From: an uncultured Fibrobacteraceae bacterium | Lineage (GTDB): Bacteria; Krumholzibacteriota; Krumholzibacteriia; LZORAL124-64-63 | Assembly: GCA_964436825.1 (NCBI GenBank) | Contig: CAYTEO010000001.1 | Coordinates: 9,035 to 73,034, forward strand | Reading direction: 5' to 3' | Length of the DNA stretch: 64,000 bases | Shown here: positions 1 through 64,000 of the stretch, piece after piece | Layout: each line of letters starts with the position of its first letter | Position numbering within the stretch: the first letter of the stretch is position 1 | Notes under the pieces: model-generated | Seen by the model: the letters and a program-made list of their open reading frames with translations, nothing else | Told to the model about the DNA's origin: nothing | The model's database searches: none | Program-made: the position numbers and the translations under genes

Positions 1-528
1 CAGGTAGAGGTCGCGGTAGATCAGCCCCTCGTCGTGCAGCCGCTTGAAGGCGGTGGCCACGGCCCGGCTGCGCGCCGCGTCCATGGTGAACGCCTCGCGC
101 GACCAGTCCAGGGAGCAGCCCAGCCGCCGCAGCTGGCTGGTGATGACGCCGTGGGTGCGGGTCTTCCAGGCCCAGGCCCGCTCGAGGAACTTCTCGCGGC
201 CCATCTCGCGCTTGTCCAGGCCCTCGTCGCGGAGCTGGCGGATGACCACCTGCTCTGTGGCGATCGAGGCGTGGTCGGTGCCGGGCACCCACAGGGTGGG
301 CCGCCCGCGCATCCGCATCCAGCGGACCAGGACGTCCTGGATGGCATCGCTGAGGCAGTGGCCCATGTGCAGCACGCCGGTGACGTTGGGCGGCGGCAGG
401 GTGATGACGAACGGCTCGCCCTCGGCGTCGGGCAACGGGGCGAACAGTCCCTCCCGTTCCCAGCGCTCGTACCAGCGCTGCTCGATGCCCGACGGGTCGT
501 AGGCCGCGGTGTGGCGCAGGTCGTTCAC
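1..528 (-). CDS. valS: Valyl-tRNA synthetase, N-terminal (5') portion; the gene continues beyond the window start.
   Basis: Manual minus-strand translation gives VNDLRHTAAYDPSGIEQRWYERW...PFVITLPPPNVTGVLHMGHCLSDAIQDVLVRWMRMRGRPTLWVPGTDHASIATE...KFLERAWAWK. This carries the class I HIGH motif and aligns well with ValS N-termini. A GTG start near 528 has a GGGAGAG RBS; an alternative in-frame ATG lies near 591. Confidence 0.7.
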   Translation of the reverse strand, partial: MNDLRHTAAYDPSGIEQRWYERWEREGLFAPLPDAEGEPFVITLPPPNVTGVLHMGHCLSDAIQDVLVRWMRMRGRPTLWVPGTDHASIATEQVVIRQLRDEGLDKREMGREKFLERAWAWKTRTHGVITSQLRRLGCSLDWSREAFTMDAARSRAVATAFKRLHDEGLIYRDLYL

Positions 529-716
529 GAAGCAACTCTCCCGGTCTGGATCGGCCGTCTGTGGTGCGAACGCCCATGGTAAGCAGCGCATCCGGGCGGG
601 TCAACGTCGATACGGCCGGCACGACCCGCCCCGCCGGCGAATCGTGCCGTCTGCGCGACGGGCCGGCCCTTCCCGGAGCCGGCCCGATCTGCTATCCTCG
701 ACAGAGGAGGCCGCCC

Positions 717-3242
717 ATGTCCGCACCGCCAGCTTCGCCCGCCGCCGCGGCGCCGCCAGTCACGTCCCGCGACCGCCTCTCCCGCTGGCTGGGACTCTAC
801 CTGCTGGCGCCCCTGCTGCTGCTGCTGGAGATCCCCGTCGCCATCCACATCGCCCAGTCGCCCTACGACGGCCTGGTGATCCACAACCTCATCGTCCAGG
901 AGGTCGTCCCCGGCAGCCCCGCCGACCGCGCGGGGATCGTGCCCGGCGAGCGGTTGCTGGCGGTCGACGACCGGCCCACCCTGACGATGGTCGACTTCTA
1001 CCTGGCCCGCGCCGGCCGCTACGACCTGGCCCCGCGCCACTACCTGCTGCAGCGGGACGGCCGGGTGCGGACGGTCACCGTCGTGCCGGTCCGGCCTCCC
1101 AGCGCGCGCCTGGCCTGGAACTACAGCCTGTCGGTCGTGGGGCTCGCCTTCCTGCTGATGGGCTGGCTGATCCTGGCCCGGCGCAACGACATGGTGGCCC
1201 GCCACTTCTTCGGCCTCTGCATGCTGTTCGCCTTCTTCATGATGGACGTGCCGGACTGGCCGTCGCGGACCTGGCTGACGGCCAAGGAGGTGGCCCGCGA
1301 CGCGGCCGTGCTGTTGCTGCCGGTGATCTTCCTGCGCTTCTGCCTCTACTTCCCCGACCGGGTCCACCTCACCACCGCGGCGCGGCACCGCCACCGGCTG
1401 CTGCTGCTGCCCGCCGCCGTCCTGTTCGCGGGGAGCCTCTACGCGAACTTCGCCCGGCTGGACCCGGCCACTTCCGCCCTGGTGGCACTGCTGCAGCTGG
1501 TGACGGGGATCTACTTCGTCGCCTTCATCGCCGCCGGGCTGGTCGTCTCCGCCCGCAAGCTCCTGCGCCGCAACCGGCCCGTCGAGCGCACGAAGCTGCG
1601 GCTGGTGGGCCTGGGGCTGATCGGCGGGGTCGTGCCGTTCCTGGCGGGGGCCGTCGTCCACAACCTGCTGCCGGGACTGGAGCTGCCGCTGCGGGAATGG
1701 AGCGCCCTGTCGCTGGTCCTGGTGCCGGTGACCTTCGGGGTGGCCATCCTGCGCTACGGGGCCCTGGACCTGGAGTACGTCGTCCGTCACGGGCTGGTCT
1801 ACGCCCTGCTGACCGCGGGCGTGGTCGTGCTGTACCTGGTGCTGGTGGGGGTGCTGGGGCACATCCTCACGGGCTACTTCAAGACATCGAGCTATCCTGT
1901 TGCCCTGGCGGCCGTTGCCATCATCGCCCTGACCTTGAACCCGGCTCGCCGCGCGTTGCACGACTGGGTGGACGGCACCTTCTATCCCTCCCGCCGCGCC
2001 ACCCGCGAGGCCATCGAGACGCTGTCCCACGCGCTCTCCGAGTTGATCGACGACGAGGCGACCCTGACGGCACGCTTGCTGGACGGCCTGTTCGACCTCT
2101 ACCGCCCCGCGTCCCTCCACCTGCTGACCGAACAGGACGATGCCTTCGTCCAGCGGGGTAGCCGCCCCCCCTCGGCACCGCCCGTGCCCGAGCTGCCGCC
2201 GGACAGCACCCTGGCGACGGTCCTCCTGCTGGCCCACCGCCCCATCTACGTGGAGGAGATCGACGGGCTGGCCGTCGACAACGCCACCGACCCCGCCAGC
2301 GCAGCGCTGCTGGCGACGTCCCTCTGCCAGCTCGTCGTACCCCTGATCGCGGGCCAGCGGTTGCGCGGCCTGCTGCTGCTGGGCGGCAAGGAGGGCGGGC
2401 TGCTGTACAGCCAGACCGACATCGCCAACCTGCATCACTTCGGCGTCCAGGCCGCCGCGCTGCTCGAGCTGACCCGGCTCTACCAGGAGCGGCTCTCCCG
2501 CCAGCGGCTGGAGACGGAGCTGTCGGTGGCGCGGCGGATCCAGCAGGGGCTGCTGCCGGCGGCTCCCATCGTCACCGGCGACCTGGAGCTGGCCGGCCGG
2601 ATGGAGCCGAGCCGGGACGTGGGCGGGGACTACTTCGACTACCTGAGGCTGGACCGGGACCGGATCGCCGTGGCCATCGCCGACGTGGCGGGCCACGGCA
2701 TCCCCGCGGCGATGATCATGATGAGCCTGCGGGTGGAGTTCCGCACCGCCGTGGTGGCCGATCCCGACCCGGCCCGCCTCTGCGCCCACCTCAACCGGAT
2801 CGTCTGCGGGATGGGCGAGGCGGGACGGCTGGTCTGCTTCTTCGTCGGGATCCTGGACCGGCGCGACCGGTTGCTGCGGTTCTGCAACGCGGGGATGAAC
2901 CCGCCGCTGCTGCTGCGCCGCGGCGGCGGCTACCTGGACCGTCTGCGCAAGGGCGGCCCGATGCTGGGAATCGACCCGGACCACGGCTACGCCCGCGGCA
3001 GCATCGGCCTGGAGCCGGGAGACCTCTGCCTGCTGCACACCGACGGCCTGGTCGACCAGACCGGACCGGATGGCGAACAGCGGTTCGGACCCGACCGCCT
3101 GGAACGGCTCCTGCGGTCCCTGGCGGACGCCGCTGCCCCGCTGCCTGTCTCCCTGGACAGGATCTTTGCAGCCCTCGAAGAGTTCGGCGGTGATCAGCCG
3201 AGCGACGACCGCACGGCTATCCTGTTGAGAATCAAGCAGTAG
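717..3242 (+). CDS. Membrane-bound PP2C-family (SpoIIE/RsbU-like) serine phosphatase with an N-terminal PDZ-like domain, about 10 TM helices, a GAF-like linker and a C-terminal PP2C domain.
   Basis: ORF 561..3242; the ATG at 717 is preceded by a GAGGAGG RBS. PDZ-like segment: GLVIHNLIVQEVVPGSPADRAGIVPGERLLAVDD. Multiple hydrophobic helices follow. PP2C/SpoIIE motifs: RRIQQGLLP...GGDYFDYL...AIADVAGHGIPAAMIMMSL...LLHTDGLVD. Confidence 0.75.
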   Translation: MSAPPASPAAAAPPVTSRDRLSRWLGLYLLAPLLLLLEIPVAIHIAQSPYDGLVIHNLIVQEVVPGSPADRAGIVPGERLLAVDDRPTLTMVDFYLARAGRYDLAPRHYLLQRDGRVRTVTVVPVRPPSARLAWNYSLSVVGLAFLLMGWLILARRNDMVARHFFGLCMLFAFFMMDVPDWPSRTWLTAKEVARDAAVLLLPVIFLRFCLYFPDRVHLTTAARHRHRLLLLPAAVLFAGSLYANFARLDPATSALVALLQLVTGIYFVAFIAAGLVVSARKLLRRNRPVERTKLRLVGLGLIGGVVPFLAGAVVHNLLPGLELPLREWSALSLVLVPVTFGVAILRYGALDLEYVVRHGLVYALLTAGVVVLYLVLVGVLGHILTGYFKTSSYPVALAAVAIIALTLNPARRALHDWVDGTFYPSRRATREAIETLSHALSELIDDEATLTARLLDGLFDLYRPASLHLLTEQDDAFVQRGSRPPSAPPVPELPPDSTLATVLLLAHRPIYVEEIDGLAVDNATDPASAALLATSLCQLVVPLIAGQRLRGLLLLGGKEGGLLYSQTDIANLHHFGVQAAALLELTRLYQERLSRQRLETELSVARRIQQGLLPAAPIVTGDLELAGRMEPSRDVGGDYFDYLRLDRDRIAVAIADVAGHGIPAAMIMMSLRVEFRTAVVADPDPARLCAHLNRIVCGMGEAGRLVCFFVGILDRRDRLLRFCNAGMNPPLLLRRGGGYLDRLRKGGPMLGIDPDHGYARGSIGLEPGDLCLLHTDGLVDQTGPDGEQRFGPDRLERLLRSLADAAAPLPVSLDRIFAALEEFGGDQPSDDRTAILLRIKQ

Positions 3243-3454
3243 AACGAAACGTCACCCGGCCGGCACCGATTTCGCTAAAGCAACGGTGTCGGCTGTCGAT
3301 GCTGACGGCGGAAGCCCGTCCCGCGGCGGGACCGCGGGACCAACCTTTCACCCGGATGGGAGGACGCTCATGATCCCGATCGACGTGATCATCGGCCTCT
3401 CCATCGTAGACCTTCTATGGTGGTTGAGGAAATGATCAAGACGGACCGCGCGGG

Positions 3455-3504
3455 TCCCTGACCGGTCAACTGTCGTCAGACATCCGGTCAGGGACGCTTC
3501 TTTT
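3455..3504 (+). terminator. Rho-independent terminator-like hairpin (CCCTGACCGG...CCGGTCAGGG) followed by a CTTCTTTT tract.
   Basis: Perfect 10-bp inverted repeat with an 18-19 nt loop, then a T-rich run. It is read as a terminator only on the plus strand and lies 20 nt after a 21-codon small ORF. Confidence 0.45.
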
Positions 3505-3508
3505 CCCG

Positions 3509-3937
3509 TCAGTCCCCCTCCTCGACCCCCTTCTCCCCCTCCTCCAGCGACGCGTAGAGATCCCCCACCGGCTCCTCGTCGACCCAGTCCTCCCGGACCA
3601 GGACCAGGACGGCCGCGTTGGGCACGACCAGGTACGGTCGCCCCTCGAAGGTGATCTCGACGGCCGCCTTGCGCAGGAACAGGACGTAGTCCCCCTCCTG
3701 GGCCTGCAGGGGGATGTAGCGCCCCTCGTTGCCGTGGGGCCACTCGTCGGGATCGTCTGCCGGCTCGGGGATGGGGATCCCCGGTCCGACGGCGGCCACC
3801 CACCCTCCCTGGGCCAGGCGGGTGCTGGTGGCGGTGGCGGGCAGGTAGAGGCCGGTCGACGTCTTCTCCTCCCCCCGCTCGGGACGCACGAGGAGACGGT
3901 CGCCGACGACGATCAGGCGCTTCTTCAACGGTGCCAT
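3509..3937 (-). CDS. Cpn10/GroES-like co-chaperonin with an internal insertion and an acidic C-terminal tail. It is atypically long (142 aa) and has no adjacent groEL.
   Basis: KKRLIVVGDRLLVRPERGEEKTSTGLYLP...VAAVGPG...GDYVLF aligns to the GroES mobile-loop and roof regions. It lies 40 nt downstream of tlpA on the same strand. Confidence 0.55.
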   Translation of the reverse strand: MAPLKKRLIVVGDRLLVRPERGEEKTSTGLYLPATATSTRLAQGGWVAAVGPGIPIPEPADDPDEWPHGNEGRYIPLQAQEGDYVLFLRKAAVEITFEGRPYLVVPNAAVLVLVREDWVDEEPVGDLYASLEEGEKGVEEGD

Positions 3938-3976
3938 GACGTTCGCCTCCTCGTGCTGCCCGGCCGGGTGGCGGGA

Positions 3977-4546
3977 TCAGGAGTTCTTGGCCTTCATGGC
4001 CATCCGGACGTACTCGTCCAGTGGCCTGTAGCCGACGAACTTGCCGGCGATCCGCCCGTCCGGGGTGATGAAGAAGGTGGTCGGGATGCTGCGCACGCCC
4101 CCGAAGGCGTTGGCCACCTCGGCTCCGCCCAGGACGACCTTGAAGGTGAAACCTTGCTGCTCGACGAACGGCTTGACGACCTTCAGCCCCTGCTGGTCGG
4201 TGGCGATGGCCACGACGACGATCCCCTGGTCCGCGTACTCGTCCTGGAGCTCCTGCAGGTGCGGCAGGGCGCGGCGGCACGGCGGGCACCAGGTGGCCCA
4301 GAAATCCAGGACGACCGTCTTGCCGCGGTAGTCGGACAGCTTGACGTGGTTGCCTTCCAGGTCGAGCAGGTCGAAGTCGGGGGCGACCGGCAACTCGGGC
4401 CCGGAGGCGGCGGCGGCGCCCTGCTCGCCGGCGGCGGCCTGCTCCTGGGGAGGGGCCTTCTCGCTGCAGCCGGAGACCAGGACGGTCAGGACGAGGACGG
4501 CGATCAGGGACAGGGTCTTGAACTTCACGTCGTGTTCCTTTCGCAT
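3977..4546 (-). CDS. tlpA: Thiol:disulfide oxidoreductase lipoprotein, TlpA/ResA-like thioredoxin fold.
   Basis: Signal peptide plus lipobox (LVSGCSE). WATWCPPC active site. The ATG overlaps the trxA stop by one base. The real start is the internal MRKEHD; the upstream part of ORF 3977..4927 is a frame artifact. Confidence 0.8.
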   Translation of the reverse strand: MRKEHDVKFKTLSLIAVLVLTVLVSGCSEKAPPQEQAAAGEQGAAAASGPELPVAPDFDLLDLEGNHVKLSDYRGKTVVLDFWATWCPPCRRALPHLQELQDEYADQGIVVVAIATDQQGLKVVKPFVEQQGFTFKVVLGGAEVANAFGGVRSIPTTFFITPDGRIAGKFVGYRPLDEYVRMAMKAKNS

Positions 4547-4872
4547 CACAGCAGCTTGCTCTCGATCTTCTCGACGATCTTGTCCTTGGGCGAGACGCCG
4601 ATCTGGGAGTCCACGACCTGGCCGCCCTTCATGTACAGGACCGTCGGGACGGACATGACCCGGAACTGCATGGCCGCGTTGCGGGCCTTGTCCACGTCCA
4701 CGTGGACGACCTTCAGCCGGCCGGCGTAGTCGTCGGCCAGCTCGGCGACGATGGGCTCGAGGTGCTTGCAGGGCCCGCACCAGGTGGCGCTGAAGTCGAC
4801 CAGGACCGGCAGCTCGCTCTGCAGGACCTCGGCGGCGAAGTTCTCGTCGGTGACGTGGATCACGTTGCTCAT
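4546..4872 (-). CDS. trxA: Thioredoxin.
   Basis: 108 aa with the WCGPCK motif. Typical TrxA length and sequence. Its ATG overlaps the dsbD stop (ATGA). Confidence 0.9.
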   Translation of the reverse strand: MSNVIHVTDENFAAEVLQSELPVLVDFSATWCGPCKHLEPIVAELADDYAGRLKVVHVDVDKARNAAMQFRVMSVPTVLYMKGGQVVDSQIGVSPKDKIVEKIESKLL

Positions 4873-6740
4873 CGTTCCTCCTGAGGCTGGGTCGTCCGGC
4901 CGCCGGTCGCGGCCCGGTCCAGGACACGCTGCAGCACGGGGATCACCTGCTCGGGGGATCGGAATCCCGAGAAGCGTTCCAGCTCGCTGCCGTCGGGAGC
5001 GAAGAAGATGACCGTCGGCATCCCCGCCACGCCGTAGCGGCGCAGCAGGGCGGTGTTGGTCTCCGACCTTTCGGTCATGTCCATTTTAAGCGGGATGAAG
5101 CCGCGGGCAAGTTCCAGCACCCGCTCGTCGCTCCAGGTCTCGTGGTCCAGCTCCTTGCAGGCGGCGCACCACTCGGCCCAGAAGTCCATGACCACCGGCC
5201 TGCCGGTGCGTTCCGCCTCCGCGAAGGCGGCCTCGACGTCGTGCCGCCAGGCGGGTTCCTCCGCGACGGTCGCCTCCGGCCCGGGCCGCCCGCCGGCCGG
5301 CAGCAGTCCCGGCGCCAGCCCCCGCAGTCCGCCCAGCAGCAGCAGGACCACGCCCACCGTCCAGACCAGCATCAGCACCCCCTTGCCCATCCCGGCCCGT
5401 GGCCCGGCGTCGGGGGGCAGGGGGCGCCACGCCCCCCAGGCGCTGGCGCTGAAGGCCAGCAGGACGCCCAGCATCGTCAGCAGCAGCCAGCCGGGCACGT
5501 ACAGGCGCAGGAACCAGAGGGCCAGCCCGTAGAGGACCAGGGCGAAGAAGTGCTTGACCTGTTCCATCCAGGCCCCCGCCCCGGGCAGGGCCGTCAGCAG
5601 GCCGCTGAAGGTCCCCAGGGCGATGAACAGCATCCCCAGGCCCAGGGCGAAGGTGAACAGCAGCCAGAAACCCAGCAGCAGGTTGCCGGTGGTCGCCACC
5701 CAGGTCAGCAGGACGATCAGGACCGGGCCGACGCACGGGGCGGCGATCAGGCCCATGGCCATCCCCATCAGCAGCGGTCCCAGGAAACCGGTGCGGGCGC
5801 CGCCGATCCGGGTGGTCAGCGACGACGGCGGCTGGATGTCGAACAGGCCGGCCATGGACAGTCCCATGGCCCCGATGACCGTCGCGACGATCCCGGCGAA
5901 CAGGGGAGTCTGGGTCGCCTGTCCGAAGGCGCCGCCGGTGGCCGCGGCCACCAGGCCCAGGGTCGAGTAGACGACGGCGATCCCCAGGACGTACCACAGG
6001 GACATGACGAACCCCTTGGCGGGGTTCCCCTTGGCACTGCCGCCGATGAAGCCGACGGTGATCGGGATCATGGGATAGACGCAGGGAGTGAAGCTGGCCA
6101 GGATCCCGCCCAGGAAGACCAGCAGGAAGGCCAGCCAGCTCCCCCGGTCCAGGGCGTCCTCCAGGCGGCCCTGCAGTCCCCGCGGCCGCTCCGGCCGCAC
6201 GTCGGCCGTCGCGTCGGCGGGATCCGCCGCGCCCGTCCGGGCCGACACGGCGGCATCGCCCGCCGGCGCCAGCGCCAGCTCGGCGCTCGTCTGCGCCCAG
6301 GCCGGCGCGTAGCAGAGTCCGGCCTCTCCCTCGCGGCAGAGCTGGTACTGGGCCTCGAGATCCACGCGCAGCGACGTGGCGCCCGCCGGCAGGCGGACCG
6401 GCACGACGGCCATGACGTCGCCCTTGTAGTAGCCGATCTCCTGCTCGACGATCGGCTCGGGGAAGACGGCCTGGCCGAAACCGGCCGGCGGTTCGCTCTG
6501 CCAGCGGAGCTGCTGGAAGGTCGAGGTCAGGTGGGTCCCCGCCGGCACGTGGTAGACGACGCCGAGGCGCCCCTCCCCGCCCGCGGGCAGCGGACCGAGG
6601 GGCCTGATCTCGACGGTGACGGCCGGCACCCCGCCCCCGGCGGGAGGGGTCCTGCCCAGGCCGGGTCCCGCCTGGACGACGACGGCCAGCAGCGTCAGCA
6701 GCAGCACGGGCAAAGCGATCCGGGCGATGCGACGGGACAT
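4869..6740 (-). CDS. dsbD: Thiol:disulfide interchange protein DsbD. It has an N-terminal periplasmic domain, a CcdA-like TM core and a C-terminal thioredoxin domain.
   Basis: TM core with a TPCVYPMIP motif. C-terminal FWAEWCAACKELD thioredoxin motif. The likely start is MSRRIARIALPVLLL (signal-like) with an AAGGAG RBS. Confidence 0.85.
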   Translation of the reverse strand: MSRRIARIALPVLLLTLLAVVVQAGPGLGRTPPAGGGVPAVTVEIRPLGPLPAGGEGRLGVVYHVPAGTHLTSTFQQLRWQSEPPAGFGQAVFPEPIVEQEIGYYKGDVMAVVPVRLPAGATSLRVDLEAQYQLCREGEAGLCYAPAWAQTSAELALAPAGDAAVSARTGAADPADATADVRPERPRGLQGRLEDALDRGSWLAFLLVFLGGILASFTPCVYPMIPITVGFIGGSAKGNPAKGFVMSLWYVLGIAVVYSTLGLVAAATGGAFGQATQTPLFAGIVATVIGAMGLSMAGLFDIQPPSSLTTRIGGARTGFLGPLLMGMAMGLIAAPCVGPVLIVLLTWVATTGNLLLGFWLLFTFALGLGMLFIALGTFSGLLTALPGAGAWMEQVKHFFALVLYGLALWFLRLYVPGWLLLTMLGVLLAFSASAWGAWRPLPPDAGPRAGMGKGVLMLVWTVGVVLLLLGGLRGLAPGLLPAGGRPGPEATVAEEPAWRHDVEAAFAEAERTGRPVVMDFWAEWCAACKELDHETWSDERVLELARGFIPLKMDMTERSETNTALLRRYGVAGMPTVIFFAPDGSELERFSGFRSPEQVIPVLQRVLDRAATGGRTTQPQEER

Positions 6741-6822
6741 GGACGTCTCCTTGGCGTCGGTAGCGATCACGGTACGCTCGGGCATGAGTGGCGCGGGGGC
6801 GCCGCCCGTCACGGGCGGCGCC

Positions 6823-7620
6823 TCACTGGAGGTGCTTCTCCTGCCGGTGATCGACGTCGTAGATCTTCAGGGGCAGGCCGTCGCTCTCGGTCAGAACCTC
6901 GGGCAGCCCGTCCCCGTCGATGTCGACCAGCTCGATGCGGGTGCCGAAGACCTGGTCCTCCCACTTGATGTCGCCGGTCCGGCTGTCGATGACCTGGCCG
7001 GTGTTGAGGACCAGCTCGGGGTTGCGGTCCCCGTCGACGTCGCCGACGGCGATGCGTGTCCCCTGGTATTCGCGCAGGCTGGTCCACTCGCGGTTGAAGG
7101 TCTTGCCGTCCAGGTAGTAGAGGTGGCTGTCGGCGTTGACGATGATCTCCCACTGGGGATCGTCGTCCACGTTGGCCGCGGTCAGGCAGGTGATCTGCGT
7201 GAAATCGTTGGGCAGGGTCTCGTAGCGCAACTTCAGGTCGTGGGCGGACCAGACGTAGATCATCGCCGAGCTCGTCCAGGCGATCAGCTCGTCCTTGCCG
7301 TCCCCGTCCAGGTCGGGAGCGATGACCTCGCGGACGATCCCGTCGAGCTGCTTGCTGGACCAGATCTCCTCGCTGCCGTCGCCGGTCAGGTAGTAGACCC
7401 GCACCAGGCCGAAGCGGTCCCCCAGCGCGATGTAGGGACCGAAGTCGTCCTCGCGGGTGTCGATCGCCACGATGTGGTCCAGCCGATCGGCGGCCCGCAG
7501 GGCGATCCTGTAGGCGTCGTAGGACAGCGGCGTGGGCTCGGCCGCGAGCAGTGGCGCGAACCAGCCCAGCAGCAGGCACAGGCCGAACACGACCTGGCCG
7601 AGATGTCGTTGGCCTCGCAT
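6823..7620 (-). CDS. Secreted FG-GAP/beta-propeller repeat protein.
   Basis: Internal start MRGQRHLG is followed by a signal-like hydrophobic stretch and preceded by GGAGGA. Repeated DxDGDG motifs (DLDGDGKDE, DVDGDRNPE, DIDGDGLPE) are typical of FG-GAP. Confidence 0.6.
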   Translation of the reverse strand: MRGQRHLGQVVFGLCLLLGWFAPLLAAEPTPLSYDAYRIALRAADRLDHIVAIDTREDDFGPYIALGDRFGLVRVYYLTGDGSEEIWSSKQLDGIVREVIAPDLDGDGKDELIAWTSSAMIYVWSAHDLKLRYETLPNDFTQITCLTAANVDDDPQWEIIVNADSHLYYLDGKTFNREWTSLREYQGTRIAVGDVDGDRNPELVLNTGQVIDSRTGDIKWEDQVFGTRIELVDIDGDGLPEVLTESDGLPLKIYDVDHRQEKHLQ

Positions 7621-7762
7621 GATTCCTCCCCGTTGCGTTCCCCGACGGCGCCTGCGGCGCCTCAGTGTCGCCCCGTAGGATAAGCCAGCAACGCCTCCCC
7701 GTCTACCCGCCGCTGCGTCCGGGGTTCCCGGCGGGAATGGGGGCCGGCGCGGTGGCGGGGAG

Positions 7763-8425
7763 TCACCAGGGGACGGGAACACCGGCCAGCAGGTGGACCG
7801 ACCAGCCGGAATAGTCGCGCGGACGGTGGATGTAGCTGCGCCACTGGGCCGAGACCGACAGCAGGACCTTCGGCAGCGGGCGCCACTGGTAGCCGAACTC
7901 GACGCTGGCGGTGAAGAATCGCTCCTCGGCATGACGGGGCGGGACGGTGACGGTCGCGCCGGTGGAGTCGACGCTGGTCCCGCCTCCGACGGGGTAGCTG
8001 GCCAGGGCGATCCCCGCCGCGACACCGGCGAACAGCAGGGGACGGCCGTCGTCCCGGTCCGCGTCGTCGACGAAGCGGCGCAGGCCGCAATCGAGGACGA
8101 CGAGGTTGCGGTGCGGGGCGATATCGCGGTACTCCCCCCGCAGGACGATGCCGCTGTTCCAGTCGTGGCAGGGGGTGAACAGCTCCGAGGCGGCGGCCGG
8201 CGGCAGCAGGACCGCGACGCTGGCTCCCAGGGTCAGCGGGTCCCCGTCGGGGCTGCCGCCGATGGAGGGTCCGGCCAGCAGCCACGGCTCGGGCGTGCGA
8301 TCGGGGCGCGCCAGGGACGAGCGGACGATCCCGTCGCGGGCGACGGCCGTCCCGACCCACAGCAGCAGGCAGCAGGCGGCCAGCAACCGGCCACCGGGCG
8401 CTCGTTTCCGACCAGCGCGGACCAT
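7763..8425 (-). CDS. Hypothetical secreted protein.
   Basis: In-frame start MVRAGRKR with a GGGAGG RBS and a signal-like LLAACCLLLWVGTAVA. Codon usage matches flanking genes. No recognisable domain. Confidence 0.4.
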   Translation of the reverse strand: MVRAGRKRAPGGRLLAACCLLLWVGTAVARDGIVRSSLARPDRTPEPWLLAGPSIGGSPDGDPLTLGASVAVLLPPAAASELFTPCHDWNSGIVLRGEYRDIAPHRNLVVLDCGLRRFVDDADRDDGRPLLFAGVAAGIALASYPVGGGTSVDSTGATVTVPPRHAEERFFTASVEFGYQWRPLPKVLLSVSAQWRSYIHRPRDYSGWSVHLLAGVPVPW

Positions 8426-8548
8426 CGAACCTCCCGCCAGGCGCGTTCCGCCGCACCGCGCGGCGGTCACGGCCGGATCCTGCAACCGCCATGCCACGGT
8501 TGCCCGCCCGGCCGCCGTGGGCTAACGTCCCCGCCCGGAGGAGCGACC

Positions 8549-9178
8549 ATGCACGACCTGCCCACCCCACCCCCCGGCGGCTACCTGACCATCGCCACGC
8601 CCGGCGAGGCGGAGCTGCGCGTCCAGCGCTCCCGCTTCCTGGCCAGCATCGCGGCGGCGACGGACGAGGCGACCGCGCGGGAGCGGATCGCCGACGTCGC
8701 CCGCCGCTACCACGATTGCCGCCACGTCTGCTTCGCCTGGCGGCTGGGGCACGGCGCCGGGCTCCGGGAGGGTCGCAGCGACGCCGGCGAGCCGAGCGGG
8801 ACGGCCGGCGAGCCGATCCTGTCGGTCCTGCGCGGGGCAGGGGTCAGCGACGCCGTGGCCGTGGTGGCCCGCTACTTCGGCGGGATCAAGCTGGGGACGG
8901 GAGGTCTGGGTCGGGCCTACCGGGACGCCGCCGCCGCGGCCCTGGCCGAGGCCGGGCTGCGGGTCGTCGTTCCCGGGCGCGAGCTGGAGCTGACCCTCCC
9001 CTACGGCGACCAGAAGACGGTGCGCCGGCTGCTGGAGCGCCACGGCGGCCGGATCGTCGCCGAGCGCTATGACACCGCCGTCGCCTGGCGGGTCTGGCTG
9101 CCGCTGGCGGCGGCCGAACCCTTCCTGGCCTCCCTGGGCGAGGCGACCGCCGGACGCGCCGACGGGCGGACCGTCTAG
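8549..9178 (+). CDS. yigZ: IMPACT/YigZ family protein (UPF0029).
   Basis: 209 aa. RVQRSRFLA...HVCFAWRLG...ARYFGGIKLGTGGL motifs are characteristic of the YigZ/IMPACT N-domain. Confidence 0.8.
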   Translation: MHDLPTPPPGGYLTIATPGEAELRVQRSRFLASIAAATDEATARERIADVARRYHDCRHVCFAWRLGHGAGLREGRSDAGEPSGTAGEPILSVLRGAGVSDAVAVVARYFGGIKLGTGGLGRAYRDAAAAALAEAGLRVVVPGRELELTLPYGDQKTVRRLLERHGGRIVAERYDTAVAWRVWLPLAAAEPFLASLGEATAGRADGRTV

Positions 9179-9213
9179 GTCCGCCCGCCGTTTCACCGCA
9201 CCCTGGTCGGCCG

Positions 9214-10128
9214 TCAGGCGCTCAGGTCGGTCATGTCCTGGTAGTCGTGCATGTAGCGGAAGGTCTTCGAGTTGCGGATCTTGGCGAAGGCCTCCTCCTT
9301 GATCTGCCGGATGCGCTCGCGGGTCAGCCCCATGACCTGGCCGATCTCCTCGAGGGTCATCTCCTTCTCGCCGCCCAGGCCATAGTACATGCGCAGGACG
9401 CGGGCCTCGCGGGGCTTCAGGTCGCAGAGCATCCGCTCGATGCTCTCGCTGAGGTCCTCCGACAGGACGGCCGCGTCGGGGGCCCGGCTGCGGGTGTCCT
9501 CCAGGAAGTCCAGGTAGGTCGAGTCCTCGTCGTTGCCCACGAAGTCGTCCAGGAAGAAGTTGTCCTGCATCAGCGGCAGGGTGTCCTTCACCTCGTCGAC
9601 GGACAGGCCCAGCTTCTCGGCGATCTCCTCGGGGGTGGGCTTGCGGCGCAGCTTCTGCTGCAGCTCGCTGTTGGCCCGCTTGATCTGGTTGAGGACCCGG
9701 GCCCGGTTCAGCGGCATGCGGACGATCTTGGAGTGGTTGGCCAGGGCCGCCAGGATGGACTGGCGGATCCACCACACCGCGTAGCTGATGAACTTGTAGC
9801 CGCGGGTCTCGTCGAAGCGCTGGGCGGCCTTGAGCAGACCGAGGTTCCCCTCGTTGATCAGGTCCTCCAGGGGCACGCCGTAGTGGGCGTACTCCTTGGC
9901 GATGGAGACGACGAACCGCAGGTTCGAGTTGACGAGCTTGTGCAGCGCGGCCTCGTCGTTGCGGCGGATGCCGCGGGCCAGCTCGCACTCCTGTTCGCGG
10001 GTCAGCAGGGGAAAGGCCTTCACTTCCTGGAAGTACAGGTCCAGGTTCGACATCAGGCGGGCGCTCTCCCGTCGCTGGCGCGTCGGAGCCCTGCGCTCCC
10101 GGGTCGGCTTGCCAGTCTTGATGGCCAT
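9214..10128 (-). CDS. RNA polymerase sigma-70 family factor (RpoD/RpoS-like, regions 1.2-4).
   Basis: LDLYFQEVKAFPLLTREQE (region 1.2), FISYAVWWIRQSI (region 2.4), the region 3 linker and the region 4 HTH TLEEIGQVMGLTRERIRQIKEEA. Start at MAIKTGKP. Confidence 0.85.
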   Translation of the reverse strand: MAIKTGKPTRERRAPTRQRRESARLMSNLDLYFQEVKAFPLLTREQECELARGIRRNDEAALHKLVNSNLRFVVSIAKEYAHYGVPLEDLINEGNLGLLKAAQRFDETRGYKFISYAVWWIRQSILAALANHSKIVRMPLNRARVLNQIKRANSELQQKLRRKPTPEEIAEKLGLSVDEVKDTLPLMQDNFFLDDFVGNDEDSTYLDFLEDTRSRAPDAAVLSEDLSESIERMLCDLKPREARVLRMYYGLGGEKEMTLEEIGQVMGLTRERIRQIKEEAFAKIRNSKTFRYMHDYQDMTDLSA

Positions 10129-10392
10129 GCTCGTGTCCTCTTCGTGTTGCGGGGGTTTCGGACCGTTCCACCGGCTCTTCCGTCTGCGTTCCCTCACTCT
10201 TTACAAGAGGCATACCAGAATGAACGTGAGATAAAAAACCTGAAGCTGTCTTGATCTAACCCGTTACATTCATTCAAGATGCCGTGAGCGCCGACGAGTC
10301 CGTGAGGTTGCCGGAGAAGTGGCCGGCCGGCCGTGTTTCGACATTTTGTCAAGGCCGGCCGGGCGACCCCGTACATCGTGTCAACGGGACCT

Positions 10393-11790
10393 TCATCTCG
10401 TGATGCGGACCGTCCAGGTCACGGGGACGGTCCCCCCGGCGGGGACCGCAGCGGTGAACCTGGCCGTCCCGGCGGAAGGCTGTTCCCACTCCAGGTTGCT
10501 GGCAAGGATGCGCCATTCGCGGGCGTCGATGGCGACGTCCAGCTCGATGCGCGCCGTCTGCCCGGAACGGTTCCGCAGCTCCACCCGCCACTGCCGCTCG
10601 ACGGTCTTCTCTCCCCGGGGCCGCACGCCCAGCTCCGTCGCCTCGGCGACGAGGTCGAAGGCACGGCCCGTCCGCAGGGAGATCTTCTCGCCGACCGGCG
10701 TGTGGCCGATGCGGTCCTCCCCCAGCAACAGCCGGCCGCCGGCGTCCGTCCGGCCGTAGACCCGGACGACCCCGGCGGGCAGGGGCTGGCCCAGGCCGTT
10801 GCGCTCGGTGAGACGCAGCTCGTAGTTCACCATCACCGGCAGGTTCTGCGTCCCGCCGACGGGCCGGCTCCCGCCCCTGAGGAGGAGGCGTGCCCGGTAC
10901 CGCTTGGTGACGTCAACTCCCGCCGCCCGGAGCAGCGCCACCTGCTTGCTGCTGTTGTCGGGCAGGTCCGTCCGCCACGGGATGGTGTAGAGGTGGTAGT
11001 CGCCGGCCGTGGATTCCTGGACGAAGGAGGCGACATCCGGCGCCATGGCGGCTTCCACGCCGCGAACGAGCCGGCGGGGTTGCGGCGCCCGGTGGATCTC
11101 ACCCGCCAGGAGCATGATCTGCGCCCCGGCGTAGCTGGCGCCGCTGCGGTTCTCCAGGGTCACCCATCCCTGCAGGTCGGCCTCCTTCTCCGACGGCGCC
11201 AGCTGCAGGACGTAGTCGGCCGACCAGGAGAGGCCGCCGGTCAGGTAGGAGACGTCCAGGGACCGCTTCCCGGCCCGGTCGGCCGACAGGTCCCAGACGA
11301 GCGTGGGGCGGACCCGCAGGTCCGCCGGCAGCTCCGGCAGGGCCAGCCGGCCCGGCACATCGAAGACGATCTCACCGTCGATGCGGTAGACCGGGCCGCC
11401 GGCGAGCCCGACGAGCGTGCCGCGGATCCGCCGACCGTCCTCCTGGATCCAGGACAGCTCCTGGCCGACGTACTTCTCCAGGATCCTGTCGCGCGACAGG
11501 AGGTCGAACTCGTAATGCTGTTCCCTGACGACGAGGGGCAGACCGTCGGCGACCTCGACGATGAGGGTCCGGGGATCGATCCGGCCGGGGACGTCCAGGA
11601 ACTCCAGGACGCTCTCCCCCGCCGGCACCTCGACGGAGCGGGCCTCCTGGACCAGCCCCAGGTCCTGGTTCGTGACGGTGATCCGCAGATCACCGCGCTC
11701 CGCCGCGGTGCTGCGCAGGTTGCCGGCGGCCAGGGACGGAACGGCGAGCGCCAGCAGGATGGCCGTGTGGAGCAGTGATCGTTGCCGCAT
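10393..11790 (-). CDS. DUF4139/DUF4140 domain protein (MuiA-like), secreted.
   Basis: Start MRQRSLLHTAILLALAVPSLAA (signal) with a GGAGGG RBS. The architecture and length are typical of the DUF4139 family. Confidence 0.6.
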   Translation of the reverse strand: MRQRSLLHTAILLALAVPSLAAGNLRSTAAERGDLRITVTNQDLGLVQEARSVEVPAGESVLEFLDVPGRIDPRTLIVEVADGLPLVVREQHYEFDLLSRDRILEKYVGQELSWIQEDGRRIRGTLVGLAGGPVYRIDGEIVFDVPGRLALPELPADLRVRPTLVWDLSADRAGKRSLDVSYLTGGLSWSADYVLQLAPSEKEADLQGWVTLENRSGASYAGAQIMLLAGEIHRAPQPRRLVRGVEAAMAPDVASFVQESTAGDYHLYTIPWRTDLPDNSSKQVALLRAAGVDVTKRYRARLLLRGGSRPVGGTQNLPVMVNYELRLTERNGLGQPLPAGVVRVYGRTDAGGRLLLGEDRIGHTPVGEKISLRTGRAFDLVAEATELGVRPRGEKTVERQWRVELRNRSGQTARIELDVAIDAREWRILASNLEWEQPSAGTARFTAAVPAGGTVPVTWTVRITR

Positions 11791-11898
11791 GGTTCTCCCT
11801 CCTCGCGAAAGCGGACCCGGATCGGAACTCAAGGAACATCCCGGATTGCCGACGGTTCCCTAGCCGGCCGCCGCGACCGCCGGCAGGAGGTGTTCCCC

Positions 11899-12279
11899 TT
11901 GCATCCGACCGTGCTGATCGTCGACGACACCGAGCTGCTGCGCTTCCTGATGCGGGAGCTGCTGGACGAGCTTCCCCTGGGGCTGGTCGCCGGGGCCGGG
12001 ACGCCCGAGGAGGCGATCCGTCTGGCGCAGACCCTCGGTCCGGAGCTGATCGTCGTCGACTGGACGGGCCCGGTGGCGGCCGGTGAGCTGCTGGCCGTCC
12101 TGCGGCGGATCACCCCGGTGGCGAGGCTGGCGGCCGCGGTCCTGCACGCCGACGAGCGCAGCGCCGCGGCGGCCCGCCGGGCCGGCGCCGAGATCGTCCT
12201 CTGGAAGCCCTATTCCCGGGCAGAGACGCTGGCCGTCCTGGCGGAGGCACTCACCCCCCGGTCCCCCGCAGTCTGCTGA
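11899..12279 (+). CDS. Stand-alone response regulator receiver (CheY-like) domain protein.
   Basis: VLIVDDTELLRFLMRELL...LIVVDWTGP...LWKPYS receiver motifs. A TTG start is preceded by AGGAGG at a spacing of 8 nt. Confidence 0.55.
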   Translation: MHPTVLIVDDTELLRFLMRELLDELPLGLVAGAGTPEEAIRLAQTLGPELIVVDWTGPVAAGELLAVLRRITPVARLAAAVLHADERSAAAARRAGAEIVLWKPYSRAETLAVLAEALTPRSPAVC

Positions 12280-12342
12280 TCCCGACCCGCCCGCGACGAG
12301 AGCAAGGGACCCAGGCCGGAAGGGCCATCGGCGATCGGCCGA

Positions 12343-13131
12343 TCAGTCCAGCAGGAACAGGGCCACGATCCCCAGCGGGAAACAGTAGAGGGCGAAGCGC
12401 CAGAAGTGGCGCTGGACGACCAGCAGGGCCGTCAGGCGCAACGCCACCATCCCCACCAGGAAGGCCGCCAGGGCTGCGGCGACCAGGGCCACCGGCGTCG
12501 CCTGCGTCGCGGCGGCACCACCCTCGGCCAGTTCCAGGACCAGCGCCCCCAGGATGGCCGGCACCGAGAGCAGGAAACTGAACCTCGCCGCCTCCTCCCT
12601 CGCCAGCCCCAGCCAGAGGGAGGCGGCGATCGTCGCGCCCGAGCGGCTGATCCCCGGCACGATGGCGACCGCTTGCGCGGTACCGATCAGCAGCGCCTGC
12701 CCGGGGTGCGGCGCCACCGGGTGCCACGGCCCGGGCAGGCCGTGCTTCCCCCCCGCGCTGAAACGTGTCGACAGCAGGACCAGCCCGGTCAGCAGCAGGG
12801 CGAACGCCGCCAGGCGCGGGGCACCGAACAGCCGGTGGACGGTGTCGGAGAGGAAGACCCCCACCAGCCCGGCGGGAACGGTCCCCAGCGCCAGGGCCAC
12901 GAGGTACTGGACGGCGGGGGCATCGAACCGGAGCAGCCGCCGGATCTCGTGGCGGTAGACGGCCAGGACGGCCCCGAGGGTGCCCACGTGGAGGACGACG
13001 TCGACGAGCATGTCGCCCTGATAGACATCGAGCCAGCGCTGGAGCAGGACCAGGTGACCGGAACTGCTGACGGGCAGGAACTCGGTCAATCCCTGGACGA
13101 CGGCCAGGAGCAACAGATCGAACAGGACCAA
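12343..13131 (-). CDS. uppP: Undecaprenyl-diphosphatase (BacA/UppP).
   Basis: 262 aa with 8 TM helices. Conserved GLTEFLPVSSSGHL and PGISRSGATI motifs. Confidence 0.85.
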   Translation of the reverse strand: MVLFDLLLLAVVQGLTEFLPVSSSGHLVLLQRWLDVYQGDMLVDVVLHVGTLGAVLAVYRHEIRRLLRFDAPAVQYLVALALGTVPAGLVGVFLSDTVHRLFGAPRLAAFALLLTGLVLLSTRFSAGGKHGLPGPWHPVAPHPGQALLIGTAQAVAIVPGISRSGATIAASLWLGLAREEAARFSFLLSVPAILGALVLELAEGGAAATQATPVALVAAALAAFLVGMVALRLTALLVVQRHFWRFALYCFPLGIVALFLLD

Positions 13132-13158
13132 GGTACACCTCTGGGTCGGGAGCCGTTG

Positions 13159-14007
13159 TCAATCGCCCCGCTGACGGGCCAGCCGGTAATGGACCCGCGC
13201 CTCGCGCGGCATCAGCAGTGCGTCGTAAGTCAGCGCCAGCTGGTAGTGCAGGCGACTGTCGTCGGGAAACGAGTCCAGGGCTCGCTGGAGCGCCTGCAGG
13301 GCCTCCTCGTAGCGGGTCAGCTTGTGAAGGCACACCCCCATGTGGAAGTGCGCCCGGGCGAGCCGCTCGTCGAGCCCCAGGGCGCGGCGGAAACGCTCCA
13401 CCGCCCTGGCGTAGAGCCCCTTGCGCATCAGCGTCAGGGCGGCGTAGTAGACGGGCAGGGCCGCATGGGGATCCAGCTCGCCGCTGTGCTCGAAACAGGC
13501 GAGCGCCGCGTCCAGTTCCTCTTCCGCCAGGTGGACCAGGCCGAGGCTGTGGTACCCCTCGGCGTCGGGGCGGGCGGCGATGGCGGCCTCGAAGCAGCGG
13601 ATCGCCTCGCGTGTCCGACCGTCCTCGGCGTAGAGCGCTCCCAGGTTGTGGAGCGCCTCGACGTTCCGCTGGTCGATCAACAGCGCCTTCTGGTACATCT
13701 GCATCGCCTCGTCGCGACGCCCCAGGGCGTCCAGGACGGTCCCCAGGTTCGTCCAGGCGCGCGTGTCGTCCCCGTCGAGGGCGAGCGTGCTGCGGAACCA
13801 TTGCCTGGCACCGTCCAGATCGCCCAGCTTGCGCAGGACACACCCCAGCCGGTAGTGGTACTCCGGTTCCGTGTCGCGCAGGCCGATGGCCCGCAGGTAC
13901 GCCGCGCGGGCGCCCTCCAGGTCGCCGCCGCGCTCGAGGGCGAACCCCTGTTCGTAGAGTTCGCCTGCCGTCGGCCCCACGTTGTCCGTCCTGATGTCGC
14001 CGTCCAT
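13159..14007 (-). CDS. TPR repeat protein.
   Basis: Multiple 34-aa TPR units (..A...Y..AL..DP..A.A...LG..). Start assignment is uncertain; the ORF extends to 14124. Confidence 0.55.
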   Translation of the reverse strand: MDGDIRTDNVGPTAGELYEQGFALERGGDLEGARAAYLRAIGLRDTEPEYHYRLGCVLRKLGDLDGARQWFRSTLALDGDDTRAWTNLGTVLDALGRRDEAMQMYQKALLIDQRNVEALHNLGALYAEDGRTREAIRCFEAAIAARPDAEGYHSLGLVHLAEEELDAALACFEHSGELDPHAALPVYYAALTLMRKGLYARAVERFRRALGLDERLARAHFHMGVCLHKLTRYEEALQALQRALDSFPDDSRLHYQLALTYDALLMPREARVHYRLARQRGD

Positions 14008-14147
14008 GGGGCGCAGAGTAAAACCTGCGTCTTCACCGGTCAATTCAATGTCGACCAGACCGCTCAAGCCCCCGCGCCCGGGGCCGATGAAGACACAAAG
14101 AGCAGCAACGACCCACTGGACCACGCCACCACGGGGGGACGACGAAG

Positions 14148-14600
14148 ATGCCAGCGACGCACACCAACACCGACCGCATCCTCAGGGAGATGTTCGCCCG
14201 GCTGTTGAACCTGGAGGTCCGGCCCGACGTGACCGAGAAGCTGCTGCCGGTCATCGACGGCGTCATCGCCCGGATCCGCGACGACCTGGACCTGGACACC
14301 GTCCAGGGGCAGAACATGCTGCGGGCGGTCATGTGCTCGATGGTCGCCCACGGCTGGGGCCTGGGGATGCACCCGTTCAACAACCCCTCCGAGACCCTCG
14401 ACGGCAAGACCCTGGAGGTCCGCGTCAGCAAGGACATCCTGATGCCGCTGAACGACCTGCGCTCGCTGCGCTACGTCAAGAAGGATGCCCAGGGACGCGT
14501 GAAGAAGGCCCTGTTCGAGCCCGACCAGAACGCCCGCATCCGGCAGCACATCGAGTCGATCCTCGCCGACGTCGGCAAGCGGTGGGAAGAGGACGATTGA
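14148..14600 (+). CDS. Hypothetical protein (150 aa). Clean high-GC codon usage and no recognisable domain.
   Basis: Complete ORF with strong GC3 bias and no low-complexity R/G/P artifact signature. Convergent with the zinc-ribbon gene. Confidence 0.5.
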   Translation: MPATHTNTDRILREMFARLLNLEVRPDVTEKLLPVIDGVIARIRDDLDLDTVQGQNMLRAVMCSMVAHGWGLGMHPFNNPSETLDGKTLEVRVSKDILMPLNDLRSLRYVKKDAQGRVKKALFEPDQNARIRQHIESILADVGKRWEEDD

Positions 14601-14618
14601 CCGGCCACCCCGCAGCGT

Positions 14619-14646
14619 GACGCCGCACCCGGGCGGGTGCGGCGTC
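14619..14646. terminator. Perfect 12-bp GC-rich inverted repeat (GACGCCGCACCC-GGGC-GGGTGCGGCGTC) between convergent genes. Candidate bidirectional terminator.
   Basis: Seen directly in the sequence. Lies between the end of 14148..14600(+) and the end of 14689..15156(-). No U-tract. Confidence 0.35.
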
Positions 14647-14688
14647 GCGGTGTCCGGCGGCAGGGGCCCGGCGGGTCCGGTCCCCTGC

Positions 14689-15156
14689 TCACCGCTCGGG
14701 AAGAACGATCCCCAGGCAGCGGGACACCGCCTGCCGGAACAGCGGCGCCGGATCCTCCACCTCGTCGCCGACCCGCGGCAGCCAGTGGCGCCAGGCAGCC
14801 GCCAGCTCGTCTGCCAGCAGGATCCAGCCGTCGACGCGCCGCCGGGCCCGCTCCACCACCTCCGGGTGATAGACGACGATGTCGTCCAGCAGGGCGTCGG
14901 CCAGCCGCAGCGGCCAGTCCTGCCGCCCGGTCGCCTCCGTCACCGGGGTGCCGGACGCCTCCGGCGCGGTCGTCCCCCTCACGGAGCGGACCGCCGCCGG
15001 CACGTCGAACGGCAGGCCGCAGCCGGGACAGCGCACCCGCAGCCGACGCCGGGGCGCGATGCCGTCGGGAAGGCGGTAGACGGCGTGGCAGTGGGGACAG
15101 ATCAGTTCCAATTCGGTCACCTCGCGGCGGGGAGCGTCCTCTCTCCCCTTCCCCAT
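14689..15156 (-). CDS. MJ0042-type zinc-ribbon domain protein.
   Basis: N-terminal CPHC...CPGC zinc-ribbon pair (ICPHCHAVYRLP...VRCPGCGLPF). Start at MGKGRED. Confidence 0.5.
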   Translation of the reverse strand: MGKGREDAPRREVTELELICPHCHAVYRLPDGIAPRRRLRVRCPGCGLPFDVPAAVRSVRGTTAPEASGTPVTEATGRQDWPLRLADALLDDIVVYHPEVVERARRRVDGWILLADELAAAWRHWLPRVGDEVEDPAPLFRQAVSRCLGIVLPER

Positions 15157-15220
15157 CGACCCCCGCGGCGCCGACTTGACCCTCGACCCGCACGATCCGC
15201 GGCAGACCGACGGCGCGGGG

Positions 15221-17305
15221 TCAACCCACCCCGCCGGTGACGAGCCAGCGTGCCGCCGTCTCGTCCAGTCCCTGCCGCAGGACGGCGTGGGCGGGGTCGA
15301 GCAGCTGCTCGTCGGCGGCCAGGATCCGCTGCACGTCCGCGGCGGCCGCCTGCACGAGATCGGCGTCCCGCAGGGGATTGGCGAACCGGAAGCCCGGGGC
15401 CCCGTGCTGGCGGACGCCGTGCAGATCCCCCGGTCCGCGCAGACGCAGGTCCTCCTCGGCCAGTCGGAAACCGTCGTGGGTCCGCGCGAACATGGCCAGG
15501 CGCTGCCCGCTCTGGGCGGCCACCTCCTGGTCGACGACGAGCAGGCAGACGGCCTGCCGCTCCCCCCGACCGACCCTGCCCCGCAGCTGGTGGAGCTGGG
15601 CCAGGCCGAACCGTTCGGGGTTGTGGATGACGATGACCGTGGCACCCGGCACGTCGATCCCCACCTCGACGACCGTCGTCGCCACCAGCAGACGCAGTTC
15701 CCCCGCCGCGAAGTCGGTCATGATCCGCTGTTTCTCCGCGGCCGGCAACCGGCCGTGGAGCAGGCCGATCCGCTGGCCCCGCAGCGGTCCCTCCCGCAGG
15801 CGCGCGAACTCCGCCTCGGCGGCGCGCAGGTCCTGGCTCTCGGTCTCCTCGATGACCGGGACGACGACGAAGGCCTGCCGCCCCCGCTCCAGCTGCTGCG
15901 CCAGGTAGCGGTCGACCTCCCCGAGGCGGTGCTCCGGGACGATACGGGTCGTCACCGGGCGGCGGCCCGCCGGCAGCTCGTCGATGAGCGAGAGAGCCAG
16001 GTCCCCGTAGAGGGTCATGGCCAGGCTGCGCGGGATCGGCGTGGCGCTCATCACCAGCAAGTGGGGCGGGACCGGCTGCGCGCCCGCCTGGACGGCGCGC
16101 GTCCGCTGGCGGACACCGAAGCGGTGCTGCTCGTCGACGACGGCCAGGCCGAGGGAGCGGAAGGCGACGTCGTCCTGCAGGACGGCATGCGTGCCCACCA
16201 GCAGGTCGATCTCCCCGCCGGCCAGATCGGCCAGCAGCCGGCGGCGATCGGCGGCGGGGGTCCCTCCGGTCAGGGTCTCGACGCGGACCCCGACCGCCTC
16301 GCAGAGCCGCCGCGCCGTCTCCCCGTGCTGCCGGGCCAGGACCTCGGTGGGCGCCATCAGCAGCGCCTGGTGTCCCTGCTCGATGACGAACAGAGCGGCG
16401 ATCAGGGCCACCAGCGTCTTGCCGCAGCCCACGTCCCCCTGCAGGAGCCGGTGCATGGCCCGGCCGCTGCGCATGTCGTGGAGGATCTCTGCCAGGACGC
16501 GACGCTGGGCACCGGTCAGGGCGAACGGCAGCGCCGCGACGAAGCGCGTCGTCAGGTCGCCCGGCGGCCCGAGCCGCAGGCCGGCCCCCCGCTGCCGCTC
16601 CCGCCGGCGCAGCGCCAGCAGGAGCCGCAGCTGGAAGAGTTCCTCGTAGACCAGCCGCCGCCGCGCCGCCGCGTAGGCCTCGACCGAGTCGGGGAAGTGG
16701 AGCTGGCGCAGGGCCTCGCCGCGGGGCAGCAGCCCCCTGGCGTCGCGCAGCGCCGCGGGCAGGGTCTCCGTCAGCGCGGGGGCGAGCTGTTCGAGGGTGG
16801 CGTGGACGAGCCGGCGCAGCCAGTGCTGGCCGATCCCCGCGGTCAGGGGGTAGATGGGCACGAGCCGGCCGCTGTGGAGCGTCTCCGCCTCCCTGTCCAG
16901 GATCTCCAGGTCGGGATGGACGACCTGCAGGCGTCCCTGCCAGCGCTGACAGCGGCCGCTGACCAGGACACGCGTCCCGCTGCGAAGCTGCTTCAGGATC
17001 CAGGTGCTCCGGAACCAGACGCAGAACAGGACGCCCGTCCCGTCGCCCACGCTGACGGTCTGGATCGTCCGCCGGCCCGCCGTCCGGCGCTCCCCCGCCG
17101 TCAGGACCGTCCCCTGGACGGTGACGTCGGCGCCGGGGACCAGCCCGCCGATCGGCACGACGCGGCTGCGGTCCAGGTATCCCCGCGGCGCGTGCAGGAG
17201 CAGGTCGCCGGCGGTGGCGATCCCGAGGCGGGCCAGCGCCCTGGCCCGGACGGGACCGACCCCCTTGAGAAACTGGACCGGGGTCTCCCACGTCAGCGGC
17301 GGCAC
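15221..17305 (-). CDS. recG: ATP-dependent DNA helicase RecG.
   Basis: 694 aa. Wedge domain, then the SF2 helicase Walker A GDVGCGKT, DEQHRFG (DEAH-like) and the C-terminal HQLRGRVGRG motif. Confidence 0.9.
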   Translation of the reverse strand: MPPLTWETPVQFLKGVGPVRARALARLGIATAGDLLLHAPRGYLDRSRVVPIGGLVPGADVTVQGTVLTAGERRTAGRRTIQTVSVGDGTGVLFCVWFRSTWILKQLRSGTRVLVSGRCQRWQGRLQVVHPDLEILDREAETLHSGRLVPIYPLTAGIGQHWLRRLVHATLEQLAPALTETLPAALRDARGLLPRGEALRQLHFPDSVEAYAAARRRLVYEELFQLRLLLALRRRERQRGAGLRLGPPGDLTTRFVAALPFALTGAQRRVLAEILHDMRSGRAMHRLLQGDVGCGKTLVALIAALFVIEQGHQALLMAPTEVLARQHGETARRLCEAVGVRVETLTGGTPAADRRRLLADLAGGEIDLLVGTHAVLQDDVAFRSLGLAVVDEQHRFGVRQRTRAVQAGAQPVPPHLLVMSATPIPRSLAMTLYGDLALSLIDELPAGRRPVTTRIVPEHRLGEVDRYLAQQLERGRQAFVVVPVIEETESQDLRAAEAEFARLREGPLRGQRIGLLHGRLPAAEKQRIMTDFAAGELRLLVATTVVEVGIDVPGATVIVIHNPERFGLAQLHQLRGRVGRGERQAVCLLVVDQEVAAQSGQRLAMFARTHDGFRLAEEDLRLRGPGDLHGVRQHGAPGFRFANPLRDADLVQAAAADVQRILAADEQLLDPAHAVLRQGLDETAARWLVTGGVG

Positions 17306-17331
17306 CGGTTTCCTCCCCAGGTGAAAAGGAC

Positions 17332-17360
17332 TTGCCGGGTGGCGGGGCTCATGTTAGATT
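17332..17360 (+). promoter_or_regulatory. Candidate sigma-70 promoter for rpmB (TTGCCG-17 nt-TAGATT).
   Basis: -35-like and -10-like hexamers with a 17-nt spacer, about 40 nt upstream of the rpmB ATG, in the divergent recG/rpmB region. Confidence 0.3.
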
Positions 17361-17399
17361 CCTCGATCTGTGAATGCAATCCCGGGAGGACGCGACGCC

Positions 17400-17591
17400 A
17401 TGAGCAGGAAATGCACGATCTGCGGCAAGGGGCCCCAGTACGGCAACAGGGTCAGCCATGCCCACAACCTGACCCGACACCGCTGGCTGCCCAACCTGCA
17501 GAAGATCAAGTTCGAGCTGGACGGCAAGGTGCAGCGGGGCTACGTGTGCACCCGTTGTCTGCGGACCGGCCACGTCCGCAAGGTCGTCTGA
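17400..17591 (+). CDS. rpmB: 50S ribosomal protein L28.
   Basis: [34 protein letters not shown] matches the L28 family. GGGAGGA RBS. Confidence 0.85.
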
Positions 17592-17594
17592 GCC

Positions 17595-19022
17595 TCACCG
17601 CACGCGCTTGAACAGGTGATACAGCCCTCCCGACCTGACGGGAGGGCTGACCTGTCTGGGCGCGAGGGTGACGATGACCTTGCGCAGGTCCGCCACCATG
17701 TCACGCGGATCGACCCAGCCGATGTCCCCTCCCCTGGCGGCCGTCGGTCCCACGCTGTAGCGCGTGGCCAGCAGGGCGAAGTCCCGGCCCCGCGAGAGTT
17801 CATCCAGGACGGTCGCCAGCGTCGTCGAGTCGGGTGTGACGATGTGCTGCAGCTCGACCTTGCCCTCGGCCAGGGCGCGCCGCTCCTCCTCGAGGCGGGC
17901 GGTGACCTGCTGCCGCCAGTTCTCCACCTCGTCGCGATCCACGTCGGGCCTCAGCTGCAAGGTATCCAGCAGGCTGACCAGACGGTGATCGTCGCCCATC
18001 TTCTCCAGGACCCGTCCCTTCAACACCCAGGCGCCGGTCAGGTTGCTGTCGAGCGCCGTGGCCCGGTCCAGCTGGACCAGCGCCTCGCGGAGACGTCCCT
18101 GTCCGTCCAGGTGGGCAGCATAGTTGAGCCTGCCCAGCGGATCCGCGGGTTCCAGGGCGAGGTATTCGGCGAACTCCCGCTCGGCCTCGTCGAACGCGCC
18201 CCGCAGTTCCAGGACGTTGGCCAGGTTGAAGCGGACGCGGCCGAGCGAGGGGTCCTTCTGCCGGGCCCGTCGCAGGACCGTGACGGCCTCGTCCAGGCGG
18301 TTGGCGGCGAACAGGGCCTCGCCCAGGGTCGACAGTGAGGCGGCGCTCGAGTCGGCGGCCACGGCCAGGCGACCGGCCTCGACGGCATAGGCGGTGTCCC
18401 CGGCGATGATCGCCAGCTCGCCGGCGGTCCGGTAGTCCTCGGCCGCCGGTTCGCTGCCCGCCAGGGCGTCGCGCCAGTGGTCGAGGGCCTCCCGCCACAG
18501 CCCCCGGCGACGGGCCAGCAGCGACAGGGTCCGGTGGACCCAGGGTCGGCCGCCGGTGACACGGGCGAGCTGGGTCAACAGGCCGTAGGCCGCCTGGTCG
18601 TCCGCGGTCTCCAGCTTGCTGTGCGCCAGGGCCTCCAGGGTGGGGGCATGGGAGGCATCCAGGCCCAGGGCCGTGTTCCATTCGCGCTCGGCCGCCTGCC
18701 GGTCACCGGAGGCCAGCAGTGCCCTCCCGTACCAGTAGTGTGCCGCCACGGAATCGGGTGCAGCGGCGACCGCCTCGTCCCCCCAGCGGACCGCCGCGCC
18801 GGCGCGTTCCTGCCGCAGGGCCATGGCGCAGAGTGCCAGCAGCGGTTGCAGGGTGCGCTCCTGGGCGACGCAGCGGACCAGCAGCGATTCGGCGGCGGCG
18901 AACTGCTGCCGGCGGAACAGCTCCATCCCCCGGTCGCACGGCGAGGACTGCTGTGCCCGCAGCGGGGCGGCGGCGAGCAGGAGCAGCACCAGCAATGGAA
19001 CGGGGCGGCGAGGACCTATCAT
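17595..19022 (-). CDS. Secreted TPR-repeat protein with a C-terminal PpiC/parvulin-type peptidyl-prolyl isomerase domain (SurA/PrsA-like).
   Basis: Start MIGPRRPVPLLVLLLLAAAPLRAQQ (signal). TPR units in the middle. C-terminal parvulin motifs ...GGDIGWVDPRDM...GGLYHLFKRV. Confidence 0.7.
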   Translation of the reverse strand: MIGPRRPVPLLVLLLLAAAPLRAQQSSPCDRGMELFRRQQFAAAESLLVRCVAQERTLQPLLALCAMALRQERAGAAVRWGDEAVAAAPDSVAAHYWYGRALLASGDRQAAEREWNTALGLDASHAPTLEALAHSKLETADDQAAYGLLTQLARVTGGRPWVHRTLSLLARRRGLWREALDHWRDALAGSEPAAEDYRTAGELAIIAGDTAYAVEAGRLAVAADSSAASLSTLGEALFAANRLDEAVTVLRRARQKDPSLGRVRFNLANVLELRGAFDEAEREFAEYLALEPADPLGRLNYAAHLDGQGRLREALVQLDRATALDSNLTGAWVLKGRVLEKMGDDHRLVSLLDTLQLRPDVDRDEVENWRQQVTARLEEERRALAEGKVELQHIVTPDSTTLATVLDELSRGRDFALLATRYSVGPTAARGGDIGWVDPRDMVADLRKVIVTLAPRQVSPPVRSGGLYHLFKRVR

Positions 19023-19051
19023 GGTGACAGCTCCCGTCGGGACGTGACGTC

Positions 19052-20704
19052 TCAACCGATCCAGCGACGGACCGGATCGAGCCAGAAAGCAGGGTCCAGC
19101 CAGGTCCAACGCAGATCCTCGGGGTGGAGTTCCCGGTGACGGTGCAGCAGGGCCGCGGCGCGGGCGGTCCTCTCCTGCTGGTGGAGCAGGAACAGCTGGT
19201 GGACGACCAACGCGGGCGGACTCGCCCCGGGCAGCGGCTCGGTCCCGGGATCGTCCAGCCGGAGCTGGACCTCGCCGAGCAGGAGGGCCAGGGCGGCCGT
19301 GGGCGGCCCCTCGTCGAGCAGGGAGCGCAGGATCTGGAGCGAGATCAGCGGCATCTCCTGCAGGTGGGCCCGGGCCTCCAGGAACCGCCAGGCAGGACGG
19401 GCGGCCAGATCGTCGGGGATCCCCTCCGGCAGGGATTCCCCGCGGGCGAAGGCCAGGTGCGCCGACAGGAGGGCATGTTCGAGGTAGGCGGCAGGCACGC
19501 CGTCCTCCTGCAGGGGCCACTGGAGCAGCAGCTGTTCCACCTGGTCGACGCGGCCGCGCTCCAGCAGCAGACAGGCCGCCTGCCACCGGTAGTCGGCCTC
19601 GTCGCGCCAGCGGGCCGCCAGCTCCAGCAGGCGGTCGGCGGCCTCGCCCATGCGGCCCTGGAGGTGGGCGACCGCCGCCCTGAGCTGCTCCGCGCGCGGG
19701 AACGACCCGGAGAGATCGCCCCAGGACTCCAGCCTGCCGAGGACACGGTCCAGGTTGCCGGTCAACAGGTCGAGCACACCGCCCAGATAGGCACAGAACA
19801 GCTCCTCGGCCGGATGGCCGACGACCGGATCGGTCAGCTGGGGCTGGCCGGCGATGACCTCGGCCGCCTCCCGGAAGCGCTGCTGGTCGGCCAGGACCAG
19901 CGCCTTGAGATGGGCGGCCGTCCGGTAGCGGGGCCGGAGCTGGAGAGCGCGATCCACCTGGTGGAGGGCCTCCCGGTTCCGGTGTGTCTGGAAGAGGGCG
20001 GCAGCCAGCTTGACCCGGTAATCGGGATACGTGGGGTGCCGGCGGCAGAGGTCGGCCAGGGCGGTGATCCCCTCTTCCCAGCGCCCCTGCTCGCAGAGCC
20101 GGATGGCCGCCGCCAGTTCTGCTTCGTTGCCGGAGGCGGCGATGGCCTCGGCGAGGCGCTCCTCGAGATCGTCCGGCAGGTTCTCCGGGGTGAACGGTGC
20201 CGCCTGCTGGTAATAGCGGACGAGGGCGTGATCGACCCTCTGTCCCGAGTCGACCAGGGCGTTGAGGCTGGCGCTGGCCGCCTCGGGTCGATCGAGGTGG
20301 ACGAAGGCGACGGCCTCCAGCAGGCGCGCCAGGATGTAGTCGGCGTTGAAGCGCAGCGCGTTCTGGGCCGCGGCGAGGGCCTCGGCCCACTGGTTCGCCA
20401 CCCCCAGCGCGTGACCGTACCAGAACTGGATGTCCGGCAGGGTGGGCCAGCGACCGGCCGCCTCGCCCAGCAGGTTCGTGGCCGTGGCGATGTCGCCCAG
20501 GGACAGTCGCCGCCGGCCCTCCTGGACGAGGGCCTGCCTCAGGTAGAAGGCGGCCAGCGAGGGCCCGTGACCCTCCTCGCCCCGCTGTTCCACCTCGCGC
20601 AGGATGGTGATGGCACGGGCGAAATCGCCCTTCTCGAAGGCCGCGACGGCCTGGCTGAAGGACCGCCCACCTCCCCTGCCGAAGATGCGCCCCAGCAGTG
20701 ACAT
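19052..20704 (-). CDS. Cytoplasmic TPR-repeat protein, translationally coupled to ftsZ.
   Basis: 550 aa and helical/TPR-rich with no signal peptide. The start ATG overlaps the ftsZ TGA by 1 nt (TGATG). Confidence 0.65.
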   Translation of the reverse strand: MSLLGRIFGRGGGRSFSQAVAAFEKGDFARAITILREVEQRGEEGHGPSLAAFYLRQALVQEGRRRLSLGDIATATNLLGEAAGRWPTLPDIQFWYGHALGVANQWAEALAAAQNALRFNADYILARLLEAVAFVHLDRPEAASASLNALVDSGQRVDHALVRYYQQAAPFTPENLPDDLEERLAEAIAASGNEAELAAAIRLCEQGRWEEGITALADLCRRHPTYPDYRVKLAAALFQTHRNREALHQVDRALQLRPRYRTAAHLKALVLADQQRFREAAEVIAGQPQLTDPVVGHPAEELFCAYLGGVLDLLTGNLDRVLGRLESWGDLSGSFPRAEQLRAAVAHLQGRMGEAADRLLELAARWRDEADYRWQAACLLLERGRVDQVEQLLLQWPLQEDGVPAAYLEHALLSAHLAFARGESLPEGIPDDLAARPAWRFLEARAHLQEMPLISLQILRSLLDEGPPTAALALLLGEVQLRLDDPGTEPLPGASPPALVVHQLFLLHQQERTARAAALLHRHRELHPEDLRWTWLDPAFWLDPVRRWIG

Positions 20705-22056
20705 CAGTCCCGGTACTTGCGGGTGTAGGCCGGCCGGGTCAGGTCCGGATCCTCGGGTCGCGACCAGAGGGACCGACCGTGGTTGACCGGTCTGCCCGGG
20801 GAGCGGTTGGCCGGCGGGACGAGCGGGGAAGGGGCCGCCGGACCGGGAACGGGATCGTCGGCCTCGGGCCAGTCGTTGACGACTGCCCGCCGTGGCTCGG
20901 GGCGGAGGTGGGTGTCAGGGTCGGGCACGACGCTGACCAGGGGTTCGACCAGCGCGGCGGGAGTCTCGTCCACGCGGGCCGGTGCCTCCGTGACGACAGG
21001 TTCCTCGACCGGGACGGTCCCGGAGGGAACGGCACGTCCCAGCACATCGGCACCGCCTGCCGCCGCGGCCAGGGCCTGCCGCGGCTGGCGGGACCGGTCG
21101 GTCTCGGGGAAGCCGGTGGCGATGACGCTGACCTGCAGGGTGTCCCCCAGCTCGGGATCGGTGCCGTAGCCGAAGATGATGTGCGCCTGGTCCCCGGCCG
21201 CCTCCTGGACGAGGGTCATCACCGTGTTGGCCTCCTGCAGGGCCACGTCGCCGCTGGACAGGTTGACCAGCACCCCCCTGGCCCCGCGGATCTCGACGTC
21301 CTCCAGCAGGGGCGAGTGGAGCGCCTGCCGCGCCGCCTCCTCGGCCCGGTTCTCGCCGGTCGCCTTGCCGGTGCCCATCAGGGCGACGCCCATGCCCGCC
21401 ATGATGGAGCGGACGTCGGCGAAGTCCAGGTTCACCTGGTGGGGCTTCATGATGATGTCGTGGATGCTGCGGGTCGCCTCGTAGAGGACGTTGTCGGCGA
21501 TGCGGAACGCCTCGCTCATGGAGGTCGAGGGCGGCACCACGTCCAGCAGCCGCTGGTTGGGGATGACGATCAGGGTGTCCACCGCCTCGCGCAGCTCGTC
21601 GAGTCCCGCCTCCGCCTGGCGCATCCGCACGCGTCCCTCCCAGTGGAACGGCTTGGTGACGATGCCGACGGTCAGCGCCCCGCTCTCGCGCGCGGTCCGG
21701 GCCACGACGGGTGCCGCGCCGGTCCCGGTCCCCCCGCCCATGCCGGCGGTGACGAAGACCATGTCGCTGCCGACGAGGATCTCCCGCAGGGCATCGAGAT
21801 CCTCCTCGACGGCCTGGCGCCCCACCTCGGGGTTGCCTCCGGAGCCGAGCCCACGCGTGGCCTCGCTGCCGATCTGGAGCGTCTGGTCGGCCAGGGAGCC
21901 GTGGAGGGCCTGCAGGTCGGTGTTGACGGCGATGAACTCCACACCGACCAGACCGGCCTCGATCATGCGATTGACGGCATTGCCCCCGGCGCCACCGACA
22001 CCGACGACGCGGATCCGGGCCAGGGACTGGTCTGGTTCGACGAGCTGGAACATCAT
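20704..22056 (-). CDS. ftsZ: Cell division GTPase FtsZ.
   Basis: GGGTGTG tubulin signature (GMGGGTGTGAAPVVA), NTDLQAL, and a C-terminal conserved peptide. AAGGAGGAGAGG RBS. Confidence 0.95.
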   Translation of the reverse strand: MMFQLVEPDQSLARIRVVGVGGAGGNAVNRMIEAGLVGVEFIAVNTDLQALHGSLADQTLQIGSEATRGLGSGGNPEVGRQAVEEDLDALREILVGSDMVFVTAGMGGGTGTGAAPVVARTARESGALTVGIVTKPFHWEGRVRMRQAEAGLDELREAVDTLIVIPNQRLLDVVPPSTSMSEAFRIADNVLYEATRSIHDIIMKPHQVNLDFADVRSIMAGMGVALMGTGKATGENRAEEAARQALHSPLLEDVEIRGARGVLVNLSSGDVALQEANTVMTLVQEAAGDQAHIIFGYGTDPELGDTLQVSVIATGFPETDRSRQPRQALAAAAGGADVLGRAVPSGTVPVEEPVVTEAPARVDETPAALVEPLVSVVPDPDTHLRPEPRRAVVNDWPEADDPVPGPAAPSPLVPPANRSPGRPVNHGRSLWSRPEDPDLTRPAYTRKYRD

Positions 22057-22187
22057 GACGCCCCTCTCCTCCTTGATCGGGAACGGTCATTCGATGCAGC
22101 AGGATCTCCTGTCATGGTTATTAGCATACCATCAGCCGCCGGCCAACCGCTTTTTTCCGTGCGGGAGGAAAAAAAGGCGCCTCGCGG

Positions 22188-23408
22188 TCAGCCCCGGAAG
22201 AACCGCCGCAACTTGCCGAGCATCCCCTTCCCGTCCGCCGCGTCCGGCTCGGACGGCTGGTCCGCCGTCCCGCCGCCCAGGACGGTCAGGGCCGCCCCGA
22301 CGGCCGTCGCCCAGCCGGGCCCGGGCAGCGCCTCGGGATTGACGACCCGCAGCGGATCGAGACGGCGCCGGCAACGGACCCCGAGCACCTCCTCGCAGAG
22401 CTGTTCCGTTCCGGCACAGAGGCTGCCGCGACCGGTGACGACGACCCCCTCCCCCAGGCCCCCGGCCTCCAGGGCATCCCCCATCCCCTCGCGGACAAGC
22501 CCCAGGATCTCCTCCAGCCGCGGCTCCAGGATGGCGGCCACCAGACCCGGCGTCTCCTCGGGGTCCTCCTCCTCGAACAGGATCTCGGGATCGACGTCCT
22601 CCCCGGCGAGGGAGCGCAGGACGACTCCTCGGGTGCGCTTGATCCGCTCGGCCTCGTCCAGGCCGATCCGCAGCCCGTGCGCCAGGTCGTGGGTCAGGTG
22701 GTCCCCACCCCAGGGAACGCTGCCGCATCCCTGGAGCCGACCGTGGCGCACGACGATCCACGCTGTCCGCTCGCCGCCCACGTCGATCAGCGCCACGCCG
22801 GCCTCCCGCTCCGCGGGGGTGAGCAGGGCGTCGGCAGTGGCCAGGATGTCGATGGCCCAGCCGGCCGGCTGGAACCCCGCCTTGTCGATGGTGTGCTCGA
22901 GGTTGTGCTGGACACTGCGCGAGCCGGTCACCAGCAGGGCGTCGACCTCGAGCCGGTGCCCCGGACGGCCCACCGGCTCCAGGACGCCGCCGATCCCGTC
23001 GACCGTGTAGTGGACGGGATGGACGCCGAGGATGGCATGGTCGAAGGGAATGGCCAGGGAGCGTGCCTTCTCCAGGACGGCCTCCACGTCGTCCGGCGCG
23101 ATCTCCTCGCGGTGGGGAGGCACCTGGTGCTGGCTGCGGACCGCGATCGTCCGCAGGTGTCCGCCCCCCAGGGTGTAGCAGAAGCCGGAGATGTCGACCT
23201 CGGCCGCCTGCTCCGCCAGGCGGACCGCCTTGGCCAGGGCCCGGCTCCCGGCCGGGACGTCGACGAAGTCCCCGTCCCGGTACCCCGCGGCGGGTGCCTC
23301 GCCGGCCCCCACGACACGGAGCTCCCCACCGGGCAACGAGCGGGACACCAGCACGCGGAACATGCTGCTACCCAGGTCCACCGAGACGATCAGCATCTCC
23401 TGTTCCAT
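22188..23408 (-). CDS. ftsA: Cell division protein FtsA (actin-like ATPase).
   Basis: 406 aa. VDLGSSMFRV N-terminal phosphate-1 motif and VALIDVGGERT phosphate-2 motif. Located immediately upstream of ftsZ. Confidence 0.9.
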   Translation of the reverse strand: MEQEMLIVSVDLGSSMFRVLVSRSLPGGELRVVGAGEAPAAGYRDGDFVDVPAGSRALAKAVRLAEQAAEVDISGFCYTLGGGHLRTIAVRSQHQVPPHREEIAPDDVEAVLEKARSLAIPFDHAILGVHPVHYTVDGIGGVLEPVGRPGHRLEVDALLVTGSRSVQHNLEHTIDKAGFQPAGWAIDILATADALLTPAEREAGVALIDVGGERTAWIVVRHGRLQGCGSVPWGGDHLTHDLAHGLRIGLDEAERIKRTRGVVLRSLAGEDVDPEILFEEEDPEETPGLVAAILEPRLEEILGLVREGMGDALEAGGLGEGVVVTGRGSLCAGTEQLCEEVLGVRCRRRLDPLRVVNPEALPGPGWATAVGAALTVLGGGTADQPSEPDAADGKGMLGKLRRFFRG

Positions 23409-23429
23409 CGTCAGCTCTCCGTTCGCGAC

Positions 23430-24164
23430 TCAGTCCAGGGGACGCCTGGTGATCTGCCGCGAGAAGCGCAGATCGACCCGTCCCCCCGGATCCAGCTGTC
23501 CGGCGACTGCGAGATAGCGCTGCAGCCGCTGCCTGAACCCACTCCCGCCGAGGACCAGTTCCCGCCGCGCCTGCCCGCCGAGGATCAGCGCGTAGCCGTC
23601 CGGTCCGCAGCGGACGAAGTCCACCGGGGCGACGGTCTCCAGACCGGTCTCCGCCACCGCCGTGCACAGCTCCACCAGCTCCCGCCGCCGCTCCGGGGAC
23701 GGTTCCTCCCCCCGGGGCGACAACAGCAACGGCAGGTCGGGGACCGGCACCGCCGCCGGCAGTTCGGCCACGCCGCCGTCGTCGAGCAGCACCCGGGGAC
23801 GCTCCCCGTCGTCCGGTTCCCCCAGCAGGAGCAGGGGACGGTGCTCGATCAGCAGCACGGACAGGGTCCGGGGCGGCCGCCGCCGGACCTCGGCCCGCTC
23901 GACCCAGGGCAACCGCTGCAGCTCGCGGGCCAGCTCCCCCGTCCGCAGCGACCAGAGGTTCCGCCCCAGCCACTCTCGCAGCACGGCCTCCAGCGTGTCC
24001 CGGTCCGTGTAGCGATAGCGACCCGTCGTCACCGTCGCCACGGCGAAGCGGGACGAGGTCGTCAGCCAGCGGACCGCGCCCGCGGCCGACATCAGCACCA
24101 GGCCGGCCACCCCGATCAGCAACCAGCGGCGCGGGGAACGGCGGCGGCGGCGACGGCGGGCCAT
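23430..24164 (-). CDS. ftsQ: Cell division protein FtsQ (POTRA domain).
   Basis: Arg-rich N-terminus, a single TM (WLLIGVAGLVLMSAAGAV), then a POTRA/FtsQ periplasmic domain. Start at MARRRRRR (within ±3 nt). Upstream ORF sequence is a frame artifact. Confidence 0.75.
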   Translation of the reverse strand: MARRRRRRRSPRRWLLIGVAGLVLMSAAGAVRWLTTSSRFAVATVTTGRYRYTDRDTLEAVLREWLGRNLWSLRTGELARELQRLPWVERAEVRRRPPRTLSVLLIEHRPLLLLGEPDDGERPRVLLDDGGVAELPAAVPVPDLPLLLSPRGEEPSPERRRELVELCTAVAETGLETVAPVDFVRCGPDGYALILGGQARRELVLGGSGFRQRLQRYLAVAGQLDPGGRVDLRFSRQITRRPLD

Positions 24165-24187
24165 GTCGAGGGACCGGCCCCGGCCTC

Positions 24188-25558
24188 TCACCACGGCGCT
24201 CCCTCCAGACGGGCCGCGATCCGGCCCACCAGCCGGCCGATGTCCCCCGCCCCGAGGGTCAGCAGCAGGTCCCCGGGGGCCACGCCGTCCGCCAGCCAGT
24301 CCGGCACCGCGTCCGGCCCCTGCAGCAGGTCCACCGCCACGCCGTCCTTCGCCGCCAGGGCCGCGGCGATCAGGCCGCTGTCGACCCCCTCGACCGGCTC
24401 CTCGCCGGCCGCGTAGACGGGCAGCAGGGCGACCCGGTCGGCCAGGGCGAGGGCGTCGGCGAACTCCCTGTGGAAGCGGGCGGTCCGGCTGTAGCGATGG
24501 GGCTGGAAGAGGACGACGACGCGCCGCCCCTCCTGGCGGGCCACCGACAGGGTCGCCGCGATCTCCGTCGGGTGGTGGGCATAGTCGTCCACGAGCAGGA
24601 CGCCGCCGTGCTCGCCGTGGCGCTGGTAGCGCCGCTGGACCCCGGGGAAGGAGGCCAGGGCCGGGGCGCTCGTCTGGAAGGGGATCCCCAGCTCCAGCCC
24701 GACGGCGACGGCAGCCAGGCCGTTGACCAGGTTGTGCCTTCCCGCCAGGGAGAGATGGAGCTCCCCCAGCGGCTCCCCGTGCCACGTCACCCTCGCGCCT
24801 CCCCCGGGCAGGGGATCGGCGCGCAGCTCCGCCTCGGGAGAGAGCCCGTAGGTGACGATCCGCCGCTCCAGCTGCGGCACCAGGGCCCGCAGCTCCGGGT
24901 CGTCGGCGCACAGGATGCAGGCGCCGTAGAACGGGACCCTTCCCAGGAATGTCCGGAACGCCGCGCGCAGGCTCTCCAGGTCGGGGTAGTGGTCCACGTG
25001 CTCGTGGTCGAGGTTCGTCACGACGGCCAGGGTCGGCACCAGGTGCAGGAACGACCCGTCGCTCTCGTCGGCCTCGGCCACCAGGTAGTCGCCGGCGCCG
25101 AGGATGGCGTTCGTCCCCTCGGCCAGCAGCCGCCCCCCCACCAGGACGGTCGGGTCCAGCCCGGCGGCGCCGAGCACGGCCGCCACCAGGGAGGTCGTCG
25201 TCGTCTTGCCGTGCGAGCCGGCGACGGCGATCCCCTCCTTCAGGCGCATCAGCTCGGCCAGCATCTCGGCGCGGCGGATGACCGGGATCCCCTGGCGCCG
25301 GGCGGCGGCGATCTCCGGGTTGGCCGCCGTGACGGCCGAGGAGTAGACGACGACGTCGGCACCCGTGACCTGCTGTTCCCGATGCCCCACGTGGACGGTG
25401 GCCCCGAGACGACGCAGCCGTTCCGTCGCCTCGGACTCGCGCAGGTCGCTGCCGCTGACCTTGAAGCCGAGGTTCAGCAGCAGCTCGGCGATCCCGCTCA
25501 TGCCGATCCCGCCGATGGCCACCAGGTGGATGTGTCGGGTGTTGCGGAACAAGGTCAC
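24188..25558 (-). CDS. murC: UDP-N-acetylmuramate--L-alanine ligase.
   Basis: HLVAIGGIGMSGIAE and GSHGKTTTTS Mur ligase motifs. 456 aa. Confidence 0.9.
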   Translation of the reverse strand: MTLFRNTRHIHLVAIGGIGMSGIAELLLNLGFKVSGSDLRESEATERLRRLGATVHVGHREQQVTGADVVVYSSAVTAANPEIAAARRQGIPVIRRAEMLAELMRLKEGIAVAGSHGKTTTTSLVAAVLGAAGLDPTVLVGGRLLAEGTNAILGAGDYLVAEADESDGSFLHLVPTLAVVTNLDHEHVDHYPDLESLRAAFRTFLGRVPFYGACILCADDPELRALVPQLERRIVTYGLSPEAELRADPLPGGGARVTWHGEPLGELHLSLAGRHNLVNGLAAVAVGLELGIPFQTSAPALASFPGVQRRYQRHGEHGGVLLVDDYAHHPTEIAATLSVARQEGRRVVVLFQPHRYSRTARFHREFADALALADRVALLPVYAAGEEPVEGVDSGLIAAALAAKDGVAVDLLQGPDAVPDWLADGVAPGDLLLTLGAGDIGRLVGRIAARLEGAPW

Positions 25559-26706
25559 TCCCCTCGATCGTTCCCCGCTTCCCGGGGAAGCAGGTGCAGC
25601 AGGTCAGCGGCGATGGCGTCGGCCGCGTCGCCATGGTGGAGGCCGGCGGCGGCGGCGGCCATCCCGTCCAGTCGCGACGGATCGGCGCGCAGTCCGGCGA
25701 CGATCTCGACCAAGCGCCTGCCGTCACAGGCGGCGTCGTCGATGACGACGGCGGCCCCGGCCGCGGCGACGGCCTCGGCGTTGCGGCGCTGGTGGTCGTC
25801 CACGGCGTGCGGGAACGGGACGAGCACCGCCGGCAGTCCCGCCGCCGCCAGCTCCGCCAGGGTCATCGCGCCGGCACGGCAGACGACCAGGTCGGCCCAC
25901 GCGTAGGCGGCCGGCATGTCGTAGAGATACGGGACGACCTCGACGTTCGCCGCCCCCGCCGCCCGGCAGGCGTCCGCCACCTCCGCCGCGGCGGCGGGGC
26001 CCGTCTGCGCCCTGACCACCAGTGTCCGGTCACCGGCCCAGCTCTCCGCGGCGGCGGCGACGGCGCGGTTGAGGGTCCGCGCGCCGCGGCTGCCGCCGAA
26101 GACCAGCAGGTGGAACCGGCCGTCCCCGCGGGCGGGCCTGTCGCGGCCGCGCAGGGCCAGGACCTCCGCGCGGACGGGGTTGCCGCTGACGACGGTCCGG
26201 CCGGCCGGGAAGTAGCGCGCCGCGGCGGCGAAACCGACGTGGATCCGCCGCGCCCAGCGGGCCAGCAACCGGTTCGTCGCGCCCGGGATCGCGTTCTGCT
26301 CCTGCAGGACGATCGGGACCCCGCGCGCCCGGGCGGCCAGCAGGACGGGCAGGGTGACGAACCCGCCGGTCCCCAGCACCAGGTCGGGCCGCCGTCGTCC
26401 CAGCTCGCGCCAGGCGGTCCAGGTCCCCCGCAGCAGCCGCCACAGGAAACGCAGCCTGCCCGCCGGCCCCTTGCCCCTGAATCCCGCCGCGGGGACGGGG
26501 ACGAACGGCACGCCGGCGCGTGGGACGAGCTGCGCCTCCAGGCCGTCGGGGGTCCCCATGTAGACGAGCCGCAGTCCGGGCCGGCGGTGCGCGAGGGCGG
26601 CGGCCACGGCCAGGGCCGGGTAGATGTGCCCGCCCGTCCCGCCACCGGACAGCACGATCGCCGCCTCGCTCCCGCCGCCGCGGTCCGCTGTCGCAGGCTC
26701 CGCCAT
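25555..26706 (-). CDS. murG: UDP-GlcNAc:undecaprenyl-PP-MurNAc-pentapeptide GlcNAc transferase (lipid II synthase).
   Basis: GGGTGGHIYPALAVA N-terminal motif. GT28 architecture. 4-nt overlap with murC. Confidence 0.9.
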   Translation of the reverse strand: MAEPATADRGGGSEAAIVLSGGGTGGHIYPALAVAAALAHRRPGLRLVYMGTPDGLEAQLVPRAGVPFVPVPAAGFRGKGPAGRLRFLWRLLRGTWTAWRELGRRRPDLVLGTGGFVTLPVLLAARARGVPIVLQEQNAIPGATNRLLARWARRIHVGFAAAARYFPAGRTVVSGNPVRAEVLALRGRDRPARGDGRFHLLVFGGSRGARTLNRAVAAAAESWAGDRTLVVRAQTGPAAAAEVADACRAAGAANVEVVPYLYDMPAAYAWADLVVCRAGAMTLAELAAAGLPAVLVPFPHAVDDHQRRNAEAVAAAGAAVVIDDAACDGRRLVEIVAGLRADPSRLDGMAAAAAGLHHGDAADAIAADLLHLLPREAGNDRGE

Positions 26707-26714
26707 CGGTCACC

Positions 26715-27872
26715 TCACTGTCGCCGGTTGACCCTCTGCCGCAGGGCGCGATCGCTGCGGTTGGCCCTGCCGACGCAGAGCAGCAACCCCACGGCGGCGA
26801 GGTTCGTCACCAGGGCGGAGCCGCCGTAGCTCAGCAGCGGCAACGGGACGCCGAGCACCGGCAGCAGGGCGGTGACCATCCCGATGTTCAGCAGGGCGTA
26901 GAGGACCAGCAGCGTCGTCGTCCCCGCCGCCAGCAGCATGCCGAAGCGGCTGCCGGCCTCCCCGGCGATCTTATAACCCCGCCAGGCGACCACGACAAAG
27001 GAGAAAACGATCAGCAGGGTCCCGGCCAGGCCCATCTCCTCGCCGGCGACGGCAAAGACGTAGTCGGTCTGGCTCTCGGGCAGGAACGCCAGGCGCTGCC
27101 GGCTGCCGCCGATGCCCCTGCCGGTCACCCCGCCCGCGCCGAGGCTGATCAGTCCCTGCCGCACCTGGTACTCCTCGGTGACGCAGCGCACCCCCTGCCA
27201 CCAGACGTCGAGCCGGTGGTGGATCTTGCCGCTGAACCGGTAACCGAGGACCCCGCCCAGGACGACCACGGCCGCCGCCGGCAGCAGCCAGCGCGTCGGC
27301 ATCCCCGACAGCCAGAGCAGCAGGACGGTCAGCAGCAGCAGGACCAGCGCGTTGCTGAAGTTGGGCTGCAGGACGAGGATGACGATTCCCCCCAGGGGCA
27401 CCAGGACCACCGGCAGCCACCGTTCGCGCCGCCGCCGCAGGCGGTCGAACCCGCCGCTGCACCGCTCGGCCAGGAACAGGACCAGGGTCACCTTCAGCAG
27501 CTCGACGGGCTGGACGGGGAAGAAAGGCAGCCTCAGCCAGCGGGCATGACTGGCATGGTCGCCGACCCACGCCGTGTGGCGCAGCAGGATCGTCAGCGAC
27601 AGCAGCAGCAGCGAGATCCCCAGCAGCCCCCAGATGATCTCGCGCCGGCGGATCCTCTCGAGGTCGCGTCCGGCCAGCCAGAACATGATGATGATCCCCA
27701 TGGCCAGGCGGACGGCGTGCCGGACGAGGTAGTCGGTGCTGTGCCGTCCCTGGAAGGAGCCGGCGCTGTAGACGACGATCAGGCCCAGGGCCGACAGCAC
27801 CAGGACCGCGGCCAGCAGCAGGCCGTCGTGGGACGTCATCCCGGCCAGCAGCGTCCGGGCCCTGCGGGTCAT
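26715..27872 (-). CDS. ftsW: Peptidoglycan glycosyltransferase/lipid II flippase FtsW (SEDS family).
   Basis: 10-TM SEDS protein. TDYVFAVAGEEMG and SYGGSALV motifs. 4-nt overlap with murD. Confidence 0.9.
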   Translation of the reverse strand: MTRRARTLLAGMTSHDGLLLAAVLVLSALGLIVVYSAGSFQGRHSTDYLVRHAVRLAMGIIIMFWLAGRDLERIRRREIIWGLLGISLLLLSLTILLRHTAWVGDHASHARWLRLPFFPVQPVELLKVTLVLFLAERCSGGFDRLRRRRERWLPVVLVPLGGIVILVLQPNFSNALVLLLLTVLLLWLSGMPTRWLLPAAAVVVLGGVLGYRFSGKIHHRLDVWWQGVRCVTEEYQVRQGLISLGAGGVTGRGIGGSRQRLAFLPESQTDYVFAVAGEEMGLAGTLLIVFSFVVVAWRGYKIAGEAGSRFGMLLAAGTTTLLVLYALLNIGMVTALLPVLGVPLPLLSYGGSALVTNLAAVGLLLCVGRANRSDRALRQRVNRRQ

Positions 27873-29242
27873 GGCGTCCCCTCCTCCCCGCCCGGCGGCA
27901 ACCGGCGGACCGCCGCCTGGAAGGCCTCGCCGCGCTGCCGGTAGTCGCGGAACATGTCGAAGCTGGCGCAGGCCGGGCTGAGCAGGACGGTCCCGCCCGG
28001 CCGGGCCAGCGTCGCGGCCAGGGAGACGGCGGCTGCCATGTCGTCGGCCCGGTGCAGCGGCACCGTCCCGGCCAGGGCGGCGCCGATCCGGTCGGACTCC
28101 TCCCCCAGCAGGACCACGTGCTCGACCGGCCCCATCGCCCCCCGCAGCGGAGTGTAGTCCTCCCCCTTGCCGCTGCCTCCGAGGATGAGCACGACCCCGC
28201 CGTCGTAGCCGGCCAGACCGGCGCAGACGGCGTGGACGTTCGTCGCCTTGGAGTCGTCGACATAGGTGACCCCTCCGACGCGGGCGACGACCTGCTGGCG
28301 ATGGGACAGGGGGGCGAAGGAGCGCAGACCGTCGGCCAGGGTCCCGGCCGGCAACCGCCAGGGCGTCACCGCGGCGACCGCGGCGCAGCAGTTCGCCAGC
28401 GCCGGGGCGCCGGTCACCTGCAGATCAGCCGCCGCGACGATCGGTTCCTCCCCCGCGGCGGTGCGGCGCCTGATCTCACCGCCGGCCAGGTAGACGTCGG
28501 CCCCGTCGGCGGGATCGCCGAACAGCAGGCGGCGCGGCGCCGGCCAGCCGCGGGCCGGGCAGTCGGTGGCCGTCACCAGCAGGCCGCCCGGCGGCAGCGC
28601 CTCGGCCAGCCGCCGCTTGGCCGCGTGGTAGGCCGCCAGGTCCGGGTAGCGGTCCAGGTGGTCTGGGGCCAGGTTCAGGACGACCCCGACGCGCGGGGCG
28701 AAGGTGGCGATGCTCTCGAGCTGGAAGCTGCTGACCTCGACGACGGCCACCGCGCCTGGAGCCAGCCGGTCGGCGACGTCGCTGAAGGGGCGGCCGACGT
28801 TGCCGACGGCCACCGCCTCCCGGCCGGCGGACCGCAGCAGGGCGGCGATCAGCTCGGTCGTCGTCGTCTTGCCGTTGGTCCCGGTGACGGCGACCAGGTC
28901 CGCCGCGCAGCGGCGGGCCGCCAGTTCCACCTCCCCGACGACGGGCGTCTCCCGCCCCAGGACCGCCAGGGCCGGGTGCGTCAGGGGGACCCCCGGACTG
29001 ACGACGATCCCGTCCAGCGGCGGCAGGTCCGCCCACCAGCGCGGACCGGTGTGCAGCGATGCGAAGACCCGCCGGGCGACGTCGGTCAGGCCGTGGCGAC
29101 GCCAGCGGGCGTGCAGCTCGTCCCCCGTGGCGTCGTCGCCGCCCAGGACCTCCGCCCCGTGGCGGGCGAGCAGGTCCGCCGCCGCGCAGCCGCTGCGCGC
29201 CAGTCCCACCACCAGCCACCGCGTGTCTCGCCAGTCGCTCAT
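27869..29242 (-). CDS. murD: UDP-N-acetylmuramoylalanine--D-glutamate ligase.
   Basis: GLARSG N-terminal motif, GTNGKTTTT P-loop, DSKATN. Confidence 0.9.
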   Translation of the reverse strand: MSDWRDTRWLVVGLARSGCAAADLLARHGAEVLGGDDATGDELHARWRRHGLTDVARRVFASLHTGPRWWADLPPLDGIVVSPGVPLTHPALAVLGRETPVVGEVELAARRCAADLVAVTGTNGKTTTTELIAALLRSAGREAVAVGNVGRPFSDVADRLAPGAVAVVEVSSFQLESIATFAPRVGVVLNLAPDHLDRYPDLAAYHAAKRRLAEALPPGGLLVTATDCPARGWPAPRRLLFGDPADGADVYLAGGEIRRRTAAGEEPIVAAADLQVTGAPALANCCAAVAAVTPWRLPAGTLADGLRSFAPLSHRQQVVARVGGVTYVDDSKATNVHAVCAGLAGYDGGVVLILGGSGKGEDYTPLRGAMGPVEHVVLLGEESDRIGAALAGTVPLHRADDMAAAVSLAATLARPGGTVLLSPACASFDMFRDYRQRGEAFQAAVRRLPPGGEEGTP

Positions 29243-29249
29243 CCCGTCC

Positions 29250-30335
29250 TCATTGCAGCTTCAGGGTACTCATGCTCAGCAGCAGCAGCAGGATCCCGAT
29301 GATCCAGAACCGGACCACGACCTGGGTCTCCTTCCAGCCGAGCAGCTCGAAGTGATGGTGCAGCGGCGCCATCCGGAAGATCCGCTTGCCGCCCCGCCAG
29401 CGGTAGCTGGCCACCTGCAGCATGACGCTGACGGCCTCCAGGACGAACATCCCCCCCATGACGACCAGCAGCAGTTCCCGCTTGACGAGGATGGCCACCG
29501 TGCCCAGGGCGCCGCCCAGGGCCAGGCTGCCGGTGTCCCCCATGAAGATCTGGGCCGGGTGGGCGTTGAACCAGAGGAACCCGAGGGCCGCCCCGACGAC
29601 GGCCGCGCAGTAGATGGCCACCTCACCGCTGCCGGGCAGGTAGAGGATGTGCAGGTAGCGGGCGAAGACGGCGTTGCCGGTCAGGTAGGACAGCGCGGCG
29701 TAGCCCAGGAAGACGAAGGCCGACAGGCCGATCGCCAGCCCGTCCAGCCCGTCGGTCAGGTTGACGGCGTTGCTGGTCCCGGTGACGACGAGCACGACCA
29801 GGGGGAAGTAGAGCCAGCCCAGATCGATGAAGGTGTCCTTCAGGAACGGCACGGCCAGGTCGTGGAGGTGGGGATGCCCGATGGAACGGTCGAGCATCAC
29901 GTAAAGGACGATGCTGAACGTGATCTGCCCCAACAACTTGACGCGACCGATCATTCCCTTGGGGCGGCGCTTGATCACCTTCAGGTAGTCGTCGACGAAC
30001 CCGATCCCCCCCATCCAGACCGTGGCCAGCAGGCAGAGCTGGATGTAGCGGTTCGTCAGGTCCGCCCACAGCAGGGTCGGCAGGACGATGGCCGTCAGGA
30101 CCAGCACCCCGCCCATGGTCGGCGTACCGGCCTTGGCCCGGTGGTGGGCCGGCCCGTCGCTGCGGATCGTCTCGCCGATCTGCAGCCGGCGCAGACGCTC
30201 GATGAGCCAGCCGCCGAAGATGAAGCTGATCAGCAGGGCGGTGATCGTCGCGTAGGCCGCGCGGAAGGTGATGTACTGGAAGACGTTCAGGGCCGACCAG
30301 TGGGTATGGAGGGGGTAGAGCAGGTGGTAGAACAT
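29250..30335 (-). CDS. mraY: Phospho-N-acetylmuramoyl-pentapeptide transferase.
   Basis: 361 aa. NAVNLTDGLDGLA and MGDTGSLALGG motifs. AAGGAGAGG RBS. The upstream part of ORF 29250..31034 is an artifact. Confidence 0.95.
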   Translation of the reverse strand: MFYHLLYPLHTHWSALNVFQYITFRAAYATITALLISFIFGGWLIERLRRLQIGETIRSDGPAHHRAKAGTPTMGGVLVLTAIVLPTLLWADLTNRYIQLCLLATVWMGGIGFVDDYLKVIKRRPKGMIGRVKLLGQITFSIVLYVMLDRSIGHPHLHDLAVPFLKDTFIDLGWLYFPLVVLVVTGTSNAVNLTDGLDGLAIGLSAFVFLGYAALSYLTGNAVFARYLHILYLPGSGEVAIYCAAVVGAALGFLWFNAHPAQIFMGDTGSLALGGALGTVAILVKRELLLVVMGGMFVLEAVSVMLQVASYRWRGGKRIFRMAPLHHHFELLGWKETQVVVRFWIIGILLLLLSMSTLKLQ

Positions 30336-30345
30336 GTCCTCTCCT

Positions 30346-31800
30346 TCAGTGGCCCTCGACGGTCCCCAGGCCCGCCACCAGCCGGTCGACGATCCGTTCG
30401 GTGGCGGCGGAACGGGAGCCCTTGACCAGGACGCGGTCGCCGCGCTCCAGCCTCTCCAGCAGCCAGGCCGCGGCGGCGGCGTGGTCGGGCACGACCGCGG
30501 CCTCGCCGCCGCCCACGTCACGGAATCCCTCGGCCAGCGGGGCGGCCTCGCCGACGGCCACCAGCCGATCGACTCCCAGCTCCCGCAGGCGCCGGCCCGT
30601 CTGGACGTGGAGCTCCCGGCTGCGCTCCCCCAGCTCGGCCATGACGCCCAGGACGACCCAGCTCCGACCGCCGGGAAGTTGCAACAGGGAGCGGGCCGCG
30701 GCCAGGATACTCTGCGGATTGGCGTTGTAGCTGTCGTCCAGCAGGGTGATGCCCCCCGCCCGGAGCAGGCGGCTGCGGTGCGCCGAGGGTACGAACCCGT
30801 CCAGGGCGGCGGCGACGTCCGACGGCTCGCCGGCCAGCGCCCGGACGGCCAGCAGGGCCGCCGCCAGGTTGGCCCCGTTGTGGGGACCGGGGAGCGGCAC
30901 GGGGTAGCGCCGACCATCCAGCAGGAGATCCCCCCGCCGTCCCCCGTCGGCGGGCGACCAGTCCCAGCGGTGATCCCCCGCCGTCCGGCCGAACGACACG
31001 ATCCGGCAACGGGCCCGCTCGCGCCACGCGGCAAAGCCCGGACTGTCGGCGTTGAGGACGGCAGTCCCGTCGGGAGGCAACGCGTCCAGCAGCTCGCCCT
31101 TGGCGGCGATGATCTCGGCCTGCGATCCGAATCCCTCGAGATGCGCCGGCGCGACGTTGGTGATCACCCCGACCTGGGGGGTAGCCAGGGCCGCCAGGCG
31201 CGCGATCTCCCCGGCTCGGGAGGCGCCCATCTCCACCACCGCGGTGCGGTGGTCGCGCCGGAGAGCCAGCAGCGTCAGCGGCAGGCCGAGATCGTTGTTC
31301 CGGTTGCCGGGCGTGGCCAGGACCGCGCCCCGGGGGCGCAGCAGGGCCGCGGCCAGGTCCTTGGTCGTCGTCTTCCCGTTGGTGCCGGTGATCGCCAGCA
31401 GGGGGACGGGACAACGCCGGCGCCAGCCGGCGGCCAGGCGCTGCAGGGCGGCCACGCCGTCGCTCGCCACGAGGATCGGCCCCCCGCTCGACGGTGCCGC
31501 GCGGAGCGCCGCGTCCAGGGGCTCGCCGGGGGGCGCCAGGACCGCCGCCGCGCCGGCCGCCAGGGCCGCACCCAGATACCGTCGGCCGTCGGTCCGTTCT
31601 CCCGGCAGGGCCACGAAGAGCTGCCCCGCGGCGACGGCGCGGCTGTCCAGCGTCGCGCCGAGGAAGGCGGCCCCTGGGGGCAGCTCGTCGGCGGTCCCCC
31701 GCCGCCAGCCGTCGCTGTCGGGCAGCAGGAGATCGGCCAGCAGCCCGGCCTCGGCCAGCGCGGCGACCGCCTCCCGCAGCGGAAACCCGGCCTCAGCCAC
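30346..31800 (-). CDS. murF: UDP-MurNAc-tripeptide--D-Ala-D-Ala ligase.
   Basis: GTNGKTTTK, NADSPG and DDSYNANP motifs. 484 aa. Confidence 0.9.
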   Translation of the reverse strand: MAEAGFPLREAVAALAEAGLLADLLLPDSDGWRRGTADELPPGAAFLGATLDSRAVAAGQLFVALPGERTDGRRYLGAALAAGAAAVLAPPGEPLDAALRAAPSSGGPILVASDGVAALQRLAAGWRRRCPVPLLAITGTNGKTTTKDLAAALLRPRGAVLATPGNRNNDLGLPLTLLALRRDHRTAVVEMGASRAGEIARLAALATPQVGVITNVAPAHLEGFGSQAEIIAAKGELLDALPPDGTAVLNADSPGFAAWRERARCRIVSFGRTAGDHRWDWSPADGGRRGDLLLDGRRYPVPLPGPHNGANLAAALLAVRALAGEPSDVAAALDGFVPSAHRSRLLRAGGITLLDDSYNANPQSILAAARSLLQLPGGRSWVVLGVMAELGERSRELHVQTGRRLRELGVDRLVAVGEAAPLAEGFRDVGGGEAAVVPDHAAAAAWLLERLERGDRVLVKGSRSAATERIVDRLVAGLGTVEGH

Positions 31801-33307
31801 GGTCCACCTCCTCGATCCAGGCGCGGACGATCTCCCTGTCGTCCAGATGCCGCCTGACGTCGCCCACGATCTGGTAGTCCTCGTGCCCCTTGCCGGCGAT
31901 GACGACGGTGTCGCCTGCGGCGGCCCCCGCCAGGGCCTCGCGGATGGCGCGGGTGCGGTCGACGACGATCCGGCAGTCCCGACCGTCGACGCGGGACACC
32001 CCCCGGTAGCCCGCCGCGATCTGGTCGCAGATGTCCTCGGGCCGCTCGTGCCGGGGGTTGTCGGAGGTGATCCACGTCACGTCGGCCAGCCTGGCCGCGA
32101 CCGCACCCATCTGGGGCCGCTTGCCGCGATCGCGGTCCCCCCCACAGCCGAAGACGACGTGGAGACGGCCGGCGGTCAGTTCGCGGCAGGAGACCAGGAC
32201 CGCCTCCAGGGCGGCGGGGGTATGGGCGTAGTCGACGACGGCGACCGCGCCGCCGGGCAGCTGCAGGCTCTCCATCCTGCCCGGCACCTGGGGCGCGGAC
32301 GCCAGCGTCCCTGTCACCTGCTCCGGGGGGAATCCCAGGGCCAGTCCGGTCGCCGCCGCCGCCAGCAGGTTCGACACGTTGAACCGGCCCACCAGCCGCG
32401 AGGCCAGCGTCAGCCGGCGCCCGCGCCACTCGAGCACCAGGTTGCTGCCGGTCGGCGACAGCCCGGCCTCGAGCAGTCGCAGGTCGACCGGACCGGCCGC
32501 GTCCGCTGTCCCGTAGCGGACGGTCGCGATCCCCTCCGGTGCGATGCCGGCGAACGCCGGGTCGTCGGCGTTGACCACGAGGACGCCGTCCCCCTTGTCG
32601 CGCCGCGGACCGGCCAGCAGCTCGACGATGCCGAGCTTGGCCCGGCGGTACCGGTCCATGTCACCGTGGTAGTCCAGGTGGTCGCGGCTGAGATTCGTCA
32701 GGACCGCCGCGTCGAGGGCCAGGTCCGCCACGCGCCCCTGGTCCAGGGCGTGCGAGGAGACCTCCAGGGCAACGCCGCGGCAGCCGGCGTCGCGCATCTC
32801 GCCCAGCAGCCCGAAGAGGTCCGGGCCCGAGGGCGTCGTCAGGGGCGCCGGCACGATCCGCCGGCCCGTCTCGTAGCGGATCGTTCCCACCAGCCCGCAC
32901 GGTCCGGCCGTCGCCGCCAGGAGGTGCCGCAGCAGGAAGGCCGTCGTCGTCTTGCCGTTGGTCCCGGTGACGCCGACGGCGGTCATCCCGGCGTCGGGCC
33001 GGCCGGCCAGCTCGCGGGCCAGCCTCGCCCCCCAGGGCCGGGTGTCCGCGACCCGCAACAGGGGCAGGTCGTCGGGAACGCCGTCGGGCAGCGTCGCCTC
33101 CTCGGCCACGACGGCCGCCGCACAGCCTGCCGCCACGGCGTCGGGCAGGAAGCGGTGCCCGTCGACGCCGCTTCCCCGCACCGCCACGAACAGCGCCCCC
33201 GGCCGCACGGCCCGGGAATCGACGACGACGCCGGTGACGGCGACGTCGCCGGCGACCTGGGCGGACAACTCGGGGAAGGGACGACAGAGATCGCGCAGCG
33301 TCATCAT
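31793..33307 (-). CDS. murE: UDP-MurNAc-L-Ala-D-Glu--2,6-diaminopimelate ligase.
   Basis: GVTGTNGKTTTA, DYAHTP and the DNPRHE motif. Start MMTLRDL. 4-nt overlap with ftsI. Confidence 0.9.
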   Translation of the reverse strand: MMTLRDLCRPFPELSAQVAGDVAVTGVVVDSRAVRPGALFVAVRGSGVDGHRFLPDAVAAGCAAAVVAEEATLPDGVPDDLPLLRVADTRPWGARLARELAGRPDAGMTAVGVTGTNGKTTTAFLLRHLLAATAGPCGLVGTIRYETGRRIVPAPLTTPSGPDLFGLLGEMRDAGCRGVALEVSSHALDQGRVADLALDAAVLTNLSRDHLDYHGDMDRYRRAKLGIVELLAGPRRDKGDGVLVVNADDPAFAGIAPEGIATVRYGTADAAGPVDLRLLEAGLSPTGSNLVLEWRGRRLTLASRLVGRFNVSNLLAAAATGLALGFPPEQVTGTLASAPQVPGRMESLQLPGGAVAVVDYAHTPAALEAVLVSCRELTAGRLHVVFGCGGDRDRGKRPQMGAVAARLADVTWITSDNPRHERPEDICDQIAAGYRGVSRVDGRDCRIVVDRTRAIREALAGAAAGDTVVIAGKGHEDYQIVGDVRRHLDDREIVRAWIEEVDRG

Positions 33308-35460
33308 GGCAGCTCCATGGTCACGACGATCGGCCCGTCCGGCAACGGTGCCCCCGGCGCCGGTCGCTGGGAGACGACGTACCCCACGCCCTTGCAGCGG
33401 ACGGTCACGCCGAGGGCCGCGGCGCGGCGGCGGACCTCGCGGTTCGAGAGGCCGCGCCAGTCCGGGCAGGGTGCCCCCCGGGGCGGCTCTGCCGCGGCGA
33501 CGGCCAGTTCGACGACCGTCCCCGGCGTGCAGAGCGTTCCGGGCGTCGGCCGCTCGCCCACGACCAGGCCCCCGCTTCCGCTCGCCCGGACCAGCAGGCC
33601 CGCCCTGGCGAGCAGCTCGCCGGCGGTGGCCACGTCGGTGTACAGGACGTCGGGCACCCGCAGCCGTCCGGGCGCGGGCGGTGTCAGGACGGCCGCCGGC
33701 GCGACGACGTCCCGCAGCCAGTCGGTCGACCGGCCGATCTCCTCCACGATCCGGGCGAACAGGGGCGCCGCGCTGGCGGAGGCATAGTGGTGCACGCGGT
33801 CGGGTTCGTCCAGGACCGTCAGGACGACCAGCCGGGGGCGGTCCGCCGGGACGAACCCCAGGAACGAGGCGACGTACTTCCCGGGCATGTACCCCCGGCC
33901 GTCCTCGCGCGCCTTCTGGGCCGTCCCCGTCTTGCCCGCCGTCGTCGTCCACGGGACGGCGGCGGCCTTGCCGGTCCCCTCGCCCACGACCCGCCGCATC
34001 GCCTCGCGCAGCAGCGCGGCCGTCCGCTCGCTCATGACACGCCCGCGAACCAGGGGGCCGTGGCCATCGGTCCGGCCGTCGACTGCCGCCACCAGGCGAG
34101 GCACGAGCAGCCGGCCGCCGTTGGCCACGGCGGCGGCCGCGGTCGCCAGCTGCACGGGGGTGGCGGAGAGCTCCTGCCCTATGGCCAGGGTCGATTGGCT
34201 GCGACCCGACCAGCGGGAGGGTTCCCGCAGCAGCCCCCGCGTCGCTCCGGGGTAGGCCAGCCCGACCTCCCGGCCGAAGCCGAGCGCGGTCAGCGTGCGG
34301 TAGAACTCGACGCGCGAGAGGTTCAGGACTGCCTTGGCGAAGTAGACGTTGCTGGAGTGGGCGAAGGCCTCCAGCAGGGACATGCGCCCGAACTCGTGGC
34401 CGTCGGCGTTGCCGATCCGGTAGCCCCCGAATCGCGTGTCGGCGCAGTCGATGACCGTGGCGGTGTCGATGGCGGCGTGTTCGAGCAGGGCGGCCGTCGT
34501 GAAGACCTTGAAGATGGAGCCCGGCTCGTAGGCGCCGGTGAAGTTGAAGTTGTTCCACAGGCCCGGATCGGCGGGGGCACGCTCCCGGTCGTGGACCACG
34601 GGCGTGTCCGCCGCCGCCAGGATCTCGCCGGTCCACGGCTCCATGATCAGGACGCTCCCGCCGGCGGCGCCGGTCTCGGCGACCGACGCCTCCAGGCAGG
34701 TCTCCGCGATCCTCTGCAGGTCGATATCGATGGTCAGCGTGACGTCGTGGCCGTCGACCGGGGGCACCAGGACACGGTAGCCGGCGCTGTGCCCACGGCC
34801 CGTCTCCCACTCCAGGGCCGTCCCGGGCCGCCCCCCCAGCAGGTCGTCCAGGCCCAGCTCCAGTGCCGTCGCCAAGCACTCCCCGCTAGGATCGCGGCGG
34901 TAGGTCCCGATCAGCGACAGGCCGGTCCCGTCGTACGGATAGGTCCGGGTCTCGAGCCTCTCGAGGGTGACCCCCGGGGTCCGACGCAACCGGTCCAGGA
35001 CGTCCCGGTGCAGGACGGCCCGCCTGACGACGACGAGGTGGGTCCCGCCCGCTTCCCGGATCCGCCTGGCCAGCGGTCCCGCCGGAACGCCGAGTGCGTC
35101 CGCGATCCTCCCGGCCGTCAGGTCGGGGTCGTCGACGCGGCTGCTGGCGACACCGACCCGCCAGTGGCTGGTGGAGACGGCCAGCGTCCTGCCGCGGCGG
35201 TCCCGCAGCTCGCCCCGCCGCGGCGGGATGGCGATCCGGCGTTCCCACTGGTTCTTGGCAACCGCGAGGTAGTGTTCGTGCCGCACGACCTGGACCTGGA
35301 CCAGGCGCGCCGCGTACAGCAGACCGGCGAGCAGGACACCCACCTGCAGGGCAAGCAGGCGCCCGCCGACGCCGCGGCCTCTTCTCAAGGCCGGCTCTCC
35401 TGGGCGGCAACCGGCGTGACCCCGCGGCCCGACCCGACGGCCGCCAGCAGGCGATGCCAC
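33304..35460 (-). CDS. ftsI: Peptidoglycan D,D-transpeptidase FtsI (class B PBP) with two C-terminal PASTA domains.
   Basis: N-terminal TM, dimerisation domain, transpeptidase motifs SIFK (SxxK), SSN, KTGTA. Two PASTA-like repeats at the C-terminus. The exact start is uncertain and may be internal to the ORF. Confidence 0.85.
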   Translation of the reverse strand: MASPAGGRRVGPRGHAGCRPGEPALRRGRGVGGRLLALQVGVLLAGLLYAARLVQVQVVRHEHYLAVAKNQWERRIAIPPRRGELRDRRGRTLAVSTSHWRVGVASSRVDDPDLTAGRIADALGVPAGPLARRIREAGGTHLVVVRRAVLHRDVLDRLRRTPGVTLERLETRTYPYDGTGLSLIGTYRRDPSGECLATALELGLDDLLGGRPGTALEWETGRGHSAGYRVLVPPVDGHDVTLTIDIDLQRIAETCLEASVAETGAAGGSVLIMEPWTGEILAAADTPVVHDRERAPADPGLWNNFNFTGAYEPGSIFKVFTTAALLEHAAIDTATVIDCADTRFGGYRIGNADGHEFGRMSLLEAFAHSSNVYFAKAVLNLSRVEFYRTLTALGFGREVGLAYPGATRGLLREPSRWSGRSQSTLAIGQELSATPVQLATAAAAVANGGRLLVPRLVAAVDGRTDGHGPLVRGRVMSERTAALLREAMRRVVGEGTGKAAAVPWTTTAGKTGTAQKAREDGRGYMPGKYVASFLGFVPADRPRLVVLTVLDEPDRVHHYASASAAPLFARIVEEIGRSTDWLRDVVAPAAVLTPPAPGRLRVPDVLYTDVATAGELLARAGLLVRASGSGGLVVGERPTPGTLCTPGTVVELAVAAAEPPRGAPCPDWRGLSNREVRRRAAALGVTVRCKGVGYVVSQRPAPGAPLPDGPIVVTMELP

Positions 35461-35852
35461 AGCGGCAGCCGCCGCGGCGCCGGCTGCATGGCCACGACGA
35501 CCGGCGGCAGCGGCCCGTCGGCCGGCACCATTCCCAGTTCCCGGCGCGCACGGGCCACGATCGTCTCGCGATCGGTCAGGCGATGCCAGCTCAACTCGAG
35601 TTCACCGACCCGGGTCACCAGGTAGTCCCGGTCCCCGCTGAGGGAAGCGATGGCCCGCCGCCGCGAGACGATCCCGTTCGCCAGCCCCACCTGCAACAGC
35701 AGCAGGGCGATGGTCACCAGCCCGACGGCCACCTTCACCCCCGACCGCGCCAGCCACCAGTGCCGTTCACAGGCCATGCTGCCCGCACAGGCCCGGCTCC
35801 ACGACCGGCGGTGGGCGCCCCGACGGATCAGACGATGACGGATGACGTTCAT
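35385..35852 (-). CDS. ftsL: Cell division protein FtsL-like (small bitopic protein).
   Basis: Start MNVIRHRL with a GGAGAGG RBS. One TM (VAVGLVTIALLLLQVGL) followed by a coiled-coil-like segment. Position between rsmH and ftsI is conserved in dcw clusters. Confidence 0.55.
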   Translation of the reverse strand: MNVIRHRLIRRGAHRRSWSRACAGSMACERHWWLARSGVKVAVGLVTIALLLLQVGLANGIVSRRRAIASLSGDRDYLVTRVGELELSWHRLTDRETIVARARRELGMVPADGPLPPVVVAMQPAPRRLPLWHRLLAAVGSGRGVTPVAAQESRP

Positions 35853-36772
35853 GGCAACCTCTCCCCTGCCCGCAACCTGGCACTGCGGGCGCGTGGATTG
35901 ACGGCGAGTTCCTCCTGCCCCGGCCGCACGGGCCGGCGGGTCAGGACACGCATCGTCCGCCGGTGGCCGCAGCGACAGACCGGCACCGCGGGCGGACAGA
36001 GACAGTCGCGGCCCTCCTGGGCCAGCCAGCGCTTGACGATGCGATCCTCCAGCGAGTGGTAGGCGATGACGACGATCCTGCCCCCGGGCGCCAGCAGGCC
36101 GGGGACCGCCGCCAGGGCCTCGCTCAGGGCTGCCAGCTCCTCGTTGACGGCGATGCGCAGCGCCTGGAAGACCCTGCTGAGAGCGGCGTTCCGTTCCTCC
36201 CGGCGTCCGACGACGGCGGCGACCGCCGCGGCAAGCTGGGAGGTGGTCTCGACGGGCGATTCCCGGCGGCGGGCCGCGATGGCCCTGGCGATGGCGCGGG
36301 CCCGCCGTTCCTCGCCGTAGCGCCGGATCAGGTCGGCCAGCTCCCGCTCCGACAGTTCCCTGATCAGCGCGGAGGCCGGCCTGCCGCGCTGCGGGTCGAA
36401 ACGGAGATCCAGGGGCGCCTCGGCGCGGTAGCTGAAGCCGTAGGCGGGATCGTCCAGCTGGGGCGAGCTGACCCCCAGGTCGAGCAGGATCCCGTCCAGG
36501 CGGTCCCAGCCAGCCGCCGCGACAGCCCCTGCCATCTCCCGGAACGATCCCTGCCGGCAGCGGAGCAGCGGCTGCCCTGCCGCCTCCTCGCGACATGCGT
36601 CCACGGCGCGTGGATCCAGGTCCAGGGCCAGGACCTCGGCGCCGGCCTCCAGCAGCGCGGCGGCGTGCCCGCCACGACCGTAGGTTCCGTCCAGGTAGCG
36701 CCTGCCCGGCGCGGGCCGCAGCCAGTGGAGGGTCTCGGCGAGTAGCACGGGAATGTGCCGCCCCGCACTCAT
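35849..36772 (-). CDS. rsmH: 16S rRNA (cytosine1402-N4)-methyltransferase RsmH (MraW).
   Basis: HIPVLL, DGTYGRGGH, DLGVSSPQLD and AYHSLEDR motifs. The ATG overlaps the stop of the upstream STAS gene (ATGA). Confidence 0.9.
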   Translation of the reverse strand: MSAGRHIPVLLAETLHWLRPAPGRRYLDGTYGRGGHAAALLEAGAEVLALDLDPRAVDACREEAAGQPLLRCRQGSFREMAGAVAAAGWDRLDGILLDLGVSSPQLDDPAYGFSYRAEAPLDLRFDPQRGRPASALIRELSERELADLIRRYGEERRARAIARAIAARRRESPVETTSQLAAAVAAVVGRREERNAALSRVFQALRIAVNEELAALSEALAAVPGLLAPGGRIVVIAYHSLEDRIVKRWLAQEGRDCLCPPAVPVCRCGHRRTMRVLTRRPVRPGQEELAVNPRARSARLRAGERLP

Positions 36773-37143
36773 CCTCGCGTCCGCAGCCGCTGGCCCGGGC
36801 GGCGTCCCCCCGTCGGCTCGGCGCCGGCCCCCAGCAGCAGGATCGTGCGCAGGTAGCTGCTCCAGCGCGACAGCAGGAGCCGATGGCCGTAGGGGGCCAG
36901 GTCCCGTCGCCATGCCAGCAGGTCGGCCACGGCGCGGTAGTCGACGTGGATCAGGCGGGCGCCGTCCAAGACGATCCGGCGACCCCGCTGCCAGAGCAGG
37001 GCGTCGACACGCCGGCGGACGGCCGCCAGGGTCCGGCGATCGAGGATCCCCGAGAGAGCGACCCGGACCGTCCCCTCGCGGGCGGCGATCTCACAGGTGA
37101 GACCCCCCTCGACCACGCGCAGGTCCGGCTGTTTCCGGGTCAT
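36769..37143 (-). CDS. STAS-domain protein (anti-sigma-factor-antagonist-like) inserted between mraZ and rsmH.
   Basis: About 124-132 aa. VRVALSGILDRRTLAAVRRRVDALLWQRGRRIVLDGARLIHVDYRAVADLLAWRRDL fits the STAS/SpoIIAA fold pattern. In-frame, compact, and 4-nt coupled to rsmH. Confidence 0.5.
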   Translation of the reverse strand: MTRKQPDLRVVEGGLTCEIAAREGTVRVALSGILDRRTLAAVRRRVDALLWQRGRRIVLDGARLIHVDYRAVADLLAWRRDLAPYGHRLLLSRWSSYLRTILLLGAGAEPTGGRRPGQRLRTRG

Positions 37144-37243
37144 CTCTCTCGGCGCCATGGGCTCCATCCCATCTGCGATGCGACATCCGTGTCCGCAGGG
37201 GCTCCATCCCTGGCGTTCGTCGCTCCCTCATCCACCTGGACGC

Positions 37244-37705
37244 TCAGAAGACGTCGTCCAGGAAGGCCTCGTCCTCGGGGTCCTCCGTGACGGCGATGCT
37301 CTCGGGGAACCGCTCCGGGGCCCAGAGTTCCATGTAACGTCCCATCCCCACGACCAGGACCCGCCGCGTGATCCCGACCTTCTCCAGCAGTTCCACCGGC
37401 ACGGAGACCCTCCCCTGCCCGTCGGGCACGAGGCGGTAGCTGTGGGCGCTGAACCGGCGCAGGCGCGCACGGCCCTCCCGGCCCTTTCCGCGGGCCTGGA
37501 GTTCCGCGATGACCCGCTCCCACTCCTGCAGGGGGAAGACCGTCAGGGCACCGTCCAGTCCGGGGGTGACGTAGTAGAGCTCCTCGTCCCCGCCCTCGCG
37601 GCGGAAACGGAACGGCAGACTGAGGCGTCCCTTGGCGTCGACGGCCCGTTCGTACGACCCCGTGAACGTCGGTGGAGTGCCGCTGTCGAGCCTCGCCACG
37701 TTCAT
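37244..37705 (-). CDS. mraZ: Transcriptional regulator MraZ.
   Basis: Two tandem MraZ/SpoVT-AbrB-like halves, each with DxxGR (VDAKGRLSLP, VPDGQGRVSVP). Confidence 0.85.
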   Translation of the reverse strand: MNVARLDSGTPPTFTGSYERAVDAKGRLSLPFRFRREGGDEELYYVTPGLDGALTVFPLQEWERVIAELQARGKGREGRARLRRFSAHSYRLVPDGQGRVSVPVELLEKVGITRRVLVVGMGRYMELWAPERFPESIAVTEDPEDEAFLDDVF

Positions 37706-37721
37706 CGTCCCTGGAACTCAC

Positions 37722-37790
37722 TTTCACCACAAATCACCATAAATCACCACTCGATGCCGCGACAATACACCGCTCCCCCATGGGTGTCAA
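37722..37790 (-). promoter_or_regulatory. dcw promoter (TTGACA-17 nt-TATTGT) followed by three direct GGTGA repeats at 10-bp phasing (MraZ-box-like operator).
   Basis: Minus-strand sequence: TTGACAcccatgggggagcggtgTATTGTcgcggcatcgagtGGTGAtttatGGTGAtttgtGGTGAaagtgag, followed by the mraZ ATG. Confidence 0.45.
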
Positions 37791-37888
37791 CCCCCGAAAG
37801 CGATTTTTTTCGGGAGGGGGCAGACCACTGGCCATCAGCGTCAACCGATGGTCTTACAATGCGTTACGAGATCCGCAGGAAGTCGGGA

Positions 37889-39187
37889 TCAGCCGCGGGG
37901 GCGGCGGAGTGCTGCCGGCAGGAGGATCCCCGACCAGGGGAGCCCGCTGGCATGACGGAACCGGACCAGCATGACGGCGGCGCCGACGGAATAGGCGATC
38001 GTCGAGGCCCAGGCGGCACCGACCGCCCCGTGGGAGGGGATGAGGCAGAGGCCGGCGGCCAGGTTGACGGCCAGGGTCGCCAGGCTGGCCTGGGTGTTCC
38101 AGCCCGGACGGCCGCGGCCGATGAAATCGGCCGCCAGGACCGATCCCGCCGCGAAGACGACGATCCCCGGCAACAGGGCCCGCAGGGCGACCCCGGCACC
38201 GGCGTAGTCGGGGCCGAACAGGCGCGGGACGACCGCCGGCGCCAGCAGGAACAGGGGAACCGCCGCCAGTCCGGTCGCCCCCACGGCCAGGCGGACCGCG
38301 GCGGCCGATCGCTCGTCGCGGTCGCTCTCCGTCCCGGCCGCCGAGTAGACCAGCAGGGGCTGCAGGGCCCCCGGCAGCAACCAGAGCAATTCCCCCACGA
38401 GGACGGCCACCGAGTAGACTCCCACCACACCGGCCGGGTGGAAGGCGGCGACCACCGCCAGGTCGATGCGCAGGTGGAGCAGGGAGACGACCGCCGAGAG
38501 CTGTCCGAACCGGCCCGACCGCCAGAGGCGAACGATCACCTCGCGCAGGGCCGGCCGGTCCGGCTCCCCCGCCCCCTCGCCACCCTCCCGCAGGGCACGG
38601 GTGCCGAGAACGCTCAGGGCGACCGCGGCCGCCAGCTGGCTGCCGGCGAGGGCGACCAGGACGGCCCCCAGGGAGAGCCTTCCGGCCGCCAGCAGACCAC
38701 CCGCCAGCAGCAACCAGAACAGGGCCCGCAGGGCGCCCACCAGGGGCGGCTGGAAGATCCTGCCCGCGGCCGTCAGGTCGTAGGTGAAGACATCGCTGGC
38801 GATCAGGGCCGCCAGCAGCAGGACGGTCGGCAGGACGACGGTCCAGGTCCCGAGCTCGGCCAGCGGCCCGGCCAGGGCGGGCCAGGCCGGCAGCAGGAAC
38901 CGGCAGGCGGGCAGGGCGAGCACCATCACGCCGGCGATCCAGGCGATCTGGGCGGACAGGATGCTTCGCGCCGGCAGCGTTCCGCGACGCAACAGGGGCA
39001 CGGCGGCCAGCCCGAGCCCCCCGTTCAGCAGCGCCGCACCGGCGGTGGCCGCCAGGACGAGCAGGCTGTAGTGCCCCTGCCCCGCCGGACCCAGTGCCTT
39101 CGCCACGAGCCACCCGGCCACCGCCGCGGCCCCGGCCTGGACGAGCCTGGCGGCAAGGATCACCCCGCCCTGGCGGGCGAGCCTCAC
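37889..39187 (-). CDS. wzx: Polysaccharide/O-antigen flippase (Wzx, MOP superfamily).
   Basis: About 12-14 TM helices with a Wzx-like length. The likely GTG start overlaps the upstream FemAB-like stop (GTGA). Confidence 0.65.
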   Translation of the reverse strand: MRLARQGGVILAARLVQAGAAAVAGWLVAKALGPAGQGHYSLLVLAATAGAALLNGGLGLAAVPLLRRGTLPARSILSAQIAWIAGVMVLALPACRFLLPAWPALAGPLAELGTWTVVLPTVLLLAALIASDVFTYDLTAAGRIFQPPLVGALRALFWLLLAGGLLAAGRLSLGAVLVALAGSQLAAAVALSVLGTRALREGGEGAGEPDRPALREVIVRLWRSGRFGQLSAVVSLLHLRIDLAVVAAFHPAGVVGVYSVAVLVGELLWLLPGALQPLLVYSAAGTESDRDERSAAAVRLAVGATGLAAVPLFLLAPAVVPRLFGPDYAGAGVALRALLPGIVVFAAGSVLAADFIGRGRPGWNTQASLATLAVNLAAGLCLIPSHGAVGAAWASTIAYSVGAAVMLVRFRHASGLPWSGILLPAALRRPRG

Positions 39188-40212
39188 CGGCCTCTCCCCC
39201 GCCAGGCACGCGACCAGCGCACCGGGAACCATTCGCGGCGCCAGAGGCCGCGCATCACCTCCTGCGCCCCGAGCAACCGCTTGAAGTTGGCCACACCCCG
39301 CTGGCCGCCGTGGCCGCCCAGGTCGAGCCAGCGCGCCCCGCGGGCGCAGGCCTCCTGCAGGTCGCCCCAGACCAGGAGTGTCGCGGGAAACAGCTCCTCG
39401 CGTCCGGGCAGGGTGGCACCCAGCCAGGCCGTCACCGTCTCCCCCTCGTGCAGCAGGAGGTGACCGCCCAGGAACTCGTCACCGTGCCGGACGACCGTGC
39501 AGAAGACACGGCCGCCGGCGGCTGCCAGCAGGTCGGCCAGCAGCGCCAGCGGCGGTGGCGTGATCCCCCAGCGCCGGGCCGAGAGGGCGTAGACCGCCAG
39601 GAACGGTTCCGCCACGGCGGGATCGGTGGTCGTCTCCAGGCGGCAGCCCCGTCGCAGGGAACGGTTCCGCTCGTTGCGGCGGTTCTTGCGCAGCTGTTCC
39701 CGCTCGACGGCCTCCAGGCCGGGAGCCAGGTCGAAGACGGCGGCCGGGACCGTCTCGCGGCGCCAGCCCTCCGCCCGGAGATGGCCGGCCAGCGCACCGT
39801 CCCACGGCGGCGGCAGGGAGAGGGAGGCGCTCACCCTGCGGACACCCCTGCCCACCAGCCGGGCCCAGCCCACCGCGCAGGCGGCCACGACCTCTTCGCG
39901 CCGCCGCGCCGGGAGTCCCGCCACGAGCAGCGGCGCTCCGGAGAGGCCCTCGTGCTGCCCCTGGACGACCTCCAGGGGGCCCCGGCGGCGGACGATCCCG
40001 ATCATCCCGGCCAGGGGACGCTCCCCCTCGCTGACCAGCAGCCAGAGGGGACGCCGCCGCGGCAGGTGCCGGCAGAGGGTCGTCGCCCAGACGGGATCGG
40101 CATACAGGGACGGGTGCTCGGCGTCGGCGAGCAGGCGCTCCCACGCCCGCGGCGGGGAAGGCCCCTCGACCAGCGTCACCGACAGTTCCCCCAGCTCCAG
40201 GCGGTCGGGCAT
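39184..40212 (-). CDS. FemAB-like / GNAT-fold acyltransferase (BioF2/CelD-like).
   Basis: 342 aa. Fold-level resemblance to FemAB/GNAT acyltransferases of exopolysaccharide loci. GAGGGGGA RBS. Functional call is tentative. Confidence 0.45.
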   Translation of the reverse strand: MPDRLELGELSVTLVEGPSPPRAWERLLADAEHPSLYADPVWATTLCRHLPRRRPLWLLVSEGERPLAGMIGIVRRRGPLEVVQGQHEGLSGAPLLVAGLPARRREEVVAACAVGWARLVGRGVRRVSASLSLPPPWDGALAGHLRAEGWRRETVPAAVFDLAPGLEAVEREQLRKNRRNERNRSLRRGCRLETTTDPAVAEPFLAVYALSARRWGITPPPLALLADLLAAAGGRVFCTVVRHGDEFLGGHLLLHEGETVTAWLGATLPGREELFPATLLVWGDLQEACARGARWLDLGGHGGQRGVANFKRLLGAQEVMRGLWRREWFPVRWSRAWRGRGR

Positions 40213-40224
40213 GGTGCGTCCCCC

Positions 40225-42630
40225 TCAGCGGACCAGGGAGACCTGGCGGACGACCACGGCGCCTTCCCGGGCGATCCTGACCAGGTAGACCCCCGGCGCG
40301 GCCGGATCCCCGGCCAGGTTCCGGCCGTCCCAGAACGGCTCGTCGTTGGCCACGTGGTCGTTGCGGTAGACGACCTGCCCCTCCAGGTCGTAGATCACGA
40401 CGGCGACACCGCCGGTGATCGCGAGGGATCCCCACTGGACCGGCGCGACGACCCCTCCCACCCGCAGACCGGCATGTCGGCCGGGCCGGAAGGGATTGGG
40501 GTAGAGACGGACCGACGCCAGTGCCGAGCCTTCCTCCATGGCGGCGGTAACGGTCACCAGGACGGCGCCGTTCTCCCCGCTGACCAGGATCCGGCTGCCG
40601 TCGGGGGAGACGGCCGTCTCCCGGAACTTGCCCGGCGGCAGGCCGGCGATGATCGTCGGCGAGTAGAGCACGCCGAGGCCGGCGCGGAAGTAGTCGCCGA
40701 CCGACGTGTAGGGAACGATCGTCGTCGTCTCGCTCCCCTCGTCGACCCGCTCGATCCCCAGGTCGTGGCAGATCCAGGCGCTGCCGGTCCCGTCGACACA
40801 GACGTCCGACACCCCTTCCTGCATCAGGCCGGGCATGGCCGGATCCCGCTTGGCGTGGTACTCGCCCAGCATCTCGATCCCCACGCTGCCGGCGCCGAAG
40901 GAGAGGACACGGAAGTGGGCCAGTCCCGACCCGCCCGCCGCCCAGACGGTCCCGTCGTCGGCGACGGCCAGGGCCCGCGTGCCCGCGAAGCTGTAGAACG
41001 AGCCGGCCGGTGCCGCGTCCAGCCGCGCCCACTGGTCGTCCCCCGTCTCCAGCCAGGTGAGATCGTCCTCCGCGCCGCCGGCCAGGCCGTTGGGGTCCCA
41101 GAAGGCCACGCCCACGTTCTCGACGGCGAAGGCGATCCGGTCGGGCCGCACGACGACGGCGTCACGCACCGTCCCCCCGCCCAGGCCCGCGGCGTCGGTG
41201 GGCAGGTGGAGCCAGGCGCCGGGATCGTGGCCGCGGTCGGGATCGACCAGGACGTGGACCCCGCTGACGTCGCTGCACATCAGGACCGGCCCCGCCGGAT
41301 GGACCTGCAGGGCGACGATCCGATCATCCGGCAGGCCGGAGTTGGTGCGATCCAGGTGGACGAAGCGATCCGACCGGGGATCGAAGTGGATGACACCGCC
41401 GCTCTGGAACTGGCAGAACCAGACGTCCCCGTCGGGGCCGGCCGCGACCGAGAGGATCGGGCCGTCGTCGTCGAACAGGCCGGCGGAGTCGTTGTCCGCG
41501 CTGGCCAGGCGGGTCACCTGCTGCCAGGTATCGCCGTCGCCCCAGGCGATCCCCTCGGCCTGGCGCCCCCCCAGCCAGAGGGTCCCGTCGGAACCGACGG
41601 CCGCACCGTCGCTGTTGACGAAGAAGGGATCGTCGGTCAGGTACTGTGACCACTGGTCCCCGCTGCGACCGGCCACCCACGCGCGCGCCGCGTGCATGTT
41701 GTCGTCGGTGACGGGGGTGGTCCCCCCGACCCAGAGACGGCTGCCGGAGACCAGGGCGTGGGCGCCGTCGCGGGGCAGCGTGACCGGCTGCCAGGCCGCA
41801 CCGTCCCAGCGCCACAGGAGGAGGTCGGCGGCGCCGGCGGCGGCCAGGCACCAGAGGGTGTCGTCCTGGACGGCAAGGGCCGCCGCGGCCCGCCCCAGTG
41901 CCCCCACCGGGACCCAGTCGGCGTCGTCGGGAGCGCGCCGGTAGACGCCGGTGTCGGCGGCCGCCCAGACGGTGTCGGCCACGGCCAGCAGGTCACCGAC
42001 GTTGGTCCCGGCCAGCGACCCGCTCCAGTCCGTCAGCAGGTTGTCGCGCAGCAGGGAGACGCCGGCGTCGGTGCCGATGACCAGGTCGTCCCCGCGCAGG
42101 GCCAGGGCGGTGATCACGTCGCTGACCAGCCCCGGATCCTCGGTGGTGGTGTAGGTCCCGCCCGGCAGGCCGTTGCTGACGAGACCGAACCCGGCCCCGT
42201 CGGTCCCGTACCAGACGCGCTCCGTCTCACCGCGCACGGTCCCGGTGACGGCCGTCACGGCCAGGTCGGCGATGTTCGTCACCTGGCGGAAGACGGGACC
42301 GTCGGCGGCGAGCGTCACCCTGGTCAGGCCGCCGTCGCGTGTCGCCACCCAGAGGTTCGCCCCCGTCCAGGCCAGGTCCGCGATCCGCTGCCCCGACAGC
42401 CCGTCCCCCGTCGTCCAGCGCCGGACCGGGGCGAGATCGCCTGTCGCCAGGACGACGATCCCGCCGTCGGCGAGGCCGCCGTACAGCTCGCCCGAGACCT
42501 CGACCAGCGCGACGCAATCGCGGGCCCCGGGCAGGACGCGGAGGTCCACCGCGCCACGGGCCGGCAGCTGGAGCAGAAAGACCAGGGCGATCGCCAGGCC
42601 CAGCGGCGGGGCGATGCAGCGTCTTCTCAT
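40225..42630 (-). CDS. Secreted beta-propeller (two-component-regulator-propeller / Y_Y_Y-like) protein with a T9SS-type C-terminal sorting domain.
   Basis: Signal peptide MRRRCIAPPLGLAIALVFLLQLPARG. Many W/G-rich blade repeats. The C-terminal about 80 aa (LYPNPFRPG...VVIYDLEGQVV...GVYLVRI) match the Por/T9SS CTD pattern. ATGA overlap with the upstream GT2. Confidence 0.65.
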   Translation of the reverse strand: MRRRCIAPPLGLAIALVFLLQLPARGAVDLRVLPGARDCVALVEVSGELYGGLADGGIVVLATGDLAPVRRWTTGDGLSGQRIADLAWTGANLWVATRDGGLTRVTLAADGPVFRQVTNIADLAVTAVTGTVRGETERVWYGTDGAGFGLVSNGLPGGTYTTTEDPGLVSDVITALALRGDDLVIGTDAGVSLLRDNLLTDWSGSLAGTNVGDLLAVADTVWAAADTGVYRRAPDDADWVPVGALGRAAAALAVQDDTLWCLAAAGAADLLLWRWDGAAWQPVTLPRDGAHALVSGSRLWVGGTTPVTDDNMHAARAWVAGRSGDQWSQYLTDDPFFVNSDGAAVGSDGTLWLGGRQAEGIAWGDGDTWQQVTRLASADNDSAGLFDDDGPILSVAAGPDGDVWFCQFQSGGVIHFDPRSDRFVHLDRTNSGLPDDRIVALQVHPAGPVLMCSDVSGVHVLVDPDRGHDPGAWLHLPTDAAGLGGGTVRDAVVVRPDRIAFAVENVGVAFWDPNGLAGGAEDDLTWLETGDDQWARLDAAPAGSFYSFAGTRALAVADDGTVWAAGGSGLAHFRVLSFGAGSVGIEMLGEYHAKRDPAMPGLMQEGVSDVCVDGTGSAWICHDLGIERVDEGSETTTIVPYTSVGDYFRAGLGVLYSPTIIAGLPPGKFRETAVSPDGSRILVSGENGAVLVTVTAAMEEGSALASVRLYPNPFRPGRHAGLRVGGVVAPVQWGSLAITGGVAVVIYDLEGQVVYRNDHVANDEPFWDGRNLAGDPAAPGVYLVRIAREGAVVVRQVSLVR

Positions 42631-44648
42631 GGGGCTCTCCTGTTCTCAGGGGCAGTCGGGTTGATGCTAACGCGACCGCCGGGCGTCGTCCAGAGCCGGC
42701 GCCAGCGCTCGCCGCGCGTGGTGCCGGCCCAGGGACCGGTCAGACCGGGGCGACCGGGGGTGAGGCACCAGCTCTCCCCCGCCGCGACCGGTTCCTCCCC
42801 TGCCGACAGGGGCATGTCGCTCCAGAGGGAGAGCGCCCCCCGACGCAGCGCCGCCAGCAGGACGGGCTGCCGCCAGAGGGATCGCGGCCGGCCGTCGGCA
42901 TCCACGTGGACCGCCACCTGGCTTCCCTGGCCGGTCAGCGGCAGCACGACGACACGATCGTCGCGCGACCGACGGTTCACCAGCCGGCCCAGCATGCCGG
43001 CCGGCCAGAGCAGGACCCCCGCCGACAGGTCCGCCAGCCGCCTGCCGAGACCGGCCAGGGGATGTCCCTCGCCGGGGTCCAGGACCAGGCTCGGGAGCGG
43101 ACCGAAGGCCTCCCCCCTCCCGCCGGCGACGGCCAGGGAGGCGGCAGGGACCTGCCAGCGCAGGCGGACCCGGCGCCGACGCAGTTCCCGCAGCAGGCGC
43201 AGCTCGTCCGGATCGCCCGCCGGCCAGGCGAAGAAGACGACCTGCCCGATGCGGTAACGATCGACGACGGTCCCCATCTCCGCGCGCACTCCCAGCTGCG
43301 GCAGGGAGACCTTGCCGGCGACGATCCGGTCGTCGCCGAGATAACCCACCAGGTCCAGGCCCAGGCGGCGGGGATCCCCGACGGCGGCCAGCCAGTCGGT
43401 GAGCCCTGCCGGGGGATCGACCAGGAGGGTCCGTTCCAGGGAGAGGTGTCCCTTCGTCATGCGGCGACGCAACCGTTCCCAGAGCGTGCCGCCGAGACCG
43501 AGGGACAGCACCAGCAGGGGGAAGAACAACAGCAGGACGGCCCGGCTGTAGACGACCTGGTGGCTCAGATAGGTGCTGGCCAGCAGCAGCAGCGCGACCG
43601 TCCCCGCCTGCTGCAGGTCCTCCCGCCAGCCGGGGCGCCAGCGGCCGGTGCGCCGCCGGTAGCGGCCCCGCAGGACGAAGGTGACCGTCGCCAGCAGCGC
43701 GGCGTAGAGCTGCAGGCCGTGGTACTCCGACCACGGGAACAGCGGCTCCGCGAACAGCGGCTGCAGCAGGCGGCGCACCAGGTAGGCCCCCCCGAAGGCC
43801 AGGTTGACGGCCGCCATGTCCAAGAGCCAGGCCAGCAGGGTCCCCAGGGGGCCGGACCAGCGCTTCAGGGCGTAGACCAGCAGTCCCCATTTCTCGTAGA
43901 AGGAGATGAGGCTGGCCAGGTGGAGCCAGAAGCCGCGCCGGGTGATCCCGCCTGCGCTGGCGCGCCGGTGCCTGTGGACGAACCGGGCCACCGGCGTGTA
44001 ACGCACCTCGTAGCCGGCCTGCCACATCCGGTAGCACCAGTCCACGTCCTCGAAGTAGAGGAAGAAGCGCTCGTCCATGGGACCGACCCGCCGCAGCGCC
44101 TCGCGGCGCACCAGCAGGCAGCCGCCCAGGACCCAGTCGACGGGCCGGGCCGACAGGTGGTCGAAGTCCCGCATCAGGTGCAGTTGCACCGCCCTGGCCC
44201 GCGGGAAGAGCCTTCCGAGGATGGTCCGGCGCAGGACCAGCGTGGTGAAGGTATAGAAACGGCGGCACGACTCCTGGATCGAGCCGTCGGGGTTGAGCAG
44301 CTGGGGACCGATGATCCCCGCCCGGGGATGGGCGTCGGCGTCGGCCAGCAGGGCGTCGATCGCACCGGGCAGGACGACGATGTCGGGATTGAGGATCAGC
44401 GTGTAGTCGGCCTCGCAGAGGGCGAGCCCCGCGTTGACGCCGGCCGCGTAGCCCACGTTGCGGCTCTGGAAGAGCCAGTCGACGCCGGGGAACCGTTCCC
44501 GGACCGCCGGCAGGCCAGGGTCGTCGGAGGCGTTGTCGACGACGATGATGCGGTACTCGCAGGCGGGCGGGTTCTCCTGCAGCGACCCGAGGCAGCGGGC
44601 CAGATCGTCGCTCGTGTTGTAGTGGACGATGACGATCGAGAGCTTCAC
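42627..44648 (-). CDS. GT2-family glycosyltransferase fused to a polytopic membrane/Rossmann-like C-terminal region.
   Basis: N-terminal SIVIVHYNTSDDL...VVDNASDD...DVDWCYRMWQAGY GT2 motifs (DxD). Four or more TM helices and a C-terminal region with a weak PGLTGPW resemblance to sugar-phosphotransferases. GTG start. Confidence 0.65.
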   Translation of the reverse strand: MKLSIVIVHYNTSDDLARCLGSLQENPPACEYRIIVVDNASDDPGLPAVRERFPGVDWLFQSRNVGYAAGVNAGLALCEADYTLILNPDIVVLPGAIDALLADADAHPRAGIIGPQLLNPDGSIQESCRRFYTFTTLVLRRTILGRLFPRARAVQLHLMRDFDHLSARPVDWVLGGCLLVRREALRRVGPMDERFFLYFEDVDWCYRMWQAGYEVRYTPVARFVHRHRRASAGGITRRGFWLHLASLISFYEKWGLLVYALKRWSGPLGTLLAWLLDMAAVNLAFGGAYLVRRLLQPLFAEPLFPWSEYHGLQLYAALLATVTFVLRGRYRRRTGRWRPGWREDLQQAGTVALLLLASTYLSHQVVYSRAVLLLFFPLLVLSLGLGGTLWERLRRRMTKGHLSLERTLLVDPPAGLTDWLAAVGDPRRLGLDLVGYLGDDRIVAGKVSLPQLGVRAEMGTVVDRYRIGQVVFFAWPAGDPDELRLLRELRRRRVRLRWQVPAASLAVAGGRGEAFGPLPSLVLDPGEGHPLAGLGRRLADLSAGVLLWPAGMLGRLVNRRSRDDRVVVLPLTGQGSQVAVHVDADGRPRSLWRQPVLLAALRRGALSLWSDMPLSAGEEPVAAGESWCLTPGRPGLTGPWAGTTRGERWRRLWTTPGGRVSINPTAPENRRAP

Positions 44649-44658
44649 TCCGCCTCCC

Positions 44659-45366
44659 CTAGGGGATGCGCCGCAGGCGCAATGACCAGACGACCCACAT
44701 GGCCTCCAGGATGATCCGCTTGGACATCTTGGAGACGCCCACCTGCCGGTCGACGAACAGGATGGGAATCTCCTTGATCCGGAATCCCCGCTTCCAGCAG
44801 TGATAGTTCATCTCGATCTGGAAGGAGTAGCCGTCGCTGCGGATCCGGTCCAGGGGCAGCGCCTCCAGGACGTGGCGCCGGAAACACTTGAAACCGCCGG
44901 TGCTGTCCTTGATCGGCATCCCGGTGACCAAGCGGGCGTAGATGTTGGCCCCGACGCTCAGCACGAGCCGGCGCAGCGGCCAGTTGACGACCGTCACGCC
45001 GTTGAGGTAGCGGCTCCCCAGGACGACGTCGTAGTCCCGGATCTCCCGCAGGAAGGTGTCGATCGCGCGGGGGTCGTGGCTGAAGTCGGCGTCCATCTCG
45101 AAGATGGCCTCGGCGTCGGTCTCGCGCAGGGCCCACTGGAAGCCGGCGATGTAGGCTGCTCCCAGGCCCGCCTTCACCGGCCGCAGCAGCAGGTGGACGC
45201 GTTTTCCGTATTCCGACAGCGCGCGGACGACGTCCGCGGTGCCGTCGGGCGAGCTGTCGTCGACGACCAGGACCTGGAGCCGGGGGTCCCGCTCCAGGAC
45301 GGCGGGAACGATCCGGCCGATGTTCTCTGCTTCGTTGTAGGTGGGGATGACGACCAGGCTCTTCAC
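44659..45366 (-). CDS. Polyprenol-monophosphate sugar synthase (Dpm1/Ppm1-like GT2).
   Basis: VVIPTYNEAENI...VVDDSSPDGT...EMDADFSHDP...GFKCFRR is the canonical Dpm1-family motif set. The GTG start overlaps the upstream YfhO-like stop (GTGA). AGGAGGA RBS. Confidence 0.8.
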   Translation of the reverse strand: MKSLVVIPTYNEAENIGRIVPAVLERDPRLQVLVVDDSSPDGTADVVRALSEYGKRVHLLLRPVKAGLGAAYIAGFQWALRETDAEAIFEMDADFSHDPRAIDTFLREIRDYDVVLGSRYLNGVTVVNWPLRRLVLSVGANIYARLVTGMPIKDSTGGFKCFRRHVLEALPLDRIRSDGYSFQIEMNYHCWKRGFRIKEIPILFVDRQVGVSKMSKRIILEAMWVVWSLRLRRIP

Positions 45367-47840
45367 GGTCGGTCTTCCTCCTGGGCGTGCGGGGTCCGTG
45401 TCGGGGCGGGAACGCCGAGCACCAGCCAGAGCAGCACCAGCAGCAGGGCCGCACCGCCGACCGGCAGGGCCTTGTGCAAGGCGGGATCGCGGTACACGAA
45501 ACGGACCTCGTGCTCCCCCGCCGGCAGCGCCACGGCCCGCAGCAGGCGGTCGGCCCGCAGCAGGGCCGCCGGCGTGCCGTCGACGGTGACCCGCCAGCCG
45601 GGCAGCCAGAGGTCGGCCAGCACCAGGATCGCCGGGACATCGGCCCGGGTGCGCAGCGTCACCCGGTCCAGGTCGTCCTCCACGTAGGTGACCGGGGGCA
45701 GGACCGTGTCGACCGGTGTCGGTGCCGGGTCGGGGACCGCTTCCAGGCGGACGGTGTCCCGCCACCTGAGCCGACCCGCGGCGATCCCGTCCAGCAGGGA
45801 GGACAGGGGAGCCTCGGTCCGCTGCCAGCGGGTGACCAGGCGGGCCCGCGGCAACGCATCCCTGATCCGGTAGGCGACCAGGCCGTCGCCGACGACCGGG
45901 TCGGGGTCCACCGCCGCCCCCAGTTCCGCCAGGACGGGGAAGGCGTTCTCGGGCAGCGGCCCGTCGGTGACGAGGAGGGAGGCCCCCAGCCAGGAAGCCA
46001 GCCGCCCGGACGGCCGGCGCTGGTCGAAGAGACGCCGACGGACCTCCTCGGCGGCCGCGGGCTTGGCCGGATGGTACCCCCCCAGGGAGCGGACGCCGGC
46101 GAGCATCCCCTCGTTGGTGCTCGACGCACCGCCCAGGGGCCAGATCCGCTCGTGGCCCGCCTGCCCGGCAATCCGCTGCCAGACCGGATCGACACCCGGC
46201 CTGGTCGCCGCCGGCCGGGGTGCCAGGACCGCGGGGGCCGGCACGAGCCGCCCGCCGCCCTGGGTGGTCCGGGCCACGGCGTGGAGGCTTCGCTCGGGAT
46301 GGACGATCCGGCGGTCGACCGTCGCCAGGTCGACGACGACGAGCAGGACGACGGCCCAGGGCGCCAGCTCCCGCCAGCGACCGCCGCGCGGCAGCAGGAA
46401 CCGCCACCAGGCGCCGAGGGCGACGAGGATCAGGCCGATCCGCAGCAGGTCCGCGCGGTGGAGACGCCAGGCCAGTTCCAGCAGGGAACCGGCCGGCGCC
46501 GGCTTGCCGCCGTCACGGGCCAGGGCCGTCAGGTGGGCCGCGTAGCCGTCACGCGCCAGGCCCAGTCCACCCGCGGCCAGCAGGACGCCGACGAGCAGCA
46601 GGCCCATCCCGCTCCAGGCCCGCTGCCGCGCTCCCAGTTCCCGCCACCGGTCCAGGCCGACCGCGGCCAGGACGGCCACGGCGAAGCCGGTGAGCGTCAG
46701 GATCATCGACGGGACCCGGAACTTGTTGAAGTAGGGCAGGAAGCGGTAGCAGAGGTCGTACAGCGGCGGGAAGAAGTTGCCGCAGGCGATCAGCAGGCTG
46801 ACGAAGGCGGTTACCGCCAGGGTCGTCGTCACCCAGTCCCGCCTCCGCCAGAGCCCCAGCAGCGCCAGCCCCACGGCGACCAGGCCCAGGTAGTTGGGGT
46901 AGTCGGTGAACGGCATCCTTCCCTGGTAGGTCGCCTTGCCGAACCCGGCCGCCGACGGGAGCAGCAGGGTGTCCCATTCCCGTGGCGACAGGCTCCAGCC
47001 CGTGGCGTACTCGTACGCCGCCCCTCCCCCTTCGGCCGCCCCCCGCACCGACCAGCCGGCGTACTCGTGGACGGGCCACAGGAGGATCGCGCCGATCCCG
47101 CCGGCCAGCGCCAGGCTCGCCAGCAGCAGGAAGCTCGCACGCCGGAAGTCGGGCCAGCGCGCGGCGCCACTCCCGCGCCAGACGGCGATCAGCCGGCCCA
47201 GCCAGAGCAGGCCGACCAGCAGACCCGTGTAGTAGATGATCTGGATGTGGCCGCGCAGGACCTCCAGGCCGAACACCAGCGCCAACAGCGGCGCCGTCCG
47301 CCGTCCCCGGCCCTCGAGCAGCCCGAGGGTCAGTCCCGCGACCCACGGCAGGTACATGGCCGTCGCCAGCTTGGAACCGTGGCCGAAGGCGGCCCAGGCC
47401 GTCACCTTGGGGAACATCAGCCAGAGGGCGGCCCCCAGCAGCCGGCTCGCCGTCGACAGCCGCCACCGTCCCAGCAGCCAGTACATGCCCAGGCCACCGA
47501 ACAGCAGGTGTGCCAGCAGCCAGGTCAGGGGCGGGAAGCCCAGATGATCCTGCAGGAAGGTCAGCACCTCGCCGGGCGGATAGACGAACCGGGTGTAGGT
47601 GAGCGAGCCGAACGTCGGCATCCCCAGGAAGAGATACGGGTTCCAGAGAGGATAGTGTCTCTGCGCCAGGGCGGCGTTGCCGACCAGGGTGAACCCCAGC
47701 GCGTTGTTGCTGTCCGCGGAGCCGAAGACGGCCCCGCGCAGCAGCGGTTCCGGGTAGACGATCGCGAGCAGGACGAGCACCCCGGCCACCCCGGGGAGCC
47801 AGCGGACAAGCGCGGGATGTTCTCTCAGCGGGGATCGCAC
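45363..47840 (-). CDS. Large polytopic membrane protein, YfhO-like GT-C fold glycosyltransferase (825 aa).
   Basis: About 13 predicted TM helices in the N-terminal 450 aa, followed by a large extracytoplasmic C-domain. Size and architecture fit the YfhO/GT-C family. Family assignment is tentative. Confidence 0.5.
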   Translation of the reverse strand: MRSPLREHPALVRWLPGVAGVLVLLAIVYPEPLLRGAVFGSADSNNALGFTLVGNAALAQRHYPLWNPYLFLGMPTFGSLTYTRFVYPPGEVLTFLQDHLGFPPLTWLLAHLLFGGLGMYWLLGRWRLSTASRLLGAALWLMFPKVTAWAAFGHGSKLATAMYLPWVAGLTLGLLEGRGRRTAPLLALVFGLEVLRGHIQIIYYTGLLVGLLWLGRLIAVWRGSGAARWPDFRRASFLLLASLALAGGIGAILLWPVHEYAGWSVRGAAEGGGAAYEYATGWSLSPREWDTLLLPSAAGFGKATYQGRMPFTDYPNYLGLVAVGLALLGLWRRRDWVTTTLAVTAFVSLLIACGNFFPPLYDLCYRFLPYFNKFRVPSMILTLTGFAVAVLAAVGLDRWRELGARQRAWSGMGLLLVGVLLAAGGLGLARDGYAAHLTALARDGGKPAPAGSLLELAWRLHRADLLRIGLILVALGAWWRFLLPRGGRWRELAPWAVVLLVVVDLATVDRRIVHPERSLHAVARTTQGGGRLVPAPAVLAPRPAATRPGVDPVWQRIAGQAGHERIWPLGGASSTNEGMLAGVRSLGGYHPAKPAAAEEVRRRLFDQRRPSGRLASWLGASLLVTDGPLPENAFPVLAELGAAVDPDPVVGDGLVAYRIRDALPRARLVTRWQRTEAPLSSLLDGIAAGRLRWRDTVRLEAVPDPAPTPVDTVLPPVTYVEDDLDRVTLRTRADVPAILVLADLWLPGWRVTVDGTPAALLRADRLLRAVALPAGEHEVRFVYRDPALHKALPVGGAALLLVLLWLVLGVPAPTRTPHAQEEDRP

Positions 47841-47916
47841 GGTCCCTCCCGGTCCTCGCCCCCGGGACGACCGTCCGGGGAACTTCCAGTGTAACCGACG
47901 GTTGCCTCGGCGTCCA

Positions 47917-48849
47917 TCACTCTCGCGCGCCTCGGCGGCCAGGATAGGGGCGTCCGGTCAGCTCGTCCAGGGCTCCCTGGACCAGGGCCAGCGCCGCGGC
48001 CGGACTCCCGTGCCAGAGCCACCAGGCGACGTGGCCGGCATGGTAGGCGAGCTGGGCCGGCCAGAGGGTCGCGCGCGCCAGGCCGTGCCAGTGCCGGCGG
48101 AGCAGGCGGATGTGGCTGCGGGAACGCAGGTAGAGCCGCTCCGGGGAGTCGCCGCCCAGCGACTGGCTCACCTTGTGCAGGACCAGGGCTGCCGGCACGT
48201 GGAGGATGCGCCCCCCCGCCTCCCGGATCCGCAGGCAGTAGTCTGAATCCTCACCGTAGAGCCGGAACTCCTCGTCCAGGTCCCCGACCTCCTCGACGGC
48301 ACGCCGGGACAGCAGCAGGGCGCAGCCGGTGCCGTACTCGATGTAACGCGAGGTCAGGGGGCGACCGCCCGCCTCCTGCCGGATCCCGGCGTGCCGGACC
48401 CAGCCGGACCAGCGGCCGACGATCCCCCCGTCGTACCAGATCCGGGCCGGATCGTCGGCGTAGCAGATACGCGGCGTGGCGGCCCAGACCGCGGGGTCGG
48501 CCGCCGCGGTCCGGACCAGGCGCTGCAGGCTGCCGCCGGGGACGATGGTGTCGTTGTTCAGCAGCAGGACCCAGTCGGGGCAACCGTCGCGGCGCAGCCG
48601 GCGCAGGGCCAGGTTGTTCCCCCCCGCCCACCGCAGGTTCTCCGGCGCGGCGAGGATCTCCACGTCGGGATAGCGGTGACGGACGAAGTCGACCGAACCG
48701 TCGGTCGAGGCGTTGTCCACCAGCAGGATCCGCAGGTCGCGGTAGCCGCCGGCCAGCAGGGAACCGAGACAGTCGTCCAGCAGGTGTCGTCCGTTCCAGT
48801 TGACGACGACGACCGTCAGCGTGGGCCACGTGGAGAACTCAGTCGGCAT
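47917..48849 (-). CDS. GT2-family glycosyltransferase (rhamnosyl/glycosyl transferase-like).
   Basis: LTVVVVNWNGRHLL...LVDNASTDGS...YGEDSDYCLR DxD/ED motifs. Confidence 0.75.
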   Translation of the reverse strand: MPTEFSTWPTLTVVVVNWNGRHLLDDCLGSLLAGGYRDLRILLVDNASTDGSVDFVRHRYPDVEILAAPENLRWAGGNNLALRRLRRDGCPDWVLLLNNDTIVPGGSLQRLVRTAAADPAVWAATPRICYADDPARIWYDGGIVGRWSGWVRHAGIRQEAGGRPLTSRYIEYGTGCALLLSRRAVEEVGDLDEEFRLYGEDSDYCLRIREAGGRILHVPAALVLHKVSQSLGGDSPERLYLRSRSHIRLLRRHWHGLARATLWPAQLAYHAGHVAWWLWHGSPAAALALVQGALDELTGRPYPGRRGARE

Positions 48850-49813
48850 CGCCGGTCCGGTCCGCGGGGGCGATGATCTCCCGCACCATGTACTCGCTCT
48901 CGGGGTGTCGTCCCGCCACGACGAGCTCGGCCAGCAGGCCGAGGCTGATGAACTGGACGGCCATCAGCACGAGGGTCACCCCCAGCAGCATCAGCGGGCG
49001 GATCCGCAGCCCGTGGCCGGTCAGCCACCAGCCGAGGAACCAGGCCATGATCCCGCCGCCGACCGCCAGCAGGGCCACGCCGATGCGGCCGAACAGGTGC
49101 AGGGGCGAGGTGCCGCGGGAGGTCAGGAAGAGCATGGTCAGCAGATCCAGGAACCCGTTGAGGAAGCGGGCCAGACCGTACTTCGTCGTCCCGTACTTGC
49201 GGGGGTGGTGGCGGACGGGCAGCTCGGTGACGCGGAAACCGCCCCGGTGGACCAGGGCGGGGATGAACCTGTGCAGTTCCCCGTAGAGGCGGACGGCGGC
49301 CAGTGCCTCGCGGCGGTAGGCCTTCAGGCCGCAGTTGAAGTCGTGGAGCCGCAGGCCGACGGCCCGGCTGGTCACCAGGTTGAACAGGCGCGAGGTCTGG
49401 TTCTTGACGAAGCCGTCCTTGCGATCCTGCTTCCAGCCGGAGACCAGGTCGTACCCCTCCTCCAGCTTGGCCAGCAGCCGCGGGATCTCGGCCGGGTCGT
49501 CCTGCAGGTCGGCGTCCATGGTCACGACGTAGCGTCCCTGCGCGCGCTGGAAGCCGGCCGACAGGGCCGCCGCCTTGCCGAAATTCCGGGAGAAGCGGAT
49601 CCCCCGCACGGCCGGGTACCGGTCGGCGAGGCTGCGCAGGACCGCGGGCGTGTCGTCGCGGCTGCCGTCGTCGATGATCCAGACCTCGTGGTTCAACCCC
49701 AGCGGAGCGACCGCCGCCTCGATCCTCTCGACGAGTTCGGGCAGGGATTCCGCCTCGTTGTAGGCCGGGATGACGATCGACAGATCGCACCCGGCTGATC
49801 GCTCACGCCCCAT
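48839..49813 (-). CDS. Polyprenyl-phosphate glycosyltransferase (ArnC/GtrB-like GT2) with two C-terminal TM helices.
   Basis: LSIVIPAYNEAESL...IIDDGSRDDT...MDADLQDDP plus a C-terminal TM pair, as in ArnC/GtrB. Start at MGRERSAG. The upstream part of the ORF is an artifact. Confidence 0.75.
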   Translation of the reverse strand: MGRERSAGCDLSIVIPAYNEAESLPELVERIEAAVAPLGLNHEVWIIDDGSRDDTPAVLRSLADRYPAVRGIRFSRNFGKAAALSAGFQRAQGRYVVTMDADLQDDPAEIPRLLAKLEEGYDLVSGWKQDRKDGFVKNQTSRLFNLVTSRAVGLRLHDFNCGLKAYRREALAAVRLYGELHRFIPALVHRGGFRVTELPVRHHPRKYGTTKYGLARFLNGFLDLLTMLFLTSRGTSPLHLFGRIGVALLAVGGGIMAWFLGWWLTGHGLRIRPLMLLGVTLVLMAVQFISLGLLAELVVAGRHPESEYMVREIIAPADRTGDAD

Positions 49814-50846
49814 GACTGCGCTGTCTCCTCTGGACGGCCCACCGAACCTCCTCCCGCAGCCCGTCGCGGAAGGGGGTCGTGGCCCTGTACCCCAGTTCGG
49901 CTGCGATGCGGGAGGGGTCGGCCCAGGTATCGTGGACGTCGCCCTTCTCCCGCTCGCGGTACTCGATCCGCACCGTGACCTCCGGGGCCGAAACGGCCAG
50001 CAGGTCCTGCAGGATCTCCAGCGCCTCGGCCAGGGAGATCCGCGCCCCGCCGCCGACGTTGTAGACGGCCCAGCGGCGCGGTGTGGCCACGGCCAGCAGG
50101 TTGGCCCGCACGGCGTCGGCCACGAAGGTGAAGTCGCGCGTCTGGCTCCCGTCGCCGTAGACGATCCACGGCCGCCCGTCCAGGGCCGCGTCGATGAACT
50201 TGCGGAACGCCATGTCCGGCCGTTGCCGCGGCCCGTAGACGGTGAAGTAGCGCAGGCTCGTCGTCGGCACGCCGAAGTTCCCGCTGTACAGGACACAGAG
50301 ATGCTCCGCCGCCAGCTTGGTCACCCCGTAGGGCGAGAACGGCTGCGGCAGGGCGGTCTCGGCCACGGGCAGGTCCTCGCGGTCGCCGTAGACGGAGCTG
50401 GAGCTGGAGTAGACGAACCGCTCCAGGGTCGCGGCGACCTCGGGATGGCGGCACGCCTCCAGCAGGTGCTGGGTCGCCAGCACGTTCCGGTCGGTGTATT
50501 CCCGGAAGTGCCCTCCCCAGCTGGCCCGCACGCCGGCCTGGGCGGCCAGGTGGAAGACGAAGCGCCGGCCCCGCAGCAGCTCGACGGCGTCGAGATCCAG
50601 CAGGTCGCGCTCCAGGAAGGTGAAGCCGTCGCGCCCGGCCAGGGCCGCCAGGTTCTCCCGCTTCAGTCCCGGATCGTAGTAGTCGGTCAGGCAGTCGACT
50701 CCGGTGACCTGGCAGCCGCGATCGAGGAGGGCCTCGGCCAGGTGGCTGCCGATGAAGCCGGCACAACCGGTCACGACGACCGGCGTCCCCGGTGCCAGGA
50801 GCTCGGCCAGCCGCTGCTGCACCGCCGAACGCGCGTCATCGTTCAT
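49803..50846 (-). CDS. NAD-dependent sugar-nucleotide epimerase/dehydratase (SDR family).
   Basis: VVVTGCAGFIGSHL Rossmann motif and a YxxxK catalytic pair (YGVTK). 347 aa. Confidence 0.8.
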   Translation of the reverse strand: MNDDARSAVQQRLAELLAPGTPVVVTGCAGFIGSHLAEALLDRGCQVTGVDCLTDYYDPGLKRENLAALAGRDGFTFLERDLLDLDAVELLRGRRFVFHLAAQAGVRASWGGHFREYTDRNVLATQHLLEACRHPEVAATLERFVYSSSSSVYGDREDLPVAETALPQPFSPYGVTKLAAEHLCVLYSGNFGVPTTSLRYFTVYGPRQRPDMAFRKFIDAALDGRPWIVYGDGSQTRDFTFVADAVRANLLAVATPRRWAVYNVGGGARISLAEALEILQDLLAVSAPEVTVRIEYREREKGDVHDTWADPSRIAAELGYRATTPFRDGLREEVRWAVQRRQRSHGA

Positions 50847-53559
50847 GCTGCCCGTTCCCTCCCGTGGTCCCCGGGTCGGAGCCGCCGTCGCCCTGCTCCC
50901 GCTCCATCTCGGCGAGGGCCCGTTCCATGGCGGGGTCCTCCTGCCCGAAACGCTCCCGCCACGCCTCCGCGATGGCGCGACACCCCTGCAGATCGGCACG
51001 GTAGCGGGCCAGCTTGAACAGCATCCGGTACGGGAGCGGATCTCCGGGGTCCGCCGCCCGGCGGCGCTGCAGCCAAGCCTCGGCCAGGGAGTCGGCGCCC
51101 GCCGTGTAGAGGGTCTCGACGACCTGGCCGACGGTCCGTTCCTCGTCCAGCTGCGGGATCCGCCCGTGGATGGCGTCGAGATGGGCCAGGGCGGCAGCCG
51201 GCCGGTGGCGCTCGATCAGCAGCAGGGGATAGATGTCGGCGACCATGGGGAAGGTCGGGTCGAAGCTGCGGGCCATCTCGAAGGCCGCCTCGGCCTTGCC
51301 CAGGACGTGCTGGTAGAGGGAGTCGTCCTCGACGGGGATGGTCCGGGCCTGCTGCAGCATGGCGTAGCCGGCGCGGATCATGCCGGCCGGGTAGTTGCCC
51401 ATGAGGTTGCTGGTCGTCGTGTCGAAGAAGACGTCCCGGCGGCGCTCGCCGTCGTCGGTGTAGAGGCCCTCGAACTCCCAGGTGCGACCCTCGCCGGCGA
51501 GCTGGGCGGGATCGCCCGCCAGCAGCGGCGCGGGATCCAGGCTGTTGAGCTCGGCGAAGCGGCGGCGACGGCGGTCGCTGTCCCCGGTCAGGACCGCCCG
51601 GTAGTCGTAGACGCCGTACGCGTTGGCCAGCAGGCGCTCGGGATCGACGGTAGGGTTGCCGTCCTGCGACGCCCTGCCGGTGAAGCGGTAGGCCAGTCCC
51701 TCCATCCGCAGCATCCCGTAGTAGCGCTTCATGTTCTCCTGCGGGATCGTCACGGCGAAGTAGACCGGTCGCCGCCCGGCGTTCTGCAGGATGTTGTGGA
51801 CCACGTAGTCCTTGACCATCAGGTACTCGCGCCTGCCGGTCTCGGGGTCCTCGTAGATGACCGGCCGCAGTTCCTCCAGCTCGCGGTCGCTGTAGGAGAT
51901 CTTCACGGTGGGCGGGTAGCGCTTGAGCTGCTTGTTGTACCAGGCCAGGTTGACCAGGCTCAGGTTGACGATGGAGACGTCCTTGCGGAAGCCCTCCACC
52001 TGCTGGAGGTACCAGACCGGGAAGGTGTCGTTGTCGCCGTTGGTGAACAGGATGGCGTCGTGGTCCAGGCCGGCCAGCATGTTCCAGGCGTACTCCCGCG
52101 GCGCCCAGTTCAGGTGGCGGTCGTGCTCGAACCACTTGGTGTGGCCGGGCACGAGCAGCGGCAGCGCGGCGACCAGCACCAGGGCGCCGGCGACGACCTT
52201 GACGACCGGGCCGATGCGCACCGCCGCGGCCCCGCTCCGCGCGACCGCATCGCGACCCTTCTCCAGCAGGGGACCGGCCAGGTACCGCAGCAGGGCGGCG
52301 GCGCCGATCCCGATGAAGACGGCGAAGTAGAGGAAGCCGGCGAAGAAGAAGTAGTCGCGGTCACGGACCTCGTGGTCGGTGAAGTTCAGGTAGACGTTCA
52401 GGATGTCGGCGTTGATCAGGTAGTTGACCAGGATCAGCCACGCCAGAGGCCGGGCGCGCAGCAGGGCGTGGACGGCCCCCAGCAGTCCCAGGAAGACCGG
52501 CACCAGGAAGTTCAGCCAGCGGGCACCGCCGCCCAGGCGCGGGTCCAGGAAGGTGAACTGCTGGACGAGGTAGTGGTAGTAGTAGCCGATCTGCCAGAGG
52601 AAGTCGGCCTTGCGCTGGAAGGGGTTCATGGGCGGATACTGCTCCCGCCGCAGGACCTCCATGAGGGTGGCGAAGTTGTCCGGCTGCGACTGGTTGATGG
52701 CCGGGTCCAGCCCGGCGCGGATCAGCAGGTAGATGTGGACCGACAGGCCGAGCAGGAACAGCCCGCCCCCGATCAGGACCAGCGGCTTGCCGCCGTGGGC
52801 CCGCACCAGGGCCCAGGCCGCCAGGGCGACCACGGCTCCGACGAGGACGAAGTCGTCCTTGATCATGGTCGAGACCATGAACAGGCCGAGCACGGCGCCC
52901 AGGCCGAGCAGGTCGAGGACCTCGATCCGGCGCTCCCTGGCCAGCAGGACCAGGACGAAGATCCCGGGGAAGACGAGCAGCGTTCCCAGGTGGAACCCGA
53001 CGCCGAGGCCCAGCAGGTAGATCATCAGCAGCAGCAGCCGGTTGCTCGCCTCCCGGCGGCGCACGTCGTACCACTTCAGGGCCAGCCAGGTCAGGAAGGT
53101 GATCATGAACGCCGCCAGGCCGTAGACCTCGGCCTCGATGGCGTTGTTCCAGAAGGTGTGGCTGAAGGTCAGCATCAGGGCGCCGACCAGCCCCCCGGCA
53201 TGGGGCAGCCACCCCGCGTCGGGATCGGCCCGGCGGGCCAGCCGGACGATGACCAGGTAGGTGAACATGACCGCCAGGGCGCTGAAGAACCCGGACATGG
53301 CGTTGACGGCCCTGGCCGTGCTGCCCAGCACCGGTGCCAGCAGCAGGTCGAAGCAGCGGCCCACCAGGACGTACAGGGGCGTGCCGGGCTGGTGGGGGAT
53401 CCCCAGGATGTGGCTGGTGGTGATGAACTCGCCGCAGTCCCAGAAACTGAGCGTCGGCGCCATCGTCAGCAGGTAGACGATCCAGGCGAGCAGGAAGACG
53501 CCGCCGGCCAGCCGGGGCGTCCACCGATCCTGTCGAGTCGTCGTGGGCATGCTCTTCAT
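50836..53559 (-). CDS. DUF2723-family (TMEM260-like) GT-C membrane glycosyltransferase with a C-terminal TPR-like soluble domain.
   Basis: N-terminal PTLSFWDCGEFITTSHILGIPHQPGTPLYVLVGR signature of DUF2723. About 11 TM helices. A C-terminal 300 aa helical domain. 907 aa. Confidence 0.6.
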   Translation of the reverse strand: MKSMPTTTRQDRWTPRLAGGVFLLAWIVYLLTMAPTLSFWDCGEFITTSHILGIPHQPGTPLYVLVGRCFDLLLAPVLGSTARAVNAMSGFFSALAVMFTYLVIVRLARRADPDAGWLPHAGGLVGALMLTFSHTFWNNAIEAEVYGLAAFMITFLTWLALKWYDVRRREASNRLLLLMIYLLGLGVGFHLGTLLVFPGIFVLVLLARERRIEVLDLLGLGAVLGLFMVSTMIKDDFVLVGAVVALAAWALVRAHGGKPLVLIGGGLFLLGLSVHIYLLIRAGLDPAINQSQPDNFATLMEVLRREQYPPMNPFQRKADFLWQIGYYYHYLVQQFTFLDPRLGGGARWLNFLVPVFLGLLGAVHALLRARPLAWLILVNYLINADILNVYLNFTDHEVRDRDYFFFAGFLYFAVFIGIGAAALLRYLAGPLLEKGRDAVARSGAAAVRIGPVVKVVAGALVLVAALPLLVPGHTKWFEHDRHLNWAPREYAWNMLAGLDHDAILFTNGDNDTFPVWYLQQVEGFRKDVSIVNLSLVNLAWYNKQLKRYPPTVKISYSDRELEELRPVIYEDPETGRREYLMVKDYVVHNILQNAGRRPVYFAVTIPQENMKRYYGMLRMEGLAYRFTGRASQDGNPTVDPERLLANAYGVYDYRAVLTGDSDRRRRRFAELNSLDPAPLLAGDPAQLAGEGRTWEFEGLYTDDGERRRDVFFDTTTSNLMGNYPAGMIRAGYAMLQQARTIPVEDDSLYQHVLGKAEAAFEMARSFDPTFPMVADIYPLLLIERHRPAAALAHLDAIHGRIPQLDEERTVGQVVETLYTAGADSLAEAWLQRRRAADPGDPLPYRMLFKLARYRADLQGCRAIAEAWRERFGQEDPAMERALAEMEREQGDGGSDPGTTGGNGQHER

Positions 53560-53638
53560 CCTCGTCGTTCCGGTTGCCGTACAGCCATGGCCGCGGCGAA
53601 CCTAGCACATGGTGAGCAGGAGCAACAAGAACGGGTCG

Positions 53639-54625
53639 TCATCGGTTCCCGTCCCGCCCGGTCCGGGCGGTTTGCACCTCCCCCAGCAGGAACAGGACGC
53701 CACCGGCCAGGCTGACGATGAGCTGGATGGCGAAGGCCACCAGCTCGATGGCCACCGCGGAGCCGCCGTCGGCCACGATCCCCGCGGCGACGAACAGGTC
53801 GGCAGCCGCCGTCTCCCGCAAACCGATCCCGTTGATGCTCACCGGCAGGGTGATCAGGATCCCCAGCACCGGCACCAGGGCCAGCAGCAGCAGGGCGCGC
53901 TGCCCGTCCAGATCGAATCCCAGCGCCCGGGCCGCCAGCAGGTGGGTCGCGACCCGCAGCAGCTGCACCAGCAGCGCGAACAGGAACAGGGCGGCCAGCC
54001 GTCCCCAGCGGCGGCCGTGGACCCGCAGGGCGTCGTCGATCCGGACGAACCGGTCCCGCCATCCCGGCCACGGCAGCATCCGGACGAGCCGCCCGACCGG
54101 GCCCGACAGGGCCGGGGTCAGCAGCAGGGGCAGCAGCAGCAGGATCCCGCCCAGGACCACCGCGAGCGGCATGACCGGCAGGGCGGCCGCGCCGCTGCGG
54201 GCCCCCCAGGCGACGGCGATCAGCCCCAGCATGGCCAGCGCCCCCAGTCCCAGCAGCCGGTCGACCAGGGTCGCCCCGAAGACGACCGCCGTGCGGCCCT
54301 CGCGCCGTCCCAGGTCCAGGACCTTGACGGCGTCGCCGCCCACGTTGGCCGGCAGGAAGTTGTTGAAGAAGAGGCCCACCAGGTAGAGGCGCCACAGCGC
54401 GGCGCGGGGAGCGTGGATCCCGGCCCCTGCCAGCAGCCAGGTCCACTGCTGGGCGCCGCCCAGGACGGAGACGGCGAAGACGCCGACGGCCGCCAGCAGC
54501 CAGCCCGCCTGGAGGCGGCCGGACAGCTCGGCGAAGGTCGCCGCCAGGTCGTACCGCCGCAGCAGCAGCGCGACCAGCAGCGCGCTGACCCCCGCGCGCA
54601 GCAACCAGCTCCCGCGAAAGTTCAT
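53639..54625 (-). CDS. UPF0104 / lysylphosphatidylglycerol-synthase-TM-like 'flippase-like' membrane protein.
   Basis: Start MNFRGSWLL. Eight TM helices and the FFNNFLPANVGGD motif characteristic of the family. ATGA overlap with the upstream GT4. Confidence 0.55.
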   Translation of the reverse strand: MNFRGSWLLRAGVSALLVALLLRRYDLAATFAELSGRLQAGWLLAAVGVFAVSVLGGAQQWTWLLAGAGIHAPRAALWRLYLVGLFFNNFLPANVGGDAVKVLDLGRREGRTAVVFGATLVDRLLGLGALAMLGLIAVAWGARSGAAALPVMPLAVVLGGILLLLPLLLTPALSGPVGRLVRMLPWPGWRDRFVRIDDALRVHGRRWGRLAALFLFALLVQLLRVATHLLAARALGFDLDGQRALLLLALVPVLGILITLPVSINGIGLRETAAADLFVAAGIVADGGSAVAIELVAFAIQLIVSLAGGVLFLLGEVQTARTGRDGNR

Positions 54626-55752
54626 CCGCCAACCTCCCACTCGCCGGCCACGACCTGGTCGAACAGCGCCAGCGACTCCCGCGCGCAGCGCTCCCAGCTG
54701 AAGCGCTCGGACCACCGGCGCGCCTGCCCGCTCATCCTTCGCCACCGGTCGCTGTCGCGCAGCAGCGCCAGGGCGGCCCCGGCCATCGCCTCCGGGTCTC
54801 CGTAGGGTACCAGCATGCCGGTCTCCCCGTCGCGGACCGAGTCGCGCAGGCCGGGACTGTCGGCGGCCACGGTCGGCAGGCCGCAGCAGGCCGCCTCGAT
54901 GACGGTCAATCCCCACCCCTCCTTGGGACTGGGGTTGAGGAACAGCCTGGCGCGGTGGAGGATTCCCACCAGCTCCTCCCACGGGAGATGGCCGGGGAAG
55001 ACGACCGCGTCCTGCAGGCCGAGCTTCCGGACGAGCTTTTCCAGGCGGGGGCGGTCGGGGCCGCGGCCCATGACCAGCAGCCGCGCGCCGGGTATCTCGC
55101 GCCGGACGAGCGCGAAGGCCCGGATCGCCACATCGACGCTCTTGTAGCGCCGCAGCCGGCTCCAGGAGACCAGCAGCGGCGGCTCGTCCCGGGGCGGCGG
55201 ATCGGCCAGGCGGAAGCGGTCGTGATCCATGCCGCAGTAGACGGTCCGGATCCGCTCGGGCGGCAGGCCGCGCCGGATCAGGTCGCCCCGGGTCGAGGGG
55301 CTGATCACCTCGAAGGCCACCTTGCGGTAGACGGCCGGGATGAGCTGTTCGGCCGCCCAGACGTAGGTCCCCACCACCGGGTTGGTCTCCCGGTAGACGG
55401 TCGTGCCGAACAGGTGGGGAACGACCGCCAGCACAGGCACCCCCGCCGCGTAGAGGGGGGTGTAGAACGGGATCTTGTTGATGTCCTCGAGCAGCAGGTC
55501 GTAGCGCCGCTCCCGCAGCAGGCGCCGCACCACGCCGGGCAGGACCAGGTTGGCGACGGCCCAGTGGCCGCGGCGGTGGATCCGGATCCCGTCGATCTCG
55601 TCGCGGGCCGGCGCCCCCGCGTAGGCCGAGACGACCAGGTCCACCTCGTGGCCCGCCGCCACGGCCCCCTTGAGGATCTCGTGCAGGTGGAGCTCGGCGC
55701 CGCCGCCCAGCGGATCGCCGATGTCGCGCCAGTTGACCGCCAGGATCCGCAC
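54622..55752 (-). CDS. GT4-family (GT-B) glycosyltransferase.
   Basis: N-terminal GGAE motif and C-terminal EGWGLTVIEAACCGLPTVAADSPGLRDSV (E-x7-E) motif. Confidence 0.8.
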   Translation of the reverse strand: MRILAVNWRDIGDPLGGGAELHLHEILKGAVAAGHEVDLVVSAYAGAPARDEIDGIRIHRRGHWAVANLVLPGVVRRLLRERRYDLLLEDINKIPFYTPLYAAGVPVLAVVPHLFGTTVYRETNPVVGTYVWAAEQLIPAVYRKVAFEVISPSTRGDLIRRGLPPERIRTVYCGMDHDRFRLADPPPRDEPPLLVSWSRLRRYKSVDVAIRAFALVRREIPGARLLVMGRGPDRPRLEKLVRKLGLQDAVVFPGHLPWEELVGILHRARLFLNPSPKEGWGLTVIEAACCGLPTVAADSPGLRDSVRDGETGMLVPYGDPEAMAGAALALLRDSDRWRRMSGQARRWSERFSWERCARESLALFDQVVAGEWEVGG

Positions 55753-55756
55753 GCTG

Positions 55757-56542
55757 TCACTTCCGTTCCGGTTTGCGCACGATCACACCGATCGTCATCG
55801 TCGTGTACAGGGCCCAGCGCCGCTCGCGCCAGCGCTCCCGCAGCCGCGCCAGCAGGCGGCCCAGCGGCGGGACGGGATCGGGATACATGGGCAGCCGCAC
55901 CCCCAGCCTGGTCAGCAGGACCTTGCGCAGGGCCCGGTACCAGAGCCCGGGCACCATCCAGTCGCCGTAGGTGCGGACGACCTCGCCGCCGGCCTGGCGG
56001 CAGACCCTCTCCAGTCGACCCGGCGTGAACTGGGTCTCCCAGCCGGCGAACCAGCGTCCCGCGGCGATCAGCGCCTTCTTGCCCACCGTGTAGTAGTGGA
56101 AGGTCTGCGGCACGTCGACCAGCAGGTAGCCCCCCGGCTTGAGCACGCGCAGGTCCTCCCGCAGCAGCGGCAGCGGGTCGCGGAAGTGCTCCAGCAGCCC
56201 CTGGTGGAAGACGATGTCGAAGGTGTCGTCGGGGAACGGCTTGTGCAACGCGTCGCCCCCGACCGGGGCCACCGCCACACCCGCCGCGTCCGCGGCCTGC
56301 AGCGTCAGGGACAGGGAACCGGGGACGTAGTCGAGGGTCGCCACCCGCGCACCGGCGCTGGCCAGGGCGACGGCGTCACGGCCGCTGCCGGCCCCCACCT
56401 CCAGGACCCGCCGGCCGGCGGGATCGCCCAGGGCGAACAGCTCCCTGACGATCCGCCCGTCGTTGCCGTAGACGTCGTCCAGGTTCAGGGCGTCGGCCTG
56501 CTCCCAGAACCGCTGCCAGTGCTCCCGGGTGGCCCGTTTCAC
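55757..56542 (-). CDS. Class I SAM-dependent methyltransferase.
   Basis: VLEVGAGSGRDAVALA motif I and LKPGGYLLV post-II motif. Confidence 0.75.
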   Translation of the reverse strand: MKRATREHWQRFWEQADALNLDDVYGNDGRIVRELFALGDPAGRRVLEVGAGSGRDAVALASAGARVATLDYVPGSLSLTLQAADAAGVAVAPVGGDALHKPFPDDTFDIVFHQGLLEHFRDPLPLLREDLRVLKPGGYLLVDVPQTFHYYTVGKKALIAAGRWFAGWETQFTPGRLERVCRQAGGEVVRTYGDWMVPGLWYRALRKVLLTRLGVRLPMYPDPVPPLGRLLARLRERWRERRWALYTTMTIGVIVRKPERK

Positions 56543-57009
56543 GAGGTGCCCCCGTCGGTATCGGACTCCTCCGGCTCCGCGGCCGCGGCAGGTGCCGCGC
56601 CCTGCGACGTCGCCTCGCGGGCGACCCGGTCCAGGAGCCCGTTGACGAAGCCGACCGCCTCGTCGCTGCAGTAGAGACGGGCCAGCTCGCAGGCCTCGTT
56701 GATGACGACCGCCGGCGGCACGTCGGGACGGTAGGTCAGCTCCGCCAGGGCGAGACGGAGGATGGCCCTCTCGACGACACCGACCCGGGACGGGTCCCAG
56801 TGCTCCAGCAGGCTGTCGAGCCGCCGGTCCAGCTCCTCGCGGTGGCGGTCGATGAGATCGGCCAGCGGACGGACGAACTCGGCCGTCTCGGGCGCCGAGC
56901 CGCGCCGCTCGAGCTGGTCGTCGACACAGTCCTGCAGCGGGTTGCCGCTCAGAGCGGCGGCGTAGAGGGCCTGGACGAGCAGCTCCCGCCCCTTGCGGCG
57001 TCTACCCAA
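56539..57009 (-). CDS. nusB: Transcription antitermination factor NusB.
   Basis: RELLVQALYAAAL...DRVGVVERAILRLALAEL NusB fold. Located downstream of ribH as in many genomes. Confidence 0.8.
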   Translation of the reverse strand: MGRRRKGRELLVQALYAAALSGNPLQDCVDDQLERRGSAPETAEFVRPLADLIDRHREELDRRLDSLLEHWDPSRVGVVERAILRLALAELTYRPDVPPAVVINEACELARLYCSDEAVGFVNGLLDRVAREATSQGAAPAAAAEPEESDTDGGTS

Positions 57010-57487
57010 GGTCTTCTCCCGCGTCGATGCTGCGCCAGAGGTCGATCATCTCCAGGGCGGCCAGGGCGGCGTCGAAGCCCTTGTTGCCGGCCTTGGTCCC
57101 GGCGCGCTCGATGGCCTGGTCCAGGGTCTCGGCGGTGATGATCCCGAACGTGACCGGCACCTCGCTCTCCAGGGCCACCTGGGCCACGCCCTTGGTGACC
57201 TCGGCCGCGATGAGCTGGAAGTGGGGCGTGTCCCCCTGGATGAGACAGCCCAGGCAGACGACCGCGGCGTAGCGGCCGCTGCGGGCCAGCCGGCGGGCGG
57301 CCTGGGGGATCTCGAAGCTGCCCGGCACCCAGGCCACGTCGATGTCGTCGGCGGCGACGCCGTGGCGCTCCAGGCAGTCGCGGGCGCCGGCCAGCAGCTC
57401 GCGCGTGATGAACTCGTTGAACCGGCTGCCGACCAGCGCGATGCGCCGGCCGCCGGCGTCGAAGCGTCCCGAGAAGGTCCTACCCAT
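57002..57487 (-). CDS. ribH: 6,7-dimethyl-8-ribityllumazine synthase.
   Basis: [14 protein letters not shown]...[11 protein letters not shown]...GDTPHF motifs. Start at MGRTFSG. Confidence 0.85.
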
Positions 57488-58748
57488 CGGCTTCTCCTCC
57501 GTTGCGGCCCCCGGCCGGGGCGGTCTCACCGTCGAGATGCTCCAGCAGGTGACCCATCTTCTGCTTCTTCGTCACCAGGTAGCGGTAGTTGCGCACGTTG
57601 GGCCGGACCTCCAGGGGGACGCGGCCCACCAGTTCCAGCCCGTAGCCGGCCAGGCCGACCAGTTTGCGCGGATTGTTCGTCATCAGCAAGAGGCGACGCA
57701 CGCCGAGGTCGCGCAGGATCTGGGCGCCGATCCCGTACTCGCGCAGGTCGTCCCCGAAGCCGAGGCGGTGGTTGGCCTCGACGGTGTCGTACCCCTCGTC
57801 CTGCAGCTGGTAGGCCTTGAGCTTGTTGATCAGGCCGATCCCGCGCCCCTCCTGCCGCATGTAGAGCAGGACCCCCTTGCCCTCCCGCTCGATGGTCCCC
57901 AGGGCGGCCTCCAGCTGCTCGCCGCAGTCGCAGCGCAGGGAGTGGAACAGGTCGCCGGTCATGCACTCGGAGTGGACCCGCACCAGCGTCGGCTCCTCAG
58001 GGGTGATCGTCCCCTTGACCAGGGCCACGTGCTGGGCGTCGTCCACGGTGGTCGTGTAGGCGACCATGGTGAACTCGCCGAAGCGCGTGGGCAGGGCGAC
58101 CTCCACCTCGCGGCGGACGAGCTTCTCGTGGGCGCGCCGGTAGGCGATCAGGTCGGAGATGCTGACCAGCCGCAGACCGAAGGTATCGGCGATCTGGCGC
58201 AGGCGCGGCAGGCGCGCCATGGACCCGTCCTCGTCCATGATCTCGCAGAGCAGGCCGGTGGGCTGCAGGCCGGCCAGGCGGCAGAGATCCACGGCCGCCT
58301 CGGTGTGGCCGGCACGCTTGAGCACCCCGCCGGGACGGGCCTCCAGGGGAAAGACGTGCCCCGGCCGGACCAGGTCCTCGGGGCGGGTCTGCGGGTCGGC
58401 GAACAGGGCCACCGTGCGGGCCCGGTCCTGGGCGGAGATGCCGGTCGTCACGCCGTCGGCGGCGTCGACCGAGACGGTGAAGTGGGTCCGCAGCCGCGCC
58501 TCGTTGCGGGCGACCATGGGCGGCAGGTCCAGCTCGCGCGCCCGCTCCGGGGTGACGGCCACGCAGATCAGGCCGCGGCCGTGCTTGCTGATGAAGTTGA
58601 TGGCCTCGGGGGTGACGGTTTCCGACGGGAGGATGAAGTCGCCCTCGTTCTCCCGGTCGGCATCGTCCACGACGATGATCATCTCCCCGCGGCGCAGGGC
58701 CGCCAGGGCCTCGTCGATGGAATCCAGCCGGACCTCGCGCTCGCTCAT
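57480..58748 (-). CDS. ribBA: Bifunctional 3,4-dihydroxy-2-butanone-4-phosphate synthase / GTP cyclohydrolase II.
   Basis: DRENEGD (RibB) and the CxC...C zinc site plus [10 protein letters not shown] (RibA). Confidence 0.9.
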
Positions 58749-58783
58749 CGTCCTGTCCTTTCCCGCGCCGTGCGCGGTGGATC

Positions 58784-59452
58784 TCAGCGCCGTCCCCCGC
58801 CCCAGCCGCGGAAGAGGATGCCGTCGATGGTCAGCGGTCCGCCGGGTCGGCCGCCGGGATCTCCACCGGCGCCGTCGCGGCGGGTCAGCAGGTCGGTCTC
58901 GATGTTCACGGCCTCGCCCGGCCGCAGCGTCCCCAGCTTGGTGGCGCGCTGCGTCTCGGGGATGACCGCCACCGTGAAGCGGTCCGGACCCGGCAGCTCG
59001 GCCACGGTCAGGCTGACCCCGTCCACGGCCACCGACCCCTGTGGCACCAGTCGCCGCGCCAGCTCCCGCGGCAGGCGGAACGTGAGCCGCAGGGCGTCGC
59101 CCTCCCGGCGCCTGGTGACCAGCCTGGCCGTTCCTTCCACGTGGCCGCTGACGATATGGCCGCCCAGGGGGTCGCCGGCACGCACGGCCGGCTCCAGGTG
59201 GACCCGCCGTCCGACGCGCCAGCTGCCCAGGGTCGTCAGGCGGCGGGTCTGGGCGACGGCCTCCACGACGACCTGGTCGCCGCGCCGGTCGGTGACCGTC
59301 AGGCAGATGCCGTCCACGGCCAGGCTGTCGCCCACGGCCAGCTCGCCGGCCACCGCGGGCGCGGCGATGGCCAGGGCGGTCACGCCGCGACGGCGGCGTA
59401 CCTGGCGGAGCGTGCCGATCTCGCGCACCAGGCCGGTGAACATCACGTCCCT
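58784..59452 (-). CDS. ribE: Riboflavin synthase alpha chain.
   Basis: [10 protein letters not shown] start. Duplicated lumazine-binding halves ([13 protein letters not shown] / [12 protein letters not shown]). AGGAGG RBS. Confidence 0.85.
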
Positions 59453-60564
59453 CCTTCCGGGGCCCGGGTCAGCGCGTCGCGCGCGGCGGCGAAGGAGCGG
59501 CGGTCCCAGACCTGGCACCCGTCGGCGCCGAAGCGGACGGTCCGGGTCAGGTGGAACCGCTCTTGCGGGGCCGCGAACGCCGGCCAGCCGGGCCCGTCGC
59601 CCAGGACCACCGGCGCGGTGAACCGCAGCCAGCGGTCCACGCAGCCGGCGGCGAGCCAAGCGGCGGCCAGGCGCGGACCGGCCTCCAGCAGGATGGTATG
59701 CCAGCCGCGGTCGGCGGCCCGCCGCAGAAGGTCGCGCGGGTCGACGCCGTCCGAGGCGGTGGCGCAGGGAACGACCTCGGCGCTCGCGGACAGTGAGTCG
59801 TCGGTCAGGGGCGCGAAGACGACGTGCCGGTCCTCGCGCCAGCCCGCGACCCGGCTCGTGGCACCGGTGACCACGGCCGGCAACGGGTCCTCGGCCGGAC
59901 AGTCGTCGGCGTCGGCGGCCAGGCGACCGTCCAGGCGCGGCCGGTCGCGACGGGCCGTCTCGCCCCCCACCAGCACCAGGTCGTGCCACCGCCGTAGCCT
60001 GTGCACCTCGCGGCGGGCCGGCTCGCCGGTCAGGTAGAACGGCGCGCCGTCAGGGCCCGCGGCGGGGGCGAAACGCTCGTCCAGGCTGGTGGCGGTCTTC
60101 AGGGTGACGAACGGACGGGCGAACCCGTCGGTGGCGGCAAACGGCCAGATCAGCTCCAGGCAGCCGCGGGCCAGCACGCCCACGGTCACGTCGATCCCGC
60201 GATTGCGCAGCAGTTCCAGGCCGCCCCCGGGGACGTGCGGGTTGGGGTCGCGCACGCCGACGACCACGCGCGCCACGCCGCAGTCCGCCACCAGCGGGGC
60301 GCAGGGCGGGGTCCGGCCCTGGTGGTTGCACGGCTCGAGGGTGACGTAGAGGGTGGCGCCGCGGGCGCGCTCGCCGGCCTCCTGCAGGGCCAGCCGCTCG
60401 GCGTGGGGCGTACCTGGACCGTGGTGGACGCCGCGGCCGACGATCTCCCCGTCGCGCACCACGACCGCGCCGACGGGCGGGTTGGGCCACGTGCGACACG
60501 GCACCGCCTGGGCCAGGCGGTGGGCGATGGCCATGAAATGGGTATCGCTGCGTCCGTGGGCCAT
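59443..60564 (-). CDS. ribD: Bifunctional diaminohydroxyphosphoribosylaminopyrimidine deaminase / 5-amino-6-(5-phosphoribosylamino)uracil reductase.
   Basis: HAERLAL...[14 protein letters not shown] deaminase zinc motif plus a C-terminal reductase domain. Start MAHGRSD with an AAGGA RBS. Confidence 0.85.
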
Positions 60565-60654
60565 CCCGGTGTCCGTCCTTAGGCGGGGCGCAGGGGACGG
60601 CAGGCGCAGCCGCGGGACACGACGGTCCCGCCGCGGGTGCGGCGTCGCGGGCGC

Positions 60655-60780
60655 CCAACTCCTCCCGTCCAGACTCTCACTGTCGGCCCCGGGATTCCAC
60701 CGGGTCTGCCGGGCCGCCAGGGCCAGGCTCGCGGGCTGTGACCGCCGGTGGGGACTTCCACCCCGCCCCGAAGTTGAGCT
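60655..60780 (-). ncRNA. FMN riboswitch (RFN element) in the ribD leader.
   Basis: Minus-strand sequence cuucGGGGCGGGGUGGAAGUCCCCACCGGCGGUcacAGCCCGCGAGC...GGCAGACCCGGUGGAAUCCCGGGGCCGACAGUGAGAGUCUGGACGGGAGGAG matches the conserved RFN core blocks. A GC-rich hairpin follows, then the ribD RBS. Confidence 0.75.
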
Positions 60781-60860
60781 TGTCGTCACGCCGCCCCGTC
60801 GAGGGCGGCGATTCCAACCTAGCGGCCCCGTCCGGTACTGTCAAGGCGACCGTCGGCCGG

Positions 60861-61910
60861 TCAGGAGGCCCCCTCGTCGCCCGTCTCCCTGTCGAACAGC
60901 GCCGCCGCGAACTCCTCCGGATCGAACTCGGCCAGATCGTCCGCCTGCTCGCCGACCCCGACGTACCGGACCGGCAGGCCCAGGGTCTCGGCGATGGCGA
61001 CGACGATCCCGCCGCGGGCCGTCCCGTCCAGCTTGGTCAGGATCAGGCCGTCGACCGGGACGGTCCGGGTGAAGACAGCGGCCTGCTGCAGGCCGTTCTG
61101 GCCGGTGTTGGCGTCGACCACCAGCAGGGTCTCCGGGTTGCGGCCGGTGCGGCGGCGGATGACCCGGGCCATCTTGCCCAGCTCCTCCATGAGGTTGGTC
61201 TTGGTGTGCAGCCGGCCGGCCGTGTCGACGATGACGATGTCGTGCCCCCGGGCGGCAGCGGCCGAGAGAGCGTCGTGGACCACCGCTGCGGGATCGGCGC
61301 CCTGTCCCTGCTGGACGCAGTCCACCCCGACCCGGTCGGCCCAGATGCGCAGCTGCTCGACGGCCGCGGCGCGGAAGGTGTCGGCGGCGGCCAGCAGGAC
61401 GCGGTGCCCCTCCTGCGTGAAGCGGTGGGCCAGCTTGGCGATGCTGGTCGTCTTGCCGGTCCCGTTGACCCCGACCACGAACAGGACCCGCGGGGCGGTA
61501 TCCGGGTCCGGCGCGTCAGCCGGCGGCGCCTGCTCCGCGGCCTCCTTCTTCCCCTTGCGGCCCCTTTTCTTCTTCTTGCCGCCGCCGTCGAGCAGCTGGT
61601 CCCAGTCGCGGGTCTCCACGCCGCGGGGCTTCGCCTCGCGCAGGGTGCGCACGATGTCGCTGCGGATGACCTCGAGGACCGAGTCGAGGGTCGCCTCCCC
61701 CCCCTCCTCCTTCAGGCGCTTCTCGATGGAGCGGGTGATCCGGGTGCTGGCCGCCACGCCCAGGTCGGCCTGGATCAGCAGTTCCTCGATCTGGTCCAGG
61801 GTCTCCGGCGACAGCTTCACCCGGCCGCCGAAGATGCTGCCGAGGCGTCCCAGCAGCCCGCGCCTGGTCTTGCCGATCCCCTGCTTCAGTCGCGAGAGAG
61901 CGTTCCACAT
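60861..61910 (-). CDS. ftsY: Signal recognition particle receptor FtsY.
   Basis: Lys-rich linker, then an NG domain with GVNGTGKTT, DTAGR and TKLDGTARGG motifs. Confidence 0.9.
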   Translation of the reverse strand: MWNALSRLKQGIGKTRRGLLGRLGSIFGGRVKLSPETLDQIEELLIQADLGVAASTRITRSIEKRLKEEGGEATLDSVLEVIRSDIVRTLREAKPRGVETRDWDQLLDGGGKKKKRGRKGKKEAAEQAPPADAPDPDTAPRVLFVVGVNGTGKTTSIAKLAHRFTQEGHRVLLAAADTFRAAAVEQLRIWADRVGVDCVQQGQGADPAAVVHDALSAAAARGHDIVIVDTAGRLHTKTNLMEELGKMARVIRRRTGRNPETLLVVDANTGQNGLQQAAVFTRTVPVDGLILTKLDGTARGGIVVAIAETLGLPVRYVGVGEQADDLAEFDPEEFAAALFDRETGDEGAS

Positions 61911-61911
61911 G

Positions 61912-64000
61912 TCACTCCGCCTCCATGGCCCGGGCCGGGGGTTCGTCCTGCGGTGCGGCAGGCGGCGGCGCCCCGTCGTCGGGGGCAGTGTCCGCGGCCG
62001 CCGCGGACTCCTCGTCCGGGGCGTCGTCCTCCTCGCCGACGAAGGTCAGCCGGGGCGGCTCCTCGTCCGCCGGGTCGGCGGCCGGCGCGGCGACGACGGC
62101 CTGCTCCGAGACCTGGGCGTCGATCTGGCGGCGGCGCCGGGCGATGGCATCGCCCAGCTCGGCGTCGCTGTGGGAGGCGGCCACGTCCTCGAAGCGGACC
62201 GAGACCAGGGAGCTGACCCCCTCCTCCATCATCGTCACGCCGTAGAGGTGGTTGGCCTTCTCCATCGTCAGCTTGTTGTGGGTCACCACCAGGAACTGGG
62301 TGTTGCGCGAGAACTCCTGCAGCATGTGGACGAAGCGGCGCACGTTGCTGTCGTCCAGGGGGGCGTCCGCCTCGTCCAGCAGGCAGAACGGCGACGGCTT
62401 GATCAGGTAGACGGCGAACAGCAGCGACAGGGCCGTCAGGCACCGCTCGCCGCCGGACAGCAGCCGGATGTGGTCCACCCGCTTGCCGCGGGGCTGGGCC
62501 ACGACGCTGATGTTGCCCTCCAGCGGGTCGCCCTCGGCTTCGAGGATCAGGTCGGCCCGTCCCCCCTCGAAGAGGGTCTGGAAGACGGCGATGTAGTTGC
62601 GCCGGACCTCCTCGAAGGTCTGGGTGAACAGCTGGCGGGCCGTGCGGTTGATCTTGCCGATCGTCGACACCAGGTCGTCGCGGGCCTTCTCCACGTCGGC
62701 CAGCTGGGAGCGGAGGAAGTCCAGCCGCTCCTTCTTCTGCTCGTACTCCTCCACGGCCAGGTGGTTGACCGCTCCCAGGGAGCCGAGCTTGCGCCGGGCG
62801 TCGGCCAGCAGCTCCTCCGCCTGGGAGACCTGGAAGACGTCGCCGTCGAACTGGAGCTGGGGCGGCAGGGAGTCGCGGTCGAAGGAGCGGATCAGCTCCC
62901 GGAAACGCCCCTTGTACTGCTCCTCGATCCTCTCCACGAGGTTGGCCCGGCGGACCTCCAGGGTCGCCAGCTCGGTCTCGCGCGCGTGGATCTGCTCGCG
63001 GACCTCCGCGCGCTTGTTCTCGATCTCGCGGACCCGGTCGTGCCAGGCGGCGGTCTCGGTGTGCAGGGCCGTGATGGCCTCGGCGCTGGCCTGGACCAGC
63101 AGGCGACGCCGCTCCCTCTCCTCCAGGCCGGTGGCCAGGTCCCGGCGGCGCTGCTCCAGCTCCTGCTCCATGGACGCCAGCTCCTCGCGGATCAGGACGG
63201 CCTCCTGCTTGAGCCGACCCTCCGAGGCCTCCATCTCGGCCAGCGACTCCTGGCGGTGCTGCAGGGCCGTGGCCAGCTCGCGCTTCTCCCCCAGCAGGCG
63301 GGAATGCTCCAGGCGCATGCTGGCCACCTCGGCTCGCGCGGCGTCCCGTTCCTGCTCCCCCTCGACGACCTGCCGGCGCAGCTCGTCCAGCCGGACGCTG
63401 CTGTCGCTCCGCTGGCGCGTGGTCGCGTCCAGCTCGTCGCGCAGCCGCGCTTGCTGCGCGGTCAGCTCCTCCAGGGAGGCGGCCAGCTGCTCGCTGTCCC
63501 GCTGGATGGTCTCCAGGCGCTCCTGGAGCGCCTGCAGCCGGCTCTCGTGCTCGGCCGCCTCCACGTGGAGACGGTTCAGGTCGGCGTCGAGGGTCTCGAG
63601 GGTGCGGCGCCCCTCGCGGACGGCGGCCGCGAGCTCCTGCTCCCGGGCGAGGATCCCCTCCAGGTCCGCCTCCAGCGCGGCGATCTCCCCGTCGAGGTTG
63701 GCCAGCTCCGTCGCCGCGGCCTCCAGCTTCTCGTCCCGGCCGATGAGGCTGACCTCCTCGCTGCGCCCGCGGCCGCCCCGGATCAGGCCGTCGCCGGTCA
63801 CCAGCAGGCCGTCGCGGGAGACGCAGACGACCTCGGGCGCCGCCTTCGCCGCGGCCCGCCGGCAGGCAGCGTCGTCCGCGAACAGGAAGGTCCTGGCCAG
63901 CAGGCGGTGGAGGTGGGCCGGCAGGTCCTCCGGCGTTGCGACGACGTCGAGGGCGCACACGCCGCCCGGGGAGGGAACCGATCCCGGCGCCGCGACGGCG
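61912..64000 (-). CDS. smc: Chromosome partition protein Smc, C-terminal about 690 aa. The gene continues beyond the window end.
   Basis: Long coiled-coil, then LSGGERCLTALSLLFAV (ABC signature), the Walker B LLDEADAPLDD and the D-loop. The frame stays open to 64000. Confidence 0.85.
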   Translation of the reverse strand, partial: AVAAPGSVPSPGGVCALDVVATPEDLPAHLHRLLARTFLFADDAACRRAAAKAAPEVVCVSRDGLLVTGDGLIRGGRGRSEEVSLIGRDEKLEAAATELANLDGEIAALEADLEGILAREQELAAAVREGRRTLETLDADLNRLHVEAAEHESRLQALQERLETIQRDSEQLAASLEELTAQQARLRDELDATTRQRSDSSVRLDELRRQVVEGEQERDAARAEVASMRLEHSRLLGEKRELATALQHRQESLAEMEASEGRLKQEAVLIREELASMEQELEQRRRDLATGLEERERRRLLVQASAEAITALHTETAAWHDRVREIENKRAEVREQIHARETELATLEVRRANLVERIEEQYKGRFRELIRSFDRDSLPPQLQFDGDVFQVSQAEELLADARRKLGSLGAVNHLAVEEYEQKKERLDFLRSQLADVEKARDDLVSTIGKINRTARQLFTQTFEEVRRNYIAVFQTLFEGGRADLILEAEGDPLEGNISVVAQPRGKRVDHIRLLSGGERCLTALSLLFAVYLIKPSPFCLLDEADAPLDDSNVRRFVHMLQEFSRNTQFLVVTHNKLTMEKANHLYGVTMMEEGVSSLVSVRFEDVAASHSDAELGDAIARRRRQIDAQVSEQAVVAAPAADPADEEPPRLTFVGEEDDAPDEESAAAADTAPDDGAPPPAAPQDEPPARAMEAE

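Follow-up and report, generated by a model that had tools for sequence, protein, structure and literature searches.

Genes at the ftsZ locus

In the window (the whole stretch of 64,000 nucleotides that was analysed), ftsA, ftsZ, a gene for a 550-aa cytoplasmic tetratricopeptide-repeat protein, which we call TPR550, and a gene for a secreted TPR-parvulin protein all lie on the minus strand (Table 1). The FtsZ protein scores 412 bits against TIGR00065 (cut-off 295), matches both PF00091 and PF12327 and ends in DLTRPAYTRKYRD, a docking peptide of the conserved type that is bound by FtsZ partners, so that it belongs to the FtsZ family on all these grounds. The corresponding C-termini read (S/A/E)PAYTRKYMD in relatives and PAFLRR.MD or PTFLRKQLD in remote lineages. 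The FtsA protein has a C-terminus, GKGMLGKLRRFFRG, resembling an amphipathic membrane-targeting helix (hydrophobic moment 0.86), and because an FtsA with such a helix is present, a membrane tether is not obviously missing from this organism. Between 17000 and 23600, the promoter scan gave no promoter-like site, and the terminator scan gave a single match (22099-22112, plus strand, between ftsA and ftsZ), where 0.8 matches are expected by chance. The stop codon of rpmB lies 3 nt from that of the TPR-parvulin gene.

Table 1. Features of the ftsZ-TPR550 region, in coordinates of the window
Feature	Position	Strand	Description or basis
recG	15221..17305	-	ORF; downstream end of the conserved syntenic block
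rpmB (ribosomal protein L28)	17400..17591	+	ORF translation; convergent
Secreted TPR-parvulin gene	17595..19022	-	475 aa; Pfam TPR_2, TPR_14, TPR_19, Rotamase PF00639
Parvulin-like domain, residues about 385-475	17598..17870	-	alignment
Predicted signal peptide MIGPRRPVPLLVLLLLAAAPLRA, then conserved Cys (QQSSPC)	18954..19022	-	sequence
Spacer, 29 nt	19023..19051	-	GGGAG Shine-Dalgarno-like sequence for the TPR-parvulin gene
TPR550, 550-aa cytoplasmic TPR protein	19052..20704	-	Pfam, AlphaFold2, Foldseek
Trp-rich C-terminal segment of TPR550, WTWLDPAFWLDPVRRWIG	19055..19108	-	alignment, model
N-terminal motif of TPR550, MSLLGRIFG	20678..20704	-	alignment of 40 homologues, model
TGATG stop/start overlap, ftsZ/TPR550	20702..20706	-	sequence
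ftsZ	20704..22056	-	450 aa; TIGR00065, Pfam Tubulin and FtsZ_C, ORF
FtsZ C-terminal peptide DLTRPAYTRKYRD, coding region	20707..20745	-	translation
ftsA	22188..23408	-	406 aa; Pfam FtsA and SHS2_FTSA

The junction of ftsZ and TPR550

On the minus strand the junction reads ...tac cgg gac TGATGtcactg, in which one base, the A at 20704, closes the ftsZ stop codon TGA and opens the TPR550 start codon ATG. The one-nucleotide overlap proposed by the sequence-only reading is therefore real, and the start codon itself is backed by residues 1-9 of the protein, which are near-invariant in 40 homologues. We scanned the gene and its neighbours for Shine-Dalgarno sequences. It turned out that ftsZ (with a strong site, AGGAGGAGAGG), ftsA, ftsW and the TPR-parvulin gene carry GGAG-type sequences, and that TPR550 in the window carries none. 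The relatives with a longer gap in front of the TPR550 homologue mostly have one (GAGG/GGAG-type in loci L017, L035, L033, L060, L061, L063 and L064, weak in L062). Absence at the tight junction and frequent presence at longer gaps are what true reinitiation coupling predicts, and the pattern points to such coupling.

Given a junction of 1-4 nt and no Shine-Dalgarno sequence in the window, the predicted coupling of TPR550 expression with that of FtsZ, by termination-reinitiation, is well supported. The two genes had been called stoichiometrically coupled; the junction and the missing Shine-Dalgarno sequence speak for a coupling, while a 1:1 stoichiometry does not follow, since reinitiation fixes a ratio only. 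In E. coli division depends critically on the FtsZ:FtsA ratio, so that expressing an FtsZ partner in a locked ratio would make sense.

Conservation of the gene order among relatives

Loci were gathered from contigs encoding TPR550 homologues and from one metagenome scan, which yielded 55 close loci with homologues at 36-54% identity. The end of ftsZ that encodes the C-terminal peptide lies directly upstream of the TPR550 homologue in all of them (55 of 55). The gap is 1 nt in 40 loci, with TGAnATG as the equivalent junction (40 of 55), 2-4 nt in 11 and 22-57 nt in 3, and the two genes overlap in the window; altogether, the junction is no longer than 4 nt in 52 of 55. Chance does not account for the arrangement, as the junction is found again in 55 of 55 related loci. 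The remote homologues (L060-L064; all five for which the context was fetched) also follow ftsZ directly, with gaps of 9-153 nt; they have about 20-28% identity, or 24-32% to the window protein over the aligned segments, and profile E-values of 1e-28 to 1e-49. The remote relatives carry the labels Krumholzibacteria or Eisenbacteria. The adjacency of ftsZ and the TPR gene is kept where the next downstream gene has become a radical-SAM enzyme or a glycosyltransferase, and in at least one lineage, the Eisenbacteria-like L064, the division cluster consists of ftsQ-ftsZ-TPR and has no ftsA. The synteny check suggested by the sequence-only reading was thus strongly passed for the order ftsZ-TPR, conserved in every relative examined (55 close and 5 remote). 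The parvulin gene, the third in the order ftsZ-TPR-TPR/PPIase named for that check, is displaced in some lineages.

The conserved block extends over ftsA-ftsZ-TPR550-(TPR-parvulin)-rpmB-recG. Relatives show PF00830 at the position equivalent to rpmB, and their recG equivalents have RecG Pfam domains and 57-66% identity in tblastn. Since the whole block is conserved, gene order is conservative in general in this region, and because rpmB and recG share in it, synteny alone is not specific for a function with FtsZ. Unrelated genes can be stable neighbours of ftsZ, such as lpxC, which follows ftsZ in E. coli. We also ran a mirror-tree analysis over 19 loci with FtsZ, TPR550, FtsA, TPR-parvulin and RecG, a weak test, in which the partial correlation of FtsZ and TPR550 controlling for RecG was 0.09. 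We regard it as uninformative, since the GTPase domain of FtsZ varies too little and all of the faster-evolving proteins correlate with one another.

Family and fold of TPR550

TPR550 matches the Pfam families TPR_19 (55.5 bits, cut-off 25) and ANAPC3 (32.9 bits, cut-off 27.2), and its maximum Kyte-Doolittle hydropathy over 19 residues is 1.13, so no signal peptide or membrane span is predicted. AlphaFold2 models the protein with high confidence as purely alpha-helical, with about 31 helices (pLDDT 90.5, pTM 0.72). Together, the match to the Pfam TPR clan and the predicted helical solenoid place the protein in the TPR superfamily. The best Foldseek matches of the model are generic TPR superhelices (the TPR domains of OGT, SPY and APC3), those of OGT and APC3 being peptide-binding, while a profile search of PDB sequences also retrieved Tom70 and PEX5; the structure search thus returned generic TPR folds only, with no functional pointer.

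The family is sharply delimited, with about 100 clusters at 100% length coverage and lengths of 545-591 aa, and its remote members align collinearly over their full length. For the C-terminus, the columns W535, L536, F540, W541, L542, P544, R546 and W548 are nearly invariant in the homologue alignment. This segment is modelled as two helices (531-535 and 538-549; block pLDDT 97 for 531-540 and 81 for 541-550), and a related W-L-x-P motif is kept in the remote homologues. A profile search with the alignment of remote homologues was swamped by unrelated long TPR proteins (PrsT-like) and added only a few new members and one Eisenbacteria label.

Neither Pfam/NCBIfam (E <= 0.01) nor solved structures gave any match of TPR550 to FtsA, ZipA, SepF, EzrA or ZapA-D. 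TPR550 was also considered as PrsT, MamA, PilW, Tgl, BamD or LapB, which was rejected on scores far below the curated cut-offs. The PrsT, MamA, PilW, Tgl and BamD families share TPR repeats with it and give weak NCBIfam matches (17-45 bits, cut-offs 81-312), but apart from MamA these are families of secreted proteins or lipoproteins, and a signal peptide is missing from TPR550. In the literature on TPR-type FtsZ partners and on genes downstream of ftsZ, we found no description of this family, and the Krumholzibacteriota literature that we found consists of metabolic and ecological studies only. The TPR550 family is undescribed and present throughout its phylum.

The N-terminal motif

The family consensus at the N-terminus is M-S-L-[LIWF]-x-[RK]-[LFI]-[LF]-G, which is retained in the remote homologues. 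It has a hydrophobic pattern at i, i+1, i+4 and i+5 with R/K at position 6, and residues 1-6 are unpacked in the AlphaFold2 model, with pLDDT below 50. The hydrophobic moment of the motif is 0.42-0.82, compared with 0.48 for MinD, 0.53 for SepF and an average of 0.35 for internal 9-mers, and so lies within the range of known membrane-targeting sequences. Besides, the motif resembles the C-terminus of the FtsA of the same organism. From its sequence pattern, the N-terminus of TPR550 is a candidate amphipathic helix for membrane targeting or docking. Armatimonadota proteins of about 300 aa bear the same motif, so it may serve a function unrelated to FtsZ.

The downstream TPR-parvulin gene

The TPR550 stop codon occupies 19052-19054 and the ATG that follows 19020-19022, so that the spacer measures exactly 29 nt. 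That the gene beyond it encodes a TPR protein with a predicted signal peptide, ending in a parvulin domain, was borne out by sequence and Pfam. The ORF starts with the signal-peptide-like MIGPRRPVPLLVLLLLAAAPLRAQQ, and the homologues, too, have hydrophobic N-termini with a (D)PC motif after them. The Rotamase match (PF00639) covers residues 402-473 with 51.2 bits against a cut-off of 21.7. We aligned the domain in 33 family sequences, including that of the window, with E. coli PpiC and human Pin1. Both catalytic-site His are kept, and the position of Pin1 Cys113, a Cys or Asp in the catalytic site, is Gly in 32 of the 33 sequences, including that of the window; the domain of the remote L062 is gapped there. 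Because of this Gly, PPIase activity is uncertain.

Among solved structures, the domain is closest to PrsA and to the first of the parvulin domains of SurA. The protein itself falls outside the SurA (NF008038), PrsA (NF002846) and PpiD (NF008054) families, scoring 24-36 bits against cut-offs of 361-493 with the parvulin stretch alone aligned. Like SurA, PrsA and PpiD, it is secreted and combines a parvulin domain with a substrate-binding chaperone module, which is a TPR array here, whereas SurA has its N-terminal domain and PrsA its NC domain.

In every close locus with enough flank, the TPR-parvulin gene is the next same-strand gene after TPR550, and the two genes are still neighbours in the remote L062. 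In many relatives an opposite-strand response-regulator gene lies between them, and in L061, L063 and L064 a radical-SAM or glycosyltransferase gene takes the place of the parvulin gene while ftsZ-TPR is intact. The suggestion that the TPR-PPIase acts on the divisome is weakened by this splitting and replacement, and by the Gly at the catalytic Cys/Asp position. Rather than being part of an ftsZ-TPR550 module, the TPR-parvulin protein more probably serves as a general periplasmic chaperone of the SurA/PrsA type.

Comparison with known FtsZ partners

EzrA of the Firmicutes has about 560 residues of all alpha-helical repeats, is anchored by its N-terminus on the inner side of the membrane, and acts on FtsZ via the FtsZ C-terminal peptide. 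Its layout, in which about 550 residues of helical repeats come after a membrane anchor, is like the one proposed for TPR550. However, the anchor of EzrA is a true transmembrane helix and its repeats are spectrin-like triple helices, where TPR550 has a putative amphipathic helix and TPR hairpins; the two matched neither in sequence nor in fold, and the EzrA gene is not known to lie next to ftsZ. SepF and FtsA use a short amphipathic helix for membrane attachment and dock on the C-terminal peptide of FtsZ, and sepF belongs to the gene group downstream of ftsZ in many Gram-positive bacteria. The N-terminal motif of TPR550 resembles the helices of SepF, FtsA and MinD, but the folds of SepF, FtsA and ZipA are unrelated to that of TPR550, no Pfam/NCBIfam match connects them, and FtsA is encoded in the same operon as TPR550.

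It had been stated that known FtsZ modulators are not TPR proteins, which is too strong, since cyanobacterial ZipN/Ftn2 and plant ARC6 contain a TPR domain, bind FtsZ and are membrane-attached organisers of the Z-ring (PMC7766704). They also have a DnaJ domain at the N-terminus, through which they localise to the ring, and a transmembrane domain at the C-terminus (PMC7766704). They are a precedent for a TPR-containing FtsZ partner. TPR550 is not a member of their family, having no DnaJ match in Pfam and no hydrophobic segment, and ZipN/Ftn2/ARC6 are not known to be translationally coupled to ftsZ, unlike what is proposed for TPR550.

Possible role of TPR550

TPR550 is the last cistron attached to ftsZ and, by its genomic linkage, a good candidate for a new kind of FtsZ partner. 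On balance, we lean slightly towards TPR550 being a cell-division factor specific to the lineage of Krumholzibacteriota and their relatives with an Eisenbacteria label, translated from the ftsZ message in a fixed proportion to FtsZ. Of the earlier proposal of a lineage-specific Z-ring-associated factor, the division factor stands as the best reading, given the conserved order and the 1-4 nt junction, while the synteny taken alone is not specific. Ribosomes finishing FtsZ would reinitiate on TPR550, whose amount would then track that of FtsZ, probably at a lower level. The M-S-L-L-x-R-[LF]-[LF]-G helix would lie on the inner face of the cytoplasmic membrane, like the helices of MinD and FtsA, and the TPR groove would take up an extended divisome peptide, the likeliest target being the FtsZ C-terminal peptide or linker. 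With a membrane helix and a peptide-binding groove, TPR550 would be a second membrane-associated tether or organiser of the Z-ring beside FtsA.

A bolder form of this proposal, which we hold only tentatively and think rather doubtful, makes TPR550 the first representative of a class of TPR-type proteins that tether the Z-ring to the membrane or organise it, with the helix on the membrane, the groove on the FtsZ C-terminal peptide and the amount locked by termination-reinitiation. On this bolder form, the homologue in L064, where the division cluster lacks ftsA, may replace FtsA, and the Armatimonadota homologues of about 300 aa could be a minimal version of the same device.

A division factor has to be weighed against a gene that is merely co-transcribed and co-translated with ftsZ and does a job without FtsZ binding, for instance as a general scaffold for protein interactions in envelope biology or growth, its position being held by conservative gene order like that of lpxC (E. 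coli) or ylmD/ylmE (Gram-positive bacteria) after ftsZ. This is a serious alternative, although we consider it the less probable one: rpmB, recG, rimP and nusA are just as well conserved as neighbours within the block, the distance-matrix test, weak as it is, gave no specific co-evolution of FtsZ and TPR550, the fold is a generic TPR, and the Armatimonadota homologues share the N-terminal motif. The junction argues the other way, being held at 1-4 nt across a protein identity range of 36-54%, with no Shine-Dalgarno sequence in the window, much tighter than the link of lpxC or ylmD to ftsZ, and so does the adjacency to ftsZ, which outlasts changes of the other downstream neighbours in remote lineages.

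That TPR550 works instead with the secreted TPR-parvulin protein, for example in the biogenesis of envelope proteins, with the link to ftsZ as a transcriptional convenience, appears improbable to us. The two genes are indeed same-strand neighbours in the window, in all close relatives with enough flank and in the remote L062, but their products reside in different compartments, the parvulin gene comes with a Shine-Dalgarno sequence of its own, and it is split from TPR550 by the response-regulator gene in many relatives and replaced in L061, L063 and L064 with ftsZ-TPR left intact. A programmed frameshift or stop-codon read-through that makes an FtsZ-TPR550 fusion at the junction was considered as well, as the TPR frame is one base off the ftsZ frame in most loci and loci with a 3-nt gap, such as L002, have a single in-frame stop between the genes. 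We rejected it as hardly credible, since the relative frame is not constant among lineages (-1 for the window, and +1, +2 and 0 for gaps of 1, 2 and 3 nt, respectively) and the junction holds no slippery sequence, GAC-TGA offering no re-pairing. Besides, known systems need a free end on the FtsZ C-terminal peptide, and no fused homologue with a Tubulin domain occurs among the TPR550 matches.

To our knowledge, the tethering and organisation of FtsZ are known for a few model phyla only, and each newly studied lineage has given an unrelated solution, such as ZipA, SepF, EzrA, SepH, ZipN and FzlA. With a 1-nt junction and no ribosome-binding site of its own, TPR550 has a closer link to ftsZ than nearly all accessory genes known. 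If TPR550 binds FtsZ, the Z-ring partners would gain a class based on TPR repeats, there would be a natural case in which a cytoskeletal protein and its cofactor are expressed in a locked ratio, and division in the uncultured Krumholzibacteriota and Eisenbacteria would come into view for the first time. If it does not, it would be a caution that even very tight operon linkage to ftsZ need not imply a division role. Krumholzibacteriota is an uncultured phylum; the question is open to a direct test with recombinant proteins, which needs no culture.

Conserved gene order downstream of ftsZ

The window has a G+C content of 72%, and on the minus strand the region carries the distal part of a cluster of genes for division and the cell wall (see the table). 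The sequence-only reading had described ftsZ as joined through TGATG to the gene of a 550-aa cytoplasmic TPR protein (here TPR550) and followed, after a 29-nt spacer, by the gene of a secreted TPR-parvulin protein. This description is right to the base, since window coordinates, junction, spacer and domain matches all agree.

Positions of the features in the window and in related loci
Feature	Locus	Position	Strand	Details
ftsA	window	22188-23408	-	
ftsZ (450 aa)	window	20704-22056	-	TIGR00065 412 bits; Pfam Tubulin and FtsZ_C
FtsZ C-terminal peptide	window	20707-20745	-	DLSAPAYTRKYMD
ftsZ/TPR550 junction	window		-	frame ends ...TAC CGG GAC TGA; A of TGA starts the TPR550 ATG (TGATG)
TPR550 gene (550 aa)	window	19052-20704	-	TPR-clan Pfam: TPR_19 55.5 bits, ANAPC3 32.9 bits
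Spacer, TPR550 to TPR-parvulin gene	window	19023-19051		29 nt
TPR-parvulin gene (475 aa)	window	17595-19022	-	signal-peptide-type N-terminus, several TPR matches, C-terminal PF00639 parvulin domain
Cys motif of TPR-parvulin	window	18936-18953	-	
Parvulin domain	window	17598-17870	-	
rpmB	window	17400-17591		convergent; stop 3 nt from TPR-parvulin stop
Inverted repeat	window	17622-17649		cagccctccc / gggagggctg, 8-nt loop
recG	window	15221-17305		beyond rpmB
Zinc-ribbon protein gene	window	14689-15645	-	PF13717
150-aa ORF	window	14148-14600	+	no Pfam match
321-aa TPR protein gene	window	13159-14124	-	canonical TPR
Receiver gene	window	11782-12279	+	
447-aa ORF	window	37889-39232	-	
801-aa ORF	window	40225-42630	-	
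825-aa ORF	window	45363-47840	-	
Receiver gene	L002	8684-9079	- in locus orientation	
Receiver gene	L003	8693-9085	- in locus orientation	
Receiver gene	L004	2525-2923	- in locus orientation	
Receiver gene	L006	8726-9118	- in locus orientation	
Receiver gene	L008	8735-9127	- in locus orientation	
Split or uncalled ftsZ	L006	5532-6999		
Split or uncalled ftsZ	L063	608-1674		
ftsQ-ftsZ-TPR	L064	3769-7626		
Identical TPR-parvulin gene, JGI call	L065	3710-5110		TTG start

We retrieved 64 related loci for a synteny comparison, the check that had been named for this arrangement. It turned out that ftsA and ftsZ lie directly upstream of TPR550 on the same strand wherever the upstream flank reaches about 1 kb or more. 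The junction was read in 55 loci, the window included, and in all 55 the ORF just before the TPR start codon ends in the C-terminal peptide of FtsZ, which in nearly every case reads (S/A/E)PAYTRKYMD. The distance from the ftsZ stop to the TPR ATG is 1 nt (TGAnATG) in 40 loci, 2-4 nt in 11 loci and 22-57 nt in three (L033, L017 and L035), while the window is the one locus with an overlap (-1 nt). Remote homologues also directly follow ftsZ in all five cases with context, with gaps of 9 nt (L060), 62 nt (L061), 12 nt (L062), 15 nt (L063) and 153 nt (L064). This adjacency is kept where the next gene encodes a radical-SAM enzyme (L061, L063) or a glycosyltransferase (L064).

Some variation was seen in ftsZ itself. 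FtsZ ends with PAYTRKYMD in the clade L001-L058 (PAWERKYVD in one sub-clade, PAYTRKYRD in the window) in place of the common P-A/T-F-L-R-K/R form, and the remote lineages with longer ftsZ-TPR gaps retain FLRR or FLRK. In L006 and L063, tblastn places ftsZ in two frames, which is probably an assembly-error frameshift rather than a pseudogene. In the remote locus L064, whose TPR protein has its closest full-length homologue labelled Candidatus Eisenbacteria, ftsA is absent between ftsQ and ftsZ, and tblastn gave no FtsA match across the 13.6-kb locus. If ftsA is missing from the whole genome, this TPR protein becomes a candidate sole tether.

Distribution of TPR550

A search of 5.8 billion proteins returned about 100 clusters of full-length homologues (545-591 aa, 36-54% identity, 100% query coverage), beyond which E-values rise abruptly, from about 1e-56 to 1e-6. 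Wherever the source gave an organism label, it was Candidatus Krumholzibacteria or Krumholzibacteriota; the genome record of L001 is labelled Fibrobacteraceae. When 1.84 billion representative proteins were searched with a profile, a second tier of collinear relatives appeared (520-565 aa, E 1e-53 to 1e-28); in full-length alignments these are 19-24% identical to the window protein, and they share its N-terminal motif and repeat-turn motifs. Their clusters are labelled Krumholzibacteria (P0125, P0174) or Eisenbacteria/Eiseniibacteriota (P0273, P0152, P0209). Besides, a family of shorter but complete TPR proteins (about 300 aa; P0160, P0172, P0187, P0194, P0197, P0237, P0245 and P0247) aligns from residue 1 with the N-terminal half of the TPR550 profile, and the shared stretch contains the motif MSLLGRLFGFGRN..Y..GI..F..G.Y..A; P0197 is from Fimbriimonadaceae (Armatimonadota), and such proteins also occur in lineages without a label.

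Predicted structure and terminal motifs of TPR550

No hydrophobic segment fit for a signal peptide or membrane span was found in the 550 residues. AlphaFold2, run on a 40-sequence alignment, produced an all-alpha model with about 31 helices at high confidence (mean pLDDT 90.5, pTM 0.72), in which residues 1-6 are unpacked and the C-terminal helices are modelled with block pLDDT of 97 and then 81. Foldseek and sequence-profile searches of the PDB returned only generic peptide-binding TPR superhelices, such as the OGT TPR domain, SPINDLY, APC3, Tom70 and PEX5, so the predicted model confirms a TPR scaffold and does not point to a specific function.

In the family alignment the N-terminus, M-S-L-[LIWF]-x-[RK]-[LFI]-[LF]-G, hardly varies, and the C-terminus is rich in Trp (W-L-x-P-x-F-W-L-x-P-V-R-x-W-I); the remote groups begin with MSLFGRLFG, MFRRWFG or MALFGRLFA. 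The N-terminal peptide is hydrophobic at i, i+1, i+4 and i+5 with a basic residue at position 6, and its hydrophobic moment is 0.42-0.82, compared with an average of 0.35 for internal 9-mers of the same proteins. In this respect it resembles the membrane helices of SepF, FtsA and MinD: the moment is 0.48 for the E. coli MinD helix (KGFLKRLFG), 0.53 for B. subtilis SepF and 0.86 for the FtsA C-terminus of the window (LGKLRRFFR).

Probable translational coupling and possible role

Shine-Dalgarno sequences precede ftsZ (AGGAGGAGAGG), ftsA, ftsW and the TPR-parvulin gene (GGGAG) in the window, while none is found in the sequence upstream of TPR550 (ccgggacTGATG). Relatives with longer ftsZ-TPR gaps mostly have GAGG, GGAG or GGAGG before the TPR start, with a weak match in L062. 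Termination-reinitiation is classically marked by such a junction, at most 4 nt long and lacking a ribosome-binding site, so co-translation of TPR550 with FtsZ is well supported at the sequence level. TPR550 had been called stoichiometrically coupled; coupling is probable, but "stoichiometric" over-reads it, because reinitiation sets a ratio and not 1:1.

We lean slightly towards TPR550 being an FtsZ-associated division factor specific to this lineage, which would be made by reinitiation in a fixed proportion to FtsZ, probably a sub-stoichiometric one. More tentatively, and rather unlikely in its specific form, it might be a membrane tether. The amphipathic helix at its N-terminus would then bind the inner face of the membrane, and the groove of its TPR superhelix would accommodate an extended peptide of the divisome, for which the C-terminal peptide or linker of FtsZ is the most plausible candidate. 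TPR550 would thus act beside FtsA as a second tether or organiser in an EzrA-like layout, EzrA sharing the overall architecture proposed here. The analysis shows the linkage, the geometry of the junction, the missing Shine-Dalgarno sequence, the lack of a signal peptide or membrane span, the predicted TPR fold and the conserved motifs; reinitiation and binding to the membrane and to FtsZ are inferred from these. Membership in the known FtsZ-partner families failed for every one by Pfam/NCBIfam, Foldseek and PDB profile search. Its nearest precedents are EzrA, SepF, FtsA and MinD, as compared above, and ZipN/Ftn2/ARC6, which combine a TPR domain with FtsZ binding but carry DnaJ and transmembrane domains in addition (PMC7766704). 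A description of the TPR550 family was not found in the literature searched, and cell division is absent from the paper titles listed for Krumholzibacteriota. Judged by sequence, TPR550 is a candidate FtsZ-linked accessory protein with a fold not known to have been used in this way for such a role.

Adjacency alone is not specific, because conservation in the phylum extends over the entire block ftsA-ftsZ-TPR550-(TPR-parvulin)-rpmB-recG-rimP-nusA. A mirror-tree comparison over 19 loci gave a partial correlation of 0.09 between FtsZ and TPR550 after control for RecG, a test of little weight given how conserved the FtsZ GTPase domain is. TPR550 could be an operon passenger that keeps its place through conserved gene order, as conserved neighbours of ftsZ, e.g. 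lpxC in E. coli, can have no connection with the Z-ring; we regard this as possible, though on the unlikely side. A functional pairing of TPR550 with the periplasmic TPR-parvulin encoded downstream is improbable, since the two genes are split by an opposite-strand response-regulator gene in many relatives and the pair is broken in three remote lineages. An FtsZ-TPR550 fusion made by frameshift or read-through at the junction is very unlikely, because the relative frame differs between lineages.

The TPR-parvulin protein and neighbouring features

The TPR-parvulin had also been suggested as acting on divisome or envelope proteins, and nothing specific ties it to the divisome. Its NCBIfam scores as SurA, PrsA or PpiD are all far below cut-offs, and among solved structures its parvulin domain is closest to PrsA and to the first parvulin domain of SurA. 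Both active-site His are conserved in the family. At the site equivalent to Pin1 Cys113, which is also Cys in E. coli PpiC (...SICPS...), 32 of 33 aligned sequences have Gly, the window included (...YSVGPT...), and the remote L062 has a gap. We read the protein as a SurA/PrsA-like periplasmic chaperone with the TPR array as substrate-binding module and with uncertain isomerase activity. By analogy with the first parvulin domain of SurA, which has little isomerase activity, its parvulin domain may likewise be a chaperone of little activity.

Homologues have a hydrophobic N-terminus and then a conserved (D)PC motif ((D)DPC.xG in relatives, QQSSPCDRG in the window), whose Cys lies a few residues past the predicted signal-peptide cleavage site; the motif is not a lipobox. 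The JGI call of the identical gene starts 27 nt downstream of 19022, which removes the positively charged beginning of the signal peptide. GGGAG lies 9 nt ahead of the ATG at 19022, which by sequence is the preferable start.

In most relatives, a stand-alone CheY-like receiver-domain gene (about 130 aa) lies on the opposite strand between the TPR550 and TPR-parvulin genes; in the window and L007 it is shifted to just past bacA. Single-domain receivers in such a position beside division genes may have a regulatory role. Three long ORFs of 447, 801 and 825 aa, which lie upstream of the division cluster at its mraZ end, have strong coding signal (GC3 >0.9) and no Pfam match at E <= 1e-5. Three genes occupy the recG-bacA interval, an arrangement apparently also present in L007. 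A perfect 10-bp G+C-rich inverted repeat lies 31 nt past the rpmB stop, within the last part of the coding sequence of the TPR-parvulin gene, which is convergent, and with no T-run after it, and may serve rpmB as a terminator or stabiliser.

Follow-up and report, generated by a model that had tools for sequence, protein, structure and literature searches.

The window, as we call the whole 64,000-nucleotide stretch of DNA analysed here, carries between nusB and mraZ a minus-strand block of 13 consecutive co-directional genes (positions 37889-56542), which we designate A to M (Table 1). The coordinates and strand given in an earlier note on this DNA were confirmed, but not its count of 16 genes; its own list held 13 items, and 13 genes were found from a GC3 frame plot, Pfam and NCBIfam scans, and the genes that JGI had called independently on an identical contig. 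The scans verified the family calls for all 13 genes and overturned none, and the HMM searches suggested as a check of the GT2, GT4 and GT-C assignments supported them.

The upstream flank nusB is the final gene of a rib operon headed by an FMN riboswitch. Of the 4-nt overlaps that had been claimed at many junctions, five were seen: nusB/A, B/C and L/M, where the start of the second gene overlaps the stop of the first, together with H/I and J/K. Overlaps of 11 nt occur at D/E, E/F, and F/G; short gaps of 4-12 nt separate A/B, I/J, and K/L; and the larger gaps inside the block are C/D (79 nt) and G/H (76 nt). The block does run out of nusB, as the note had it, but not straight into mraZ, from which M is separated by a gap with a sigma-70-like promoter, the only promoter-like site within 37100-57050. 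The promoter and terminator scan of the region found no credible terminator. The A-M block is probably a single transcription unit continuing from nusB, and the promoter marks the downstream boundary of the locus.

Table 1. Genes A to M, their flanks, and the promoter-like site, with positions in the window.
Feature	Position	Strand	Length	Description	Main matches
nusB	56539..57009	-		upstream flank; in JGI calls	Pfam NusB 6.8e-30
A	55757..56542	-	261 aa	class I SAM-dependent methyltransferase	Methyltransf_11 7.4e-20
B	54622..55752	-	376 aa	GT4 (GT-B fold) Leloir glycosyltransferase	Glycos_transf_1 1.8e-38; Glyco_transf_4 3.2e-15
C	53639..54625	-	328 aa	UPF0104/MprF-type flippase-like membrane protein	LPG_synthase_TM (PF03706) 1.1e-30, 107.6 bits (cut-off 33.4 bits)
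D	50836..53559	-	907 aa	DUF2723/TMEM260-type GT-C glycosyltransferase	TMEM260-like 5.9e-51; Pfam 173 bits
E	49803..50846	-	347 aa	UDP-glucuronate 4-epimerase-type SDR	top PDB matches 6ZL6 2.2e-75, MoeE5 6KV9 1.6e-60
F	48839..49813	-	324 aa	ArnC/GtrB-type GT2	ArnC structures 4.8e-56 (residues 11-319); GtrB 5EKP 1e-34
G	47917..48849	-	310 aa	soluble GT2 Leloir glycosyltransferase	Glycos_transf_2 1e-18; Glyco_tranf_2_3 2.3e-18
H	45363..47840	-	825 aa	GT-C fold membrane glycosyltransferase, distantly YfhO-like	
I	44659..45366	-	235 aa	short GT2, Dol-P-Man-synthase-like	5MLZ 2.7e-26 (residues 1-227)
J	42627..44648	-	673 aa	N-terminal GT2 fused to WbaP-like membrane scaffold	GT2 6.8e-19
K	40225..42630	-	801 aa	secreted PorZ-like protein: signal peptide, two Reg_prop beta-propellers, C-terminal beta-sandwich sorting domain	
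L	39184..40212	-	342 aa	Fem-type (Acetyltransf_6) aminoacyl transferase	PF13480 1.6e-20
M	37889..39187	-	432 aa	MOP-superfamily flippase, Wzx-like	family-level matches
Promoter	37762..37790	-		sigma-70-like, TTGACA-17-TATTGT, inside the 183-nt M-mraZ gap	
mraZ	37244-37705			downstream flank	

By enzyme family, A is a methyltransferase; B and G are Leloir glycosyltransferases of the cytoplasm, as is J in its N-terminal half. A matches no specific NCBIfam equivalog and has a median identity of 76% among close relatives. B, which has no predicted TM segment, lies below the cut-off of every NCBIfam equivalog, with a weak match to the GlcN-PG synthase model (44 bits, cut-off 480 bits). G has weak NCBIfam matches to MftF and rhamnosyltransferase models and accompanies F and H even in Marinimicrobia MAGs. 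In J, residues 276-548 match positions 2-270 of TIGR03025 and there is no Bac_transf Pfam match; across its family, distant homologues partly retain the phosphoglycosyltransferase motifs, and 48/48 lack the KFKTM motif. Judged from these motifs, the membrane half of J is a degenerate phosphoglycosyltransferase domain.

The two polyprenyl-phosphate-sugar synthases of the earlier note are F and I, F matching ArnC at full length. F ends in two TM helices (residues 244-262 and 276-294) and falls below the NCBIfam cut-offs for ArnC (205 bits, cut-off 529) and for PgfS, its second-best model (143.6 bits, cut-off 500). At the family level, F loads a sugar onto undecaprenyl phosphate in the manner of ArnC and GtrB. 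Its neighbour E keeps S/T126, S127, S128, Y149, K153, T178, and R185, with the carboxylate-binding Ser/Thr cradle and Arg185 intact (role of Arg185 in PMC12338863); as a member of this enzyme family, E turns UDP-GlcA into UDP-GalA, and F is a candidate undecaprenyl-phosphate uronic-acid synthase. I, which by family makes a second polyprenyl-phosphate hexose, has no TM segment, matches the P. furiosus Dol-P-Man synthase structure 5MLZ along with the NCBIfam models PpgS, AglJ, and Dol-P-hexose transferase (each below cut-off), and is conserved more strongly than any other gene here, with 57-82% identity across all groups.

D and H are, by enzyme family, GT-C transferases acting at the periplasmic face. 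D consists of an N-terminal multi-TM module followed by an extracytoplasmic C-terminal domain of about 430 residues. It aligns with the human TMEM260 structure 9RQL (6.4e-21), placing D41 at the catalytic D52 and D509 at D441 (roles in PMC10214176 and bioRxiv 10.64898/2026.03.17.711096). In H, for which JGI places the start at 47789 (808 aa), a TM bundle at the N-terminus is followed by an extracytoplasmic domain of some 280 residues and a last TM helix. We pair F with H because they co-occur, and I with D by elimination only.

Both flippase candidates proposed earlier, C and M, belong to flippase-type membrane protein families. The frame of C, with about 8 hydrophobic segments, was picked by GC3, the alternative long ORF there having no Pfam match; by analogy with gpgSDF (PMC12713373), C may move a glycolipid rather than a polyprenyl sugar. 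M has about 12-14 hydrophobic segments, and 7/13 members of its family match Polysacc_synt (best 2.7e-8) and 7/13 match MurJ (best 5.9e-8). As a canonical MurJ, M was rejected, the window protein scoring 17 bits against the MurJ model (cut-off 27.4 bits). With two lipid-carrier synthases, GT-Cs, and two flippase candidates present, the logic of lipid-linked periplasmic glycosylation put forward earlier is supported.

K had been described as an embedded T9SS cargo beta-propeller; its propellers and sorting domain stand, but it does not look like ordinary cargo, PorZ being its best PDB match. The AlphaFold2 model of K (pLDDT 91.8) matched PorZ 5M11 best in a Foldseek search of the PDB (6.7e-26, TM 0.60/0.63, full length), with two-component sensors at TM ~0.33. 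The K family profile aligned with 5M11 at 7.7e-17, colinear through the C-terminal domain, and 52/52 members matched NCBIfam T9SS_PorZ and 35/52 TIGR04183. On the predicted structure, K is secreted, has two propellers and a sorting domain, and finds its nearest solved relative in PorZ, from which the secreted surface proteins of Bacteroidota receive an anchor glycan. L is by sequence a Fem-type aminoacyl-tRNA-dependent aminoacyl transferase at the family level: its family profile matched the aminoacyl-tRNA-dependent peptide synthase 9WQY (1.7e-21), FemX 1NE9 (2.8e-10), and FmhB 6SNR (2e-5), and all its significant PDB relatives are transferases of this kind.

The neighbourhood comparison suggested earlier found the genes strongly syntenic rather than scattered. 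The same gene order occurs in about 60 MAGs of uncultured Krumholzibacteriota/Eisenbacteria-type bacteria, with the order of the whole locus kept across two candidate phyla and all matches in related loci colinear. The upstream genes are complete in 20/20 close and 14/18 distant loci, and the downstream genes I, J, K, and L in 18/19 and 17/20, respectively. Recurrence in dozens of MAGs means that the grouping is more than chance, and the pattern argues for one conserved product, not a strain-variable antigen. A UDP-GlcNAc 4,6-dehydratase gene lies directly between K and L in 29/37 related loci, joined in 14/37 by a PseC/ArnB-type 4-aminotransferase gene. Most relatives resemble the bacillosamine-type PglF/PglE/PglD pathway, with dehydratase and aminotransferase before an N-acyl transferase, but a Fem-type aminoacyl transferase takes the place of the acetyltransferase, and neither of the other two genes is in the window.

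In GtrA/GtrB/GtrC, ArnC/ArnEF/ArnT, CsbB/GtcA/YfhO, and Pgf, the steps are loading of undecaprenyl phosphate with a sugar by a GT2 that ends in TM helices, movement by a flippase, and transfer outside the membrane by a GT-C (bioRxiv 10.1101/2024.05.05.592596; PMC8035078); streptococcal Pgf (PgfS, PgfE, PgfM1, PgfM2) includes an epimerase alongside its GT2, and two GT-Cs of YfhO type (bioRxiv 10.1101/2024.05.05.592596). E, F, and H reproduce this set, with the following differences: (i) there is no GtrA or ArnE/F-type flippase in the locus, the candidates being UPF0104 and MOP proteins; (ii) the probable sugar is a uronic acid; (iii) a second donor/GT-C pair of the DPMS and TMEM260 type is present; (iv) seven further genes are attached; and (v) the scores of F and H do not reach the cut-offs of the PgfS, ArnC, and YfhO models. 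In the literature searched, no paper describes the whole combination, in agreement with the earlier claim, the TMEM260 study is the sole paper to mention 'DUF2723', and no bacterial DUF2723 protein is characterised anywhere in that literature.

Protein O-glycosylation, an A-LPS-like anchor glycan for type IX cargo, and a novel glycopolymer had been offered as targets, and the anchor glycan gained the most support. Our tentative best explanation, at a probability of about 0.42, is that the locus makes a conserved, uronic-acid-containing anchor glycan with an N-aminoacyl amino sugar, which K presents for attachment of type IX cargo. B, G, and J would assemble an oligosaccharide on a lipid carrier at the cytoplasmic side, including a 4-amino-4,6-dideoxy-HexNAc whose dehydratase and aminotransferase genes would be those of the K-L interval in most relatives and would here lie elsewhere in the genome or be absent. 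L would attach an amino acid to the amino group of this sugar, A may methylate the glycan, and M would flip the oligosaccharide over the inner membrane. In the periplasm, H would use the donor of F to add GalA, and D that of I to add a hexose. At the cell surface, K would bind the finished glycan, as PorZ binds A-LPS, and present the aminoacyl sugar's free alpha-amine to a sortase of the PorU type, and this enzyme would join the glycan and type IX cargo.

Each of the three type IX linking sugars that have been characterised bears an amino acid in N-linkage, be it seryl, glycyl, or alanyl (PMC7468200, PMC11969387). Like the PorZ/A-LPS system (Wbp/Vim, PorS/Wzx, WbaP, VimA), the locus has a protein of PorZ architecture, a Wzx-type flippase, a scaffold resembling WbaP, Leloir glycosyltransferases, and an enzyme capable of aminoacylating a sugar amine, as VimA does in P. 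gingivalis (PMC7468200, PMC13086638); the methylation and the 6-deoxy amino sugar are reminiscent of the P. intermedia linker, an N-alanyl, partly O-methylated deoxyhexose of unknown pathway (PMC11969387). It differs in that Wbp enzymes, VimE, Wzy, and WaaL are absent; its aminoacyl transferase is Fem-type. In Bacteroidota, porZ is not known to lie inside a glycan locus.

Several results count against the anchor-glycan reading. K scores far under the PorZ equivalog (31.5 bits, cut-off 260), its sequence similarity to PorZ is confined to residues 536-801 in the profile comparison and to the C-terminal ~95 residues in the NCBIfam PorZ match, and double Reg_prop propellers are widespread ligand-binding modules. 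No PorU, PorV, PorQ, or Sov gene was found in the window or 10 kb past its left end, the window lacks the dehydratase and aminotransferase genes, and the literature search returned nothing on type IX secretion in Krumholzibacteriota. The P. gingivalis A-LPS pathway has no GT-C enzyme, leaving those of the locus without a counterpart, and requires WbaP, Wzy, and WaaL (PMC13086638), whereas Pfam and NCBIfam scans found no intact initiating phosphoglycosyltransferase, polymerase, or ligase in the locus. In addition, proteins are what the one relative of D that has been characterised and the relatives of H from streptococci glycosylate (PMC10214176; bioRxiv 10.1101/2024.05.05.592596).

The main rival is general protein O-glycosylation, in which D would O-mannosylate unfolded secreted proteins with the donor from I, H would add a uronic acid with the donor from F, and B, G, and J would build an outer glycan which, after methylation by A and flipping by M, would be ligated on, K being a client or an unrelated passenger. 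We consider it unlikely. As in eukaryotic DPM1/TMEM260 O-mannosylation, I is Dol-P-Man-synthase-like and D retains the GT-C module, both catalytic-site Asp equivalents, and the beginning of the luminal domain; D differs in being a bacterial protein of 907 residues with a C-terminal domain unmatched past residue 553. TMEM260 is a protein O-mannosyltransferase with extended-peptide acceptors (PMC10214176; bioRxiv 10.64898/2026.03.17.711096), the YfhO-family GT-Cs PgtC2 and PgfM1 O-glycosylate streptococcal proteins in concert with the epimerase PgfE and a GT2 of the GtrB/PgfS kind (bioRxiv 10.1101/2024.05.05.592596), and PgfS ranks second among the NCBIfam models for F. The Bacteroidota O-glycan core is Man-Rha-GlcA, with methylation common and the transferase, core flippase, and ligase undiscovered (PMC12871550). 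However, this reading leaves the conserved K-dehydratase-aminotransferase-L arrangement without a role, the Bacteroidota D-S/T-x sequon is rarer in the K family than expected (1.99 per 1000 aa observed, 4.24 expected) and has no conserved site there, and the K model has no disordered Ser/Thr-rich region. Reports of enrichment in this sequon come mainly from within Bacteroidota (PMC12871550).

Decoration of LPS core or lipid A of the Arn/Rgt type appears improbable: E would make UDP-GalA, F undecaprenyl-phosphate-GalA, and the GT-Cs, working on the periplasmic side, would add GalA and hexose to lipid A or the inner core. The similarity of F to ArnC along its whole length, the UDP-GlcA 4-epimerase E, and the same epimerase, ArnC-like, and GT-C logic for GalA in Rhizobium LpsL/RgtE/RgtA-D speak for it; neither GT-C, however, gave a match to the ArnT/PMT_2 sequence families, the adjacent genes scanned include none for lipid A or core, and nine more genes would be unexplained, among them K, L, three Leloir glycosyltransferases, and the Wzx-type flippase. 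Little credence is due to a glycolipid-anchored lipoglycan of LM/LAM or lipoteichoic acid logic, in which B would glycosylate a membrane glycerolipid, C would flip it, and D and H would extend it outside from polyprenyl-phosphate sugars. The translationally coupled B and C match the GT4 and UPF0104 order of gpgSDF (P. aeruginosa) and hexSDF (C. difficile), which make and move glycosyl-phospholipids (PMC12713373), UPF0104 is the lipid-flippase domain of MprF (bioRxiv 10.1101/2022.03.11.483950), B weakly matches GlcN-PG synthase, and I resembles polyprenyl-phosphate-mannose synthases, but B at its far sub-cut-off score is not a GpgS orthologue, the deacetylase and acyltransferase typical of such lipids are absent, and the Wzx-type flippase and Fem-type enzyme are left without a role. 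We give as little weight to a mosaic of unrelated modules, with L a FemX-like branch-peptide transferase and M a MurJ-like lipid II flippase, both serving peptidoglycan beside the dcw cluster, and the other genes separate glycosylation systems side by side. FemX and FmhB act in peptidoglycan synthesis, half of the M family matches MurJ, L and M directly precede mraZ in the window, and no MurJ was found among the dcw genes scanned. Against this, L directly follows the nucleotide-sugar dehydratase, with or without the aminotransferase, in those 29 relatives, the MurJ score of M is below cut-off while an equal share of its family matches Wzx-type Polysacc_synt, the distant relative L049 has a Polysacc_synt protein at the position of M, and the whole gene order is preserved over two candidate phyla.

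Beyond the earlier note, the PorZ-like nature of K, the Fem type of L, the degenerate phosphoglycosyltransferase of J, the synteny, and the K-L dehydratase and aminotransferase genes of relatives are new. The locus is a vertically inherited assembly line for an envelope glycan, and we propose that its product is one conserved acidic surface glycoconjugate assembled on lipid carriers.

Thirteen minus-strand genes, designated A (nearest nusB) to M (nearest mraZ), lie between nusB and mraZ. Family matches identify A as a class I methyltransferase, B as a GT4 and G as a soluble GT2; the others are a UPF0104 protein (C), a TMEM260-type GT-C (D), an SDR epimerase (E), an ArnC/GtrB-type GT2 (F), a YfhO-like GT-C (H), a Dol-P-Man-synthase-like GT2 (I), a GT2 fused to phosphoglycosyltransferase (PGT) sequence (J), a PorZ-like protein (K), a Fem-type transferase (L), and a MOP flippase (M). 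Since the G+C content of the window (69-76%) makes long spurious ORFs abundant, reading frames were chosen by third-position G+C (GC3), and start codons were picked by the frame switch, a Shine-Dalgarno-like sequence, and agreement with relatives. Two naive ORF picks (see the table) were rejected: both fall outside the frame indicated by GC3, and neither matches Pfam or any other family. The independent JGI gene calls on the identical metagenome contig gave the same 13 genes. The earlier note had counted 16 genes in a list of 13 entries and had the block running straight into mraZ, from which M is separated by 183 nt; save for these two points its observation was real, and the flanks (rib/nusB upstream, dcw genes downstream) are as it gave them.

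The genes are tightly packed: (i) nusB/A, B/C, H/I, J/K, and L/M overlap by 4 nt; (ii) the overlap is exactly 11 nt at each of the 3 consecutive junctions D/E, E/F, and F/G; (iii) A/B, I/J, and K/L are separated by 4-12 nt; and (iv) wider gaps occur at C/D (79 nt) and G/H (76 nt), as well as before mraZ. The sole sigma-70-like promoter within 37100-57050 sits in the 183-nt gap before mraZ, and no credible terminator was found. The upstream operon, composed of an FMN riboswitch followed by ribD-ribE-ribBA-ribH-nusB, is co-directional with the locus; given the nusB/A overlap and no promoter-like site detected between the two, transcripts of the riboswitch-controlled operon may read through into the glycan locus.

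Downstream of the locus are mraZ, rsmH, ftsI, mraY, murD, murG, murC, ftsA, and ftsZ. The STAS-domain gene between mraZ and rsmH has the same arrangement in the 6 closest loci extending that far and, together with the SpoIIE-type phosphatase gene, may constitute a partner-switching module linked to division genes. The dcw-cluster FtsI-type transpeptidase ends in a PASTA domain, a feature more familiar from the PBPs and kinases of Gram-positives. The BacA/UppP gene is relevant to carrier-lipid recycling and lies outside the conserved block.

Window positions of features in and around the locus
Feature	Position	Strand	Remark
FMN riboswitch	60653-60779	-	97.5 bits; 5' of ribD
nusB	56539-57009		
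Naive ORF pick (rejected)	53556-54632		
Gene E	49803-50846	-	
Naive ORF pick (rejected)	44645-45640		
PGT-like C-terminal half of J	42627-43800	-	
ARAGORN tRNA-Ser(GCT) call (rejected)	42938-43026	-	inside J coding region
K-L junction	40212-40225	-	
mraZ	37244-37705		
STAS-domain (anti-sigma-antagonist-type) gene	36769-37167	-	head of dcw cluster
FtsI-type transpeptidase	33304-35460	-	PASTA domain, 2.7e-11
BacA/UppP undecaprenyl-diphosphatase	12343-13158	-	~25 kb from locus
SpoIIE-type PP2C phosphatase with PDZ domain	408-3242		

The search for H relatives gave 401 genomic places, from which 80 loci with 10-kb flanks were taken and searched by tblastn with 18 window proteins. All matches were colinear. 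Where H is at least 45% identical (26 loci), B, D, E, and F all lie upstream in 20/20 and I, J, K, and L all downstream in 18/19; at 32-45% identity (38 loci), the corresponding values are 14/18 and 17/20. The closest loci are labelled Krumholzibacteriia, Latescibacterota, Fibrobacteraceae, and Gemmatimonas, the last 2 labels probably being mislabelling, and the more distant ones Krumholzibacteriota, Eisenbacteria, and Marinimicrobia. In Eisenbacteria the genes from C through L are retained, and mraZ comes next. Marinimicrobia retain F, G, and H alone, which suggests that F-G-H is an older core and that F is paired with H. In distant relatives, F and G are separated by additional GT4 genes, so the Leloir part is variable and the core constant. 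A strain-variable O-antigen or capsule island was rejected because gene order and content are kept down to ~30% identity.

The F-H pair and the epimerase E appear to form one donor branch. The solved structure closest to E is 6ZL6 (2.2e-75), which we take to be the B. cereus enzyme, its residue numbers agreeing with those in PMC12338863; MoeE5 also matched. In the alignment to 6ZL6, E keeps the Ser/Thr carboxylate cradle, the catalytic Tyr149 and Lys153, Thr178, and Arg185, and the stretch LRYFTVYGPRQRPDMAF is identical. In UDP-glucuronate 4-epimerase, Arg185 holds the UDP-GalA carboxylate (PMC12338863), and E is a predicted UDP-glucuronate 4-epimerase. The F protein, a GT-A domain followed by 2 C-terminal TM helices (residues 244-262 and 276-294), aligned end to end with ArnC (residues 10-319; 4.8e-56) and also matched GtrB (1e-34). 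Its score against the NCBIfam ArnC equivalog PRK10714 (205.4 bits) is below the cut-off of 529, and it also falls below the PgfS equivalog cut-off. Thus, F is predicted to work like ArnC/GtrB, yet it is not ArnC. Structure comparison recognized a multi-TM GT-C module in H. According to hydropathy and the AF2 model, the layout of H is YfhO-like: a TM bundle at the N-terminus (helices to residue ~496), then a large extracytoplasmic domain of mixed structure (residues 503-766), and one last TM helix (residues 769-791). The H match to YfhO PF09586 (22.6 bits, below the cut-off of 28.5) is confined to the last 43 residues; all 52 relatives match YfhO (best 3.7e-9) and nothing else consistently. An Asp in the first extracytoplasmic loop after TM1 (D26 in the 808-aa and D43 in the 825-aa numbering) is invariant in 52/52 relatives.

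The second putative pair consists of D and I. D scored 173.2 bits against the TMEM260/DUF2723 family (PF11028), above the gathering score of 24.2, and human TMEM260 is its only sequence relative in the PDB. In the phmmer alignment to 9RQL, D41 aligns with the TMEM260 catalytic Asp52 and D509 with the active-site Asp441, and the TMEM260 luminal domain is matched at its beginning by residues 473-553 of D. In TMEM260, D52 is essential for activity and D441 lines the catalytic pocket (PMC10214176; bioRxiv 10.64898/2026.03.17.711096). We designate D a TMEM260-like GT-C, with a protein acceptor and a polyprenyl-phosphate-mannose donor only putative. One Krumholzibacteriota MAG carries a tandem duplicate of the D gene (L028:477-5130). 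The I protein, encoded by the best-conserved gene of the locus, matched the solved Dol-P-Man synthase 5MLZ over the whole catalytic domain (residues 1-227 against 23-244; 2.7e-26). At 235 aa, it lacks both TM segments and a membrane anchor, and it scores below the cut-off for every NCBIfam equivalog.

C scored 107.6 bits against the UPF0104/MprF flippase domain PF03706, above the cut-off of 33.4. In J, a GT2 is joined to what in large phosphoglycosyltransferases is the N-terminal membrane and linker part (TIGR03025 positions 2-270), and the C-terminus of J gave no match to the Bac_transf Pfam domain. We compared the motifs expected of a monotopic PGT, KFKTM and Asp-Glu among them, with a reference that we take to be the PglC sequence. 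The KFKTM motif is missing in 48/48 J homologues and the final PGT motif is lost in the window's clade; distant homologues retain GKMSIVGPYP, RPGVTGYWR, and DxxYxxNWSL. By these motifs, the J C-terminus is a recognizable but degenerate PGT catalytic domain, further decayed in the window's clade; attached to an intact GT2, it is a candidate pseudo-enzyme scaffold. The tRNA-Ser(GCT) called here by ARAGORN was rejected, Rfam giving no tRNA at that place; it is probably a false positive of G+C-rich coding sequence. Canonical MurJ was rejected as the identity of M, which scored 17 bits against the MurJ model (cut-off 27.4) and whose family (n = 13) matches Polysacc_synt and MurJ equally (7/13 each, both ~1e-8); M is assigned at the family level as a predicted MOP-family flippase. 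Where M or a Wzx gene would be expected after L, 3 distant relatives have a 506-aa membrane protein (L041:20204-21724) without a Pfam or NCBIfam match.

K carries a signal peptide, and Reg_prop repeats are present in its relatives. The AF2 model of K (pLDDT 91.8) includes 2 β-propellers and a C-terminal Ig-like β-sandwich, the predicted sorting domain. The top full-length PDB match of this model is PorZ (5M11; E 6.7e-26, TM 0.60/0.63), whereas Bacteroides two-component sensor domains reach only ~0.33. A profile of 52 K relatives matched PorZ colinearly to the C-terminus (7.7e-17), and all 52 relatives matched the NCBIfam model "T9SS anionic LPS delivery protein PorZ" (best 3.4e-15), far below its cut-off. 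K itself scored 31.5 bits against the PorZ equivalog NF052228 (cut-off 260), over the C-terminal domain only, 20.2 bits against the T9SS type A sorting domain TIGR04183 (cut-off 23; matched by 35/52 relatives, best 1.1e-8), and 23.3 against FlgD_ig (cut-off 27). With structure and profile matches but scores below the cut-offs, K is PorZ-like in architecture and not a demonstrable orthologue; glycan binding and a partnership with PorU/PorV/PorQ are putative, by analogy with PorZ. No PorU/PorV/PorQ-type or other type IX gene was found in the window or in the 10 kb past its left end, where only housekeeping genes (ValRS, UvrB, BirA) are present. A homology search with the 95-aa sorting domain alone gave no match, and a sorting-domain HMM, with which every ORF in the window and in 81 loci was searched, retrieved K orthologues only, a result uninformative on the spread of the signal. 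Type IX genes exist in several other FCB phyla according to reviews (PMC11285876), and in the literature we found no mention of type IX secretion in Krumholzibacteriota.

L scored 74.2 bits against PF13480 (cut-off 22), and a profile of 35 L relatives matched, among solved structures, aminoacyl-tRNA-dependent aminoacyl transferases only (9WQY, 1.7e-21; Weissella FemX, 2.8e-10; FmhB, 2e-5). L is therefore assigned as a Fem-type aminoacyl transferase, with aminoacyl-tRNA use and an amine acceptor predicted. K and L are both present in 37 loci; in 29 of these, a UDP-GlcNAc 4,6-dehydratase gene (PseB/FnlA/PglF type) lies between the two, joined in 14/37 by a PseC/ArnB-type 4-aminotransferase gene; L always comes directly next, and a Wzx-type gene follows it in several loci. 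Loci missing both interposed genes are confined to the sub-clade immediately around the window and to a single Eisenbacteria locus, and neither gene is present in the 64-kb window; the two have been lost or relocated in the window's sub-clade. The window's K-L junction can be compared with L021:17788-20431 and L047:17662-20324, where relatives carry interposed genes. The K-L intervals point to an ancestral module of PorZ-like protein, dehydratase, aminotransferase, Fem-type transferase, and flippase. This is presumably a route similar to PglF/E/D, with the acetyltransferase swapped for an aminoacyl transferase.

All characterized type IX linking sugars carry an N-linked amino acid, the amine of which forms an amide with the cargo C-terminus (PMC7468200, PMC11969387). 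P. gingivalis has an N-seryl and T. forsythia an N-glycyl sugar, each made via VimA (PMC7468200), which the literature describes only as a "putative N-acetyltransferase"; P. intermedia, which has no VimA, uses an N-alanyl, partly O-methylated deoxyhexose, the pathway of which is given as unknown (PMC11969387). A link between L and VimA would be one of analogy. The P. gingivalis linker is assembled on undecaprenyl pyrophosphate by WbaP and 3 glycosyltransferases (PMC13086638). Pfam and NCBIfam searches found none of the Wbp/Vim A-LPS pathway proteins WbpA/B/D/E, VimE, VimA, WbaP, Wzy, and WaaL in the locus, which differs from that pathway in offering functional analogues only, namely L, M, and the J scaffold.

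These assignments suggest a mechanism in which Leloir enzymes would build a lipid-linked oligosaccharide containing an N-aminoacylated amino-deoxy sugar, and M would export it. In the periplasm, H would add GalA supplied via E and F, and D would add a hexose supplied by I; what C flips may be polyprenyl-phosphate sugars or else a glycolipid that B makes, and K would bind the finished product at the cell surface. We infer these steps from the enzyme families, which are what the comparisons establish. The mechanism would fit type IX chemistry because all characterized linking sugars carry an N-linked amino acid. Lipid-linked periplasmic glycosylation had been proposed from the sequence alone, and the present comparisons support and sharpen that interpretation. 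Stated generically, a conserved locus for lipid-linked periplasmic glycosylation is very probable; for the integrated reading, a surface glycan bound by K and fitting type IX chemistry, our estimate is a tentative 0.4 or so. The locus is a variant of known lipid-linked glycosylation systems, distinguished by TMEM260-type and YfhO-type GT-Cs together, the degenerate PGT fusion, and a PorZ-like gene beside a Fem-type transferase.

The strongest rival is protein O-glycosylation, in which the GT-Cs would glycosylate proteins. Proteins are O-glycosylated by TMEM260 and, in streptococci, by the YfhO-type enzymes PgtC2 and PgfM1, the Pgf system pairs YfhO-type enzymes with an epimerase and a GT2 (bioRxiv 10.1101/2024.05.05.592596), and the Bacteroidota O-glycan has a Man-Rha-GlcA core whose enzymes are undiscovered (PMC12871550). 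However, neither K nor H is enriched in the Bacteroidota sequon D-S/T-x or has a conserved site, the AF2 model of K shows no disordered Ser/Thr tract, and the K-L module would be left without a role; we consider this rival unlikely, although a serious one. Decoration of LPS core or lipid A is improbable, and a glycolipid-anchored lipoglycan following the gpgSDF logic (PMC12713373) and a mosaic that would assign L and M to peptidoglycan are both more improbable still; each of the 3 explains fewer genes.

Drawn from sequences and predicted structures of uncultured organisms, the following implications are conditional. Bacterial DUF2723/TMEM260 proteins have no known function, and D, in a locus of fixed order across at least 2 candidate phyla and beside a plausible donor synthase, may offer a concrete, testable donor/GT-C pairing. 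For Bacteroidota O-glycosylation, a 2025 review (PMC12871550) counts the core transferase, the core flippase, and the ligase as undiscovered, and the locus may supply candidates for these steps. That one integrated pathway answers 2 open questions of the FCB superphylum, the type IX linking sugar and core O-mannosylation, seems rather doubtful. If it did, D with the DPMS-like I would perform the core O-mannosylation step of Bacteroidota-type general O-glycosylation, with H adding a uronic acid; the module of K, dehydratase, aminotransferase, L, and M would be the route to the N-aminoacyl linking sugar tying type IX cargo to the surface; and Fem-type enzymes would be the missing amino-acid transferases in VimA-less species, Prevotella intermedia with its N-alanyl deoxyhexose being one example. 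The locus may bear on the enzyme family that installs the N-linked amino acid of the linking sugar, stated to be unknown in the P. intermedia paper, and on type IX cargo anchoring outside Bacteroidota. A PorZ-like gene inside a glycan locus, with dehydratase, aminotransferase, Fem-type transferase, and Wzx-type flippase genes as its neighbors, would open surface anchoring beyond the Bacteroidota to genetic study.

Follow-up and report, generated by a model that had tools for sequence, protein, structure and literature searches.

A PorZ-like double beta-propeller protein in a conserved envelope-glycan operon of Krumholzibacteriia, and its possible part in presenting the operon's glycan for protein anchoring

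[quoted passage not shown] To our knowledge, porZ of Porphyromonas gingivalis does not lie within a glycan operon. A second system with likeness to the present locus is the CsbB/YfhO-type three-component extracytoplasmic glycosylation, which carries out teichoic-acid glycosylation in Bacillus and Listeria. PorZ binds A-LPS and passes it to PorU (PMC8545088). The "linking sugar" of the P. gingivalis T9SS is built by the enzyme logic of a Fem/VimA-type transferase and a flippase; VimA matches TIGR03019, PorR belongs to the DegT enzymes, and PorS to the Wzx proteins (PMC7468200).

In a window of 64,000 nucleotides, the whole stretch of DNA that was analyzed, we characterized a gene encoding an exported protein with the architecture of PorZ: a Sec signal peptide, two 7-bladed Reg_prop-type beta-propellers, and a T9SS-type Ig-like CTD. 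The gene has a fixed place, with translational coupling, in an operon of ~13 genes, which is conserved across the class Krumholzibacteriia and lies directly 5' of mraZ. The gene and its parts are as follows:

40225..42630, minus strand: 801-aa PorZ-like secreted protein, ATG start (ORF, homologues, AF2, Foldseek, profile)
42553..42630, minus strand: Sec-type signal peptide, aa 1-26, MRRRCIAPPLGLAIALVFLLQLPARG (sequence reading)
41638..42552, minus strand: propeller 1, 7 blades, aa ~27-331 (28 strands by DSSP of the AF2 model)
40549..41637, minus strand: propeller 2, 7 blades, aa ~332-694 (28 strands by DSSP of the AF2 model)
40228..40524, minus strand: C-terminal beta-sandwich, T9SS type A CTD/FlgD_ig-like, aa 703-801 (TIGR04183, FlgD_ig, PorZ CTD alignment)

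Upstream lies the gene for a 673-aa GT2 fusion protein. At the junction of the two genes (...aGGAGAgccccATGAgaaga), the start codon ATG (42630-42628) and the stop codon TGA (42629-42627) overlap; a Shine-Dalgarno-like GGAGA motif is found 5 nt 5' of the start. Both ORFs were gene-called, with 100% identity, on two independent JGI contigs, and their coordinates and ATGA overlap are exactly as the initial annotation had them. The N-terminus (MRRRCIAPPLGLAIALVFLLQLPARG/AV) reads as a Sec-type signal peptide with a basic n-region, a hydrophobic core, and an A-x-G site; a hydrophobic segment spans aa 4-30 (Kyte-Doolittle), and the AF2 model has a helix of low pLDDT at residues 10-19. No hydrophobic segment was found after the signal peptide, except for one strand of the CTD.

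The AF2 model of the 801-aa protein (pLDDT 91.8, pTM 0.82) contains 56 strands ahead of the C-terminal domain, which form 14 four-stranded blades and hence two 7-bladed propellers. Both the signal peptide and the many blades that had been proposed earlier are borne out by these data. The best fold match in the PDB is PorZ (PG1604, 5M11; Foldseek E 6.7e-26, TM 0.60/0.63, 843 alignment columns), and the model shows the PorZ arrangement of two 7-bladed propellers followed by a CTD, where the presence of PorZ in the AF2 training set may bias the predicted domain arrangement. The two proteins have in common a signal peptide, the two propellers, an Ig-like CTD, a length of ~780-800 aa, and a link to a glycan, which for the 801-aa protein is putative, whereas they share only ~15% identity and stem from different phyla. 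The last blades of propeller 2 are colinear with PorZ residues 509 to ~660, and the family profile matches PorZ residues 509-757 in a colinear manner (sequence E 7.7e-17, domain E 3.6e-13). On NF052228, the NCBI equivalog model for PorZ with a cut-off of 260 bits, the protein scores far lower (31.5 bits) and matches profile positions 661-743, the CTD, only. All 52 relatives match this model weakly (best 3.4e-15), and unrelated CTD proteins give an equal partial match.

In sequence, the blades are nearer to the propellers of HTCS sensors (E 1e-24) than to PorZ. The family PF07494, found in most of the 52 full-length homologues (32-44% identity), is also the blade family of the Bacteroides sensors BT4663, BT3049, and BT4673 (Reg_prop x2 + Y_Y_Y), which are the best matches by sequence (E 1e-24 to 5e-21), and the blades of propeller 1 match the sensor propellers 4a2l and 3v9f blade by blade. 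These matches are not colinear, however; the global superposition is poor (Foldseek TM only ~0.33), and the C-terminal domain, of ~100 aa, is CTD-like and not Y_Y_Y. The protein ends at its CTD, has no TM helix, kinase, receiver, or DNA-binding (HTH) part, and carries no further Pfam domains, unlike a hybrid two-component sensor.

Oligosaccharides are the ligands of the Reg_prop propellers in HTCS sensors (PMC5121618), which would also suit an ordinary T9SS cargo protein: a secreted or surface-anchored lectin-like, or possibly glycan-trimming, propeller that acts on the polymer of the operon, such as by controlling chain length, retaining the capsule, or organizing the matrix, and has no part in attaching other proteins. 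The signal peptide and CTD, the HMM result that the protein is not a PorZ equivalog, and a weak match to the propeller glycosyl-hydrolase family NF045728 in 18 of the 52 members (best E 1.5e-6) are all consistent with such a role. However, no catalytic family was matched above threshold, PorZ is the nearest match in whole-length fold and in domain arrangement, and the protein is present as a single conserved orthologue per genome across the class, which gives it the look of a machine component rather than of a typical, variable cargo. We consider ordinary cargo to be somewhat unlikely. No test gave support for the enzymatic, "processing" role that had been offered as an option in the initial annotation.

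The segment LYPNPF...VVIYDLEGQVV...GVYLVRI, on which the T9SS assignment was originally based, folds as an Ig-like beta-sandwich in the AF2 model, with strands at residues 708-799 reaching the end of the protein. Together with the N-terminal signal peptide, this terminal Ig-like sandwich of ~70-100 aa has the makeup of a T9SS type A CTD (TIGR04183/PF18962; overlapping PF13860 FlgD_ig), which it resembles in terminal position, size, YPNP...G-x-Y motifs, beta-sandwich fold, and modularity. It also aligns residue by residue with the CTD of PorZ, including the YPNP and G-x-Y motifs. HMM searches agreed with the assignment at the level of the family, as TIGR04183 is found at E<=0.01 (best E 1.1e-8) in 46 of the 52 members, whereas the 801-aa protein itself scores just below the curated cut-offs of TIGR04183 (20.2 bits against 23, E 4e-4) and FlgD_ig (23.3 bits against 27), and has no match to PF18962 at E<=0.01. 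A profile of the domain matches 10,045 representative proteins. The domain is modular: unrelated enzymes carry a single copy at their extreme C-terminus that passes the TIGR04183 cut-off, and all nine examined proteins with a C-terminal copy, including a PHA depolymerase and proteins of the CBM type, did so. Giant proteins carry the same fold, and this subfamily of it, as internal tandem repeats, so the fold is not a sorting signal in every case. A further CTD protein is present in another Krumholzibacteriia locus (L045).

These internal repeats, along with the sub-threshold score of the CTD, would fit a protein without any link to T9SS, in which the CTD is a structural FlgD_ig or Y_Y_Y-like module and the double propeller is a periplasmic scaffold that chaperones or positions a lipid-linked glycan for the YfhO-like and TMEM260-like GT-C enzymes of the operon, or for export. 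The periplasmic HTCS sensors share the three-domain layout and the stronger blade sequence similarity, the propeller gene is tightly coupled to genes for membrane enzymes, and we found no literature on T9SS core machinery for this phylum. None of the core genes porK/L/M/N, porU, porV, sov/SprA, or GldK/L/M/N was found within the 64-kb window. Against this explanation, the domain is located at the extreme C-terminus and aligns with the CTD of PorZ as described, the closest copies in proteins that are not orthologues sit at the terminus and score above the TIGR04183 cut-off, and the propeller diverges faster than the products of its neighboring genes (31-42% identity among relatives, compared to 46-82%), which fits a surface or ligand-facing protein. 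A periplasmic scaffold therefore seems unlikely to us.

The remainder of the locus consists of the following genes and sites:

54622..56542, minus strand: GT4 glycosyltransferase (54622-55752) and SAM methyltransferase (55757-56542), adjoining the operon (Pfam)
53639..54625, minus strand: 328-aa LPG_synthase_TM (flippase-like) membrane protein (PF03706 4.2e-31; overlap of its ATG with the GT4 stop codon upstream)
50836..53559, minus strand: 907-aa TMEM260-like (DUF2723) GT-C membrane glycosyltransferase (PF11028 5.9e-51; kept across loci)
49803..50846, minus strand: 347-aa NAD-dependent sugar epimerase/dehydratase (59-69% identity among relatives)
47917..49813, minus strand: two GT2 glycosyltransferases of 310 aa (47917-48849) and 324 aa (48839-49813) (precomputed Pfam on an identical contig; 52-70% identity)
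45363..47840, minus strand: 825-aa polytopic YfhO-like (GT-C type) membrane protein (its gene overlaps the Dpm1-like one by 4 nt; weak YfhO match)
44659..45366, minus strand: 235-aa Dpm1/CsbB/PpgS-like GT2, a polyprenyl-phosphate-sugar synthase (Pfam GT2 6.5e-29; NF058614 PpgS 1.4e-19)
42627..44648, minus strand: 673-aa fusion of a GT2 glycosyltransferase and a catalytically degenerate WbaP-type large phosphoglycosyl transferase (PGT), GTG start
39184..40212, minus strand: 342-aa Fem-type (PF13480) aminoacyl-tRNA-dependent transferase, VimA-like, 12 nt 3' of the propeller gene (Pfam, profile)
37889..39232, minus strand: 447-aa MOP-family (Wzx/MurJ-like) flippase, final gene of the operon (weak MurJ match)
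37762..37790, minus strand: promoter-like site TTGACA-17-TATTGT in the gap between the flippase gene and mraZ (sequence scan)

The operon lies directly upstream of mraZ in ~45 Krumholzibacteriia genomes, with an identical gene order in ~45 of 50. In 38 of 46 loci, the stop of the GT2 fusion gene and the start of the propeller gene are -4 to +5 nt apart. The adjacency of the two genes recurs in ~45 genomes and is not due to chance. Grouping the propeller with glycan-building enzymes, as had been done from the single sequence, holds up across the class. The most conserved neighbor is the Dpm1-like GT2 (72-82% identity). Most relatives have a gene for a sugar dehydratase (PglF-like) and/or one for a DegT aminotransferase in between the propeller gene and the Fem-type gene. 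A deep-branching lineage (L058) has the operon without the propeller, a distant homologue of which is found elsewhere in the same assembly record (L004). The LPG_synthase_TM gene is kept 5' of the TMEM260-like gene in this lineage and in L057. The scan of positions 37000-56999 gave one promoter-like site, against 0.4 expected, and terminator-like sites showed no excess over chance expectation in this region. At the promoter-like site, located before mraZ, the dcw transcription unit begins and the glycan operon accordingly ends.

The 342-aa protein is a clear member of Acetyltransf_6 (PF13480; 1.6e-20, 74.2 bits against a cut-off of 22), and with its TIGR03019-type sequence it resembles VimA of P. 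gingivalis and T. forsythia as well as FemX, while its score on TIGR03019 (3.2e-7, 29.7 bits against a cut-off of 260) shows that it is not that equivalog. The flippase has ~12 hydrophobic segments, and an orthologue matches Polysacc_synt weakly. As the genes for these two proteins are located directly 5' of mraZ and the dcw cluster, they might instead serve peptidoglycan synthesis, by aminoacylation of lipid II side chains and flipping, in which case the parallel to the linking sugar would be removed. FemX acts on a peptidoglycan precursor, and the weak MurJ match of the flippase points in the same direction. However, the promoter-like site separates the flippase gene from mraZ, the flippase is Wzx-sized, and the dehydratase and/or DegT inserts of most relatives tie the Fem-type gene to amino-sugar chemistry. 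Moreover, the best PDB match of the Fem-type family profile is not FemX (7e-5) but an aminoacyl-tRNA-dependent peptide synthase (9wqy, 1.2e-13). A cell-wall function of this gene pair is thus improbable in our view. In the relatives, the Fem-type gene adjoins those for the DegT aminotransferase and Wzx flippase, in the way in which the vim/wbp genes relate to porR/porS (PMC7468200); a VimE-like deacetylase and a WbpS-like amidotransferase, by contrast, were not seen in the operon.

Another part of the operon resembles the CsbB/YfhO system. The Dpm1-like GT2 gene overlaps by 4 nt with the YfhO-like GT-C gene that lies downstream of it in the numbering of the window, and a candidate small flippase is encoded nearby. 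The YfhO-like protein has at least 10 hydrophobic segments, and its orthologue in L058 gives a stronger match to PF09586. The differences are that the organism is of a Gram-negative type and that a second GT-C enzyme, the TMEM260-like protein, is present. Human TMEM260 is a protein O-mannosyltransferase that acts on Ig-like IPT domains (PMC10214176), which, along with a Dpm1-like donor synthase adjoining the GT-C genes, raises the question of whether the propeller is itself the substrate: an S-layer or adhesin-type surface glycoprotein with O-glycans attached by the TMEM260-like and/or YfhO-like enzymes. This appears very improbable. L058 has an otherwise intact operon that lacks the propeller, the protein shows no evident Ser/Thr-rich region, and D(S/T)(A/I/L/V/M/T) sites are fewer (family mean of 1.6) than in shuffled sequences (3.4), a weak test, as this is the sequon of Bacteroidota and may not be that of this lineage. 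Nor does any alignment column conserve such a site.

As read from sequence, the operon encodes two putative glycan-assembly routes. The first would be cytoplasmic and take place on a polyprenyl-diphosphate carrier, with the GT4, the two GT2s, the GT2 fused to an apparently dead WbaP-like scaffold, the Fem-type transferase, and the Wzx-like flippase, to which many relatives add a PglF-like dehydratase and/or a DegT aminotransferase. The second would be an extracytoplasmic glycosylation by the Dpm1/CsbB-like synthase, the YfhO-like and TMEM260-like GT-C enzymes, and the flippase-like LPG_synthase_TM protein. The reading that we prefer, to which we assign a probability of roughly 45%, is that the propeller reaches the cell surface via its CTD, binds the glycan of its own operon there, and, like PorZ of P. 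gingivalis, presents it to a sortase of the PorU type, which would allow the covalent anchoring of CTD proteins. In the manner of VimA, the Fem-type enzyme may provide the linking sugar with its amino-acid "handle". Evidence against this PorZ-like reading includes the nearer sequence similarity of the blades to HTCS sensors, the NF052228 match confined to the CTD, and the L058 operon without a propeller. Of the dedicated anchor-glycan pathway that was suggested in the initial annotation, the coupled glycan operon, PorZ as the closest solved relative, the Fem/VimA-type neighbor, and the Wzx-like flippase all speak in favor; the lack of T9SS core genes within the 64-kb window and the sub-cut-off CTD do not. 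The label of T9SS cargo is probably the wrong category, since the protein would be a T9SS component or adaptor if the analogy with PorZ is true.

PGTs fused with another glycan enzyme are a known class, the Bi-PGTs. The 673-aa fusion, whose C-terminal part was of unclear affiliation before, could be dissected by profile searches and an AF2 model into the following parts:

43929..44648, minus strand: GT2 (GT-A) catalytic domain, aa 1-240, WbbL-like, motifs intact (Pfam, Foldseek GT-A enzymes)
43080..43856, minus strand: four-helix TM bundle (aa ~265-398) and PF13727 "CoA_binding_3" Rossmann-like domain (aa ~404-523) (AF2, Pfam)
42630..43079, minus strand: remnant of a monotopic PGT catalytic domain, aa ~524-673 (profile against PDB; weak statistical support)

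The N-terminal domain matches GT2 (PF00535; 6.8e-19, 68.8 bits against a cut-off of 23.3) and the rhamnosyltransferase model TIGR01556 (2.7e-14), and it resembles GT-A enzymes by Foldseek. The DxD and DVDWCYRMW motifs on which the GT2 assignment had been made are indeed conserved: the LNPD segment has invariant N87, P88, and D89, EDVDWCYRMW occupies residues 200-209, and D38, D89, E200, D201, and D203 are invariant across 58 homologues. All 58 match GT2 and CoA_binding_3 (PF13727, best E 4.4e-11), and 10 match Bac_transf (best E 3.8e-4). In the AF2 model (pLDDT 80.8), helices at 265-294, 306-326, 341-361, and 369-398 precede a beta-alpha domain, and positions 2-270 of the 445 of TIGR03025 match aa 276-548 (E 7.6e-15).

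The order of 4-TM bundle, PF13727, and PGT-type C-terminal segment is shared with the large PGTs (WbaP/WcaJ; 8T53), whereas the catalytic domain of the fusion is shortened and degenerate. PF02397 is absent from the 673-aa protein even at E<=10. With a profile of the remnant, seven of the eight PDB matches at E<=10 were PGTs, namely WbaP 8t53 (E 0.031), four more WbaP chains, and two PglC chains, with the alignment to WbaP/PglC at LKGDMSLVGPRP...KPGMTGLWQ. The Asp-Glu dyad appears to be lost, its position being taken by Arg-Gln in this protein and by Trp-Gln in most relatives, in a register that follows from an alignment of low significance (E 0.03). The GPRP motif, too, is lost in part. Given this shortened domain with its replaced dyad and partly lost GPRP, the fusion is probably not a PGT, and its N-terminal GT2 is probably the active enzyme; the inactive part would most likely act as a membrane and lipid-carrier docking scaffold for the GT2. 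The architecture of TM bundle, PF13727, and PGT domain is that of WbaP, and the module of TM bundle and PF13727 is also found in PglF-like dehydratases (PMC10942596).

The propeller gene and its upstream neighbour were found where the initial annotation had placed them, as an 801-aa ORF with an ATG start (40225-42630, minus strand) and a 673-aa ORF with a GTG start (42627-44648, minus strand; the GT2 fusion). Both are also called genes on two independent JGI metagenome contigs, with 100% identity. The 4-nt overlap between the propeller start and the GT2 fusion stop was confirmed as well (junction aGGAGAgccccATGAgaaga), and the propeller start is preceded by a GGAGA motif at a distance of 5 nt. 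The two genes belong to a row of genes in which most junctions overlap or are at most 12 nt apart.

Genes of the operon, in minus-strand order from upstream to downstream
55757-56542 (-), methyltransferase
54622-55752 (-), GT4
53639-54625 (-), LPG_synthase_TM flippase-like protein, 328 aa, MprF flippase-domain-like
50836-53559 (-), TMEM260-like GT-C
49803-50846 (-), sugar epimerase/dehydratase
48839-49813 (-), GT2
47917-48849 (-), GT2
45363-47840 (-), YfhO-like GT-C
44659-45366 (-), Dpm1/CsbB/PpgS-like GT2
42627-44648 (-), GT2/pseudo-PGT fusion
40225-42630 (-), propeller
39184-40212 (-), Fem-type transferase
37889-39232 (-), MOP flippase

Upstream of the glycan genes are nusB, rib genes, ftsY and smc, and downstream of the operon follows a standard dcw cluster through ftsZ. 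The window has a G+C content of ~72%, and nearly all genes between 14.7 and 64 kb are on the minus strand. A single promoter-like site was detected in 20 kb, in the 183-nt gap before mraZ, while terminator-like sites in the same 20 kb showed no excess over chance expectation. At 54622-57009 (minus strand), the glycan genes continue gap-free from nusB and the riboflavin genes. The stop of nusB and the start of the methyltransferase gene share a 4-nt overlap, so that transcription of the unit may start far upstream of the glycan genes.

Several smaller features of the locus were recorded. A 358-aa ORF with a TTG start (53556-54632, minus strand), the longest mechanical ORF at its position, was discarded as wrong-frame because of a third-position GC of only 0.49 and a translation rich in Arg, Pro and Gly; the real gene is the LPG_synthase_TM gene at 53639-54625. 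The ATG of this gene overlaps the GT4 stop as ATGA, and the gene is kept upstream of the TMEM260-like gene in the homologous loci L057 and L058. A search for exact copies of the GT4 protein returned no record. The Dpm1/CsbB-like GT2 and YfhO-like GT-C genes (44659-47840, minus strand) share a 4-nt overlap. This pair matches the csbB-yfhO arrangement known from teichoic-acid glycosylation in Bacillus, although the host lineage here is of the Gram-negative type. Inside the dcw cluster, a small gene encoding a STAS_2 domain (36769-37167, minus strand) lies between mraZ and rsmH, an unusual insertion in the otherwise canonical mraZ-rsmH-ftsL-ftsI order that is kept in the Krumholzibacteriia loci examined (also in L001, L003, L005, L057 and L058).

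In a scan limited to a single genome of each species, 50 loci were found, one per genome, all of them from Krumholzibacteriia-type MAGs. When the window proteins were searched with tblastn, the gene order between the TMEM260-like gene and mraZ was the same in essentially every sufficiently long locus, in agreement with precomputed gene calls. The fixed place of the operon beside mraZ hints at a co-ordination of envelope-glycan and cell-wall synthesis. Some of the MAGs carrying the operon were deposited as “uncultured Fibrobacteraceae” or “Gemmatimonadales” (L007, L008, L016, L021, L023, L027, L031, L035 and L052), labels that are probably taxonomic misassignments.

The distance from the GT2 fusion stop to the propeller start was between -4 and +5 nt in 38 of 46 loci, 14 of which have the ATGA-type overlap. 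Between relatives, the propeller is only 31-42% identical, against 46-82% for its neighbours, as would be expected of a protein that is exposed at the surface or matched to a ligand. The content of the slot between the propeller and the Fem-type gene differs among loci: seven, the window among them, have no gene there, and the others carry a DegT aminotransferase gene, a PglF-like dehydratase gene, or both, which suggests lineage-specific variation of an amino sugar in the glycan of the operon. The dehydratase found in this slot (loci L003-L058) is a PglF-like 4,6-dehydratase. The deep-branching ENA assembly ERZ25039549 has an intact operon without the propeller (L058, contig_7410), while the most divergent propeller homologue (32% identity) is on another contig of the same assembly (L004/L047, contig_35764); linkage is therefore the rule, but not obligatory. 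With that proviso, the propeller is a member of an operon of envelope-glycan enzymes, and translationally coupled to them, throughout the class. The most divergent homologue, in L004, adjoins a microcompartment locus (BMC/EutN/aldehyde dehydrogenase), and an FG-GAP protein carrying a Por_Secre_tail domain is encoded nearby.

Full-length homologues of the propeller (n = 52) are ~800 aa long and 32-44% identical, and matches to PF07494 (Reg_prop) were faint or weak in most of them. An AlphaFold2 model built from the homologue alignment was confident (pLDDT 91.8, pTM 0.82). In this model, a low-confidence N-terminal helix, corresponding to the signal peptide MRRRCIAPPLGLAIALVFLLQLPARG, is followed by 56 strands assigned by DSSP, which are predicted to form 14 four-stranded blades in two 7-bladed propellers, and by a beta-sandwich at residues 703-801. 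The best Foldseek match of the model was PorZ of P. gingivalis (5m11; E 6.7e-26, whole-length TM 0.60/0.63), and the next matches were domains of the hybrid two-component sensors BT4663, BT3049 and BT4673, with a TM of only ~0.33. For the family profile, the strongest matches were to these three sensors (E 1e-24 to 5e-21) and consisted of several non-colinear pairings of blades, whereas its match to PorZ (E 7.7e-17) was a single colinear stretch (query 536-801 versus PorZ 509-757) spanning the last blades, the linker and the C-terminal domain, including YPNP and the G-x-Y strand. Domain and hydrophobicity scans found no transmembrane or kinase part in the propeller, which therefore has the architecture of PorZ and not that of a sensor. 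It is an exported protein of PorZ architecture with a T9SS-type terminal domain.

Assignment of that terminal domain (hereafter CTD) to the T9SS type, as first proposed, was borderline for the window protein itself, which fell below the cut-offs of TIGR04183 (20.2 bits against 23) and FlgD_ig (23.3 against 27) and for which no PF18962 match was reported at E<=0.01; it held for the family, with TIGR04183 matching 46 of the 52 members (best E 1.1e-8). A CTD-only profile searched against 1.84 billion representative proteins gave 10,045 matches at E<=1e-3. Nine of these, chosen with the best-scoring copy at the extreme C-terminus and a length unlike that of the propeller family, were scanned, and all nine passed the TIGR04183 cut-off, including a PHA depolymerase and CBM-type proteins; the CTD thus behaves as a modular terminal sorting domain. 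Giant proteins also contain this fold, as 5-20 internal tandem copies (8-20 copies in P0176, P0177, P0217 and others of the matched proteins, which are 1,300-4,900 aa long), so besides serving as a terminal signal it is used again as a structural repeat. The NCBIfam PorZ model matched all 52 family members, in its CTD part only. This match was rejected as PorZ-specific, since unrelated CTD proteins match the same C-terminal part of the model, and it is not evidence that the propeller is PorZ.

Two rival readings bear on these results. The propeller could be an ordinary lectin-like cargo, against which stand its whole-length fold, closest to PorZ, and its conservation as a single orthologue per genome. 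Alternatively, it could be a periplasmic scaffold unrelated to the T9SS. Searches of the 64-kb window with Pfam and NCBIfam found no T9SS core genes. A literature search for the T9SS in Krumholzibacteriota, a lineage that we take to be placed in the FCB group, found no paper linking the two. A recent review describes the T9SS as specific to the FCB superphylum (PMC12398890).

The residues of the GT2 fusion were assigned as follows.

Segments of the 673-aa GT2 fusion
Residues 1-240, intact GT2, WbbL/rhamnosyltransferase-like; D38, D89 and EDVD 200-203 invariant in 58 homologues
Residues 276-548, match to the polyprenyl glycosylphosphotransferase model TIGR03025, positions 2-270 of 445 (E 7.6e-15)
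Residues 265-398, four long helices (AF2 model, pLDDT 80.8)
Residues ~404-523, Rossmann-like domain; PF13727 in 58/58 homologues
Residues ~524-673, long helix, hairpin and short helices; apparently a degenerate PGT catalytic domain (model and profile matches)

Large monotopic PGTs such as WbaP have a helix bundle with a PF13727 domain as their accessory module, which is shared by PglF-like dehydratases (PMC10942596, which also mentions the catalytic Asp-Glu dyad of these enzymes). In the last 150 residues of the window protein, the Pfam model of the PGT catalytic domain, PF02397, was undetectable even at E<=10; it gave weak matches in 10 of 58 relatives (best E 3.8e-4). When a profile of this segment was searched against the PDB, eight matches were obtained at E<=10, seven of them PGTs (WbaP 8t53 at E 0.031, four more WbaP chains and two PglC chains), and all seven align at LKGDMSLVGPRP...KPGMTGLWQ. 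The catalytic Asp-Glu dyad of PF02397 lies just upstream of this motif. In that register, the dyad position is occupied by Trp-Gln in most relatives and by Arg-Gln in the window protein, with the Gln invariant. A fold search with the model of the fusion returned GT-A matches only. With moderate confidence, the protein joins a GT2 to a large-PGT scaffold that is catalytically dead, and would be a clear case of a pseudo-enzyme scaffold in glycoconjugate synthesis.

On its other side, the propeller gene adjoins that of a Fem-type aminoacyl transferase. This 342-aa protein matched PF13480 with 74 bits and TIGR03019 weakly; phmmer with the single protein found no match in the PDB, for which a profile was needed, and the family profile matched an aminoacyl-tRNA-dependent peptide synthase (9wqy, E 1.2e-13) and FemX (E 7e-5). 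The FemX match and the place beside the dcw cluster would also suit a rival reading in which the Fem-type gene and the flippase serve peptidoglycan. VimA of P. gingivalis and T. forsythia also matches TIGR03019 and adds Ser or Gly to the linking sugar of the T9SS, where the amine of the transferred amino acid accepts the cargo C-terminus; the same organisms have a DegT-type aminotransferase, PorR, and a Wzx flippase, PorS (PMC7468200). PorZ binds A-LPS, and its interaction with PorU is A-LPS-dependent (PMC8545088). These gene classes are scattered in P. gingivalis, whereas in Krumholzibacteriia they stand together in the order PorZ-like, optional dehydratase and DegT, Fem-type, and Wzx-like flippase.

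The association is real and non-random, and more specific than the initial annotation could see. In the mechanism we propose, the propeller would reach the cell surface via its CTD, bind the glycan made by its own operon, and present it to a PorU-type sortase, the Fem-type enzyme supplying a nucleophilic amino-acid handle on the glycan. We put the probability of this full chain at roughly 0.3. The broader reading, a PorZ-type surface glycan-handling protein dedicated to the product of the operon, comes close to an even chance. In a further rival reading, the propeller would itself be a glycosylation substrate; the Bacteroidota O-glycosylation sequon is neither enriched nor conserved in it.

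Quite tentatively, the operon beside the cell-division cluster may be a self-contained “attachment-glycan module”, building an aminoacylated anchor glycan with a Fem-type enzyme, a Wzx flippase, GT2s and GT-C decoration, and encoding a PorZ-type adaptor for sortase-mediated covalent display of CTD proteins. Its parts are of known kinds (a PorZ-like protein, a Bi/Lg-PGT fusion and a Fem/VimA-type enzyme), and their arrangement is not described in the literature searched. In P. gingivalis, it took two decades for the genes of the T9SS anchor glycan, the linking sugar and PorZ to be found, one piece at a time. If true, this would be the first attachment-glycan module outside Bacteroidota and the first adaptor genetically hard-wired to the biosynthesis of its ligand, so that a single locus would reveal the complete anchor pathway; within this pathway, the fusion of a GT2 to a dead WbaP-like PGT would then represent a new pseudo-enzyme scaffold. 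A class-wide operon of PorZ-type, glycan and Fem-type genes would lend comparative-genomic support to the “glycan shuttle” model of PorZ, predict a full anchor-glycan gene set in an uncultured lineage, and provide a compact set of genes that could be reconstituted in a heterologous host.

A family-specific CTD HMM, searched against every ORF in the window and in 56 loci, matched only one protein besides the propeller orthologues. This is a ~1000-aa ORF in the Ca. Krumholzibacteriia MAG BB18 (L045, 17724-20747, plus strand) with a C-terminal FlgD_ig/Por_Secre_tail domain, inserted after the flippase gene as a second CTD-bearing gene adjoining the glycan operon. The FG-GAP-repeat protein of the window (6823-8025, minus strand) was not matched by this HMM. 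Its ORF is listed at 400 aa, of which the first ~130 residues look non-coding, and its true start is probably near MRGQRH.
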